Below are positions 1-64,000 of a stretch of DNA of 64,000 bases, one piece after another. The notes beneath the pieces were generated by a model. The model saw only the letters and a list, made by a program, of their open reading frames with translations, was not told the origin of the DNA and searched no databases. How positions within the stretch are numbered: position 1 is the first letter of the stretch; the number at the start of each line of letters is the position of its first letter. The DNA comes from Moniliella sp. 'wahieum'. Its lineage: Eukaryota. The stretch is taken from the NCBI GenBank assembly GCA_003971905.1, contig RSEE01000011.1, forward strand, positions 124,001-188,000, read 5' to 3'. Both the position numbers and the translations under genes were made by a program.

Positions 1-246
1 GTGTGTCTAACAAACACCTCCTTATCCCCTCTCTGTGCCTTGCGACAGTCGGGTGAACGGGAGTCTGAGGGAGCTGGTGCTGAATGCAGAAATCGAAATG
101 CGGCCGCCAGCCAAAGCGGAAAAGAGGGACCCAGAAGAAACCGACCGACGCACTTTATTGCCCATCACACCATGATTGGGCGCAGCAGCCCCGTTTTACG
201 GTTATCATGGCCGGTTTTGAGAGCGACGGGGTGTGTGTCCTCGAGG

Positions 247-307
247 TATGCTGGGAAAGAGAGCGAAGGGGGCATTATATGCTGAGAAAGAGAGCGAAGG
301 GGGTATT
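247..307. repeat. 31-bp tandem duplication (2 copies)
   Basis: TATGCTGGGAAAGAGAGCGAAGGGGGCATTA (247-277) is followed by TATGCTGAGAAAGAGAGCGAAGGGGGTATT (278-307). Confidence 0.85.
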
Positions 308-831
308 TTTTTCGTCCCGAGTGCAGTCATATACAGAGCCACAGTGGCACCGGTTCATTTTGGCGTCTTTACTAGCACACATGGCTCTTCGTTCCTGCTG
401 CTTATAGTATTGGACCACATCGGACGGCCTATCAGTCTCATCGTACCCACCCCCATTCACATATGCTACTTGGGACTACACCTCAATAACCACATTACAC
501 ACCGCTTGTTCAGTTCGCCTGTTCATTCTCCCCAATCGAGGAAGTGGTAGAAATACAGGGCCATCGCATCGCACCCAACAGCATCCATGCCCAAACGAGC
601 GGTGATGACACCAGCACAAAGGCTAAGCCGCTCGGGCGTCAGCCTAAGGGGTCGCGCGCGTCGCACCAAGCCAGAGGGGTGCGGGGGTATATGTGGCCGT
701 GACGACATATACCAGTGTGCGCGACAAGAGAACCACGCGGAGAACCGCAGGCGTGCGGGGATTATGCGAGCGCACAGGCGCCACCAGCCCCCGTGCAACG
801 ATGATGACCAGGGAGAGCCAAGAGACTATCA

Positions 832-3109
<2,278 letters not shown>

Positions 3110-3900
3110 GGTGGGCGAGGGAGATGGTGGGGGAGCAGCAGCGCGGCGGCCGCCGTGCTGGGCAGCGTCGGCCGCCCCGCCGGGTGGGGGCCCTGTCGCT
3201 TAGTTCAGCCTGTCGCACTGCCTGCGGTGCGCAGCCGTGGAAGAAAAAAGGAGGCACGCGGGCAGTGCTTCTGCGCGCTGCTGCCTGAAAAAACAGGCAG
3301 CATGCAGCCACGCAGCCGGCACGGCGCCACAGCCAGCCGCCCCTCGCTCCTCCAGCTTCTGCCCGCTTCGGTGCAACCGGCGGGCCCTTACCTCAGCCCC
3401 GAGGCCCGCCTCTGCCCTTGCCACTCGAACGACCCCGCGCAGCGGGACTGGTTACTACTGCGAGGCCACGTGATGCGATTGGCTTGTTTGGTGCGCTGCT
3501 TGCTGCCGACACACACGCAAGACCGTCCTCACCAGGGTATGCACTTCGACCACTTGGGTGGCCCATGTATTTGCCACCCACCGCAGGGTTATATCATCGC
3601 TTCATTCCTTCAAGGCGGCAACCCTTCATACCATCTGGCATACGGGCCAAACAACATCCCCGGTTCTATTGTCGTGAGCCATTTTGCCGCATTACATCCC
3701 TCGGCAGAAGAGCTATCAGTGTCCCTTCCTTCCTAGGCTTCACTTCTCAGTCAAGTAATCCTATCCGCCTTTCTAGCGTCCGAATGACGAAACTGGCTGA
3801 AGCAAAATCAAGGTCCGAAAAGTGTGCGCAGGTATGGGGCCGAAGTAGAGACTGGAGGCGAGATGTAGGAGGGAAGGGAAGGGAAGGATGCCATGGGTTA

Positions 3901-4883
3901 TTAGAAGATGTCGCCAATGATGCCAACTGTTGCTCCAACTGCCAAACCGCCAACCACGGCCTGGCCAACATTCGAGTTGGCCATCTTGCTAAACTTGGCT
4001 CTGCGCGCTTTCATCGTCGCGTCCGATTCCCTTTGTGTCCCAGAGCTGTGGGGGGGTAGTATCCTCCGGAGGTCCGTAGTTACCGTACCCGCCCGGACCA
4101 GGTGGGGCAGGGTAGGCAGTTGGTGCAGCATCGTACATTGGGGCGCCCGTATAGTAATCCGTCCGAGGCCCCAACGCCACTGGGGCGTTTGGCACCGCCG
4201 CCTCATAACTCGGGGGGGAGTCCTTTGCTCCTATGGCTGAGGAGCGGTGAGGGGGAAGAGCGGGGGGTGCCTTGACCAGCTCGACATAATTTGCTGGAAA
4301 GAGACGGTTGTTCGCCTCTGGCCCCTTCGCACCCACTCGGTGGCCCTTCCACCAATCCTCGGTCGTCCGCTCCACAACAACCAACAAATCGCCTTTACTA
4401 AAGCCCAACTCATCTTCTGCCGAGGCCGAATAATCCCACTTGGCTTTGGCTCGTTCCCCCTTTTCGTCCTGAGGTGGAGTGGGGGCAACCCGCTTTGTGG
4501 GAGCCGGGGGAGGGGCGCGCTTGGGCACGCCCTTCACCCCTGTGCCGCCTTGGCTGCGGGCGGTCCTGATGGCGGGGTCAGCCCACCCAGACGAGCGGTT
4601 AGACTGGCCACCGATGGGCGCCCGCCTTGATCGGTTGCAGGTGAGGAGTATCCAGAGGCAGGTGTGGGGGCTGAGACGTAAGAGGCCGTGCGCGATGGTG
4701 CGGCGCTGAGCCCGGGGCTGGGCCTGGGTGGGTGGATACCGCGCTGGCCGGTTGGGCGCCCTGGTGGCGGGCAACGGGTGCAGTGAGAGCGTCTAAAGCA
4801 TTTTGGTCGATGGCACCGCGCTGGTGCAATTCCTGGGCAGCCTGGAGAACGTTGGCAATGGTGTAGGCACTGGTCGCTTCCAT
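3901..4883 (-). CDS. SH3-domain protein, PIN3/LSB1-like
   Basis: SH3 domain (AKAKWDYSASAEDELGFSKGD...WWKG...LFPANYVELV), a PPSY motif, and C-terminus KMANSNVGQAVVGGLAVGATVGIIGDIF resembling the Pin3/Lsb1 tail. Start inferred at MEATSAY. Confidence 0.75.
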
Positions 4884-5149
4884 CGTGTGGTTTGTGCGCA
4901 GTGGTGGCGGGGCAGATCGTTGGCCGGGCGGCTTGGCGCAAGCGCTCGCTCAGCTGAGCACCCCAAGTTTGATACTTTGAAAGGGGATATGCACGTGATG
5001 AGAGCGAGATGGCGGAAGTGCACCTAGACAAGCGGCAGGACGAGTGCGGCGGAATGGCGCAGGGGGTTGCACCGCTGATTTTTTGGGCTGGGCTGGTCGG
5101 ATTCTGCTTTGGCCCAGCCCGCTGCTACCCAGCAACACCACCGTCCAGC

Positions 5150-7249
5150 ATGTCCAAGTCCATCTGGCGCGGGCCGAAGGCACAGCACTTTGAGCTCGTT
5201 CATCGTTCGCAGCGCGACCCGCTCGCCAACGACCCTGATTCTGACCAGCGCGTGCTCGCTCCGCGCCAGCGGGCCAACGAGGTCCGCCGCCAGAAGGGCT
5301 CGGGCCTGACCCGCAGCCAGCTCGAGCAGGCTGGCGCTGCGTCGGGCCAGCGGGCCAAGGGTGTGGGAGGCGGCGCGCTACGGCATCTACTATGACGATA
5401 CCGACTACGACTATATGCAGCATCTCAAGACCGTCGGCCAGGGCGGTGAGGCCACCGAGGATGACGCTCCTGCCGGGCCGACCTTCTTGCTTGAGGCGCC
5501 CACGAAAACGAAGGCGCCCAAACCGGCGCCACTGGCAACCGGTATCGCTTTCAAGGATGCCACCGCTCCACCGTCTGTCGGGGAGGCTTCTTCCGTTTCT
5601 CACGGGATCCAGCTTCCGCCCGAGGCCTTGCCATCGGCCCTCGAGCTGAACCAGCCCTACCGCCACGCCCCCGGGAAAAAGGAGGGAGAGGTGCATGGTT
5701 TGCAGCCTGGTCTGAATGCCCACTTGCGCCAACGCTCGAAGCGTTGGACGATGAGGAGTTTGTTGAGGACGATCTGGAAGATGACTTTTTTGAAGGCATT
5801 GTTCAGGAGGGTGTGCAGAATGGTCCTGAGCCCGACTGGATGGAGCAAGCGCCTGAGGGTGACGAACGTCTCTGGATGAGCACTGCCGATCTGATTCAGG
5901 CCAAGGCCGAGCAGGGAGGAGATTGACGAGGAGAACCTCTCTCTGACCGAACGGGTGGCCCTGTTCAAGGCTGGAGGCCTGCCGGGGATGCAACGGCCTA
6001 GCTACTCTGATGAGGAAGAGGAGGAAGAAGCGGCGGATGAGGTGGGGTCTCTACGCGGTCTTCCATCAGCAGCCAGGAGGGCGCCCCGAGCGGCATCTTC
6101 CACAGGCGGCTCCTCTTCTATCTTTGGCGACGAAAAAAAGAAAAAGAAGGCCGGTGTGAAAGCTCGGTATGCGGCATCGCAAGCGGGCAAGTCTGCGTTT
6201 AGTATGTCGAGCAGTGCGATGAGTCGCAACAAGGGTCTCTCCGAGGTCGACACCCGTTTCGATGCCGTGCTGCGTCAATATGGCCGTCTCAACACGGACG
6301 ACGATGACGTGGCTGCGTTTGGTGCCGGCGTCGATGACGAGGACGATCAAGAGATCGCGATGGAGGCGGAAGCTCGGGCGGAGGCCGAGGAGGCTGAAGA
6401 GGAAGAGGCGGCCGAGATGGAGATGACTGAGGCTCAAAAGCAAGCTTTGGACCGAGCCATGAACGACTTTATGGACCATTATGGACGTCTATGGTGGCAA
6501 GCTGGCTCCCAAGCTTGGCGACCGTGGAACGTCGGCGGCGGATAAGGTGGGACTGCTTCGCCAGAGCTTAGGAGAGGCTCGGATGCCGATGAAGCTACGT
6601 GGGCTGCCGAGCAGCAAGAGTATGAGCAGAACCCCGACGCTGGCATGCCCGAGGTTCGCATCATTGGTTCCAACCGTGAAAAGTGGGACGTGGAGACCAT
6701 TCTCTCCACTCGAACCAACCTAGAGAACCATCCGCGCACGATCAGCGCCGCCAGCGTCAGCATTGCCGCCTCAGTGCGTACGCCCCCACGACGTTGGGTA
6801 GCCAGCGCATCTCGGCCCGCGGTATGCTTGGGCCGGATGTGGAGCCTAAAGTGAAGGTGGATCTGCGGACAGGGATGTCCAAGGTGGTTGGTTTCCAGAA
6901 GCGCAGGGCGGGGCCCTCGAGCGCTTCGTCGGACCAGTCCGCTCTCCCCTCCGAAGTTGCTGAGGATCAAGAGCCTCAAGACGATGCAGCCGGCGAGAGT
7001 GGTACCGAGTCGGACGATACCATTGGCCCCTTTACCGTTGGCACCATCACAAGGCCCAAAGGGGAGAGTTGAGGACAAGAAGGCGCGGAAGCAAGCGGCC
7101 AGCACGACAAGCAGCTGCGTCGAACAAAAGGCCGCACCAAACAGGCGTTCAAATCCGAGGCCAAGCGCCAGGCGAGCATGCGGGGTGCTGCTGCTGCCAA
7201 GGCTGGCGACGTATCGTCGGCAGAGCGTGCCGGTGCGTTGCGTCTGTAG
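5150..7249 (+). CDS. LTV1: 40S ribosome biogenesis factor Ltv1
   Basis: MSKSIWRGPKAQHFELVHRSQRDPLANDP, EAARYGIYYDDTDYDYMQHLK, SAFSMSSSAM, KWDVETILSTRTNLENHPRTI and a basic C-terminus. Confidence 0.93.
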
Positions 7250-8109
7250 TGGCTTTTTGAGGAGGCCCATCTCTGTCCCTTGGGTGGGTCCTGCTACTTC
7301 TGTCCCCAGCATCGTGTCTGATTGCATTTCCATTTACCCCTCGAGCATGGCATGCCGAACAACATGCAACTCAGTAACAATCTTTCCGCTGTTTCGTTGT
7401 ATCCACGTGTAAGCCATATTCTATTCTCCTACTAATAGTAAGTAGATCTCTCATGACGCACGCCGCGTTTCAGATAAAGTGCTCAAGCTGTTGGTATGCG
7501 TATGTGTTGGTGGTGATACAGCATGTGTAGATGTAGCCTGTAACGGCACAAGGTAACGTACTGTGTTGGTCGATGAACGTGTCTGTCATATATACAACTA
7601 AGCCAAGTGAAAGGTGTTGGATCGGATACTGCAAATCTCCTGCGCATACACACTCGACCGTTTCCGCACTGACCACTGTGACCATCGGGCCACGCATCCG
7701 GCCGTTCTCGTCACTCCCACGGCCGAGGTCTCGCAGCGGGGCTTGTTTTCATGACTTTCTCCTCCCGGTTGATAGGCAGCCGGCGATAGCTCCATTCCAC
7801 CTGTGGTCCAAGCAATGCGCTGGTGGACCAAGCGTCCCGTGACGATGTGATGAATGGGGGGGGATGGATGAAGACAAGTGTTCTTTGTTTAGTAGGGGAT
7901 TCAAGACGATTAGAGAAGGGATGACCAAGATAAAGAAGAGCACAAGAGCAACGTGTTCCCTGGCAACAAGCAAAGCGAAAGACGGTGGTTCGGTCGGTGG
8001 ACCGACAACAGAAAAGGAAGGGAGCGATGGCGGAAACCGTCGAACGGTGACAGATATGCCAGACAGCGCCAAAAGCGGACCTTATCCTGCGCTTAGTGCT
8101 CAATGGGCA

Positions 8110-11100
8110 TTAGGGGCGCCGCGGCCGGGGTCCCGCAACTGCCGCCGGGGAGATGAGGGAGTGGGTTCCGAGAGCGTGAGGGTCAACTGATTCGACGTGG
8201 AGATGTGCGAAACAGGCGTCTGGTAGGCTTGGCCCTGAAGCAGGGCGGCGGGGTCGCAGTCCGGTCGAGTGCAGTTGCGCCACGGTGGGCGCTGGGGAGG
8301 CCATCACCCGCGCAGTGCACGGAGCCAATACGCATTGTCGCCGGACGGGTCTTCGTAGTAAAACTGCGTTTGGACGCTGTCGTGAGCACAAACGCTTTCG
8401 AACCGCGTGGCTCAAGGGAGAGCACCACGTCGGGCTCAGTAGGGGCAGAAGAGGTAGCGTCTTGCTCTTCTACCATCCGCAGGTTTGGACGGCCAGCGGA
8501 AGACGGGCCACCAGGCATCGACCAAGGCGAAGCACAAATCGACCTTGAGAGTACCTGGCCCAGGGGCGGTTGACACACACCAAGCGTACAAAGTCGGTCA
8601 GGACCAAGTCACGCCGTTTCGGCGAAAAGAGGTAGGCAGCACCCGACTTGCGCTGCAAAACAGGAGCTGCAAGAACAATGTTCTCCCCGGGACGGAGGCG
8701 CCAAGCATGGTCCACGGCCCCACTTGTTGTCGCAGATGCCTCGTCGGCAGCAGGGCTAGACTGAGCCAGGCCAGTTGCCTCATTCCGTCCCTCGGTGGAC
8801 GGAGTGGGGGGCGTGCTGGGCTGAGCAAGGGTGTGGCCAAGCAGGCTGGATCGACGGAAGAATAGGCGCGACGGAGAGGAAGGCTTGGCGGCGTCTTGTC
8901 CTTGTACCACGCTGGCCAGCCCATGAACAGGAACAGGGAAGAGCGCTCACCCGACGGGGCCGTACGGTGGCGTGGGGTCGCCCGAAGGGGGAGGGCACGG
9001 GTGTGTTGGCCCCTGCCGCATATGACGCAGCGGACGAAATGATGGTGTGCGTGGGGGGCACAGCGGGTTCGCGGGCATGCCCACCGGGTTCACGTGGAGC
9101 AGCAGCAGCAGACACGGGACCTGGTGGGACGATCGAAGCCTGCGAGGCAAATTCAGACGAGGGGCGAGGTGCAGTGGTCGAGGCAGTGGTGCTAGTAGGA
9201 AAAGGCGTGCGCGCATCCGAGGTGGGTGTCGCGTGGGAGTGGTCGCCTTGGGCGCGAGCAAGGCCTTGGAGAGCTGCCGTTTCGCTTTTTGACGAAGCTT
9301 GCTCGACTTGAGCCTGTCTCGCACCTTGGAGGGCGAGGGACGGTCCATCTGCTGAGCCGATCCAACCGAGACGGGGCGGGTAGCGTGAGTCCTCGGTGGC
9401 AGACTCGAGGCAGAAGACTCTACGGGCCGCAGGGCATACCAGTCGGGCCAGAAGCGGGCGGCCGAACGGGCATAGGCCCATTGCTCGTGTGACGCTGCAG
9501 GCTCGATTCGTACCCCGAAGGGGCAAGGCTGGAACGATCATCCAGCTCGTTGTCCGCATCATCCACCTCAGCGGCCTCAGCCACAGGAGCACCATATACT
9601 GCTTGTCCCTCCGCTAGTCAAGGAAGGTGACGCTTTTGATCCTGGGGGTCACCCCTCGTCCCGCCCATGGCCGCTGAGGGCCTGCCGAGACGATCGAGGG
9701 CGAGCGGACAGACGCAGAGTACCTCTCATCCTCTGTCGGTGCCATTTCGGATTCGGTGTCGAACATAGCAAAGACATCTTCCGTTTCCCCCTCTGGAGTT
9801 TTGGGACGCACAACGATTCCCGGTTTGAGCGGCGGGGCAGGTTTCGTCCACAAGTCGCGCCAACCTCGGGGAGGGAGGCGTTGATGCTGCCGTCGGTGCC
9901 CGTAAGGGTTGCATCGCCCTCGTGTGAACTGGTCCCTCAAAGTCGAGGAAAGGAGGGCAGATTCATCGCCCCTCACGTCAACTTGGTCTACTCCGTCAGG
10001 CGGAAGAAAGGGGGTGGACAAGGTCGGACCAACGAGCTTCGCCCAGGCGGTCTCGAGGTTCATGTTGAAGAAATGCCGAAACGAAGGAGCGGGCGGCGGG
10101 GGGAAGAGCAGCGGGGAACGTGACCGGGTCGTGAAGAATTTTTTGGAAGGTGACATACTCGCTAGGCCCCCGGAAAGGCGGCACGCCAGCCGAAGGTGTA
10201 TATGACGGCTCCAAACGCCCACCAGTCGCTCGCAGATGTGGTTTGTTTCGAGTCGAGAAGTTCAGGGGAGACGAATTCAGCGGTACCAACAAACGAGTTG
10301 GCTGTGTCTGCCCTAGGGGAGGGTTGCGCCTCCGACGTTGGCTCGTTAGATGTGTGACTGCCGACAGGGGTGGCCCTGCGCGTCCCGATCAGTACACTTG
10401 GCTGAACCAAAATCAGTGATGCGAATTCGCCACTGAGCATCAAGAAGAATGTTCTCCGGCTTCACATCGCGGTGTACAACACCTAAGTTGTGAATGGCAG
10501 CCAGTGTCTGAGCAATCTGGGCTGCCCAGTAGCGGGTCAATTCCAGCGAGATCGAGCCCAGGCGGGCACGTGAGATGCAAGTCCCCATGAGGCGCCAGTT
10601 CCAAGACAAAGTCTGGTTAAATCAAAGAGGGTCAGACACGGGGTTTTCAACCAAGGGGCAGCAGTAACGTACAGAGACTATGACGGTCCTGGAACGTCCA
10701 GTAAGGTAACGACACCCTTGAGCCGTACACACCGAGACAACGCCTCTTTCTCGATCCCGACGTAACGGCTTTTCTTTTCCCGCATGATGTGAACCTTATC
10801 CACACCTTGATCGCATACGCCGTCTTGCCTTGGGCTTCGCCCGTTGACGCACCAACGAGGCCGCCGGCACTCCGGCAATCGCTTCTGCTGCCGAAACGAC
10901 GATTGGGATTCGCATCCCCCATTGAACCAAGGTGGGAGGGGTCCCCTGCATCCAGCGGGTCGGCGTCTCCGTTGGCGGCCCGGAGAGTTCATCCCATGCC
11001 ATCAAGACGGAAGAGTAAGATCCCTCGCCCAAGATATCGCCAAAGCTAAAGTCGTCGGGCCACGCGGGGTGCGACGCGGGTGCGACGCGGGCAGAGAGTC

Positions 11101-13345
11101 GCCTGTGCGGGTGTCGGTGTTTGGCTGGGTTGAATGCGGTAGGGAGTGACTGGGCCTTCGGGGGTGAAGCCAAGGCAGATGGCAGAGCTTGGTTGGGAGG
11201 AGGAGCCAATTTGGGAGTCCAAGGAGTAGGTGTGTGTGGTGACAAGGCCGGTTGCCCGACAAGTAGGACGTCGAGACGGGTGTTGTGGCGCCGGGTGAGT
11301 TTGCCAGCTGACGGGTTGGGAACGGCATGGCCGCCGTGGGTGTACGAGGCGTGGCATTTTCCGTAGTTGACACGGAAAAGGTGCTGTAAGGTCCCATTGC
11401 GCGATCCGCCTTGATTAAGGAGGAACCTCGTTCTTCCCCCCGGGCGGCTAGAGCTGTATCGGGAGACAGACCGAAGGGGGTCCATTCCGCCTTGTTCTGC
11501 TGTGGCGACTGCCCACTGAGCACCGTGGCAGCCGAGTCAGCTGTCGTGGAGCGAGTAAAAGACGGACGAGGGGAAGGTTGAGGGCCAAAGGGTCGTCCAT
11601 GGCGACCGAAGCGGCGCAGCTGCAGCAACAGCAGCTGCTCTCTCACTAGCTCCATCGGCACCTTGACGAAGATGTGGTGGCGCCGGCCGAATAGGAGGTT
11701 CGGCAGCCAAGCGCACGTTACCTTGATCGGTGCTTGCAAGCGGAAGGAAACGGAGCCCTAGGCCGGCAAAGTCGTCCGCCGTCAGAACACCTCCGCTCGA
11801 CTCTTGGGAACGCCATTTTCATCAACTAGTTCTTCTTGTGAGGGGCAACTCCACCGCACCAGTACCCATACGCTCTAGCGCTGGAAGACGCAACTCGGGA
11901 GCTGCCTCACGGCCCGATTCGCCAGTTTCGTCGGGTTGAGGAGCCACAATCGATATTTTTGGATGCGAGTCGTCAGCATTGCTGGAGTACTCGGTATCCC
12001 CATCCGCACCCTGAAAGGACAAAGACGGGAGAAGTACGGATCCAGATTGAATAGGCGACGTTTCGGGATGCAGAGGAGGCCGCCGGTGAGGCGTGGCCTG
12101 CCCATCCAGTAGGATGTCTGATGATGGCGGTGGGTTCAATGCAGACCACTTGACAAACTCGGCGGGGGTCAGCGTTGGCGCCAGTACTCAGCTTGGGCGT
12201 GGTAGGGGCCTGCCCCTGCCGTCGCATCAAAGGCCAGGCTCGGAATCGTTCAACGTGTCCGGCAAATACGCCGCTGCTGCCGAAGTGGGGGCGGGACAGG
12301 CGATGGTCGGAGCGGCAGAGATGGGACGGGACGAGGGGGAACGAGCCGAGTAAGCGTGGGTGTTGTGCCTGTTTCTGGCATATTGGGCTCGGCGTTTGTG
12401 CCTGGGACGGAATGGTGATGGTCTGGGTGGAGCTGCGCTGTTGAGGACGGGAGAGGGCGGCACGTAGGGGGAAGGCGGTGTCGCCGATGCGGAAACAGGG
12501 GAGGAGGCCACCTGGGTTGCGGGGTTGGTGTCAAGCTGAGGTGATTGAATTCAGGGACGAGGGGCGAGCTCATGTCCCGGCTACGTCGGTTGGAAAGCAG
12601 CGCGGCCATCGGCGGGGGAGCCCAAGCCCGGAGCATTTCGAAATTGCCATCATGCGCAGTCTCTTTGGGGAGACGGCGCAAAGGCGCGGGGGAGTGTGCC
12701 ATCGTCATGGGTCCGATGGCCGGCGTCAATGAGTTGGACGGAGAGTGCGATGGAGATCCGCCCAGCAAAGGAACAGGACGAGCGGTTTGAACGGACGACA
12801 TGGACCCCACCGAGGCGCCGTACATGGAAGGTGTGTGGGGTGGCGTCGAATGCGAGGCGGCAGCACCCGCGCCCGTGCCCGGGATTGGGCGGGCGGGAGA
12901 GTGCTCCATGCGACGATCGGCGGTGGGGCGGGGGGGGGGAGGGAAAGCAGGCGTCCGTCGCGGCCATCGTCGCGCGGGGGCGGCGACTGGGACTGGCTGG
13001 GCAGGACGGATTCGAGTGTGTTTCCCGAGACGAGCACGGGCCGCTCTGCGCCGGCCGGCTGGGCGGCGGGGCCGGGACAAGGGCTGCTGCGGGGGGCGGG
13101 GCGGGCGGCGCGGCGTAGGCGGCGTAGGCGGCGCGGACGTTGCCGAGGGGCGCGAGGCGGAAGGGGGTGGCCTCGAGGGAGGAGGTGCTGGTGGCGGAGC
13201 TGACGCTGCCGACGGACGTGGCGCGTTCGAGGGACGAGAGGGGCGGGTGGGGGGGCGGGGCGGCGGCGGTGGAGCTGGTGGCGCTGAAGCGGAGGGGGTG
13301 CGGCGGGCGGCGCGGGATGCCTGCGGCGGTGCGCCGCTCGGCCAT
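8110..13345 (-). CDS. PKH: AGC kinase PDK1/Pkh/Ksg1 with C-terminal PH domain and long low-complexity N-terminus
   Basis: DDFSFGDILGEGSYSSV, YAIKV, VDKVHIMREKKSRYVGIEKEAL, VHRDVKPENILLD, ITDFGSAK, NSFVGTAEFVSPELL, SDWWAFG, SEYVTFQKI. PH-like segment PKRRDLVLTDFVRLVCV. Both ends approximate. Confidence 0.9.
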
Positions 13346-13677
13346 CGTCGGTGGGGGGGCGGCGGCGAGGAGGCTGGCCGAGCAGATGCGGCCGGCGAGC
13401 TGCGGGCCTACTCGGCTGAGTCTGGGGGCTGAGTCTGCCTGGGCCCAGCGCCCCCTGCAGGTCACCTGACCTGGGCGGAACGAAGAGCCGCTGGGCCTGT
13501 GCTGGCTGCAATTTGAAATGCACACAACACACGTGACCAGCAGCGCTGCCCCACGGCGACTGTACCCTGCCTGCACACTCGCCCGCTGCCACGCACACTC
13601 GCCCACTGCCTGGATATCGCATTCGCATTCCATGTCACATGTCACATGTCATCCCAAGCATCCTGCATCCCCCCGCG

Positions 13678-14914
13678 CTACGCCGCCCACACCTGCAGGC
13701 GCGCGTCCCAGGACCCCGTGCACAGCGCCTGCCCGTCGGGGCTGACCCCGAGGCACGACACCGGCTCTCGTGGCCCGACAGCACCCCCACCCGCTCCACC
13801 TGCAGCGTGTCCCACAGTTGCACCTGCGGCTCGTCGTGCGCCACGGCCAGCATGCGCCCCGAGTGCGTAAACGCCAGCGACGTGACCGGCTTGCGCAGCA
13901 CCGGGTTCGAGTACTCGGCCAGCTCCCGGTCCGCCCGTAGATCCAGCAGCTTGCTCGTCCCATCCTCCGAGCCCGTCGCAAACCCATTCCCATCGGGGAA
14001 AAAACTCACTGCGTTGATGTCCATCTCGTGCGCATGGAAGCTCTGCACCGATCCCTTGGCACTGTCCACGCGCGTATCCCACAGCTTGGCGTAGCCATCG
14101 CACGCCCCCGAGAGGAAGAGGGACCGGTTGGTCGGGTGGAGAGCAAGGCCCATCACGTCGGCGAATGTTCATAGTACGCGCTTTTGGTCGACCGGTTTCA
14201 ATGTCCCACAGCATGCAGCTCCGGTCGCCCGACGACGTCACCATTTCCCGGTCCGAAATGAAGCGGCAGTGCGACATGAAGGCCGAGTGGCCCACCAGCT
14301 CTCGGGCGGGCTGCGCGGCGTAGGACAGGGAACCGATCGTGTCCGATATGGGATCATCCAGACTCGGCAGGCGAAAGACGTAGCACACATTCTCCAGTCC
14401 GCCCGTGGCCACCAGACGTCCGGAGGGGGAGTAGGCACAGTCCATGACCCATTGGAAGCGGAGAGGTAGGACATGGACCTTGTTGCTGTATGCGTCCCAT
14501 ACCAACAGCTTTCCATCCTGCCCGACCGACACGAGTGCTGCGAGTCGGCAGCCCATTGGAGAGCGTATACTTTAGCAAGGTGGCCCTTGAGCGTGCGGCG
14601 TACGCGCAGCTGGGCGGTGCGAGGGAGAGGGGGAACGGTGCCTTGGCTGACGGCACGGAGTGTAGTATCGCGAGGGCTTCCCTCTGTTGGGCGACCTGTG
14701 CTTTGAGGCCATCGGCCGTGCGGCGAGCGTCGGCAATGCAACGCTGGAGGTGTTCGGCTTCCTCTATTTGCTGTGCTCGAGCAGCTGGGGTAAGGGGAAC
14801 AGTGCCGGCGCTACGCCCCTGAACATGGAGTGGCTGCTGCGCGGAGGAACGGGTGGAGGTGGAGGAGAAGGAGCCGTTGGTGCGGTGAGCCAGCGTGGCG
14901 AGAGGGTAGCTCAT
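13678..14914 (-). CDS. Heterotrimeric G-protein beta subunit (divergent)
   Basis: N-terminal coiled coil, [87 protein letters not shown]. Confidence 0.93.
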
Positions 14915-16783
14915 GGCGGGCAACCGAGCGGAGGCGAGGCGGGGAACACAACGGGCAGGTTGCTGGCGTCGGCCTGTAGTGGGGGGGGAGTCAAGCAGGC
15001 CAAGGCAACAATGCAGACGGGAGGATGCTCGCAGGGAGGTGAAGCGTGAAGGAAGGGGCCAGGTGCAGAGGAGGTGCTGGCCACTGGCCGAAGGGAGGCG
15101 GACGACAGCAGTGGTTTGCGTGGGGATTTGAGATGCGAGGACTGAGTGAGATATGGGTGCGCCTGTCCAAGCAGCCCAAGCGCTGCCGCGCTCACCACCC
15201 TCCGGCCGCACCCATGACGTGTGACTAGTGACTCGCTACGAGCGCCCGAGGCAGTGTGTGGCACGTGGGTGGGATGCAGCAGCGTCACCCGTCACTCGTG
15301 CCGGTCATTGGTGGGTGGAGGCACAACGCCAGTGTGGCGCAGATGCGCCCTCGCTAACCCTGCCGTTTCCGCCACGTGCCAGGAGGCGCTGTGGCGCCCC
15401 GGAGATAAGGGCGACGGAAGGCCACGGCGCTGGATGGGCCACACGCAAAAGGCCACGCAGTTGTCATGGGTTCACCCAAACGTTGCCATGCAACACCAGG
15501 AGGATGCATGATAATCGATAATCGATAGTCCCTGTCTTCCCCCGCCCCTCTCGTACTTCCTCACTGCCTGCGTCTCTCATACGCACTCTACAAATACACC
15601 CCTTGTCCACACTGTGTTGCCAACAACCTGCACCACAATCATATAGGGCCTGCCAAGAACATTAGTTGATGCATGATGCCGCCACCTATACTCTTTGGGG
15701 GGCATCCCTACAAGGTGGGCCAATCTCTGTTGGAAGCGAAGAGATTACGCGAGTGCTAGTTGTTGATAATGCGATAGCCCAGTGATCCCTTGCAGCAGCG
15801 TTTGTGGATACTGTTTGTACCTGAGCCATGTCAAGCGCATGGGCGCGTGAGAGCGTGCGCCATTGTCCACCTATGTACCAGACACCCTACTGTACCCCTT
15901 TTGATGGTCTCTCCTTGTGATGCATGCGATGCAAATAAACGGATGAACGTTGAGTACGTTGAACGTTGAACCGGCCAGTCATATGCTGCCCAAAGTCCCA
16001 CACTCGGCCCCATTACCGTTTACCCAGGTATTTTTGCTTTTCGCAGCTGCAAGTAAGAGAGCCACCCTCCATTTACCGTGATGCATGATGCATTATCGGC
16101 ATATCGATGATCAATATATCAATCGTCGATCATCGAGATCATCGAACATCCCTCTGATCCTGTTGAGGCTGAGGCCAAAGAACAGATGTGGTGCAGTAGG
16201 TCCAGTGCCTGTGGGGCTGTGCGCAGCGCAGCGAAGAGCGCGGATCCTCATTGGCCGGAAGGCCCACGGCGGCAACCGACGACGCGCTCGGGTGCCTGCT
16301 TGGGTTATGAAAGAGGCGCCGGAGATTGCCCTGAGGCTTTTGCCTGAGGGTCTGAGGATCTGAGATCTGATGCATGAGGCCTGAGGGGACGGATGATTGG
16401 TACACGGTGGCCAGTGGTGGGTGTGGCGGCCGGCGGTGGCTGAGGGGCTTGGTGCGGCTTACAATATTGGCAGTGTATCGGCGGGCCATACTGCATACCA
16501 GACCATGCACCATGCCAGTAGACCAGCCCACAGCCATCCAATGTCACACGGACAAATCACATGTCACAATCTCGCATGTCACATGCATGTCACATGACAT
16601 TGTCACAGACGCTGTCAGTCGTAACGAGTGACGCGTGACGCGTGGTGCATGATGCATGATCATCGACCATTCCGGCGCAATTTACCCCAGCAGGTCACGT
16701 GGGTGGCGCAACCCCGTTTCGAGTGGAACGACCGACCCGAAATTTGGTCGTTCTGCCCGTCAACTCCAGTCCAGTAGCAGATC

Positions 16784-17631
16784 ATGACAAAGGCCTCTGA
16801 CTCCTGACTTGGCGGCGGGCGGCAAGGGCAACACAGGTTCGACTCTACCCGACCCCGCCACCGCCATCCCATCCTCCTCCGCTAACCAAGGGGCCATTTG
16901 GGACAGAGTACATCTTCCCCGCCCACCGCGTCCCAGGAAGTGTTGTTGTGCCCGATCCACAGCTGTGCTGTGGCCTCCTTCCAGGGCAAGACTGGCTCAT
17001 TGACAACTACGACAGCTTCGCTTATCTCCCCCGTTCTGCTTCCGGCCAAACCACTATAACCCCCTCCTCCGTCTGGTTTCGTGCAGTACTTAACTGGTCT
17101 CGGGGCCGATGTCGTCGTCTTCCGCAACGACAAGGTCACGGTCGAGCAATTGGCACAGCTCGCGCCGCGCAAACCTGTGGTCATCATCAGTCCGGGTCTA
17201 GGCCACCCGCTGAAAGACAACAGTGGGGAGTCTATGCCGGCCATCCACCTGTTTGCAGGGGCCTGATTCCCGTTTTGGGGGTCTGCATGGGCCTGAAAAC
17301 GATGTAGGCCGCCTACTCGGGCGTGGTGGAGTGTGCGGGGGACATTGTGCATGGCAAAACGTCGTGTGGAGCATGATGGCAAAGGTCTCTGTATGCTGGA
17401 TTGGACATGGCTGGCGTGATCGGGACGCGCTACCATTCGCTCGCGGCCAACATCCATACCCTGCTCCCCCAGCTTGCTGTTACATCCAAGACCGCCTCGG
17501 GGGTGGTGATGGGCATCCAACACAGCCGCTGGGCCATGGAAGCCATCCAGTTCCACCCCGAGGGCATCCTCTCCCGCTTGGGCAAGGGCGTCATTGCCAA
17601 TTTCCTTTCCTGGACCTCGGCTTTGGCTTAG
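16784..17631 (+). CDS. Class I glutamine amidotransferase, anthranilate synthase component II (TrpG)-like, unfused
   Basis: LIDNYDSF, VVVFRNDKVTV, IISPGLGHP, LGVCMG (catalytic Cys), IVHGKTS, TRYHSL, MGIQH, IQFHPEG. Two intron-like segments. Stop at 17629-17631. Start tentative. Confidence 0.8.
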
Positions 17632-18134
17632 TATATTTTGACGGCCGTTTACACTCGTATTTGTCCGCACTAAGCTGGTGAGGCACAAACTCAAGGGAAT
17701 AGAATGACCACAACAACTAACTTGGAATGGAGTAAGGGTGAAAGGTTCTTAACCGCTGGAACAAGAGGACGGTGCCATACCACGAGTGAAGGGTGACAGA
17801 CGGGAGAACAACCAGAGAGGTACTAACCAGTTCGATGGAGCGGGGTTCTAATCGGAAAGCGAGGCAAGTACTGAGATGATTTTGAAACGCTAGTGACAGC
17901 ATGTACGATGCAGGGCAGAAATGAGAGCAATGGCTGGTAGGTACAAATGCGCTATATATTTAGCTGAACGCAAAGGCGTAACCACATACAGGGGCAGACA
18001 CAGGCCATAATGCAAACTCTTGAGCAACGAGCACAAATCGTACAGGGGAGGGTATAGGATGAAGAAATAAACCAAATAGAGAGAGCACAACCTCAACAAG
18101 GAGGAGTGCAGCGGGGAGGAGGGCAGCGGGATCC

Positions 18135-21100
18135 CTACTTTTTTCCCGTTCCCGACAAGGCTCGCGCAGCCCGACCAAACATGCCTGTCCTTATCTTTCG
18201 ATCGTGCTTTCCAGGCGGGGGCGCATCGCGGGACGGGGAAGGAGTGGAATCAGACGGTGCAGGGCCGGGGGGTGGAGTGGGGAGAGGAAGAGGAGGGGTA
18301 ACAGACCGTGGTCCGAGCGGGGTGAAAGCAAGAACAGAGGAAGCGGTGCTAGCAATGCTCGTCCTTGACTCTTCGACTCTCGTGCTCGACTCGGGGGGAA
18401 GGCGTCGAGTTCGGCCCCCCGCTCCCAGTACTGATAGAAGAGCCAACAGCGACGCCAGCACTCGGTTCTGCACCGCCTTGTCCCGTTCAATCTGGGCTTG
18501 AAGCGCCGCTTGCGGGACCCGCCCCGGCGGACCCACTGGCCGAGCAGATGGAATGGACGGAATGGGGTCCGTGCTTTCGTCAGCAGAATCCAACTCTGTC
18601 CAGGTGGTAGGCGGCTCGAGGGGAGGAAGGGGAGGTCCACCTCTGTAAGAGAGGACAGGGAGGGAGAGGTACGGCCAGAGCCCATCGTGCCCGCACGCGT
18701 GCGAATCCGTGTCCGAGGAGGGTATTGCCGTGATACACGGTGGGGAGAGGAGGTGACAGCATTTCGTAAACTGCTGGTCGAGTTAGTTAGGGCGAGAAGT
18801 AAGGCGACGAATTTCACTGAACCCACTCGTGTTGAGCAGGTCAGGCGAAGTGGCGCTAGACCTCAAGGTAGTCGACTCTGCGTACGAAGAATTGATGGCT
18901 CCATTGTCAAAGGACGAGTGACGGACAGGAAGATGCACAATGTCGGAGGACTGGGGAGTGTTGGGTCCAGAGACAGGCGAGACATGTGCTCTTTTATCTA
19001 GTAGGCGAAACCTACGAGTTGGACCAGTCAAACTGCTGCCATGAAAGGAGGGAAGGGCGAGGAACGTGGAGTAGGAACAGCCGTGGACGAGGTTGGGGGG
19101 GGCATGGCTGGAAGAGTGTGGCGGTGGCGGTGGCATAAGCATCAACGGATTGAAACTTAGGGGGAAGAAGCAAATGTCCGTTTAAGTTCGTCCAGCTTGT
19201 CCTCTATCAACTGCTTCACATCCACCCCATCCGTGGCGCGCGCAAGGAGGTCCTCCAGTACTGAGATGGTGCTTTGCGCCGATTGAAGGAAAAGTAACTC
19301 GTTGCCACGACGGCTCGCCCAGGGCTGGGTTGGCTGGGTCAAGTTCAAAGGAGGACCAATCTCCTCATGGGGACGGACAGACCACATGATTAGTAAGGAG
19401 GGCAGGCATGCTCGATGACGAGGTTAGAAGAGAAGCGTGAGCAGCTGCAGTGGATAGCCGATTTGGACGGGTCTTAGACTGTAAATTCTCAAGTATAGCA
19501 CGTTTCTTGACCATGCGCGTGCCACCCTGTCCATCACGTGGAGCTAAGTCGTTAAGAGAATATCGCCTCGGACGCGCACGGGAGGCTGCGCGATATCCCC
19601 ACGGAATGGTTCGAGATGGAAGGGCACTGCCGGTACCAGGAGGCTCAAGCGTAGATGTGGAACAAAGCCTTTCTTGAGCGAGGCGGTCCACTGGCCCTTC
19701 CACCCTTGCAGGGTCACTCGTTGGTTCGTCCTCCCAATCCGACTTGGGCAGCTGCGCTTCGTCTTGCTGCTCGACGGTCTGGGTTGAGAGGCCAGTAGAT
19801 GAGAGCGCGTCGCTGCGTCCCGAAGCACGGGAGCGCACACAGTGGCCTTCCCCTGACAACGTCTCATCAGCCATGCGGTGCGGGTTCGAATACGACCGAC
19901 GCGTTGAGTGCGCAGAGAGCGACTCCGGGCCGGCACCGACGGTGACGCCGGAGGTGAGAGAGCTGATTTCAAAGGATCCGGGGTAAGACTCATGCGTACT
20001 GTGGGGGTACTGAGCAATGCCGCGTCGAAAGTAGAACCGTCCTCCTTCTCAAGGGTGGGGAAGCCACGTCCTTGCACAGTGCGCGTTTCGAGGAGGAAGC
20101 GGCGAACTAGCTAAAAGAGGTGAAGTAGGGCCTGCAGCAGAATCAGGCAGTGATTCCTGGGCATCGACGAATGGCAGATCGATCGAGTCGGAGCTGGAAC
20201 GGTGACGGGAAGGGTTATGGAGTTCCCGGAATTTGCCAGCCAGTTTCGACGAGGTCTGGCCAAGCGCCGTGCCGGTTCCTTCCACCGAGGCCCGGCGGAA
20301 AAGGCGAGGTGATTTGGCGACAGGAGAGACAGAGGGGGGTGCTGGAGAAGGCGGATTACTCTGCAAACCCCGAAATGGATGCAGTTCATCGCCTCAAGGT
20401 GCGAAGATTGGTGTGAGTCAGGGGATAGGGGAGATGTACTGGATAACCCTGCACTCCCAGGAGCCGATCTAGTAGTGGCCATCGAGACGGAGACGTCCAA
20501 ATGCGTATCCAAGGTGGTGGAACTGGGGGAGTTATTGGGTGCAGTACCCAGTGTCAGGCTGATGGGAAGCGGCAGGGGTTCAAGGCCTCGTATCCTTCGA
20601 GACGAATCCAGTGCGGTAAAAAGTGGCGCATATGGCTCCATATTGATCAAGGCAGTGGCAAGGTCCTGGACACTCACCATCTCGGCTCCCATAGCATCGT
20701 TATCAGACTCGCCCGAGTCGTCGGAATCAGAGAGAGCTGCTAAGATGGGTGGGGAGGCGAGCTCGGAACGAAGGAGGGTATGCTCGGTCATGGTCTCACC
20801 CACGGCATTGAGAACCGCTTCGGCCAGAGCCTGAAGCACGGCCGATAGTAGACACTTGTTTGCGGAGTGAGCTGGACAAACATGTGGGGAGCTGAGCCGA
20901 TGGGGATGCGCGTGTCGGCCGGTGGGGCAGGTGGATCGGAGGGGCCGGGCTGCGAGGGGTTGCGTGAGCGACCGCGGAGGGAGCAGTAATAGTAGGCATG
21001 TTGACGCAGCTGCACATCGGCGAGGAAACACAGATGGGTCAGCAGGGGGAGGCAAGCGACAGGCTCCAACGCACCTGCACAAAAGCAGCGACCGTGGGAA

Positions 21101-21617
21101 ATGTCTCGGCGCCATCCCACCGGCTCAAGGCGGCCAGGCCCAGTGGAGCGACACGGCGGGTGGTACGCAGGTGGGTCTCATGGGCTTTGATGGCCATCTC
21201 CGCATCGGTGAGGACCTCGCGCGCAAAGGCAGCGACGGCGGCGGAGGGGAGCCCGGTGACATGCGGAGGCGCGTTGCGGAGGAGAGGCACGAGCGCATGA
21301 GCACGAAGGCGGTCGTGATGGAGAGAGCGGGCGCCGAGGAGGATACGGAGGAGGACCTCGTCGAGCAGCTGGTGCAGCGCGGCCAGGGCATCGGGGGAGA
21401 GGCGCACGCGCCGACCAGCGGCATGGGAGGCGACGCGGGCAGCGTGGGCGGCAGGGACGAAGGCGGGGGCGGGCGGAAGGGTGGGCGGGAGGCGCGGGAG
21501 GGCGACAGGGCGAGGCGGGGGGCGGCGGGCAGGCGCGGCGGCAGCGGCGGGGGGCGCGGCACTGCAGGAGCGCGGCGGCGGGGGCGCGCTGGGCGCACGG
21601 GGGGCGCCGCGCAGCAT
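18135..21617 (-). CDS. Fungal hypothetical protein with helical, possibly histone-fold-like, N-terminal region and long Ser/Pro-rich tail
   Basis: Chain of long minus-strand ORFs. Helical segments LSPDALAALHQLLDEVLLRILLGARSL, EVLTDAEMAIKAH, LSAVLQALAEAVL, VSVQDLATAL. The family assignment is inferred from pattern only. Confidence 0.55.
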
Positions 21618-21949
21618 GCAGGGGAAGGCGGCCGCTCCCAGCCGACGCAGCCTAGCCGGTGGTGGTGCAGGGGGGCAGGTGGTGCAAGGGGGCAGGGCGC
21701 AGGGCAAGGTGGCGCAGGGCAAGGTGGCGCAGGGGGGCGCACGTGCATGGTTATCATGTGATGTGCAGGTGACGAGTCAGTGATGCATGCGTGATGCGCT
21801 GAGCCTCACCACGGAGCCAGGACTCCCGCATTCCGCCCGGCTCTCTGGTTCCGCCGCGTGGTTCCATTTCCATCGGCATCTACAACCATTTCGGCCAACC
21901 GTGCCAGCCCCTCCCTTTGCCACCACCACCACCTCCTCCTCCACCCGTC

Positions 21950-22974
21950 ATGTCCTCCGACAGCGATACCCCTTACAGTCCAAACCTTGACGAGCCTCCC
22001 CTCCCCGCTCTCCTTCCGACCGGCTCTGACAGCCCGTCCAGCGCGCCCGCATCCCCGCCCCCCGCTCCCCTCCCGCGGCGGCCGAGGCCCAGGCGTCGAT
22101 CGAGCCGCTGGCGCAGCAAGCCCTGCGCCAGGACTTTCACCACGACGTCTTTAGCTTTGAACCACACGTCAAACAAAACCTAGGCATAAAATTGGACCAC
22201 GAAGCTACGCTCTGTCCCACTTTCCTCGCCACCGGCACCTGTCCGCTCAGACGCAACTGTCCCCTGCGCCACGTTCCGCGCTTTGTCCCTCCCCCATCAG
22301 CCCAACACTCCTCCACCCGAGATGGTATGAAGCGGACAGTGTGCAAGCATTGGTTGCGTGGCCTCTGCAAAAAGGGTGACTCGTGCGACTACTTGCACGA
22401 GTACGATATGCGCACCATGCCCGAATGTCGCTTTTTTGCCACGTTTGGCTTTTGTGACCTGTCCAACGGCTCTGAACGCGAATGCCTCTACCTTCACCGC
22501 GATCCCAAAACCAAGCGACGCGAATGCGAGGAATACAACCGGGGTTCTGTCCGCGCGGACCGACCTGCACCAAGAAACACATTCGTCGTGTCCTCTGTCC
22601 CCGCTACGTGGCTGGCTTTTGCCCTTTGGGACCCCAGTGCGTCTATGGCCACCCCAAATCCACCCCCCACCGCCCAGGACCGAAGGAATTCGTTGGTCCA
22701 AACCGTCAGGCCTTTGACACCTGCCGAGGCATTTGCTCCGCCCCCTCACCTGGCCGCTCGTGGGGTACGCGCCCCAGGCGGGGACTGGGCTGCTGCCGGA
22801 CGCGACCCCGGTGCCGGGGGACGACGAGTATCGTTCCTTCCGCGGGGCATGCGTGGTCGTGGCCGAGGCCGCGGACGCGGTCGCGGTGCTGGCCCAGGAT
22901 TCCGCTCCTACAACGACCGCGACGGAGGGTTTGCCCCGCCTATGGGCATGATTCCCAACCGGCCGCAATGGTAA
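21950..22974 (+). CDS. YTH1: mRNA 3'-end processing CCCH zinc-finger protein Yth1/CPSF30
   Basis: Tandem CCCH fingers including VCKHWLRGLCKKGDSCDYLHEYDMRTMPEC, ECLYLH, GFCPRGPTCTKKH, CPRYVAGFCPLGPQCVYGHPK, then an RGG tail. The 3' end is uncertain. Confidence 0.93.
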
Positions 22975-23264
22975 CTGATGTTGTCCGCTCTCCCCTCTGT
23001 ATCCCTGGTTCGTACCACTACCGCAAAGATCTACAACGAATATTAATGTTGGCCGCATACCAAATTTGATTGGGAAGACCAATTATCCTATTTGGAGAAT
23101 GGTTGCAGGAGGTGCATAGATAGGCAAAGCCAACGTACGAGCGAAACTAGACGTTGGTGCTTTGTGGACCGCCCCCAGGCACAGTCATACGTAGCTAGAC
23201 AGGATATAATAGGAAAAAGAGAAACGGGCAGAGAGAAGGGGAGAAAGAAGCCTGTAGAAGGATC

Positions 23265-25686
23265 CTAGGCGTTGTTGTGCGCATGAAGTGCCTGGTTAGC
23301 CCGATCCAGCTCGGCCGAGGAGGGACCAGGACCGAGGCGAGCCATGGCTGCGGCACGGGAGGCCGAAGGGGTGGAGGTACCCGAGCGCGAGGAGATGGTG
23401 CCACGGCGAGAGTGCGGCTTGACCGCCAGCGGGAACCGGAACCGTTCCTCGTCCGGATCCTCATCAGATGGGTGAGCCAACGACCGCCAGAAGTCCGTAT
23501 GCGCCGAGGTAGTGGAACCTGCGTCACTGGCGCCCGACATGTGGGTCCGGGCGAACGAGTCGGTCAACGTGCCAAAGTCGCCCGGCGTGCGCAGCCCTGA
23601 GAATCGCGGAGAGAAGCGGGCACGCTGATAGAAAGCCGCAGGCGGCGGTCGGCCAGGTCTTGCGAGGGATCAATCTGGTATCCCTCACCATCGTCCTCCC
23701 CAAGAGCAAACAGATCATCGTCGTCATCGTCAAAGCTGTCTGGGTAAGCTCGGCGCAGCGCGAGTTGGCGGGCCTGGCATACTCCAGCCCAACTTGTTCC
23801 AGTCGAGCAGCTCCGACAGACGCTCGGTGCGGTTGCGCTGGTTGATCCGCTGCCGCCGCGTCTTTGACACGAACGACTCCATCTGACTCGTCAGCATATT
23901 CACCGAGTCAAACACCCTTGGTTCGACGGTCGACAATGTAGATTCCGTAATCTTCCGCATCCTCAATCATGTCTTCCATGAAGCAACCAAAGCCAGACAA
24001 GTTGGTCGAGATGCTGGGAATGCCCATAACAGTGCACTCTGCCGGGGTGTATCCCCAGGGTTCGTAATACGAGGGGAAGACGCCCAGGTGGCAGCCCCGG
24101 ACAAAGTCTTCATAGTCCATACCAAGAATGGGGTTGTTGGCATTCAGGAATTCTGGATGGAAGATGATCTTCCGGTCCTCGGGGCGGTTGAAGAGCTGTA
24201 CGCGGCGAATATGGTTAAGAATCGGGTCCTTCGCATCATCAGCCATGTTGTGAGTCACCACAGGAGGGAAAGTCTGGCGACGCATCGCGAACAGCCTACG
24301 CTTGAGGGCAATCTTGTCTTTCTCGTCCAGCAACGCCTCCGGATCAATGTTCTCCAAGCTGGCTGAATCAGCCCCAGCTGAACGAGCGGTACGCTCGAGG
24401 AGGCGTTGGCCCACCCGCGCACTGATCTGGTCAACTGTATCCTTGAGCGCCTTGGTAACCGCCTGGCCCTTGAGCGCCTCCATTGTGTAGCTCGTCGTGG
24501 CAGCAGGCATGATGATAAACGCCACCACTGTCTTCTTCGACCCAGAGTTCTTGAGCCGCCCGTTGAGCCGCGCAAGCGATTCAATAAACATATCAACACC
24601 CTTGTTGCGGAACTCATACCGACCCGCCGTAAACATAAAGATAGTGTTATCAAGATCAAAGTCGTAGTGACCGTAAAAATGTCCTCGCACAAACTCGTTG
24701 ATCTTGGCCTTCGACACGGCGTGAAGGTTCTGGAACTCGTGCACGGCCGAGAACTTGACAACATTGAGACCATTGGGCAAAACGCCATCGGGGCGGCGCT
24801 TGAGCAGGTGCTCAGATTCATATGCCGTAATGTGGGAAACGGTGGTAAACACGTCAGCGCAATGGGCAGCCGAACGTTCGATGCAGTAACGATGGTAAAT
24901 ACCGCGCTTTCCCGCCTCGGCATCAACGTCAAAGTGTTGAAGATTGTTGTAAAAGTCCACGTCACCGGCACACAAGTACCGGCCCAAGAGGGTAGCGTGG
25001 GTCGTGAAAATGGTCGTCACGTCCAGGCGCCGCTTGCGGATCAATGGGATAGCCAAGCCGGCCTGCCATTCGTGGAAGTGGGCAATGATGGCATGCTCAC
25101 GCTGGTGGAAGGCGTACTCTCCGAGGAACCATGCAGTGAGATATCCCAACAGCAGCGTGTCGTTGGTCTCGGTATCGTTTTGGGGCGTCGGGATCTGTGC
25201 GGTCTCCCAAAGATCCTTCTTCCATTCGTCCAAGCGGCTCGAGACAGAGCCAAGGTCAAAGAGCAGAACTTGAGGGGAACGCTCAATCAGCCATCGGCCA
25301 TGGAGAAGGTTCACACCCTGGGACCGCATGGCCTCCAGCGTCGCCTTCATCGCCGGGTCACTCGGTTCGGCCTCCTCAACCTCCATGCGAGCGTTTTTGT
25401 ACGACAAGGGACCGAGAAGGGTGTAGTTGTTGCCATACTCTTGTTCAGTAATGGGAGCCTTGGTCTTGATGACAGTGTAGATTCCGCCAACTGAGAGCAC
25501 AGTGGGGTCAGTAAGCCGCCGAGAGGCAGGCGAACGGGGAAAGGAGGCGGAGAGGCACAGCTGTGGCTTAAGCCTCCGGCAGGACGCACCTTTGTTGGCA
25601 ACCTCCCAGGCACATTCAAAGAGAATGGGCGAGTGCACATCGCGCACGGCAAGTGCTTTTCCATTGGGAGAAGAGGGGTTGGAGAT
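23265..25686 (-). CDS. GSY1: Glycogen synthase
   Basis: [24 protein letters not shown] (split by an intron), [81 protein letters not shown]. Confidence 0.97.
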
Positions 25687-27987
25687 GGAGAGGGGGGGGG
25701 GGTGGTGGTGGAAGGGAAAGCACGGAGTGCGGGCCGGCAGTCGCTGAACTTGTTGGATTCGCGGCTGTCGTGCTCGGCTGCACAACCACTAGGCCGACTG
25801 CCAACAGCACAGCACTGGCGCCGTGCCTTCCCCACAAATCTGCCGAGCCGACACTGTCAGGATGTCAGGTGCCAGGGCGGCTGGCGCCGTGCGGCCGGCC
25901 GGAGGCATCGCTGCAATGCTGCACTGGGCGAAAGCGAAGCTGGATTGAGGCGCAGGGCGCCAGTGCCGCCCGTGCCTGGATGCGCTGCGCTGGTGTGCTG
26001 CTTCCGCTGAGCGCTGAGCCAGGGCCTGCCGGGGCAGCCGGGGGAGCTCCCTGGCGCTCCTCCGCACTGGGCCGAGTTGGCGATGCACGTGCCAAGTACG
26101 TTTGTGGGGCAAAAACAGGCGACGGCAGAGCGGATCAACGTCAACCACGTTAAACGGCAGCTGGCGTTTGTGGAGTGATGGGTGGTCCATCCTGTTCTGC
26201 CTCCAAGCTCCATCGACCATCGCCGCCCCACTCGAACTCCATGCTAGCTCTCTCGCCACACTTGCCTTGCCCCAGTTGGCCCAGTTTGGGGTTTTGCACA
26301 TGCGTGTGCCGCAGCCGGTCGCAACCCCAGTCGCAAACACATGCGGCCGCTTGGGGATGTGTGATGCCGACGAGATGTATGACGCGTGACGCGTGATGCA
26401 TGAAGTTAGAGCGGCCCCGCCTGGAATCTAAAGTGTCTCAGCAGGCCCGCCAGTGGCCCGCGTCGGGGTAGAGAGGAGCGCTAATTGCTAGCTGCTGGGG
26501 ACTCTCTCGGTTCTCGAACCGCATGCTCATAGGGGGTGTGGCAAACTGCGGGGTACCAGCGGGCACCTGGCTACCGTCCCCCAACCACTTCCCCAGCTGC
26601 GCCCTCGTGCCCAGGTCCCAGCTCAGAAACAGGAGGGCAGCAAATGCGATCATTCGATCATCAATCATTAAACACTGCTGCAGAGCACATGTGGACAACC
26701 ATATATCCGCGAGTGGGTATATCTCCATCCCTATATATCACAGGGTGCCCCAGGTGCACCCCCCCCCCCCGCCCCCACACCGATGCACACAGATCACCAC
26801 CCCACCGACACACTCACCTATATGTGCGCCCACTAGGTATTGACCACAAATGGTCCAGAGCCCTCCGTCGGCCTGCAAGCTTCAGTGACTGGTGACTAAC
26901 AATGACACGTGATATGGCCCGATGATACACACTGTCCATCTCTGGGCAGTGTGTCCCCGACTTGCCACGAGCTTCCACTGGCCTCCGAGCCCGGAGCCTA
27001 TCAATATATCACAGCCCATAGGTCCAGCGTTCCGTACCTCTGGAATACCATCTCCATTCCATATTCCCCCTCGCCAGGATCGCTAGCAACCGACTACCCC
27101 TGTACACGTGACATGGCCATCTGTTCTTCTTCCAATAGAACTGCGGCCAGCACGAAACCCCCCAAGCACATATTTACTTGCGGGAAACAGTAATAAACGC
27201 TCAACGTTCAACGTTCGACCACTTCCTCTTCTCTATACACCATCATGCATCACATTCGTCACGTATACGAAAGTAAGCATGGCGGTTGTATACACAGTGA
27301 GATTCGGACTCAACGGAGTGCTGACTACTAGTTACTGACCTCAGGCTTGTGGCAGCCTGAGTTGAACACGTTGAACGTTGATGCATAAGGCCTAAGGCCT
27401 AAGGCATGACGAGCGCGTCAGCCCAGCTGTCCATCCCTCTTTTGTGCCAGTAACCCTCGCGTCCGCACGTCCAAATGAGACGAGAGGTGCATGCTCGACA
27501 GATTCTACTCAGTACTCAGTACTCACAGTCGAAGATATATGTTCACACGGCCTTTCGGCGACCTCACGAGATCGAATGGACAAAGGAAACAAGGATGGGT
27601 AAAGATAGTAAAAATAGGCACCAAGATGAAGAAAGCAAAACATCATCACACATGAAAAGGTGGATCGGTCAGATCGATCGGGAATAATGAGAGTGTAGTG
27701 GAAACATCCCTATTCAAATGCCACACCCTCAAAGGAGAGGTAGGCAAGAGGGAAATGTATGCAGAAGTGGAAGGGTATCAGGACCGCTTGCGGAACGGCT
27801 GAGGTAGAGAATGTGTGGCCGCTCGACAGGGACAAGTGACAAAACACACTTGCCTGCTGAGTGGCGAGAAAAAACAAGAAGATGAAATGTACGGGGAGAC
27901 AGAACTAAGGGCTCTGGTCCTTAGAAGAAGATACAGGCAGTGCGTCTCCTGCAACAATGGCAATGGCAGGGTCGGTCGGAGGTGTGT

Positions 27988-30900
27988 TCAACACTGGTTT
28001 AGACGCCGCATCGGCTGTCTTGCCCAGAACGGCAGATTGGGGAGCAGATTGGGGAGCCGCTTGGGGAGCAGATTGGGGGCTGTGGTCCTCTTTCCCTCGT
28101 CCAATTCCACCACAGGGGGCACAGTCTCGACCTTGGCAAACGCAGGCGGCTCCACCATCGTCTCCGTAGTGGTATCGGGGGAAATGTCGGTATCCTTGGT
28201 ATCCTTGGCAATGGCAGGATCAGCTGGGGGCATGCTGAGCGTGACATCCGGCTGGTTAGTAGTAGGGGCGGGGATGATCTTTGCATCCTTGGTCTCAGTC
28301 TGCGTCGTGGACCCTTCGGGTTGAGGCTGGGCACTGGCCATTGTAGCTGTGGGGGGGAGGGTCTCAGCAGCGTTTACCATGGGAGCCAATTTCAACTGCT
28401 CGGCTTCAAGGGGCGTAGCAACAGAGTCGTCCATAGCTTGCACGTCTTGGCCGATGGTCTTCTCGAGTTCAGCGGCCGTAAGGGTGGTGTCGGGGGTGGT
28501 CTTTTCCTCCAGTTCAACTGCTGGGAGGGCCACTCCCTCCTTTGCCTCGGGCACCGGCTTAAGTGTCTGGTCCAGAGGGGCATCGGGTCCCCTTGTAGTG
28601 GCGACCTCTGAGGCCTTGATACTTGCGTCCGCCTGAGGATGAGGCACCTGTTGAGCGGTTGCTTCCACAGACTCGGCGCCTCCAACAACAGTGGGGTCGG
28701 TCTTGGACGCGGGCGCAGTTTCTCCGACGAGAACGGATTCCTCATCTACCTTAGGCTCGTCAAGGATGGTCTTAACGTGCTCCGGGAGGTATCAGCCACT
28801 TTCACCTGGGGCTTGGAGACCAAAGGCTCTTGGTTTGTTAAAGAGGAAGGTGCCCCGCGCATTTCTTCCTTGAGGGGAAGGGCAGTCTCAACCTCGTTAA
28901 CTCCGGTAGATTCTTGAGCCTTCACAGTCACTGCAGGCCTGGGCAGTTCTTCTGTAGCCAGACTAGCCTCGCCCCTTTCCATCTCCTCGGCCGGGTGGGG
29001 CTGCAAACAGGATCAGTTGCGCCGGAAGGCAGCCCTTCCTGTCCCTCCTTCTCAGCCGTGGAGGGGAGGCCCACAGGTGTGGCAGCCTCCAGAGGAAGGG
29101 GATTGGCAACCTGAGCCTCCGCTTCCGGTTCCACAATCGCTGCAGCCGCCGCCCGGTCGTTGGGACTGGTTCGGACGGCTTGGGTTCCTCAAGAATAGGT
29201 GCTGGCGCGACTTCACCCAATGGCTCGGCAGTTCCCTCGGCAGAGAGGATGGCAGTTTTGCTTGCGTGCCCTCCTCCACTGCACTGGCCTCAACAGGTGG
29301 CTGCGCATCCCCAACTTCCTTGGTGGAAATGTTGGCCGTCGTCTGCTCAGGCTCCACTTCCGACGCGGACTCAAGCAGGTTTGAAGCCTTGGAGACCTCC
29401 GGTTCATCAACAGACTTGGACAGCGAAACAGGCTCGGGTTGCGGGGCGAGCTTGGGCGACTCCATTAGCTCAACCTTCTGGGCAGGTTCAGGCTGTTGAG
29501 CAAGTTCAGACTGTTGAGCAGGTTCAGGTTGCTGCAAAACCTTTGCTTGCGGAACAAGATCAGTCTGCTCGGCTTCCTTCACAGGTTCAGATGACTTATT
29601 GTGCTTGGATTGCTCAACGGGCTCGGCGATTTGTTCGCGTTTAGTCTGCTCGGTAGGCGCGGAGCTGGGCAGTCCTTCAGTCTTCAGTTCCTTGGTGGAA
29701 AGAGGCAGACCCGTACCCTTCGCTTCCGATGAGACTCAGGGGTCCCTGCAAGCCCTGCGGACTGGAACCGGGAAGCGGCAGTGGCCACGCGGGACGCGGT
29801 GGAAGCAGGCGGCGTGTACGCGGGGCTTGACTGGTCTTCAACTTGGCCAGATACGCATCACGAATTGCGGCAGGGGCACGAGCCAAAACAGATGGGAGAG
29901 CGCGTGGCTTAGCACGGGCTTGGTCTCGCTCTTGTCCGTAGGGTGGTCCAGGGGAGCCTCGGGCTTTGGGACGGCATGTTCAACGCGCTGAACCTCATGC
30001 GTGACTTTTGGCGCGACTGTGGTCGCGTCGGAGAGCTGAGCAGGTAGGGGTGCTTGAGGAGCGATCGTCTCCTCGGGCTCTTTAATTTGGGTGGGTTCAG
30101 TCGTTGCTTCCGCAGAGATAGGCTGAGAAGCAGGAGGTTCAGTCTCTGGTTTGGATGATTCCGATGCAACGCTCTCTTTTGTAGGTGTGGCCGCGCGCTC
30201 TGCACTTTGGGAGGCAATTTCGCCGGAGTCAGATTCAGTCTCAATGGGGCAGGCGCAGGGGCAGAAGACGGTGCGGCAGGAGGCATCTCCGTCGCGGCTT
30301 CGGTGACTTCTTCCATCTTCTCCTCACTCGCTTGCTTCGACTCTGCAACTGGCTTAGTAGGCGCAAACTCTTTGGCGGGTTGCGATCCAACAGGCTGTGA
30401 GGGAGCCGAAGTGACCTGTACTTCAGCGGTTGGGGTATCAAGGCCCTCCGGTTCCTCCAGAGTAGCATCCGTAGGGCCAGCTTGTTTCTCTCCAATCGGG
30501 TCCGGAACAATATAGGTTGATGTTTTCGGAACAGGAGTGTGGCCTCAAGTGTTTCCTTCCTGGCGGGCTCTTCCGTGGTGGTGGGCCCTTCCTTGGTGGT
30601 GGGCTCTTCCTTGATGGGGGCTCTTCCGCGGTGGTGGGTTCTGCGGTGGTGGAATCCGCCGGGGTGGTTGCCGTGGTGGGCTCCACCGTCGTGGTAGGTT
30701 CCACGGTGGCGGTGGGCTCTGCCGTCGTGGTAGGCTCCACCGTGGTGGTAGGCTCCACCGTGGTGGTAGGCTCCACCGTGGTGGTGGGATCCACCGTAGT
30801 GATGGGCTCCGCCTTGATGGCATCTTTTTGGGAGGGCTTCTCCTGGGACAGATCCTTCTGGGCTGGTTCCATCTTCATCTGTTCCTCATAAACATGTTCC

Positions 30901-32500
30901 TTCTCGAGAGGTTCGCCCTTGACTGGCTCCTTGTCAAGCAGCTCAAGGGGGGGCTTCTCACGGTTCACCACGGATACCTGCTTGGCAGATTCCTCCTCCT
31001 TTGCCGACTCATTCAATTCAACCTCTTCCTTAGGGGCAACGGGAACGGTCACGACCTCATCGCTCGTTTCGGGAGAGCTGTGCTGAGAAGTACCCGCGAG
31101 GACCGGACCAGAACTGGGGACCGGCTTCCGACCCGATGGGACACGCTGGAAGGAGGGGGCTGGATCGGGTTGCAACCGACGCGAGGAATGCTCATTGAGT
31201 AAGGATTGCAAGGGAACGGTAGGGACGTAAGTGCTCCTCTCAAGGAGAGGCGTCTGGCTTGTCTCCTCCGGAACAAAGATAAAGTCGCCCATACTTCCGA
31301 GAGGGAGACGTGCGGGATGCGGGTCAGCTCCGAAGCGAATTCCTCGTCCTTTTGAGGCGTTGGCTCAGGCGGCTGGGTTGCCTTGTCCTTACTTTCTTGG
31401 TAGAAGTGTGGGAACTGGTCTTGCGGTGATGAAGCCACGGCACGGGATCGATGACACCCGTCCGCTCTCCGATACAGGAGGAGGGCTACTCTGGAAGCTT
31501 GCCCGCTTTGATTTGAGATTGTCCGTGGCTTTATCATTGGCATTGGCCTTGCCATCACCGTGCGTATCAAACCCAAAATCCAGTGCAAGCTTGGAATCAT
31601 CCTTGTCGAAGTTGAACAACTTGCTCAATGACTCGTCACTCGGGCGTCTAGCTTCTGTGGTGTCCGGGCCTGAAAGACCGGGGGCGGCCACAGATGAGCT
31701 GGCCTGACCCGATGGCACCGCAGGGGAAGCAGGTTGAGAAAAGGTTGGGTGCCAATGACGGCGCCTACGGTCAAAGTCAGACTGGGATCATTCGTAGGGG
31801 GGGGGGGAACATACTGTTTTAAAAACGATTGGAGTTCAGATTGTTTGAGGGCCGTCTCAGTACGGAACGTATCCAGAGCTGGCTCGTGGAGGTTGAGGTC
31901 CGGCACAGCTCGCTGGGAGAAGAGGCTGGCAACAGTTGGAGTGTCTGGAACGGGGTGGGGATCTTCATCCTTCCCAGTGTCTTCTAAATCAAGTGAGGTA
32001 GAATGCCCTTTGGATGTGCTGTCACCAATGTCAAGCGAAGGGAGCTTAGGCGGTGCTTCCGACACAATGTGGGGAGGATTCCGTTGCATCAGGCTCCTCT
32101 TGGACAGCAGAGCCGATAGCTGATGACTCGAGGTCTTTGGTGGCATCTTGAGCGGGCGGCTCTTGCTGAGCGGCGGCTTTGTTCGCACGGCGGGTGGAAA
32201 AGAGGCGCTGGAAGCCGGCTGTGGCGGGCATACTGTGGCGCTTACGCTTGGAGTCCTGTGTCTGAGCACTGACGACGCTGTGTGGGTGGTTGACAGAGGG
32301 GGAGCCGGTCTTGCGGGCACTGGGCGGGCTGATCGAGGCGGAGCGGCGCAAGGCATTGAGCGGGTTGGGTGTGGTGCGGGCGCAGGCGGAGGCTCGTGCT
32401 CCGCAGGCGCTGGTGCAGCGGCTGCCGAGGCGGGCGGAGCGTGGGAGCGGCCCCAGAGGCGGCTGAATACCCATAACACGCGGCTTGGAGTCGGCACACA
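27988..32500 (-). CDS. Long low-complexity Glu/Pro/Thr/Ala-rich protein of unknown function
   Basis: About 4.5 kb of successive minus-strand ORF pieces with uniform acidic, Pro-rich composition and internal peptide repeats. No domain recognised; ends uncertain. Confidence 0.6.
30566..30810 (-). repeat. Coding minisatellite, mainly 18-bp units encoding VEPTTT
   Basis: Translation reads EPITTVDPTTTVEPTTTVEPTTTVEPTTTAEPTATVEPTTTVEPTT. The plus strand shows repeated GTGGTAGGCTCCACCGTG. Confidence 0.9.
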
Positions 32501-33499
32501 AGGTCAAGCACCCGGGGGTGTGCTCGGGGGTCATCCAGGGGGGCGACGGGCGACGGGCGCGGAGGGCGGTGGTGGCGCGTCGCAGTGGGCGCTGCCCATC
32601 GGCCCGCCCAGCAAGGCGCGGCTGCCAACTAAAACCAGTCCCTCGAGCTGGGATGAGGTGTTCTGTTCTGTGCCTGCTCCGCCACCAACATTATACGCCA
32701 CCCCTCCACCCCCGCACGGCGGCAGTGTGCTTGCCCGCCAGGCGCTGCCGTGTGTGGCGCGCGCGCACCCTGGACACTGGCGCAGTGCGGGGCATGTCTG
32801 CTACCTTGTGCCCGGTGGCGGGTGCTGGGTGCTGCTGTGCCTGCCTCTTCCTGCCTCTGCCAGCGGCGGCAGGCTGCGTTCCCGCATTGCTTTCCCATCG
32901 CCCTTGCCCACCACCACCGACCCATCCGGTCGCGCCCGCCTGCCGTCCTCGTCTGCATCGATGCGCGCTTGCGGCCTCAGGCCTTAGCGGAGGGGGCATA
33001 TCGACCAACATTCCATCAACGCAACAAACCCAAAGAGAGGGGGCAGCAAAAACGACATCCTCTGCGGCAGCACCTAAGCAAGTAATGTAGTGTAGTATAG
33101 CATAGGTCGGATGTCTCTTGTGCCCGTTGCTATTCATGGGCGCATGGCGCTCGTTACTTCTGGATGCAGGATGCGGAACGTTAATGCCGACGTGCGGTCC
33201 AGCATAATGCCGTTCTCAAAGTGGAAAGGCAAATTGTCAGAGCGCCAGAACTTTCACGCTGTTTTGGCCAACGTGGTTGTCGCAAGCGTGAGTGAACCCA
33301 GACCGTATCGTTCCGATCTACCTCCTGGCCGAGAAGTGGCACACATGCTCCGTTAGTCCAGGGCTGCACTCAAACACAACTAGCAACGCCTGTTCGGCAC
33401 GGCCGTCGCTCTCTTCGATAGCAGGCAAGTCAAAGTGATCCAAACATTGGACTAGGTCGGCATTGCCTTGCGAGAGTCAAGAAGTCAAGAGGTGCTTGG

Positions 33500-34480
33500 T
33501 GCCGATCTGAACGGACAGCTCGCAACCCTTGAGGATTTCCAAGCATAATTTGTGCGTTATACTCACCTCCAGCACCAAGTGGCGTTTGGGAGGGGGCCGG
33601 AACTACGTGTCCCGCCATGTTTCCGGAGGGAGACCCAAGAGTTGCGGAGAGCCATATTGACCCGAGTGAGAGTATCGACATCATATATACCCTCCAAAAA
33701 TGGGAGATTCTGCTCAGTCTTGGGGGTTAATAACAATGTAAACACTGGGGGGTGCACATCGCTGGAAGGTAACAGCGTTACTCAATAAAAGGAGTGACTT
33801 CGAGGGAGTGACTGACGTACGGGATGGCATCATGGCGGAGGAGCCATAAAGGGGTAAAGCGAATCTCGTCTGCCTCCTCGTCCATACCAGCCCCTCGGGT
33901 AGGACCTGGAGGCTTCCAAGAGTGATGGCGGTATGGACGCGAACAGCAGCCTCTTTGTCGAAGGTCCGCTCCTTCAGAAGCGATTTGCGCTGATCAAACA
34001 TATCGTCGTCGTCGATTGAACCCACGTCCATGACGAGGAGGGAAACGAGCTCACCGCAAGGAAATGCACATTCTTGTCCTTGGCCTCAAATCCCCGTATA
34101 CGATGTTTGAGAGCTTCTCCACAAAGCGTTCGGCGGGTGTTTCATCATCATGGTCCCCTCATCCACGGGGCGAAAGGGGTCCTCTGGACATAAGCCGAAT
34201 AGAATGACGCAAATTGGATACAACACTCTGCAGTCGCCTCGCGGTGCTTATTACCAAGCATGCGCTTCAGATGTTCTCAAAGGCTTCAATAAAAGTCTTT
34301 CCCCCTCACCAAGCCGGAGCGCTTCCCTACATTTTGGGAGCTGGGTGTGCGCTGATGGTGGATGGCACTGAGGGCGGCATGGGTTTCTGGTGGACGACAC
34401 CTGAATGGTGTGCTTGGGCAAATACGGCGGGTACTGCACAAGGTAAGAGTGGAGTACGTCGGCATCAGATGGTGGAACAC
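33500..34480 (-). pseudogene. YCG1: Degenerate 5' fragment of condensin subunit Ycg1/CAP-G
   Basis: Minus-strand pieces VPAVFAQAHHS..HQK, GEKTFIEAFE, RFVEKL..RGFEAKDKNV, IDDDDMFD..LLKERTFDKEAAVRV..LGSLQ and DVDTLTR match the CAP-G N-terminal HEAT region. Similarity stops after about 300 codons and conserved residues are substituted. Confidence 0.7.
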
Positions 34481-35315
34481 TCGTCCGCCTATGGCGTGTA
34501 CGAAGTAAGTAACGGCATGGGGCAGATAATAGAGGCAACACAACGTTGGCACCTCCTCATGCCATGCAATGTTGACCACCCTGGTCCTGCCCCGCAATCC
34601 CGCGCAGCGTCACGTGACATTGGAGGATTTCTCTGTGGTTGGGTTTGTTTCAAAACAAGCGAAGTACCGAGTGAGAAATTAGGGCTCGCCACCGGCTACT
34701 AAGTACACTCGAACAACAGCAGTACGTCAGTAATCATTACCCTTTTCGGTGATCAATTAAAGCTACGGGGTCTTGTGCTCGTTCGGACATGAGGAGCATG
34801 AGGCTGGAAGGGAACTCCTCGGCCCGGACATCTGCTCTGTGCAGGACAAGAGATCAGGGCGCTTGCCTAAGCGTGTACATATCATGGGGACCCAACCCGA
34901 ACGGAACGCAATTGCGTCCTCCTATCGCCGCTGCGGCGTAGTATATCCTCGTTCAAAGAAAAGTCGACGGCTGAGCGCTGACTTGGCTTCTGTGGGCATC
35001 CGGCCTCAGGCGTCAAAAGCTTCAAGCCTCAATGAGCGTGTCGGGAACCGATCGAGGCAAGGCCGAAGTCCGCGGGGCTGGAGGTGGGGGCCTACTTGCC
35101 CCAAACAATACTATACACGCTAATGCGTATACTGGATCTTTCGCTAAGTGCGTCGAGTACGTCACTACTTATTCCTGCCGGGTATATAATAGGGAGACGC
35201 CAACACAGATTGTCTCGCACGCTCGCATCTTATCCCCCACTCCCTTCACTTCCATCATCATCGCACCCCTTCGTCCCGGGGCCTCACCCAGCCACCACAG
35301 CACCGAGTTGCCAAA

Positions 35316-36955
35316 ATGACTGGCACGTCTGAAGATTTAGACAACTTGAGCCCCACGAGTCGCTCAGCCGCCTCACCCAGCAAGCTCACCCGCCATCATT
35401 CAGGCGCATCTCTCTTCGTTCCTGACCATGCCATCGGGGGAAAAGATGGGGCGGGTGCACCCATGACGGCCGAACAGCTTGCCAAGGAGCTCAATCAGGA
35501 GCAAGATGATATGGCCAGCTCCATGTCAAGCCTGCACGAGGTCGTCTTTATCTTTGTTATCCTCATGTCCCAGCTCACTACCCTGGGCTCACCATGTCCC
35601 TTTTCCCGCTTCACTCCATCTCGAGCAGCTTTGGATTAACCAACCCGGGGGTGCAGAGCTGGTTGATCGCCGGTTACTCTCTTACGTCGGGTACCTTTTC
35701 CTTATCTTTGGCCGCTGGGGAGACTTTTTGGGTACCGCATCATGATCATGAGTGGGTATGCATGGTTTGCCCTATGGAGTTTGGTCGCCGGGGTCGCGGT
35801 TACTACTCAACTATATTCTCTATGTCTTTGCCCGAGTCCTGGCCGGGTTCGGTCCAGCCATGTTGCTCCCGAATGGAGTGGCAATTGTAGGCGCCACCTA
35901 CGGCGCACCTCAGCACCTCAACAAGTTGCGTCTGTTCTTATCCCTGTTTGGGGCCGTCGCACCCATGGGGGGCTGCCTAGGCGGAATCTTTTCCAGCGTC
36001 ATCTCCCAGTTGGCGTGGTGGCCTGGGGCGTTTATGTCATGGCCATGTTTCTCACCGGTCTCCACTACTTTCGGCCTTGGTCATCCCATCGGTCCATTCT
36101 CCATCAGAGACGATGAGCTGGCTCTCATCCTTAAAGCGCTCGACATTCCCGGTTCCGTGTTGGGTGTGACAGGCATGGTGCTGGTCAATTTTGGGTTTAA
36201 TCAGGCGCCCGTGGTGGGATGGCAGATGGCCTACGTTTATGTGCTGCTCATCATTGGCATCCTCTTTCTTGCCGCGTTCGCCGTCTGGGAATGCGGTGGG
36301 CAAGTCATCCATTGATCCCGTTCCATGCACTCAATGTCGACACGGGCTTTGTGTTGGGCTGCATTGCGGCTGGCTGGTCGGCGTTCGGCGTGTGGATCTA
36401 CTACCTGGTCCAGTTCTTCCAACCATGCGAGGGGTCTCCATGATCATGAGTGGTATCATGTTCCTCCCTGCTCCCCTTAGCGGGTTGATCGCTGCCATTC
36501 TCACACCTGTGGGGCTCCATTATTTAGGTCCCCATCGAGTTATGCTCATCTCCATGAGTGCCTTCAGCCTAGGAACACTTCTTCTTACCATTGCTGGAAC
36601 CCACCAATCCTACTGGGGGCTTACCTTTGTCTCGGTACTCATCCAACCTCTCGGAATGGACTGCTCCTTCCCTGCTGCAACGATCATCATGTCCCAAGCG
36701 GTGCCGAGGGAGCACCAAGGTGTGGCGAGTCTCGTTACCACTGTGGTAAACTACTCCATCCATTGCCTTGCCCTTGGTCTAGCCGGCACGGTGGAATCCC
36801 ATGTCAACCATGGAGGACTGACCAAGGCGGATCGTCTGGGGCATTCGAGGAGCCTGTTACTTTGGCCTGGGCATGGCTGTGCTGGGACTCGTCCTATCAA
36901 TGGTGTTCAACGGGGTCAAGTACCACCACAGCCACAGAAACAAAGAGAAGGATGA
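35316..36955 (+). CDS. MFS drug:H+ antiporter, Atr1 (aminotriazole resistance)-like
   Basis: HEVVFIFVILMSQL, SWLIAGYSLTSGTF, LIFGRWGD, ARVLAGFGPAMLLPNGVAIVG, FGAVAPMG, SYWGLTFVSVLIQPLGMDCSFPAATIIMS, EHQGVASLVTTVVNYSI. Confidence 0.88.
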
Positions 36956-37606
36956 TAGCGCCGCATTGTCCGACCCGAAGCCGGCCTGACACTGTTGACC
37001 CTTTACTGCATTAATACTGCATTTCTCCCTCTTAGTATAGGGGAAAAAACGACCCCCGCATCACTACTACTACAGTATATCATCGTTATACTGTGACTGT
37101 TACAGATCCTACTGTCTTCCTGTTCGATGCGCGAGAAACATGCCAGCTAATCACCTGTAAGGTAAATGAATCTCATCTCTTCACACCATCCATAATCTAC
37201 AACCATCTCCCCATCGTTTTTGCACCACCATCTGCGCCCATAGTTACATCTCAATCTCGTGAACAGCCGAAGGCTCTCAATTTGCTCAGCAGAAAGAGGA
37301 TAGATGATCATATTACCAGCCTATGCCACCAGTGCCACCCACGTGCCCTCATCCCCATCATACATCACCATCCTGAAGATGCGTATCAAAACCCCCACAT
37401 CACGGCTGCGGACTTTGTCTAATAAATTTCCATGTTCTGCGTCTTAGGGTTAAAGCACGTTGCTTTCCTATGGGGCATATATAAACTTCCTTTAGTGTTT
37501 TCCCAGAATCGGCGCGCGTAGCATTCATCTATTTGCCGGTATAGTACCTCCACTTGGAAATATCCAGAGTGAAGGCAGAGCCAGGAGGAAATAGTGAGGA
37601 AAAGAG

Positions 37607-37678
37607 AGGCTCGAATGGGAATCGAACCCATGACATCGCCGATAGGTCAGGGACGCGTTACCACTACGCTATCGAGCC
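37607..37678 (-). tRNA. tRNA-like gene, isotype undetermined (aberrant anticodon arm)
   Basis: Minus strand reads GGCTCGA TA GCGT AGTGGTA ACGC G TCCCTGACCTATCGGCG ATGTC ATGGG TTCGATT CCCAT TCGAGCC T. Acceptor, D and T stems pair perfectly, A and B boxes are present, length is 72 nt and a TTTT terminator follows. The anticodon stem does not pair. Confidence 0.8.
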
Positions 37679-38680
37679 GCGATAGGAGCTGTAGGATCAC
37701 AGAGTCTCCGCTGCGAAAGCACAAACCAAAAGGGTCGAAGGCGAACAAGGCAGACATCTCCTCCACTATTACTGTAGGTTGCATGCTGGCTACTAGTATA
37801 TCAACGCCACTGGCGTTCCAGTGCTCGACTACATACCCAAGAGAGAGAGTTTTGTCTTCGTCGCTGGTGGTTCATACACCTGCTTCACAGTTGATGCGGC
37901 ATTCGTATTGAGATCTCATCCTCGTTTGGGTAGCATCCAAAACAGATGCTTGGGATGGGCGAATGGTCCGCGTAATGGGCCTACGCCGTCTCGCGCCTCT
38001 TGAAGGTATGCTGAAGGAGCAGCACCCACAGCAGCCTGGCGGCGTTGAGCAATCACTTGCGCCAGTGTTTCGGCATCGCGCTGCTCTGTGCTCGCTTGTC
38101 CCGGACGCAAATTGAGGTTGCTATGGCCCTTTGGAGGGGTTTTCAATGCGTACTCCACCAGGACATGCTTGAGATGCGCAACATGCCTAATAGTACCGAT
38201 TCAAACCAAGATTTGGTTGATGAAGATGGCTTTTGGAGGTAACATATCCTGTCAGGCAATGCGTGCATGGTTAGCCTCGAGCAACCAATGAATCGCCAAC
38301 TGTTTTGCTGAGGGGGCGTACCGCACGTTATTTTGGCCCTGATATCAGCCAAGCATTGAGCGATCAGATTCGGCGCATCGGGGGCGAGGCAATTGCACCA
38401 TCTTGTTTCCTTTTTGCCATGGAGTTAAGGCGAAACCAGGGGTCAGGCAGTGTTGGATTACTTCTTTGCGCAAGAGGACGTGAATAATGTCGTGGCTGGT
38501 GGAGTTGTGTCCATTTGCCCGTCGTGTTGCGACGCGTGCAACACGACTTGGAAAGGGGGGAAACTCTGCAAGGCATCAATAGTGGTGCCCTGGTATGAAG
38601 CTGGTCCTCGTCTGTTGTGTCTTGGCCCTTGCGTGCCCGGTGGATTCTTGACGCGCCTGTAGATGGACCTCAAGCGTAGC

Positions 38681-38702
38681 GGGGGGGGGGGGGGGGGGGG
38701 GG
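38681..38702. repeat. Poly(G) tract, 22 nt
   Basis: Directly visible homopolymer; length is unreliable in a long-read assembly. Confidence 0.9.
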
Positions 38703-39233
38703 TCCTTGGACAGCACACCTTGATGGAGTAGGGAGTCACCAACAGGTGGTGATGGTGTCTGTAGGAGAGTCCTTCGCTAGGTGAACAGGTGTTGCTAAGA
38801 GTAGTAAGAGATGGGGAAGATGGAGGGTGTCATTCAGAGGAGTCCTAGGCGGACTGGTAGATAGAAAGGGGAGAGCCGGTGTCAATAACAGAGTGGGTAC
38901 GTAAACCACATGCAACCATGGGGTTTATTCTACGTGATCACGCTGACAGGTGTGTCGGGAAGTGCGCTCGAACTGTCCGGTTGCCTAGTTCTCCGCTGGC
39001 ACGCTATGACCTTCTCAGCGCGTACTCATTCAACTTGTTACAGAGCTTATTTCGACAAGCGGGACGCGCGACAGGCGACGAGAGCGAGATGGTCGATGAT
39101 CGATGAACGGCCACTGGGTCACTACATGTTGCACTAGTTGCATGACAATATTTTCTTCGCGCGAGTGACCCTGCCCTCAGCGGCCTCGGTGGCCCCACGC
39201 CGCAGGACAGCACAGCATGCTGTGGCACCCAGG

Positions 39234-39376
39234 CAGCTGGGCTCCACCGTGATGTGGCACCTGACATTGAATATTGAGCACTGGGTAACTCGGCGCGCGC
39301 GGGACACACTCCAGCGGGGCTCCACAGTGATGTGGCGCCTGACATGTGACATTGAATATGGAGCACTGGGTAACTC
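39234..39376 (+). repeat. Direct repeat pair (about 58 and 65 bp) upstream of the retroelement ORF
   Basis: CAGC(T/G)GGGCTCCAC.GTGATGTGGC.CCTGACATTGAATAT.GAGCACTGGGTAACTC occurs at 39234-39291 and 39312-39376. Copy 2 has an extra TGACATG. Confidence 0.9.
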
Positions 39377-42300
39377 AGGGGCGCCGGACTGGCTCTGTGT
39401 TTTAATCACCCATTCCACCTTCTTTTTTGGGGGTGATGATCGACGAAACAGCGCCCCCAGGCCTCAATTTGAGGTGGTACGGTCAAATCTCGCTCCGCAA
39501 ATCTCAGCTCGATCCTTGTACGGCCCCTGGGGATGAAGCGACCACAGCCGCATCCCCTTTACGCGAACTGCATGCCCTCCCCCCACCACTTCCCCGCCAC
39601 CATCTTTCTGTTGAGCCAGTACTGCCACTCTACAATGCCCCCCTCCCGCACCACCAGGACGTCCCAGGCATCGCGGACCAACAACGCTGCTCGCCGGCCG
39701 AGGGACACACGACTTCTTATCAACCCTGAGCCGGAGCCCGTGGTGGAGACTGCTTTCGAAGGTGACGAACCGTCCCCTGAAGAACCATCTGGTGGCACCA
39801 GTGGGGTCAACAGCGATTCCGACGGCGATTCCGACGGCGACTCCGACGGCGCAGAGGGAAGAAAGGAGTACGAACCGAGAGTTACGTTGTTGTCCCTCTT
39901 CCCCCCTGATTCCCGTGTTTGTTCGTGAAATGATTATGCGGGGTCAATCGAACCAGCACACGACGACGACGAACAACGATGAAGATGCGCTGGATCTTGA
40001 CGCTGACACCTTTAACCCCCGCACAATGGACGCTGACGAAGAGAGTTTCGTTAATCAGGACGAATTTGCTGGCTTTCCCCCTCTTATCGCATCGGTGGTC
40101 AAGGTGAGGCTGGCTGGGGCATTGGTGGCGCAGGTGGTGCCAGTGGCGGCTTTCAGCGAGGAAAGTCTATGCGAGATCAAGACTCTTCGGGTGCTCTTTT
40201 TGTCAAACAATGCGAAGCAGGAATCGCTGGCCAGCAGCTTTCCCATGTCCAACCCACCCCAGTATTTCGATCGCTTGCTGGAGCACAAAAGGTCAGGACC
40301 ATCAGCTCTCGCTGCGCACCCCAGGATTACCTTGTACTGTACTGACATTTTCTCTTTGTATGAAGGGATCGCCACCGACGGAAATGGTACAAAGGGGCGT
40401 GGGATGGGTTTGTCTGCACCGCGAGAGCAGGATCGGCTAACAACAAGGATTTAAGTTCTGGTTTTCGTCGGCAACAGGCTTGTTCCCTCGAGGTTTCGAA
40501 GAGGTCAATTTTGACCCGGGACACCTGGCCCATATGCGACAAAAAGTTTGTCCAAGTTCTGTTGACGGTTCCTAAAGCCGACTTGGTCGACCATGCGTCG
40601 TCGCATTTTCGATTTATTGGCGGTACGTTTCTATGCTTACACTGGTTATTACTTGCCCCTAACCTAACCCATTGCTGTGGAGGAGAAGGTGGCCACACGA
40701 AAGATGGTGGATGTGTGGTCCTGGCTGCTGAAGGGGCATCAGGTTTGAAGCAACGTTTAAGGCCGCGATGGCGAAAGTTGATGTGGCCGCAGGTCAGAAT
40801 GGACACGCTAACCCACCCAAAAGATACCTAAAAAATGCATTTGATCGAACGAAAAAACCCACTTGGAACACTTGGAATAGGAACCATTTGTCGCGGCCCC
40901 TATAACGTGGGAATAGAGAGTGGTGTGGATTTTTAGGATTCAATCAGAAACGAATTTCGCAGGTATACCCCTAGCGCAAATGCACAAGGTTAAGCTAAGC
41001 ATCTATTATAGAGAGAATGGAAAAATGGCGCTCACGCTACCGTGATCATACGTGGCTTTAACGCTACGTGTGCGGGAACTCGGGTTTATCCTAGAAAAAC
41101 CCCGCAGCCGTGATGTCCGGGAATAATGTTGCTTTCTTGGGCGCCATGAGCTACGGGAATACTCATGTGTGACTACTATCTATAAGCGTTTCTTCTCCTT
41201 GTGCCTCCCTGTTTCTAAACGTAGTGGTGGTGAAAGCAGCCCCGTTTTTTTCGCTTTTTTCGCCTGCTTAATTCGTCTGCTTGGCACGCGCAATCGAATG
41301 GATGCCGGCTAGCGACTGGACCCAACATCGTGTGGCGCCACACTGATGTAGTGGCGCCTGTAGCTCAAGCCCGGAACCTTCGGGTTCATTCCTTCCAATA
41401 TTCCATCCTGGAGGGCAGGAATATTCTCTACCAACACGTTCAACACTGTGCGCCGTCGCACACTCGCCAAGGCGCTCCATGCCTACGCCCCCCACCTCCT
41501 CACCTTGGGCCGGTGGATCTATGGTTCCCCCACCCAGCTTTGGGTTGCGTCGGGCGGAAATGAGACCAGCGTCCTGTCGGCAGAGGGCGTGCGGCAGGGC
41601 GACCCCCTCGCCCCCTTTTTCTTCTCCATCGCAGTGCGGCCCACGCTAGAGAAGTTGAGCATTGCTCTGCCGCCGGGGCACACTGGTGATGGCATACCTG
41701 GACGACATTACCATTTTCGGTCCAGAGCCAGGCATTACCGGCCAAGCTGCGGAGATTTTGGAAGACGACGCGTCAGGCCTCAAGCTCAACCTGCGCAAGT
41801 GCGTCGAGCGGGACCGGGACCAGATCCGGGAGGATGGTCTGCAGGTTCTGGGCACTTGTGTGGGAGGGGTAGACTGTCGTCGATCGTGGCTCCGGCCCAA
41901 CTGGCCAGTCTGAGGGAGAACATGCCTAAGTTTGATGGCATCACCCGCCAGGGACGCCTCTTACTATGGCGGCTCAGCACTCAGACCAAGCTGCGCCACC
42001 TGCTCCGCACCATGCAGATGGAAGGAGAGCTAGACGAAGTGCTGGCCGAGATCGATGCCTTCATCTGTACGGAGTTCAGACGGATCCGGGGCGACGAGGA
42101 TCCCCAAGGTGCCAAGGACGACCACTTCGACATGCTCATGAGCCTGCCTCTCCGGCTAGGAGGATGCGGCAGCCTGCTTTACTCGTATATCGCGCCCTAC
42201 GCCCGTGCCGCGGCCAACGAGGTCAACGACTATCTTATTACCACTTATGTTGACCGTTCGGGACCGCAAACGGCAGAGGCCAACGCATTTACGAAGCAAC

Positions 42301-43230
42301 GCCAGCGCTGCCGCGAGATGTGGGAGAAAAGTCGACAGGAGCTGCTCCAGAAGCTGGACGCTGCCGATGGTCGTCACGTGGTTGAGCACAGCAACCCGCT
42401 GAGCCACAACTGGCTCTCCGCCATTCCGTCCGTCCCGTACCTCAGGCTCTCCGACCAGCAGGTCCAGGTTGGTCTCCAGCTCCGCACGCTGTGCCGCACC
42501 ACGCGCAGCATGTGCAAGTGCGGTGTCATGTCCTCGCTGGAGCACATCATGTATTGCACTCGCTCCCAGGCCAAGTTTGGAGCGTTGCATGACGCAGTGC
42601 GGGAGCCCATTCTCCAGCTCCTACGCTCCATTCCCGACACCCATGTCCACAACGAACCAATGGTGGAGGACGAGGATGGCCGGAGACAGAGGACACAGCG
42701 ACTGACTACCGCGTGATGGGACCCGGAGCACTCGGAGGATCGGGAATGGAGGTCGACCACACGCTGCGCGACACGAGATCACTGGCAGCGCAGAGCGCGT
42801 TCCGGAGGGTGGTGCATGCGAGCACCGCAACCCCTTGGAACGCGGGGAGAAGGAGCTGCTTCGGATGCTTGAACAAGCAGAATGCGAGAAGAACGCAAGT
42901 ACCAGGGACGCACTCAAGAGACGTTTTTCCCCCTGGCTTGACGACGCGAGGATACTACGGCACCAAGACGGCGAGCAAGTTGTTTGCGCATTGGAAGGAG
43001 TTGGCTACTAAGTCTCAGTGGAAATGGTTCCTCGCTCGGAGTCAACCACGTTCCTCCGTGTCCATACGCGCTTCCTAGGGTACGGGACGGATGGCATGAG
43101 CCGGAGGGTCCTGATATCCTGGCGATCCCCCTGGTTCCTTGACCCTGGGGCGCCCCTAAGTAACCCCCGCAAGATGAACGGTTAGGTTTAGACGTAGCGT
43201 TCCCCCTGTCCCAGCCTTCTTAAGTCTGCC
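39234..43230 (+). mobile_element. Non-LTR retrotransposon with RT and C-terminal restriction-like endonuclease (CRE clade, Cnl1/MoTeR-like)
   Basis: RT motifs FNTV, EGVRQGDPLAPFFFSIAVRP, VMAYLDDITI, GLQVLGTCVG; LPLRLGGCG; zinc motif CKCG...LEHIMYC...HDAVR; RLE-like NEP...RTDYRV...EVD...ECEKN.KY...FFP...TTRGYYG. Probable ORF start at 39635; boundaries approximate. Confidence 0.88.
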
Positions 43231-43992
43231 AATGAAATGGACGTTCTCTAGCCTCTCTGTAGCTCATGTGCAATGTAATTGTCACCGAATGACTAAGCTC
43301 GCTCCAATTTCCAATTCCGCATCTGTGTCTCTCGCTTCCCTTCCCTTTTGCTTCTGTTCTCTGCCTGATGCCTTCTGTTTCCTCCCACGAACGATCTTGC
43401 CTTTCCCCCGCCTCTGACAGGACCTTGGTCTCCCTCGTCAGTAATACACCATCAACTGCTGCTCTCTGGTCTTCAATACATCATGCATCATTCGTGCACG
43501 TGCACGTGGGCGTGGTTGGGCGTGCCAGCGGTGTCACTCCCATGGGAGTCACTGAAATGGAGGGGGCACGTGTTCCTAGCAGTGTTCTTTGCCCGTGCTG
43601 AGACGCCGAGGTCTGGACCGTGCTACGTACGTTTACCTGGATTTTCCTCTGGGGTAAAACCGACGGCAATCTCAATAGTCAACGTCAACGTTCCAGTTAA
43701 TATCGGACACCGGCGTCCGCTCGGTGGGCGAGAGTCCACCCTTCGGCTCGTTCTACCTCCGCGGCGCGACTATGGCTGCCAATACAGACGCACACGTACA
43801 CACACTTATACACCTCGTACCCATTCGTGCATAGCGGCACAAGTGCCGCCTGGAGGCGCTGATCAAGCTGAGCCGCGCTGATTAGCGTTTAAACGTTTAA
43901 CGTTCAACACGGTATATATACGAGGAGGACCACGGGCCTACGGCCCGGTCGGCTGGGGCTTCGCCCCAGCTTGGTGCTGTGTCGCCACCTTA

Positions 43993-44058
43993 GCCACCGT
44001 TCCACCGGCCACCGTTCCACCGGCCACCGTTCCACGCTGGAACCCTTCCACGCTGGAA
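43993..44058. repeat. 15-bp tandem repeat (about 3 copies) followed by two TTCCA-CGC-TGGAA inverted motifs
   Basis: GCCACCGTTCCACCG nearly three times (43993-44035), then TTCCACGCTGGAA at 44030 and 44046. Confidence 0.85.
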
Positions 44059-44859
44059 AGACGAAATAATATCCCCGATTGTTGCTGGTGGCTGGGACGG
44101 GTGGCTGCGCCACCGGTGGCTTACGCGATGCTGACCTAAACTGTGACAGTTTTGGCACCAACTTTTTTTGGAGGAATCTTAATACCTAGAGATGTGTCGA
44201 AATCATCACCAAGATGAGAGAGCATGAGTGCCATCATGATATGCGTATGAGATACGTGACCCGCGTAGCGCTGCGTGACAGAGTCAGCACAGCTCTTCTG
44301 ACATCAACATAAAGGAGGCGTGAATTGCGATCTATTTTTTGTGAGGGGAGGGTGCTTCAGCTGCGGGCGATGCTTGAGAGGTTGAAGGTGGATGCTCGAT
44401 GTTGGTTTGAACGTGGATGGGGATGCTGAGAGGGTGTCATCTTTGTGGTGTTGTTGAGAGCAGCGCTGACGCAGCCTCTTTCATGGCAAGGGCGCAGCCG
44501 GGTGGGTGGCCTGGGTAGGTGAGCGCGCATGCTGAGCCCTGTTGTCCCAGCCCGTTCCCAACGGGCCATGGCGGCGATGCATGATGTGGGTGCATGAGGC
44601 TGATAGCGCACGCAGCCTCTCGTGGGCGCTGCCACACCCTCGATGTGCGTCCCGCTCGCCAACATGCACAACACCAGCCTACACCACGGGCTGCAGGCAG
44701 GGCCGTGCCTGCCCACGCCGAGTAGGCACGGCACGAGTGTGGCGTTATCTACCCCGGCCATCCCCATCGCATATCGGGCAGGATGGCAGCGCACCAGGCC
44801 AGTGTCGTGTGCTGCATGTGCGCAGTCCGGAGTAGGACGGCGGATGGGCAGGAGCCCAC

Positions 44860-44867
44860 TATTTAAA
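44860..44867 (+). promoter_or_regulatory. Putative TATA box of URC1/urg1
   Basis: TATTTAAA isolated in GC-rich DNA, followed by a pyrimidine-rich leader, about 110 bp before the first ATG. Confidence 0.55.
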
Positions 44868-44971
44868 CCCGTCGCTGGGCCGGCTGCCTCGGCTGCTGTA
44901 TCCCTTCCCTCCGTGCCTCGCCGCCCCCGAGCAGTTCCTCCCCCTCCCCCGCCCGCGCTCCCCCAACTCAC

Positions 44972-46735
44972 ATGCTCTCCGCCCAAGCTGGCAAGATGAC
45001 CGAACAGCCTACAAGCGAGGCGGCTCTCTTGCCACTGATCTACAATGAACTCCAGGAGCTCAAGCGCAAGAACGCTCAGCTGGAGGCCAAGCTCGACTCG
45101 CTCTCTGTGTCCAACGACACAATCTCTCCCAGTGCCCTCCCCGTCGGCAGTCCCTCGTCTTCCCTCCGCCGTCAGTCGGCAGGTGGACTGACTCCGATTG
45201 ACCTGTCCAAGCCCATCAAGGTGCCTGGGGGTGCCACGGCTGCGCTTTCCTCTTCCGTTTCCGCCACCTCGTCGTCGCCCGTCACCTCAAAGATCGTTCC
45301 CAAAGATGGCACGGGCTTGCACGTCAGCCAGAAGACCCTTGACCGCATTCAGGAAGTGGAAGACTTTTACGCCAACAACCGTGTCATTCTCACCACCTAC
45401 CCCAACCAGGTACGTGTCAATCCTTTGCTCCATGTGCCGTAATGCCCTGATTCTTCTAACGAATACCGTCTTTCTACGTTGCACCCTTCACAGATGGGAA
45501 TTGACCCCTACCCGCTGAACTTTGGACATCCAGACCCCAAGGTGCGTGGCCCGATTGTTGCCAGCCGGCACCCCAAGTGCATCAAGCGGCGCAACGCGAT
45601 CGGTGCCTACTCGGGCTCGTACATGGTCTACAAGGCCCTCGCCGTCGCAACAGGTCAATTGGCTGTGAACCACATGCCTGACTTTACCAACACCGAGCCG
45701 GCCTTTGACATCCTTCCCCAGCCTGCGTGGGGCGATCCTTACAAGATCTGCACTCTGGACCCCTATGGTCACATCCCCAGGTGTTGTTCAAGGAACAGAT
45801 CAAGGCTGGTTGGACGTGCGCCCCACGATGGCGGCGACCAAGGCGTTCATCAAGATGCGAGAATGGACGATGCAGTTCAATTGGGACGGTTGGCTGTCGA
45901 CGGTGAATTTGTCATCAAGTCGGAACACTTACCTGGGATGGATCCGAGTCAAGACCCGGGGGTCGAGGGTGGCCTCATCCAAGGTCGCGGTTGAGCCCGT
46001 CTGGTTCCTTCCTGGTGTGGCCCAACGCCTGGGCATCTCGGAAGGCCTTCTTCGCCGGGCATTGTTTGAAGAGACGGGAGGGATGTACCCCGAGCTCATG
46101 ACCCGCAACGACCTTCAGGTCTTCCTTCCTCCTATCACTGGCGCCACCATTTACATCTTTGGTAACCCGGACTATCTATCCGACCCTACCAAGGAGCTGA
46201 CGGCCCGTGTGCATGACGAATGCAACTCATCGGACGTCCATGGTTCATCCATTTGCACCTGTCGCCCTACATGATCTACGGAATTGAAGAAGCAATTCGC
46301 TGCGCCCAACGAGGAGGGGTGGGGCTTCTTGTCTACCTGCGCAAAGAGGGCGTGCGCTGGGTGAGACCATCAAGTTTATGGTGTACAACGCTCGCAAGCG
46401 TGGCAAGGACACTGCCGATGCCTACTTTATGCGTACGGAGCGGGTTGCTGGACTGGAAGACTCGCGCTTCCAGCCGCTCATGTCGGACATTCTCGTCTGG
46501 CTTGGCATCCAAAAGATTGACAACATGATTTCCATGTCGGACATGAAGGCTGCCGCGATCCGTGCGGCTGGGATTGAGATTATCAACCGTACGAGATTCC
46601 GGACAACCTTTGCCTCCCGACGCCCAGGTAGAGATCTCGGCCAAGATTCATGCCGGATACTACTCTTCCAAGAAGGTGAGCGATAAGGATCTGAGCCAGG
46701 TCGTTGGCCAGAACTGGGAGGACCTACACCAGTAA
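44972..46735 (+). CDS. URC1: GTP cyclohydrolase II-like uracil catabolism protein (Urc1/Urg1)
   Basis: VILTTYPNQ, DPKVRGPIVASR, RNAIGAYSGSYMVYKALAVA, PDFTNTEP, AVEPVWFLPGVAQR, LRRALFEETGGMYPEL, RVHDECNSSDVHGSSICTCRP, MVYNARKRG. Intron at 45410-45493. Confidence 0.92.
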
Positions 46736-48282
46736 ACGTTCCTTTGGACTATTTTTCCCCTGATCCTCAGTGGCTCTAGCGGGATCGGCGGTGCCTTCTT
46801 CATGACTTGTACCCGTACACTACTACCGATCACATACCGCCTTATTCATTTGTTCACACAAATGCACTACAAAACATATGGCATCCCATCTTATGGCTGA
46901 TAGTTAAGTTTGGCGTCTTCCGGGGGTCAACCACATATGATCGCACTTCCGTAGGTTCTACACTTTAGCCGTGACTTGTCTCTGCTTCTAAGGAGGAAGG
47001 TGAGCTTGGTGCACGCTCTGGGAACAGGGGTCTCCTCTTTCTCGGATATGGAGATCCACTGATGGTAGCAGATAACACAGACTCATGGCGTCTTCGCTCC
47101 CACTTCCACATCCCATCTATGTGGTTCGTGCCACTTTTCTGGGCGTGTGCTATGTGCATAGTATAGCACCTGTGTTTTATCTGCGCGAAGTCAAGGGATG
47201 CTAGGATACGCCCCCATTTGCTCCATCTTCTCAACCTCATATCTGGTTTATGTACGTGCATCAGCGCACATGTGAGCTGCAGAGGAAAAGAATAGATAGA
47301 GTGGCAGTCGACGCCTAGGAGGTTAAAGTAGATCGGGGGGCGGGCGCGGTACTTCTGATGCTCAACACCAACGCTGCCTCAGCAAGCAAGGGAGTGCCAT
47401 GACCGCGGCCAGCAGCAGGTGCAATGGGACGTGTGAACTTGTGAATGTTGTTGGTCAGAAGGGGTAGAGAGAGTTCTGCAAAGGTGGCCATGCAATGCTT
47501 GACTCTATTGACCTTTTCGCCTTCCGGAGTGGCTGCTGACATCCGCATCAGCAGGCAGCCATTGTACATTTGCAACATTTCATGCAACTGATCGGTTCAA
47601 GTTGAAAAGTGCGCTGAAAAATGCGAACTTCCTCCACCAGTGGCGCGTGGCCGTAGAGCTAGCTCCGGATCTGGCCAGCCCCGCTATCGACTATCCCCAA
47701 CACCTCCCACCCACCAGATCGATCATCCAATGTGGAAGAAGAATTGGCATGCTCTTGCGAGTGCTCCCATGACAACGTCTTTGCAGCGCAGGACTCGGAA
47801 CGCCAGAAACTGAGCTCAATACCTCTCAGCCAGCCTTCAGTCCTCCCTCCTATGCAGCGTCCAGACAATGGCAAGATGGGCCGGCAGTGCGCTGCCCCCA
47901 GCGTCCAATGATGGCCAGACCGGCGTAAGGTACCTACGCTCTGAGCTGAGGCGCTGACATAACATGCAACACATCGTAGGATCGTTTACCGGTACCATTT
48001 ATAGTGCGGGGTCCGTGCGTGCCTGTGCCCGCTCGCACGGAGGCAGTCTCCTCCATTCAAACCACTGTTCTGATTCAGCCGTTCTCAGGCCACCTCTTAA
48101 AGTCACCTGCTCTGCCCCCAAAGCCATCTGCCATTTGCTGAGAACACCAACGCCCGACTGGAAAGGTACACAACAAGCGCATCTCATAGCCTCAACCTCG
48201 TTTCTTCCCACCTGCGTCCATTCTTCGCCATCCACCACACCACACTACCACTACCACTAATGTTGTCGGTACTACCTCCAAA

Positions 48283-49313
48283 ATGGCAACTGCGTCCCTA
48301 CCAACGCCCACCTCAATGTTCCCGGCCTACCCGACCGGCGCAAAGGTGGGCTTCATTGGCCTCGGCAACATGGGTTCCGCCATGGCTATCAACCTAGCCT
48401 TGGCTCTCCCCCACCTTAACCCACCCATTTCCTCTAGTCGTTTTCAACCGCACCGATAGCAAGGCTGAAGCTGTCCGTGCCCAGGTCCAAGCCAGGCGGG
48501 CAAGTCACGATCGCATCGTCCGTTGCGGAAGTAGTGCAGCAGTGTACATCATCATTCACTTCTCTTCGGACGATACAGTCGTTTTGGCCATGTTTGATAA
48601 CTGTGCCATGCGGATGACGAGCTGAGAAAGCAATCTGCTCACCCTGGTGAAGGCCTTCACACGATCTACGTTGATCTTTCACTGTTTCCCTGAAACCACG
48701 GGGGCAATCGAACGTCAAGTCAGTCCCAGCCGCGGAGAACTTGTCGCTGCTCCTCCCTGGGTCCCCCCCCTGCAGCCAGATCGAAGCAGCTTGTCTTTGC
48801 CACCGCGGGTGCAGCCCGGTCGAAGCAGGCCATTCGTTCCTCCTCGTGCCTGGCATGGGCGTCAGGTGATCGATCTGGGGGAAACCACGAGTCGGAGAGC
48901 ACGTCAAGTTGACGACAACTCGTTCTGTTGTGGATTGAGTTGTTGGGCGAGACGATGACGTTGGCCGACAAGACCGAGTGGGTGCGGCCAAGTTTGTCGA
49001 GTTCCTTCAGACGCTTACTCCCAATTCCCCGAGATTGTCCTACGCTGACAAGATCCTCCACTCCAACTTTACTGGCCCCGACGGCTTCTCCCTCCAGGAC
49101 GGGATCAGCGATACTGCCCATATCCGCAACTTGGCCATGTCGGTGGACTGCCCTGTGACAGTGGTCGATGCGGCCAACGCCCACATGATTTCTGCTCGCG
49201 CCAATGCCCCGGTCGGGGCCACGTTGGACTGGTCTTCTCTTGTTGCCGGGCAGAGACTGATGGCGGGTCTTGATCCCTGGAAGGGCAAACGTCCGGGCCT
49301 GGAGCGCGATTGA
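48283..49313 (+). CDS. Beta-hydroxyacid dehydrogenase (6PGDH NAD-binding / 3-hydroxyisobutyrate dehydrogenase family)
   Basis: Rossmann motif KVGFIGLGNMGSAMAINL, LTTTRSVVD/IELLGETMTLADKT region, YADKILHSNFTGPDGFSLQDGISD, LDWSSLVAGQRLMAGLDP. Confidence 0.8.
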
Positions 49314-50155
49314 ACATTCAAGCAGAGTGTTCTCTGTTTTGATTGGTGTAAGCGCGTTTTCACCTTTCTGCCTCTCTGTGCCAACTTTCCTGAATGTGGG
49401 TTGAAGTTGAGCCGATGAGTTCTTGTCAACGTTACCATTCTATAACACTTCTATAAAAGCATCTGCTGTAATACACTGGAAGATGAAGTCGGCAGTTACA
49501 GGACTGGGGTTGTGGTATCGTAAGGACAGTTTCCCACAAGCACAATGGTGGGCGTTAGGCAACTTGTGCGATTGCTAGCTCTTGTGTTGGCAAGACAGAA
49601 CGGGAAGATACGGTGTGCGCACATTCGTATCGCGTCAACATCCGATGAAGAACAGACGGCGTTGCGTCACTATATATGTCTGCTTTCCCTTGTGTGGAAA
49701 ATGTGGCTCGCCCACGACTAGCAAGGAAAAAGCAAGGAGTGACCTGGAAGAGATTGGTATTTGTGGTGAATGCCATATCGGGGTGGCAGTGGTGTTATTT
49801 GATGAAAAACACTGTGGTCGCGCGTCGGAGAAGGGAACCACCCGGCATCCTGTCCCCATTCTCGATGCTTGACATTCCCATCTTTTGTTCTCAACGCTCT
49901 CTCTCCGTTGCTGCCTGTTTCTGCTTTGCAGGCACTACGAAATGAGCATAACGTCTTCGAGGGTATTGGACGAGAGGACCTGTGAGGAAACCAGCATTAG
50001 GAGCGAGTGAATTGATGGTGAGGAGGGTGGTGCGTGCTGGGACGCAGGCGCTGAGTGAAATATTAATTGCCACTGGGCACGGTGCGCGATCGGTGCAATA
50101 CCTGCCAGCGGAAAGGCAGTTGGGAACCTAGCCTCAATTTTTTTGCCGCTTGCCG

Positions 50156-53100
50156 ATGCCCACCCGCGGCTACCTCCACCTACCCACCTCCTCCAGCGCA
50201 GCCTTACCGATGGCCAGAGGTCGAAAGAGCGGCGGCCTCCAGTCCGAAACGGCCCATCCTTCCCCATCCGAACCCCCACTGCTCCCTCAACCCCAGCCGT
50301 TTCCGCTGTCCCATGGGACCGCCATAATCTCTCCGGCTTCGGCCCCCCAAGACAACGCGGGACACAAGTCGCACAAGAAGCGGTCGTCGAAGCAGGAGAA
50401 GCATCTACAGGAGCCTACGGATCCATCCTCCCACTCTTTCAAGACCGATCACCAAATCCAGAAAGAAAAAAGGGTCTAGCAACGGACAAAAAGGAGGGAA
50501 AAGCTCGGACCAACCCAGCCCAGCCAAGAGCAGGAGGAAGAGCAAGGAGGAAAAGAAATCGTCGTCATCTTCCAAGGTTCCAGGACATGCTTCCATCCAT
50601 CCCTCTAAACACCTGGGCAGATCTCTCTCGCGGCGCCGGGTGTGGAGTCATGATGGCACGCTATTGCTCTTCCCTCGCTCGTCGGGAGTCCGCATTGTTG
50701 TTCGCCTACCAACCGTTCCGCTGGGGGTTGTTGTGCCCATCACTACAGGAACAGTTATTGATGTTGCTCTCATCCAAGCAACACGGCCCGTCTCCTGCTT
50801 TGACCTCCACATTACCTTGCTCGAGTATGATTACTTGGACCCGCAATTGTTGCGCTCATCCAATGTCCTTTCTGGGTCCCAGAAGGCTTCGGTTGTCTCC
50901 CTCATTCCCGCCTTGGTCTCCAAGGATGACGGGGAGGAGACACCGTATCCTTTGTCGCATGTCGGACGGCCGTATTTTCGCAGTCGACATGAGTGTTACG
51001 AGGACGTGGGTCGTACCCAGTGACGGAAGTTATCCACCTTTCTGACACGATCAAGACTCTGCGCATTTGTCTGATAACCAAGTCCTTGTCGCCGCAGGAT
51101 TACAAGGACTCTATTTGGCCAAGGGGGGAGGCCCTGGCTTCGACACAGCACAGCGTGCCTCGGACCGGGTCAAGGTCCCTACAAAGTACCCCACCACGGC
51201 TCTTGGCGGTACCCCGGTCACGGACACATTGGCAACCGGGACACGAATGGTGTGATCCGTCTTGGCCTGGTCTATTGGCGTCCAGTGGCTTGGACCGCTT
51301 GATTCAGCAAAGCTAAGCAAGGACGGAATGGCGTGGCTCAGGTCAGCACCTACGTTGCTAGCACCGCAATGCACTGGCACCCCCACCCTGTTAGGGCCCT
51401 GGCTTTTGCCCGACGAGACGCGGTTGTCTTTCCGGGGGTGATGAGTCAACGTTGGTTGTATGGCAGATTGGAGTGTCCGCCGGTGGGGGCAATGAAACCA
51501 AGAAGGAATTTGCCCCTCGTCTGCCTGCGTTCATCACGGACATCGTACCCGTCCGCCTGCCCCCATCTTGAGTGCGGGTCCGATTGGGACGGCTGCAAAG
51601 AGCCGACGGGCACCTAATCAGACCGAATCGCTGGGCCTGTACGCGGTGACTGTTCGGATGGGTCGACGGCTGTGCTTAATGCGTCGACGCTGCGTGGACC
51701 AAATTATGCCCCTGAGGGTGCTCGGGCTGTCGATCCAGCTTTGGCCGGGAATCAACCGACAGCCTCCTTGGGCGTGCCACTCGCCGTATCGGGGAACTTG
51801 GCCCTCCTTCCTGGCCCTCGGCCGGCCAGTATCCAAATCGTCGACCCCAGTTTGGACCAACACCTCCTCACCCTCGAAACTGCTCCCGACAACCGTGTGG
51901 GCGCTAAGGACGATGTCATGCCCGAACCCGTGCGGCCCAGAGTTGCTGCTCTCTCTCTACCTTCCCCTGCAGCGTTGAACTCAAGCTCTTCGGTGTGGAC
52001 TAAGGCCTCATTGCCCCCTTGGCTGGCGACAGTCGAGTCGCGTCTGGCGGCGATCCAGTCGGATGGGACCTTGGTTGAGAAGGAGCAAGCTTTGGTCTTT
52101 TGGCATGCGCGTACCGCGACTCCGGGGTACACGCTCGCTTCGCGGATCGAACGTCCCCACCAGGGCACAGTTACAGCCGCTGCATTCGCCCCTCCCCCTA
52201 ACGCCCCTGCCATCGACCCGTACCCTCGTCTTGCGACGGCCTCTACCGATGGTTCAGTCCGACTGTGGTGTTTAGCCTCCCGTCCATCGGCAAGGGGGGG
52301 AGTACGTTCTTGGCGTCTCGGAGCGGCGCTGACTTCCGCAATGCTCAGCCCACATCAATGGAATGGGATGCCAGTGGAGAAATGCTGGCGGTGGGGTGGT
52401 CCTACGACCCGAAACTACCCTCTACGTCGGGAGCTCAACGGTGGGGCGCAGTAACGTTGATTGATGCATCACCCCAGGCGCTGACCTCGGGCTCGGCCGG
52501 CATCCTTCGCACCTTCCCGCTGGGAACGATGGGGCTGCAGTCGGTCAGTCATTTGGCATGGACTTCATCCACCTCCGTGGTACGCACCTTGGTAGTCACC
52601 AGTCCTTCGGCGGTGGGTGTGCTGGACGTGTTGGAGGGTGCGTGTGTCGCCTATGCTTCGGTGGAAGGGAGTGAAAACAGCAAAAGCGGATTACCGACTT
52701 GCTTCCCCCGTCGGGCCCGACCTCGTCCTCCTTGGTTGGCCGGATCGTCGTTGGTTATGAGGGCAGCGGGAAGAGTACGATGGAGCTGATCTCTCTTTCG
52801 CTTCCGTCCAAGCCCAAATCGGTCACGCCGCTCAAGATGGCACGGGTGGGATTGTTACCAAGTTTGCGGAAGGTGCTCTCCCTGGCGGTGCCCGCCCAGT
52901 CTCTGGAGGCAGGCCACCACAGTCACACTGTCCTTCTGGGTCTGTCGTCCAATTGGGACGTGTTTGCGTTTGGCACGAAACCACTCCCTCCCGCCTCGCG
53001 TGTGTTGCATCAGTCTTTAGGGGGAGAACAGCCGTCGCTGTGGGCACAGTTGGTGGGGCCGCCCCCGACGCGGCCGTCATTACCTCGCTCACGACCCCCT

Positions 53101-53656
53101 CGACCTCCTCCACGCCAGGCCGGCGACCGTTCACACCGCAGCTCATGCGGGCTTGGCGCTATTGCGTCCGTTCGATGCGCCCGCCCACTTGCTTCCCTCC
53201 GTTGGGTCGCTCCTGCTTTCGGTCCAGAAGGCCCTCCTGCCGCCTGCGACTGAAGTGGCTGCTCACCCGCCGAACGGAGAGCGGAGAATGACAAGGACGA
53301 AGACGGGATACGGCGTTTACTGATGCGATGCCTCCGTCTTCTGAAGCCCAGGCCCCCTCTACCCCTTCCTTCACGACGGCCCATCCCCCTTCCTTGTCGA
53401 CCGCACTGGCAGGGCAAGGCGTGCGCGCCCAATCGATCCGCAGTGCTCTCGGCGCCCAGGGTTGGACCTGATCACCGCGGCATTGGGAAACATTGTCCTG
53501 GAGGAGCGGAAGGATGTGGTGGTTCCCGATGCGCCACCTAAGCCGCAGGCCAATCCCGGCCGAGAAGCCTTCCTCGGTGTCCACTACTCCCGACGTGTCC
53601 ATCGTGGCGAAGCCTGCCAAATCAAACGCGCGCAAACGCAAGGCTCGAGTGAGTGA
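50156..53656 (+). CDS. UTP17: U3 snoRNP/t-UTP WD-repeat protein Utp17/Nan1 (WDR75)
   Basis: Lys-rich N-terminus, VWSHDG, MHWHPHPVRALAF followed by SGGDESTLVVW, WLATVESR, LVFWH...YTLASRIERPHQGTVTAAAF, LATASTDGSVRLW. Confidence 0.8.
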
Positions 53657-53836
53657 GCACTAATAGTAGCCTTGGTCCTAAAATTGATGCACTTGTGCTT
53701 ATTCTTTTGCAACTACATCTATATTGTGCCTGCCAGGTGGATATTAGTACCAGACAGAAGATCTTTTTGAGGAGACGGCCTGGGAGGCCCTGCGTGGTGC
53801 ACGCTTCGTGCATCGCTAAATAAGGGGACGATAGGA

Positions 53837-54625
53837 TCAGTGGGAATGGAAGTAGGCCGATGGGTTGGTCACAGAGATGGTCTCTTGGCCTTGAACCCAG
53901 TTGGCCGGGCAAACTTGGTCTCCATGCTGGGCGGTAAACTGAAACGCGTCGAGCAAGCGCAGGATTTCCTCCAAGTTGGTCTGCAGTGGCTAGACAAAGA
54001 GTGGAAGAAAGCAGGTAAGTACCACGCTAGGTACGTATTTTTTGGGGGGGGGTTAAAGGACCTACCTGTGCCGACAGGTCGGCGTGCTGCACAATGCCTT
54101 GCGGGTCGATGAGGAAGGTGCTGGGCAGTGCCGTACCCTGCTCTTGCTGTAGCACCCCAAACGCCCGACTGAGCGAAAAGTTGGTGTCGGCCACGAGGGC
54201 AACCAGAGGGGTGGGGCTTGAGCCGACCAGGCCTTCAACGCGTATTCGCTGTCGGTCGAAGCGTAGTACACCTCGGCCTGGCGGGCGGCAAAGGTCTGAC
54301 CCAACCCAGGCGCGACGGTGAGAGAGTGGGTGAAGGCAGGCGGAATGAAGCTCAGCACAGTCCACTTGCCTTGCGTCTGTTGTTGGCAAGGGAGACCTGT
54401 TCGAACGTCCTTCCCGCACAGCCGTCTTGACAAAGTCGGGCGCCGGCCCGCCCACGAGTGGGCAAGAGGAGTTGGTAAGACGCGCCTGTGGGGGAGCGGG
54501 GGCGAAGTGGGAACGGAAGCGGGCACAGGTCCGGGCACATTCTGCTCGATACGTGCGGCCTTGCGCTTGCTGTGCTCAGTGGCCTCGTCGAGCGCGCGCT
54601 TGGAGGGAACAGGGTGGGTCGACAT
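53837..54625 (-). CDS. Tsa1/AhpC-type peroxiredoxin-fold protein lacking catalytic residues
   Basis: [66 protein letters not shown]. After an intron (about 54065-53990) it reads [34 protein letters not shown]. Confidence 0.9.
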
Positions 54626-56527
54626 GGTGGTGGAGAGCAAGCAATTTCTTCGGAGGGTGGCCACCCATCCGGTTGTAGCCTGCGGTAGCCCCACTGCGGC
54701 ATAGGCGAGTGGACATTTCAAATTGGGAACACCCCACGCGTAGAAGTTGATGGTTGAGTTTCAACGTTGATGCCCTTGAGCATATTTCATTCCCCTGCCG
54801 TGAGAAGTTGGGTGCCTTATACGAGTGTTAACATGACAATGAACGCGATGAAGTATATCATTGACTTCCAGACTCTGCTGGCCACCGAATTGCCACTCTT
54901 CTGCGCAGTAGGAATGGTGGCAAGTTGCATCAGCCCTCTCAGAGAAGACGCGTCTGAGAAGACGCGTTTTTCGTCGTGTACCCCACCCCCCGTTCAAGAC
55001 GCATATCTGGCCGCCTTCGTGCTTACCGAGTTCCTATTAGAGGCGTGTGCCCCCACACCATAAAATGCCCAGGCTTGAACTTCATTTCCTGCTCAGCTGT
55101 TTTGCCGACTTCTGCCACGGCGGTTCTTTGAGAGAACATCAGTGCGTGTTACGACTGTGAAGCGCAATATTGCCGGCCTATTTTGAGGACGCCGGGCTCA
55201 CACGGGAACTTCCGTGACCGCGTGAACCCCCTGTAGTTTAGGGGTATATAATATAAACGTTAAACCCTTGGACAGGCCAATCATTGTCTCGTACGTTAGG
55301 TCCTGCTTCAACTGGTTGAACGTGTTGAACGTTGAACCGAGCGCATGTAGAGGCGAGGGAGAGACCCTCTAGTTTGGGTGGCTGCCTGTGCAAAGGCCAC
55401 GGCCCAGACCCTCCGAGGTAGGAGCTGCGTACTTAGGTCGTTAGACCAGTTGAAGGGGTCAGGAGCTCCGAAGTTACTCTGTTCCTCGCAGCGTTACCAC
55501 ACTCGGTATGCTGTAGTAGGCGGGAACAGACAAAGTCCTAAAGAAGAGCAAGCACTACTGATGAGAGTAACCGCGGCTTGCAGCGTACTCGACGGAAGTC
55601 GTGAATTCGTAAGCGTAAGGGTGGTAGAAGGGGGCCGAAAGCGAGAGAGGAACGGGTAGTCGGGGAGACCAAAGACAGGATGGTCGACAAGGCCACAGCT
55701 AGCAAGCCTTAGGCATGGCTGCTTATATTTAACAAAAGGAACCAGGCCTCAAGTGCCCCATGACAGGTATAGACAAATGCGGGGCAGTTTCCAGAGAGTA
55801 AAACTAATGCCACATCCCGTGCTCTCAAAGGCGCTCTGACGCTGCGTAGTCGGGCGCAGCAGGAAGGGTTCTGCCCAGACTGAACGCATGGCACAAGCAT
55901 CGTACCGATGAGCCTATGCGGCCATGCACCATGGTGCATGGCAGGCCGCAGATGATATAATCCGCAGTTGGATAAGGTGTCGTCTGGCTCTCGTCGTCTC
56001 GCTACTCTGTTGGGCTGATGAGATGTCTACGACATGCTGGCTTATAGCGTCCGAAGATAACTTTGAGCGCTTGTAACATGTAACAGGAGGTGCGGAGTTG
56101 AAGCCCATTTCGTGTTCCTTCCAATATTCATTCCTGGAGGGCAGGAATATGCTCAGATTCTGTAGCTCATGTGCAAGGCAATAATCTTCTACAGTACCTT
56201 CCTTACAATGGCCTAAGGCGTAATCCTGTCGGCCGATTATAATGAGCCAGCTGGTGGCTTGGATGGCGTCCCTGTCAAAGATTCTAGTGCGGCGTAGCGC
56301 TGTGACGAAGGTGTGACAGAGCATGGCTTACGGCATGCCCACCGGCTGCCAGCACTGTCGCAGTCGCCGCGCGCACGCTCATCGACATCGATGAGCCGCC
56401 GAGCTGGCACAGCCCCGAGCGGCCCATCTATCGCCCCCTCTCCGTGCCTCCACCCCACATCTCCCGCCGCCACCGCCGCCCTATTCTCCTTCCACCCTGT
56501 CCAGCGACGCCCGCTTCCTCCTTCACC

Positions 56528-58243
56528 ATGTCCGACCCGTACCAAGAGCTGGTCGCCAAGGCCAACGATGAGAATTGCCTACCGAGGACTGCAGGTCAAC
56601 CTGACCTTTGCGACCGGGTCAGCACCGACGTGCCCCAATGGAGTCCACCAAGTTTTCGATGCTCTCACAGCACGTCTCCAGCACCCGAATCCACAGAAGT
56701 AAAGTAGTCTCACCTTGGCCGATGCGCTGGGCAAGAACGTGCCGGCCAATATTATGTACCCGGAAATGTCAAACCCCGCTGTGGCCAGCTCAACCGCATG
56801 GTTCACGACACCACTTTCCCCACTGTTCGCCGTCGCACTCATGGGTCTCATCCAGGAGTGGGATTCTGACTTGAGCATGTCGGGCGCATTCCGGAACTCT
56901 GCTTCAAGACACGTACGCTGCTCTCAAGTCTCAGAGTTCGTTCTTAACCCTCCTGACATTCCCATGTGAAGTACTAACCTTCCTTAAAACAGACTTGGAC
57001 ATCTCTTCTGCCGCCCTGCTGCTGCCGAGGACGCTGAGGACGAGGAACTGAAGAGAGTTGCTGGCCCTTTCGTTACAGACCAAGGCGGACGCAGCCAATG
57101 GTCGTCCAACTACTATGGCGCCTCCGGTGCTAACAATGGCGGAAGCGCGGCCGGCATGGCATCTGTCTCGTCCTCCCAGCCAGCGGCCAGCACCCCAGCC
57201 AGTGCTACCAATCCGTTTCTCCCTGGTCCAACACTATCTTCGGCCACCCCCGCTGGTGGCTCGAATCTGGCCCAACTAGTTGACGTTTCTCCAGCTGGGG
57301 CTACAGGTGCCTCACAAGGTGCGGCCGTAGCCGCTGCCGCTGCCGCGTTGGGTGGAGCCGCCCCACTGACGGCCACCCCGGCCCGTACAGAGGAACCCAC
57401 CACCGTCACTTCTACTACCACCACCGCAGAAAGTGCATCTTCCCCGCCAGCTGGGAAGATCATCTCGTCACGTGTACGGGCGTTGTACGACTATACCTCG
57501 TCCGAACCGGGAGTGTTGAACTTCAAAGCAGGGGATGTGATTCGGGTGCTGGATACGATATTCGAGCATTGGTGGAAGGGGGAGGCACGTGGGAAAGTGG
57601 GCATCTTTCCCGTCAACCATGTTGAAATTCTGCCCCAACCCGACCCCCGATGATTTGGCTCGCGATGCCGCGTTGGAAGCCTCCCTGCTTGGCTCCGCTA
57701 CCGCGATTGATGAGTTGGCCCTCAAGCTAGCTACCCTCGATCCCGCCCAACCCGTCAGTTCCACGGACAAGGCGGAGCTCGAGGGGATGTACCAGAGTGC
57801 AGCTGATGTGGCTCCCAAGCTCGCCGAGCTCATCGCGCGGTACCAGGCCAAGCTCGCCGAACTGAATGGCTTACACGAGAAGTTTGAACAGGCACGCAAC
57901 CGCTACGCCCAGGTTCTCCATCCTCGTCTTCTTCTTCTTCGGCCCCTCAGCTGCCCAATCTGTGGAACAGGCTACTGCTCCAGCTACTGCCACAACGGCC
58001 GTTCCCGCTTCTACCCCTGCTTCTGCCCCCGCTACTTCGCAGGTTCCTGCGCAAGCTACTACTCCTGCCACGTCTTCTCCCGCCGCCCCAACTACCACCG
58101 CCGCTTCGGACGTCGTCGACCCCGCCCCGGCTTATGATCAGCAAGCGGTACCTCAACCGCCACCGGGGATGGACATCAACTCGCCCGAATACGCCGAGTG
58201 GTATTGGCGGACGTTCCCCCAGAATGCCCCGGCGCAACAGTGA
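56528..58243 (+). CDS. HSE1: ESCRT-0 subunit Hse1/STAM (VHS-UIM-SH3-GAT)
   Basis: VHS start MSDPYQELVAKANDEN, CDRV, LADALGKN; UIM EDEELKR.LALSL; SH3 VRALYDYTSSEPGVLNFKAGDVIRVLDTIFEHWWKGEARGKVGIFPVNHVEIL; GAT-like helices. Confidence 0.9.
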
Positions 58244-60780
58244 TCGATGGCCATGTACCAGATCCTACGCTGCGCCCCGTGCTGCCCCTTTCGTTGGTCA
58301 CATGCTGGTCTGTGGAAGAGAAAGGAAAGAGTGACCTCAGTGGAGGGGGCGGGTGGATCTCTTGCCTTTTCTCTGTCGGGAATGGACTTTTGTTGCAGCC
58401 CTAGGTTCCGGCCCTTTTCCGTCCCTTTGGATCTTACCTCTTCTCCCCTACGACCCGCCTCGCCATTCGTACGATCCATCTCTCTTCCTTGTTGCATCTG
58501 GCCTTGGCATAACCGGACCAGTAGTCTCCTTTGGATGTCCAAAGAGGAATGCATGCAACCTCGAATCTGGGCTTGAAGTGTGTGGAAGGAAGGAACGAGG
58601 ATAGGATCTAATACATTCGTACCACCTACGCGTCAACGCCAACTTGGTCGACACGTCATCGTGTCAACGTTCAGAATCTCAGATGAGACGTGCAGCGTAT
58701 ATACTTCGACTGGCGACTAGCAACTAGAGCAACTCCCGCTCTCGATGCTGTGCGGCAGCAGTGTGGGGCGCCCCAGTTACTGGTTTCACACACGTCACGC
58801 GTCACGACTGGAGGCGGAAACAGCGCCCTGCTTGCAGCTGCGGCAATAAAATGCACCAGGGGCTTGCGCATGACGCGTGACGCGTGACGTGACGGCCGGT
58901 GTCTTATTCCATTCCCGGTTATACCCTCTGTCACACGTTATACCCGCTACCGAATCTCTCTAGATGATGAGCTGAATCGCGTTACGCGCGATTTTGGCGC
59001 AGCACGAGAGACAAACAGAAGTGTCCAGAAAGGCTTCCTCCACGTCCACCACTTGCGCGTGAGAAGCGTCGCGTGTGGCTCAGGCTCAAAACGTGAATTC
59101 AATATTCATAGGCCTGAAGCTCCTGAAGAGACCGTGAAGCTGAAGCTTTTGAAGTTGGTCTGTACTCAGCCACATGTATTCTTCACACGCCTGCTAAGGT
59201 ACTTTTTTTATTACTTGTACTCATCATCCATGTATCGTCATCATGTGCCCGACCTTATGCCATCTCAATATCTCTCACTTCTCTCTTTTCTCATCGTCGT
59301 CGCGCGCCTATAATGCCGACTGTGTCCGGCACTCTCTTATACGTCGTGCCCCTGACGGACTTCCATCGCTGTGCAGCTAGTGAGTGATCCACATGACGCA
59401 CATGCGTATCGATCATCTGTTTCAGATGCCATCAGCCCCTCTCTTTGTCAAGCTATTGAGGCCTCCTGTGAAAGAGTAAATGACAGCGGAGTTGCGGCAG
59501 GGGCAGAACATTATATCGCGCGTGGACTTGCCCATCCATCCAACCAAGGTTCTCCCGGTGCGCTCTCCTTGTTGGCGAGACACGGTTACGGTTCTGGTTG
59601 CAAAATATGATCTCGAATTCTCCGATAGCTCCTGGACCCGCCTCAGCACCTCCGCGACCTCAGCTGAAATGCATTGCATGTATTTCATTCTTCTTTGAAC
59701 CGGGCTGGCCTCCTGTCCCACAAGACATGTGGCATGCTATATACGTCATGAATCATGCACATGTGGCAAGCGCAGAGCCAGGAAGAGCCCTGGGTTCGAA
59801 CAACGCCTCCTGAACTTGAGAGCCTTGAAAAGCTTGAAGCTCGGAGCTTATTGGGTACGGCGATGTACTGAGGGGTTATTGAACTCTATGCAATATGCAC
59901 TGCTCCCCACACTCTCTGTGGCCTCTCTCTCTCTTTGATCCTGTCTCGAGCCCAGCGCTCGCCTCGACGTGCTTTCGATCGACTGTGGGCTCATAGACTG
60001 GTCTATGCCATCGTATTCAAGCACAATTGGTCTTAGGTGATGCAGCGGTGCGTACTAAACGTACTGAACTCAGACTGAGTACTAAATTACTGAGCGCGCG
60101 TACTGGGCGCGCTGCTGAGCCTCAGTCCTCAGGCTGAGGGGCGCTGTGAACGCGGAGCGTGGAGCGCTGACTCTGAGGCCCCACTGTGCCGGTTAATTAC
60201 ACGTGAAACGGTATAAACATAGCGTTAGTGTGCCTTCATTAATCATTCGGCGCAGCAGGGCAGCACAGCAGCGTAAGCTTGCCCGTCAGACTGACGACTG
60301 ACGACTGAGTCTCAGATCCTGAGGGAAGGGTGTGCAAGGGTGCTCCCTCAGCCTGTGCACCCGGCTCTCGCACCTGGCCTGTGTGGGAATACGGTGTCGT
60401 CGGGGGATGGCATGGCTCCCCCTGTGCCTGCCCCTGCCTTGGCTGGGCGGCGATAACGACGTGGCTGGGCGGCCCAGCTCAGCCGCACAGGGGCACCCAG
60501 GAGGACGCAGCGCCTACGCCGGCCTGCCAACCGCGCGACCCTTCCGACCCTGGCCAGCGGAGACGCGCACGCTGCCGCCATGCGGAGGGGGGGGGCCGCA
60601 GGGGGCGAGCCAGCATTCTGCCCCTCCGCTGTTCCGGCTGGTCCCTCGATCTGCGCCGATTTTATCATAGACCATCGATCGTCGCGGCGCAGCTACAGCC
60701 ACAGCCCAGCCACAGCCACAGCGATCCAGCTGGACTGCGGCGGTGCAGGCCAAGTCTGTGGGGGGACTCCATCTGCTCCG

Positions 60781-60874
60781 TCTCCATCTCCATCTCCATC
60801 TCCATCTCCATCTCCATCTCCATCTCCATCTCCATCTCCATCTCCATCTCCATCTCCATCTCCATCTCCATCTC
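60781..60874. repeat. (TCTCCA)15 hexanucleotide microsatellite
   Basis: Perfect array ending 25 bp before the putative MAPK ATG at 60900. Confidence 0.97.
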
Positions 60875-60899
60875 GCCATCCCCCACCCTGATCGCCGCC

Positions 60900-62653
60900 A
60901 TGTCGACAGGAGCTACCTCGATACCTGTGCGCGCTCGCCGTTCACGCCGTCCCATCCACACCCACCTCCACCAAGTGCCTGCTCTACCCTTCGCATGGTG
61001 GCTCCCGATGCTTCACCCCTTGGAAATGGCTGTCTGCCGATCCCAGAAGCCCCACCAAAGGCTGCCGACTCTCTCATGCCCTGCGCCTTTGACCCCGAGC
61101 ACTTGGACGCGATGGGGTACCACACCTTCCAGTGCTTTGACACAGCCTTTCATGTCCATAAGCGTTACTCCTTTGTGCGCCCCCTTGGCTTTGGATCGTA
61201 TGGTTCTGTTGCCCTGGTGCACGACGCTGTGCTCAATGTCCACTTGCGTACGCTCAGCTCACCCCCTAATGTGCTGTGCCCGCAAGCCAACTGACCCCTT
61301 CCTTTTGTTCACAGTCTCAAGAAGATCAACCAGGTTCTGCACAGTGGTACGCCGCCGCGCGACATGCGTTGCGCGAGGTAACCATCATGCGCCACATGAA
61401 CGAATGTGACAACTCTGCTGTCCTGCTCGACATTGATGCCGCTTTGTTGAGTGGGGGGAGCTCTACCTCGTCATGGCCCCCCCGAAGCAAACCTAGCTCA
61501 GATCATCCGTTCACGACAGTCTCTCAGCAACGAGCATCTCCAATACTTTGCGGTCCAGCTACTTCGCGGTGTGAGCTACATGCACGCGGCGCACATTATG
61601 CACCGTGATCTTAAGCCAAGTAATGTGGTGGTCAATTCCGATTGCACCCTGCGCATTTGCGATTACGGTCTGGCCCGTGCTTGGTCCCACGGATCCCTGT
61701 CCAAGCTGGCGCCCGCACCTGGCCTGCCTGTGTCGAGACGCTGGACATGTCACCAGCCGTGTCTCCTGGGGTCCGATCACAAAAGTCGACCCTCAACGCC
61801 CATCGCAATTTTTACGTGCCGGAGAACCATTGTCTTCGTACGTGACAACGCGATGGTACCGTGCCCCCGAACTGCTCCTGCGCTTTTGAGGGATACGGCC
61901 CCCCTGTGGACATGTGGGCAGTGGGATGCATTCTCGCCGAGCTTCTCCTTGGCCGACCCCTATTTCCGGGGAATGACAGCCGTGACCAGGTTCGCCTTAT
62001 CTCCCAAGCTCTCGGCCCGCCGGGCTATCGGACGGTAGCCAAGGTTTCTCCTAAGCTGAAGGGCAAGCTGGGGAAATTGTGCGCCCAGGAGCCGGTGGAG
62101 TGGTCTCAGATATTTGCCGGCTGCAACCCACAAGCGACAGACTTGGTTGCTAAGCTTCTCTGCTGGGACCCCACCGAACGGTTGACCGCCCCAGAGGCTC
62201 TGGCCCATCCTTGGCTTGGCGCATACCACACCGCCTCGGTCCAATTCTCCGAACCCCAACCGTTCACTGCATTTGATACGGTTGAGGCCCACTTCGTCCA
62301 CCCGCACGAATGGGTGCGAGCGTTCCAAGAGCAAGAACGGGTGATGCACCATGATGGCCCGCCTTCTTCTCTGAGGCAGAAGGTGCCTGCTGGTACTTCG
62401 GATTGCACCCCGTCGCTTTTTCTCTTCTGACGCACTTCCCACCTCTCCGAGCACGACGGCGACCAGCGTGGCCACGCCCACCTCCCTCCCTTCGCTCGAT
62501 CCATCGTCCAAGACGGTATCCCAGACGGGCAAGCACAAGCCCAACCACAAGACGGTTGCTTCCTCGCTCTCGCTCCTCCTCCTAGGCGCGCATGGACTCC
62601 TCGTTTCGGGTCCGGGTGTCGAGGTGCCCCCCCATGATCTATGGGACGTCTGA
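60900..62653 (+). CDS. MAP kinase family (CMGC), atypical
   Basis: [122 protein letters not shown]. The 3' end is uncertain. Confidence 0.9.
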
Positions 62654-63530
62654 CCGTTATCGCGCAACCCACGGTTACCCTCTCCATGCCTTACTTCTGT
62701 TGTTATACCCAACACTTTCTCATTTTATGCTGCCAAATGCAATCTTTTCCCGTCATCATAGAAACATTGCATGTGTTCCAGCTAGCGATAGCGTGCACCT
62801 GATTTAGGCAGGCGACTATAGCTCTGCCGTCGAGAATGTTGGCCGGTGGAGGACACCTTCTGAATACTTTTGCTATATTAAGAGCCATGATACCTCTCTG
62901 TTCCTCAGTTTAGAAGGAATTCTGGATCGCGTGGGAGAACTTCGCACTCCTTGGTATCATACAGAGGATGCTGTTCATCATTATTAGTGTTTTGAAGAAG
63001 CGGGGGGAATCGAAGGCGGGGTGTCCAAAATTGGACGTGGTCTGTAATATATATGGCGAAGATCGAGAGAGGTGTGTGCGATGGTGATCGCTGCACGGTG
63101 TCTCCGCATGCACTGGCACACTGCTCTGACTCGCGAGCCTGCCTGCCAACAGGCCGATATTCATTGAACGTTATTGAGGACGCCAAACATGTCGTGGCCC
63201 CAACCCACATCTGCAGTCTCTCTCAGGTCTCACCCTAAGCACAGGACCCACGTCCAACCAGGCATGCACGATCCACATGAAGGTCTGAGATTCTGAGATC
63301 TCTGAAGTCTGATGTCTGATGCAAAAGCCAGAGAGATAAGGTTGAAAATTGAAATTGGATGTATCGGTGCAACCACATAGAATGACGGGCGATTCCTCCG
63401 CAGGGGCCACAGGGCGGAACTGGGTGATAGGGGGGTGCTGGTTGGGTTAGTGGATGGCGCAGATGAGGGTGCACATCCAGATGGGGGCGTGCAGATCGCT
63501 TCGTCAGCCCCACCGTCTCGTCTCGTTGGG

Positions 63531-63583
63531 CCCTCTTGCTCGTGCTCTTGCCCTTGCTCGTGCCCTTGCTCGTGCTCTTGCTC
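63531..63583. repeat. Degenerate hexamer repeat (YTGCYC-like) in the SIN3 leader
   Basis: CTCTTGCTCGTGCTCTTGCCCTTGCTCGTGCCCTTGCTCGTGCTCTTGCTC. Confidence 0.8.
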
Positions 63584-63663
63584 ACCACCACCACCCCGCT
63601 CCCTCCCCCGTCGCTGCGCCGTGCTGTGCGCGTGCTTCGGTCCGCGCACGTGTTGGATCCACC

Positions 63664-64000
63664 ATGGTATGGCCCTTGCCCACTCTGCTTCCCGCCTGAG
63701 TACTGACCGCCCTCCCCAGTCATCGCTCAACGTCAAGGATGCACTCGAGTATCTCGACCAGGTCAAGGTCCAGTTCGCTGACCACCCCGATGTGTACAAC
63801 CGCTTCCTCCTCATCATGAAGGACTTCAAGAGCCAGGCCATCGACACCCCCGCGTCATCGAGCGCGTCTCAGCGCTCTTCCAGGGCCATGCCGCCCTCAT
63901 CCAGGGCTTCAACACCTTCCTCCCGCCTGGCTACCACATCGACTGCTCCCAAGAGACCAACATGATTACTGTCACCACCCCCACTGGCAGCATGACCGCC
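63664..64000 (+). CDS. SIN3: Sin3 corepressor, PAH1 domain (5' part, runs off the window)
   Basis: [69 protein letters not shown]. Confidence 0.93.

Follow-up and report, generated by a model that had tools for sequence, protein, structure and literature searches.

Introduction

RAG and Transib are known for blunt hairpins, which give an even palindrome with no complemented base at its centre, and Artemis prefers to open hairpins at the +2 position. In the hAT, Transib, RAG and MULE systems, hairpins on the flanking DNA are opened by host enzymes and end joining leaves footprints (PMC5499845, excerpt). Ds footprints have been attributed to hairpins that are nicked, pair imperfectly, are ligated and undergo mismatch correction (PMC1978519, excerpt), and Ac/Ds palindromes centre on the complement of the element-adjacent base, while published hAT footprints comprise 28 types in 128 events (both PMC5873905, excerpt). 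Basidiomycete elements with 7-bp target duplications include hAT7 in Pucciniales and Kyakuja in Laccaria (PMC12730594, excerpt). Here we analyse a 64-kb stretch of Moniliella sp. 'wahieum' DNA (hereafter the window), in which short tandem repeats of period 7 had been noticed.

Results

All 18 arrays located by a first-pass annotation hold the sequence it had described, three of them imperfectly. The window contains 27 exact period-7 tandem duplications, when compared to 5.68 ± 2.28 expected from 200 block-wise second-order Markov simulations, and 4 and 6 exact duplications at periods 8 and 9, respectively. A 6-bp palindrome lies within 18 of the 27 (0.54 ± 0.71 expected), in every case of the form A-NNNN-T. 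With the same N in both anchors, TNA-pal4-TNA occurs 41 times against 1.98 ± 1.31 expected (100 simulations). The first-pass annotation had staked its pattern on enrichment over a Markov background and had proposed palindromic spacers as the measure: the enrichment is present, well past chance, with 41 of the 75 TNA-N4-TNA spacers in the window palindromic, as compared to a background of about 6%. The ORF-free DNA gives 31 out of 50, where 6.25% of all 4-mers are palindromic, and palindromic spacers at other lengths amount to 9/25 for N2 (25% expected), 0/62 for N6 and 1/34 for N8. The composite TNAxy plus two inverted nucleotides plus TNAxy is found 45 times (0.32 ± 0.61 expected). Other combinations of length and inversion are mostly close to expectation; the exceptions are unanchored 6- and 7-bp duplications and the TNA-anchored period-7 classes (8 vs 0.28 and 22 vs 0.30 expected), which in part recount the same arrays. 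Plain 5-bp duplications (TNAxy) number 10 against 4.9 expected. Perfect loci reach a density of 30 in 64 kb, and loci decayed by one substitution number 32 (9.44 ± 2.80 expected), giving an age spectrum. The 7-base palindromic repeats between genes are real and far beyond chance. They are also nearly missing from 496,586 bp (~497 kb) of fungal DNA around GSY1 homologues at 80 metagenome loci, where the scar pattern has 7 hits, or 0.9 per 64 kb, and where 18 of the 25 TNA-pal4-TNA go against the flank rule given below; we count this near-lack for lineage specificity.

The unit had been described as T(G/A)A plus a palindrome. The anchor is rather T-N-A, mostly TGA or TCA, with a middle base of G in 20, C in 17, A in 5 and T in 3 of 45 oriented counts, and a T.A anchor is present in 45 of 77 generic pqr-xyy'x'-pqr-xy matches. 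Twelve of the 16 possible palindromic cores occur, one more than the eleven first reported, and since so many different cores are used, the construction rule is independent of any particular sequence. In 35 of the 41 cases one half of the core is a copy of the two bases flanking TNA (the flank rule), namely on the right only in 13, on the left only in 12 and on both sides in 10, leaving six with neither (1.7 expected). As the core is the inverted copy of these flanking bases, it is the event itself that creates the palindrome. Three of the six rule-breaking cores are TGCA within chains (16368, 26394 and, with mixed anchors, 27379), for which no stepwise derivation was obtained. The 1-nt-offset palindrome of the Ac/Ds type, which has the complement of the element-adjacent base at its centre, is absent from the window.

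The elementary event is the addition of 7 bases at TNA, consisting of a direct copy of TNA and two flanking bases together with an inverted copy of those two bases. The dominant forms are abTNAxy -> abTNAxy-y'x'-TNAxy and its mirror abTNA-b'a'-abTNAxy. A local paralogue pair captures one such step. Copy 1 (39236-39291) has the empty site ccTGACAtt and copy 2 (39321-39376) the filled site ccTGACA-TG-TGACAtt (39340-39351), the +7 being TGACATG; an older AT-TGA-ATAT-TGA scar is common to both, at 39266-39277 in copy 1 and with one anchor mutated to GGA in copy 2. The pair shows a +7 insertion arising at a site that was not repeated. Isolated one-step events of this kind, starting from non-repeated sequence and creating the inverted dinucleotide de novo, number 19 in total.

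One-sided +7 scars (strand is not assigned for any locus) are TGACT-AG-TGACT (15222-15233), TGATG-CA-TGATG (15667-15678), TCACA-TG-TCACA (16557-16568), CATCA-TG-CATCA (27241-27252 and again 43479-43490), GCTGA-GC-GCTGA (34970-34981), TAAAC-GT-TAAAC (55254-55265), ATTCA-AT-ATTCA (59097-59108) and TCATT-AA-TCATT (60236-60247). Scars with a full core include the +7 scar TGA-TGCA-TGA-TG (16079-16090), TGA-GCGC-TGA-GC (26006-26019), TCA-ACGT-TCA-AC whose following anchor has decayed to TCG (27201-27212), GA-TGA-TCGA-TGA with a decayed TGG-TCGA unit ahead of it (39095-39106), TAA-CATG-TAA-CA (56072-56085) and TCA-CGCG-TCA-CG (58793-58806). Three-copy arrays are formed by (TCA-CATG)n (13633-13651), TCA-GTAC (27507-27525) and TGA-CGCG (58871-58889). 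Further arrays have a TAA anchor with a TCGA core (15510-15523), TGA-ACGT with one imperfect unit carrying an additional GT (15944-15971), or TGA-CGCG twice and then TGA-TGCA-TGA (26380-26403), while the degenerate array TAA-ACGT-TTA-ACGT-TCA-AC, at 43890-43908 (previously placed at 43888-43906), varies in the middle base of its anchor (TAA/TTA/TCA). Cores are mixed in the chain TC-TGA-GATC-TGA-TGCA-TGA-GGCC-TGA-GG (16359-16386), in which the middle one of the three, TGCA, breaks the flank rule, and in TGA-CGCG-TGA-CGCG-TGG-TGCA-TGA-TGCA-TGA (16629-16659), in which one anchor has decayed to TGG.

Rarer products are the plain 7-bp duplication, abTNAxy-y'x'-abTNAxy (+9) and a +11 form retaining both inverted dinucleotides. 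The plain form abTNAxy x2 occurs at three loci (6 strand hits vs 0.13 expected): CTTCAGT x2 centred on TCA and free of palindromic (P) nucleotides (29675-29688), and, centred on TGA, ACTGACG in almost three copies (60289-60308) and TCTGATG x2 (63307-63321). The +9 form is found at five loci and the +11 form at one, each with an expectation of 0.00 in 40 simulations. The clearest full 7-bp duplication with 2 P nucleotides is CCTGAAG-CT-CCTGAAG (59113-59128), where the target is non-palindromic. Of the same make are GATCATC-GA-GATCATC (16128-16143), GTTGAAC-AC-GTTGAAC, followed by GT-TGA-ACGT-TGA, TGCA and an array of three TAA-GGCC copies (27361-27404), and GTTGAAC-GT-GTTGAAC overlapping the +7 scar TGA-ACGT-TGA-AC (55315-55337); a possible in-frame example in coding-like GC-rich DNA, GCTGAGG-CC-GCTGAGG (9566-9581), may be due to chance. 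The +11 locus, TGTCACA-TG-CA-TGTCACA, keeps both 2-nt P additions with a period of 11 (16577-16594, formerly 16575-16592). A symmetric product built on a 5-bp duplication and keeping both P dinucleotides was found once. The variant classes fit a target duplication of 7 bp (nnTNAnn) whose copies are joined via 2-nt inverted P nucleotides.

The first-pass annotation had placed the arrays only outside coding regions and often upstream of genes. Of the 30 perfect loci, 25 fall in the 34% of the window without an ORF of at least 150 aa, and most lie no more than about 1.5 kb from the 5' end of a gene; neither rule is exclusive, however. Five loci are in ORF-covered stretches, four of them without coding support and two at an ORF end, and the array first given as 13631-13651 begins 26 nt past the likely G-beta stop codon, and therefore lies in the 3' UTR. 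Three convergent intergenic stretches carry no loci, and 10 of the 25 ORF-free loci cluster within 15236-16800 (P = 2e-5).

Discussion

A transposon that turns its flanking DNA into hairpins on excision has as its signature a 7-bp duplication combined with 2-nt P nucleotides. We consider it likely that a cut-and-paste DNA transposon left these loci as excision scars, with nnT(N)Ann as its 7-bp target, G or C predominating at N, and with its flanks hairpinned on excision. Insertion would produce the 7-bp target duplication; upon excision each flank end would be sealed as a blunt hairpin, which a host nuclease would nick 2 nt off the tip, leaving one strand longer by two P nucleotides and the other shorter by two. 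Direct end joining of a long to a short strand would give the constant +7, with the core taken from the right or the left flank, while fill-in preceding joining would yield +9 or +11 and opening of the hairpin at its tip the plain 7-bp duplication. As a scar would supply a further TNA flanked by the same bases, repeated visits of the transposon would give rise to arrays in register and to chains in which the cores differ. A footprint of hairpin-driven duplication was the last of four options in the first-pass annotation, and it gains support from the inverted core (35/41), the +7 between paralogues and the plain +7, +9 and +11 classes. Counted against the excision reading are the density, which implies very many insertion-excision cycles, the great uniformity of the scars, whereas published hAT footprints from yeasts and plants are heterogeneous (PMC5873905, excerpt), and the 6 of 41 cores that break the flank rule. 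Weighing in the same direction, no transposase domain was seen in 118 ORFs of at least 150 aa or 21 ORFs of 120-148 aa, nor a terminal inverted repeat pair flanked by a 7-bp repeat in the window.

The lack of any visible element there, the great uniformity of the events and their clustering towards gene 5' ends would suit a host activity independent of transposons, for instance a domesticated transposase or some other nuclease, that breaks TNA in open chromatin with repair writing the +7. We regard this as unlikely, since a direct 7-bp duplication with inverted dinucleotides needs a staggered cut with fill-in and then hairpinned ends, which is what insertion followed by excision supplies; we know of no single nuclease reaction that yields both. 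The 7-bp copy required by the +9 (5 loci), +11 (1) and plain TNA-centred (3) classes makes quite unlikely a Transib-like or hAT5-like element that duplicates a 5-bp target (TNAxy) and leaves 2 P nucleotides on one flank only. The dominant product does parse as TNAxy + y'x' + TNAxy, and the even palindrome is of the blunt-hairpin type, but plain 5-bp duplications are only about twice their expectation and the symmetric double-P product is a single case.

Selected cis-regulatory or chromatin elements, with symmetry kept by function, would account for the ORF-free loci near gene 5' ends and for the empty convergent stretches, and some cores make palindromes, such as ACGCGT, that we take to resemble known sites. 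As an origin, however, a promoter or nucleosome-positioning code, a factor binding spaced TGA repeats and methylation landmarks, all raised by the first-pass annotation, are unsupported: 12 different cores share no conserved sequence, the core is dictated by the bases flanking TNA, decayed copies are common, one array is in a 3' UTR and two young paralogue copies differ by a +7 event. Scarcity in coding DNA is no argument for function, because 7-base insertions would be purged there anyway. We thus hold selection to be very unlikely as the source of the arrays, while some scars may have been co-opted later. An unusual microsatellite process, in which palindromic heptamers expand through replication slippage or by way of hairpins, could lengthen arrays once two copies are present, as at the three-copy arrays at 13633, 27386, 27507 and 58871. 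It is most improbable as a general explanation, given that the 19 isolated events begin at non-repeated sequence with a de novo inverted dinucleotide, that slippage predicts neither the TNA anchor nor the +9 and +11 forms and that periods 8 and 9 lack comparable enrichment.

The loci are best read as excision scars of a known kind, unusually dense and regular in this DNA. The first-pass annotation knew of no named element that matches, which holds only in part: the scar type fits the published hairpin/P-nucleotide excision model (PMC1978519, PMC5873905, PMC5499845, excerpts), while our literature search found no description of such a genome-wide heptamer pattern. As with V(D)J P nucleotides, the scar joint is an even palindrome formed by an inverted copy of the last two bases of the flank, and as with RAG/Transib it fits a blunt hairpin on the flank that a host nuclease nicks 2 nt from its tip before end joining (PMC5499845, excerpt). 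In contrast to RAG/Transib, the target duplication is 7 bp and not 5 bp; in contrast to V(D)J, the scars are germline and scattered over intergenic DNA, neither recombination signal nor element is seen in the window, and the outcome is far more uniform than in coding joints. Ac/Ds and other hAT footprints, known from plants, budding yeast and Candida albicans and explained by the Coen hairpin model, likewise largely retain both target-duplication copies, with small trims and short insertions of palindromic sequence where the ends join (PMC1978519, PMC5873905, excerpts). The scars differ in lacking the 1-nt-offset palindrome, in their 7-bp duplication (8 bp for Ac) and in the dominance of a single form over the heterogeneity of hAT footprints. 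With hAT7 and Kyakuja they share a 7-bp target duplication in Basidiomycota (PMC12730594, excerpt); those elements have been described in rusts and mushrooms, whereas the host here is smut-related (Ustilaginomycotina), with neither element nor transposase in the window. Canonical Tc1/mariner footprints (PMC4561436, excerpt) are also small fixed-length insertions at a short target motif after excision; their sequence is fixed because it carries the element's own terminal bases, whereas the scar core varies and derives from the host flank. Finally, the scars resemble microsatellites and minisatellites as short tandem arrays in non-coding DNA, but many different units follow one construction rule and the first-step events arise in non-repeated DNA.

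A palindromic heptamer pattern in excess of chance

The first-pass annotation had named 18 places where tandem 7-bp units combine TGA with a 4-bp palindrome, and all 18 are as described, three of them imperfect (16575-16592, 15944-15970 and 43888-43906). Across the window (64 kb, 58% G+C) this pattern exceeds chance by a wide margin. We counted 27 exact tandem duplications of period 7 against 5.68 ± 2.28 expected from 200 simulations under a block-wise second-order Markov model, and 4 and 6 at periods 8 and 9. Of these 27, 18 contain a palindrome of 6 bp, in every case A-NNNN-T (0.54 ± 0.71 expected), and period 7 accounts for 23 of the 103 TRF rows. A T-N-A anchor followed by a 4-bp palindromic core and the same T-N-A again (TNA-pal4-TNA) was observed 41 times, with 1.98 ± 1.31 expected.

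The palindromic spacers that the annotation had pointed to hold up when all spacers are counted: 41 of 75 TNA-N4-TNA occurrences are palindromic, as are 31 of the 50 in ORF-free DNA, against a background of 6.25% of 4-mers, and other spacer lengths are unremarkable (N2, 9/25; N6, 0/62; N8, 1/34). Two details required amendment. The cores are diverse as stated, with 12 rather than eleven of the 16 possible palindromes occurring; TGA is included among the anchors, the constant part being T-N-A and not TGA alone. The T.A anchor is found in 45 of 77 generic pqr-xyy'x'-pqr-xy 12-mers, and G or C occupies its middle position in 18 of 19 isolated events.

The core copies the bases that flank the anchor

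With ab and xy denoting the two bases before and after TNA, and b'a' and y'x' their inverted copies, 35 of the 41 cores match a flank. In 13 cases the first half of the core is identical to the two bases that follow the second TNA; in 12 its second half is identical to the two that precede the first TNA; in 10, which lie in arrays, both relations apply, and six match neither side (1.7 expected). Cores copy flanking bases (the flank rule), so that at each elementary step abTNAxy turns into abTNAxy-y'x'-TNAxy or into the mirror form, an addition of seven bases (+7). The palindrome is produced by the event, which we call a scar, and is not a pre-existing target. TNAxy followed by a 2-nt inverted copy and TNAxy again occurs 45 times (0.32 ± 0.61 expected), and other pairings of copy length with inverted length mostly stay close to expectation; two kinds also exceed it, unanchored duplications of 6 and 7 bp and the period-7 classes anchored on TNA, the latter in part counting the same arrays a second time. 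These inverted copies and flank-matching cores favour a hairpin-driven duplication, one of four origins that the annotation had offered.

The palindromes at the scar joints are even, consisting of the 4 nt xy-y'x'. TGCA is the commonest core, tied with ACGT at 7/41 each. Within chains, where scars with differing cores stand in series, the TGCA cores at 16368, 26394 and 27379 (TGA-TGCA-TGA(TAA)) match neither flank and their stepwise derivation failed. The frequency of TGCA hints either at a preference for CATNATG targets or at earlier events that have since been overwritten.

One unscarred version of a scar site lies in an intergenic local tandem duplication of about 85 bp (copies 39236-39291 and 39321-39376). 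The two copies differ by exactly seven bases, copy 1 reading ccTGACAtt and copy 2 ccTGACA-TG-TGACAtt (39340-39351), and this paralogue pair shows the site both empty and filled, as well as the order of events. An older scar, AT-TGA-ATAT-TGA, is common to both copies, one of its anchors having since been lost in copy 2. Like the pair, 19 isolated first-step events begin from non-repeated DNA.

Rarer scars support a seven-base target duplication

The dominant +7 form retains five of the seven bases of one duplication copy, and a 7-bp copy centred on TNA is visible in three rarer classes. Plain tandem copies of abTNAxy stand at 29675, 60290 and 63308 (three loci; 6 strand hits against 0.13 expected). 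The +9 form, abTNAxy-y'x'-abTNAxy, occurs at five loci, including the non-palindromic CCTGAAG-CT-CCTGAAG at 59113, and the +11 form, which carries both inverted dinucleotides, at one locus, 16577, which is the irregular member among the annotated CATG arrays; for each of these two forms the expectation is 0.00 (40 simulations). These classes support a 7-bp duplication. Plain 5-bp duplications show no clear enrichment (10 against 4.9 expected).

Possible +9 and +8 variants were also seen in coding-like DNA at 9566-9581, where the change would be in frame, and at 25855-25869, though both sequences are GC-rich and could be due to chance.

Scars cluster near gene starts and many have decayed

The 45 hits merge into 30 loci. 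The pattern had been described as confined to non-coding DNA, and this stands as a strong bias and not as a rule: 25 of the 30 loci fall where no long ORF runs, which is 34% of the window (binomial P = 3e-8), and five lie in ORF-covered stretches, four of them without coding support and two at an ORF end. GC3 failed to discriminate as a coding guide and was replaced by a codon-usage log-odds map, which is approximate only. A single divergent region of 1.6 kb, lying between G-beta and its neighbour, holds ten of the 25 ORF-free loci (P = 2e-5), and most of the remainder are no more than about 1.5 kb from a gene 5' end on the approximate gene map. Three convergent intergenic stretches contain no scar locus, in an amount of DNA too small for significance. 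The array at 13631-13651 starts 26 nt past the likely G-beta stop codon.

At 32 loci a single substitution separates the sequence from the pattern (9.44 ± 2.80 expected), and at array edges the anchors are frequently TNG or CNA. As a rough estimate, the process has therefore been running long enough for a few percent of divergence.

Other repeats in the window comprise an intergenic run of 22 G (38681-38702), a hexamer array (CTCCAT)16 where the MAP-kinase gene region begins (60776-60874), and long in-frame 18/36-nt repeats (TGGTGGGCTCCACCGTGG-like) within a large minus-strand gene (30543-30820). A 40-nt block, 93% identical between 41389-41428 and 56115-56154, lies upstream of two different genes with unalignable flanks; it has inverted arms of the GGAATATTC / GAATATTGG type, whose spacing resembles that of a heat-shock element.

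Host relationship, control DNA and search for a resident element

The genes of the window are fungal; those for G-beta, LTV1, glycogen synthase, a MAP kinase and a URC1-type GTP cyclohydrolase are among them. Of named relatives, Ustilaginomycotina match the glycogen synthase best, with 72-75% identity (Tilletiaria, Exobasidium, Pseudozyma flocculosa, Ceraceosorus, Ustilago and Tilletia), and one further assembly protein reaches 86%. These matches place the source among smut-related basidiomycetes, with no named relative close to it.

As control DNA we took about 497 kb around the glycogen-synthase (GSY1) homologues at 80 metagenome loci (51-77% identity) to which the GSY1 exon had led; these loci serve as control only and are not orthologous intergenic DNA, the closest having 77% protein identity. 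They contain seven flank-rule 12-mers, or 0.9 per 64 kb, and 18 of their 25 TNA-pal4-TNA break the flank rule. Two long control contigs of other fungi carry flank-rule scars, counted over about 21 kb in each: three in L079 (GSY1 65% identical) at 1771, 7293 and 7458, and two in L030 (74%) at 8465 and 20583. About 0.1 would be expected, and the same process may therefore be active at a low level in other lineages.

None of the 139 ORFs of the window has a transposase domain, including any Pfam match to hAT catalytic or dimerisation domains, and the window holds no terminal-repeat element with a 7-bp duplication. Searching it for 7-bp direct repeats around inverted ends gave nine weak candidates, none centred on TNA, and a TNA-centred search for 7-bp-flanked inverted ends gave none. 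The motif CTCACTG has 5 copies where 12.3 are expected, and none of them form paired ends.

Proposed mechanism and competing explanations

We infer that a cut-and-paste element would insert at nnTNAnn and duplicate 7 bp, and that its excision would leave both flanks as blunt hairpins. A host nuclease would nick each hairpin 2 nt off the tip, so that one strand gains two palindromic nucleotides (P nucleotides, copied from the hairpin end) and the other loses two; joining of a lengthened to a shortened strand would then yield the constant +7, with a core derived from either flank. Fill-in before joining would produce the +9 or +11 forms, and opening at the tip the plain 7-bp duplication. Because each scar would make a new TNA whose flanks are unchanged, in-register arrays could grow by repeated visits, as could chains of differing cores such as 16359-16386.

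Several other sources of the scars can be weighed against this insertion and hairpin-excision mechanism. Slippage would expand a one-unit repeat that already exists, and it cannot make the first step: both the isolated events and the paralogue pair originate in DNA that lacks a repeat, and 12 different cores occur instead of one unit. A regulatory code, or an array of transcription-factor sites kept by selection, is contradicted by cores that are set by the local flanks independently of their sequence, by a constant part of merely T.A with no conserved recognition sequence, and by the excess of decayed copies; the promoter-code and factor-site options of the first-pass annotation are not supported as the origin of the scars.

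An element with a 5-bp target duplication does not explain every class of scar. A 5-bp duplication plus two inverted bases was our first parsing of the +7 form, and it was dropped because the +9, +11 and plain +7 forms are left unaccounted for. If a nuclease acted without a transposon, it would have to combine a staggered, filled-in cut with hairpins at a later stage. We hold out little hope for two bolder readings, in which the scars would be more than inert remains of an ordinary transposon: a domesticated hairpin-forming recombinase (blunt, RAG/Transib-like, with a 7-bp stagger) that goes on cutting host promoters at T(G/C)A with no mobile element involved, or an undescribed class of element whose visits to promoters are frequent enough to write arrays continually, these serving the fungus as cis-regulatory raw material.

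If insertion and hairpin excision are indeed the source, the genome would hold a dense natural record of transposon visits, to judge by the 30 intact scars of these 64 kb and the roughly 20 that have decayed, and an in vivo read-out of hairpin opening and joining in a basidiomycete, nearly always 2 nt from the tip. It would also map the landing preference of the element, for hot regions and the vicinity of gene 5' ends, and reveal how tandem repeats and 6-bp palindromes can form de novo beside genes. The element type, with its 7-bp nnTNAnn target and blunt flank hairpins, would be one so far uncharacterised in smut-related fungi, and annotators should be cautious, as such arrays would be neither ordinary microsatellites nor evidence of a binding-site code.

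Comparison with known systems

The hAT superfamily makes 8-bp target duplications, with 5, 6 and 7 bp in subgroups hAT5, hAT6 and hAT7. Among these, the 7-bp duplication proposed here would fit the hAT7 subgroup only, and basidiomycete elements with 7-bp duplications are described in passages of PMC12730594, namely hAT7 in rusts and Kyakuja in Laccaria; the supplementary file of that paper, which has consensus sequences, lists no hAT7 target duplications in the portion covered. The 3-bp duplications that PMC12810828 describes for CNIRT6 of Cryptococcus led us to discard it as a model.

The chemistry of the scars is already known. Passages of PMC5499845 state that hAT, Transib, RAG and MULE enzymes form flank hairpins, which host enzymes open before end joining, and a section of PMC1978519 attributes Ds footprints to hairpin nicking, imperfect pairing, ligation and mismatch correction. 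The proposed mechanism agrees with this chemistry. What looks new is that, in a smut-related fungus, P nucleotides of the blunt-hairpin type go with a 7-bp nnTNAnn target, together with a near-uniform outcome at a density sufficient to build palindromic heptamer arrays; no published description of this heptamer scar pattern was found among the excerpts returned by a literature search.

P-nucleotide palindromes are reported, in passages of PMC5873905, from Ac/Ds footprints of Candida, yeast and plants, and those of Ac are centred on the complement of the element-adjacent base. That form is absent among the scars here: the two-sided footprint with a 1-nt offset was found 0 times in the window, and its one-sided forms 3 and 4 times, at background level. 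The even xy-y'x' palindromes instead resemble the even P-nucleotide palindromes that Transib and RAG generate from a blunt flank hairpin, although Transib/RAG-like elements make a 5-bp target duplication and the variant scars require a 7-bp copy. The scars belong to the blunt-hairpin type, like V(D)J coding joints.
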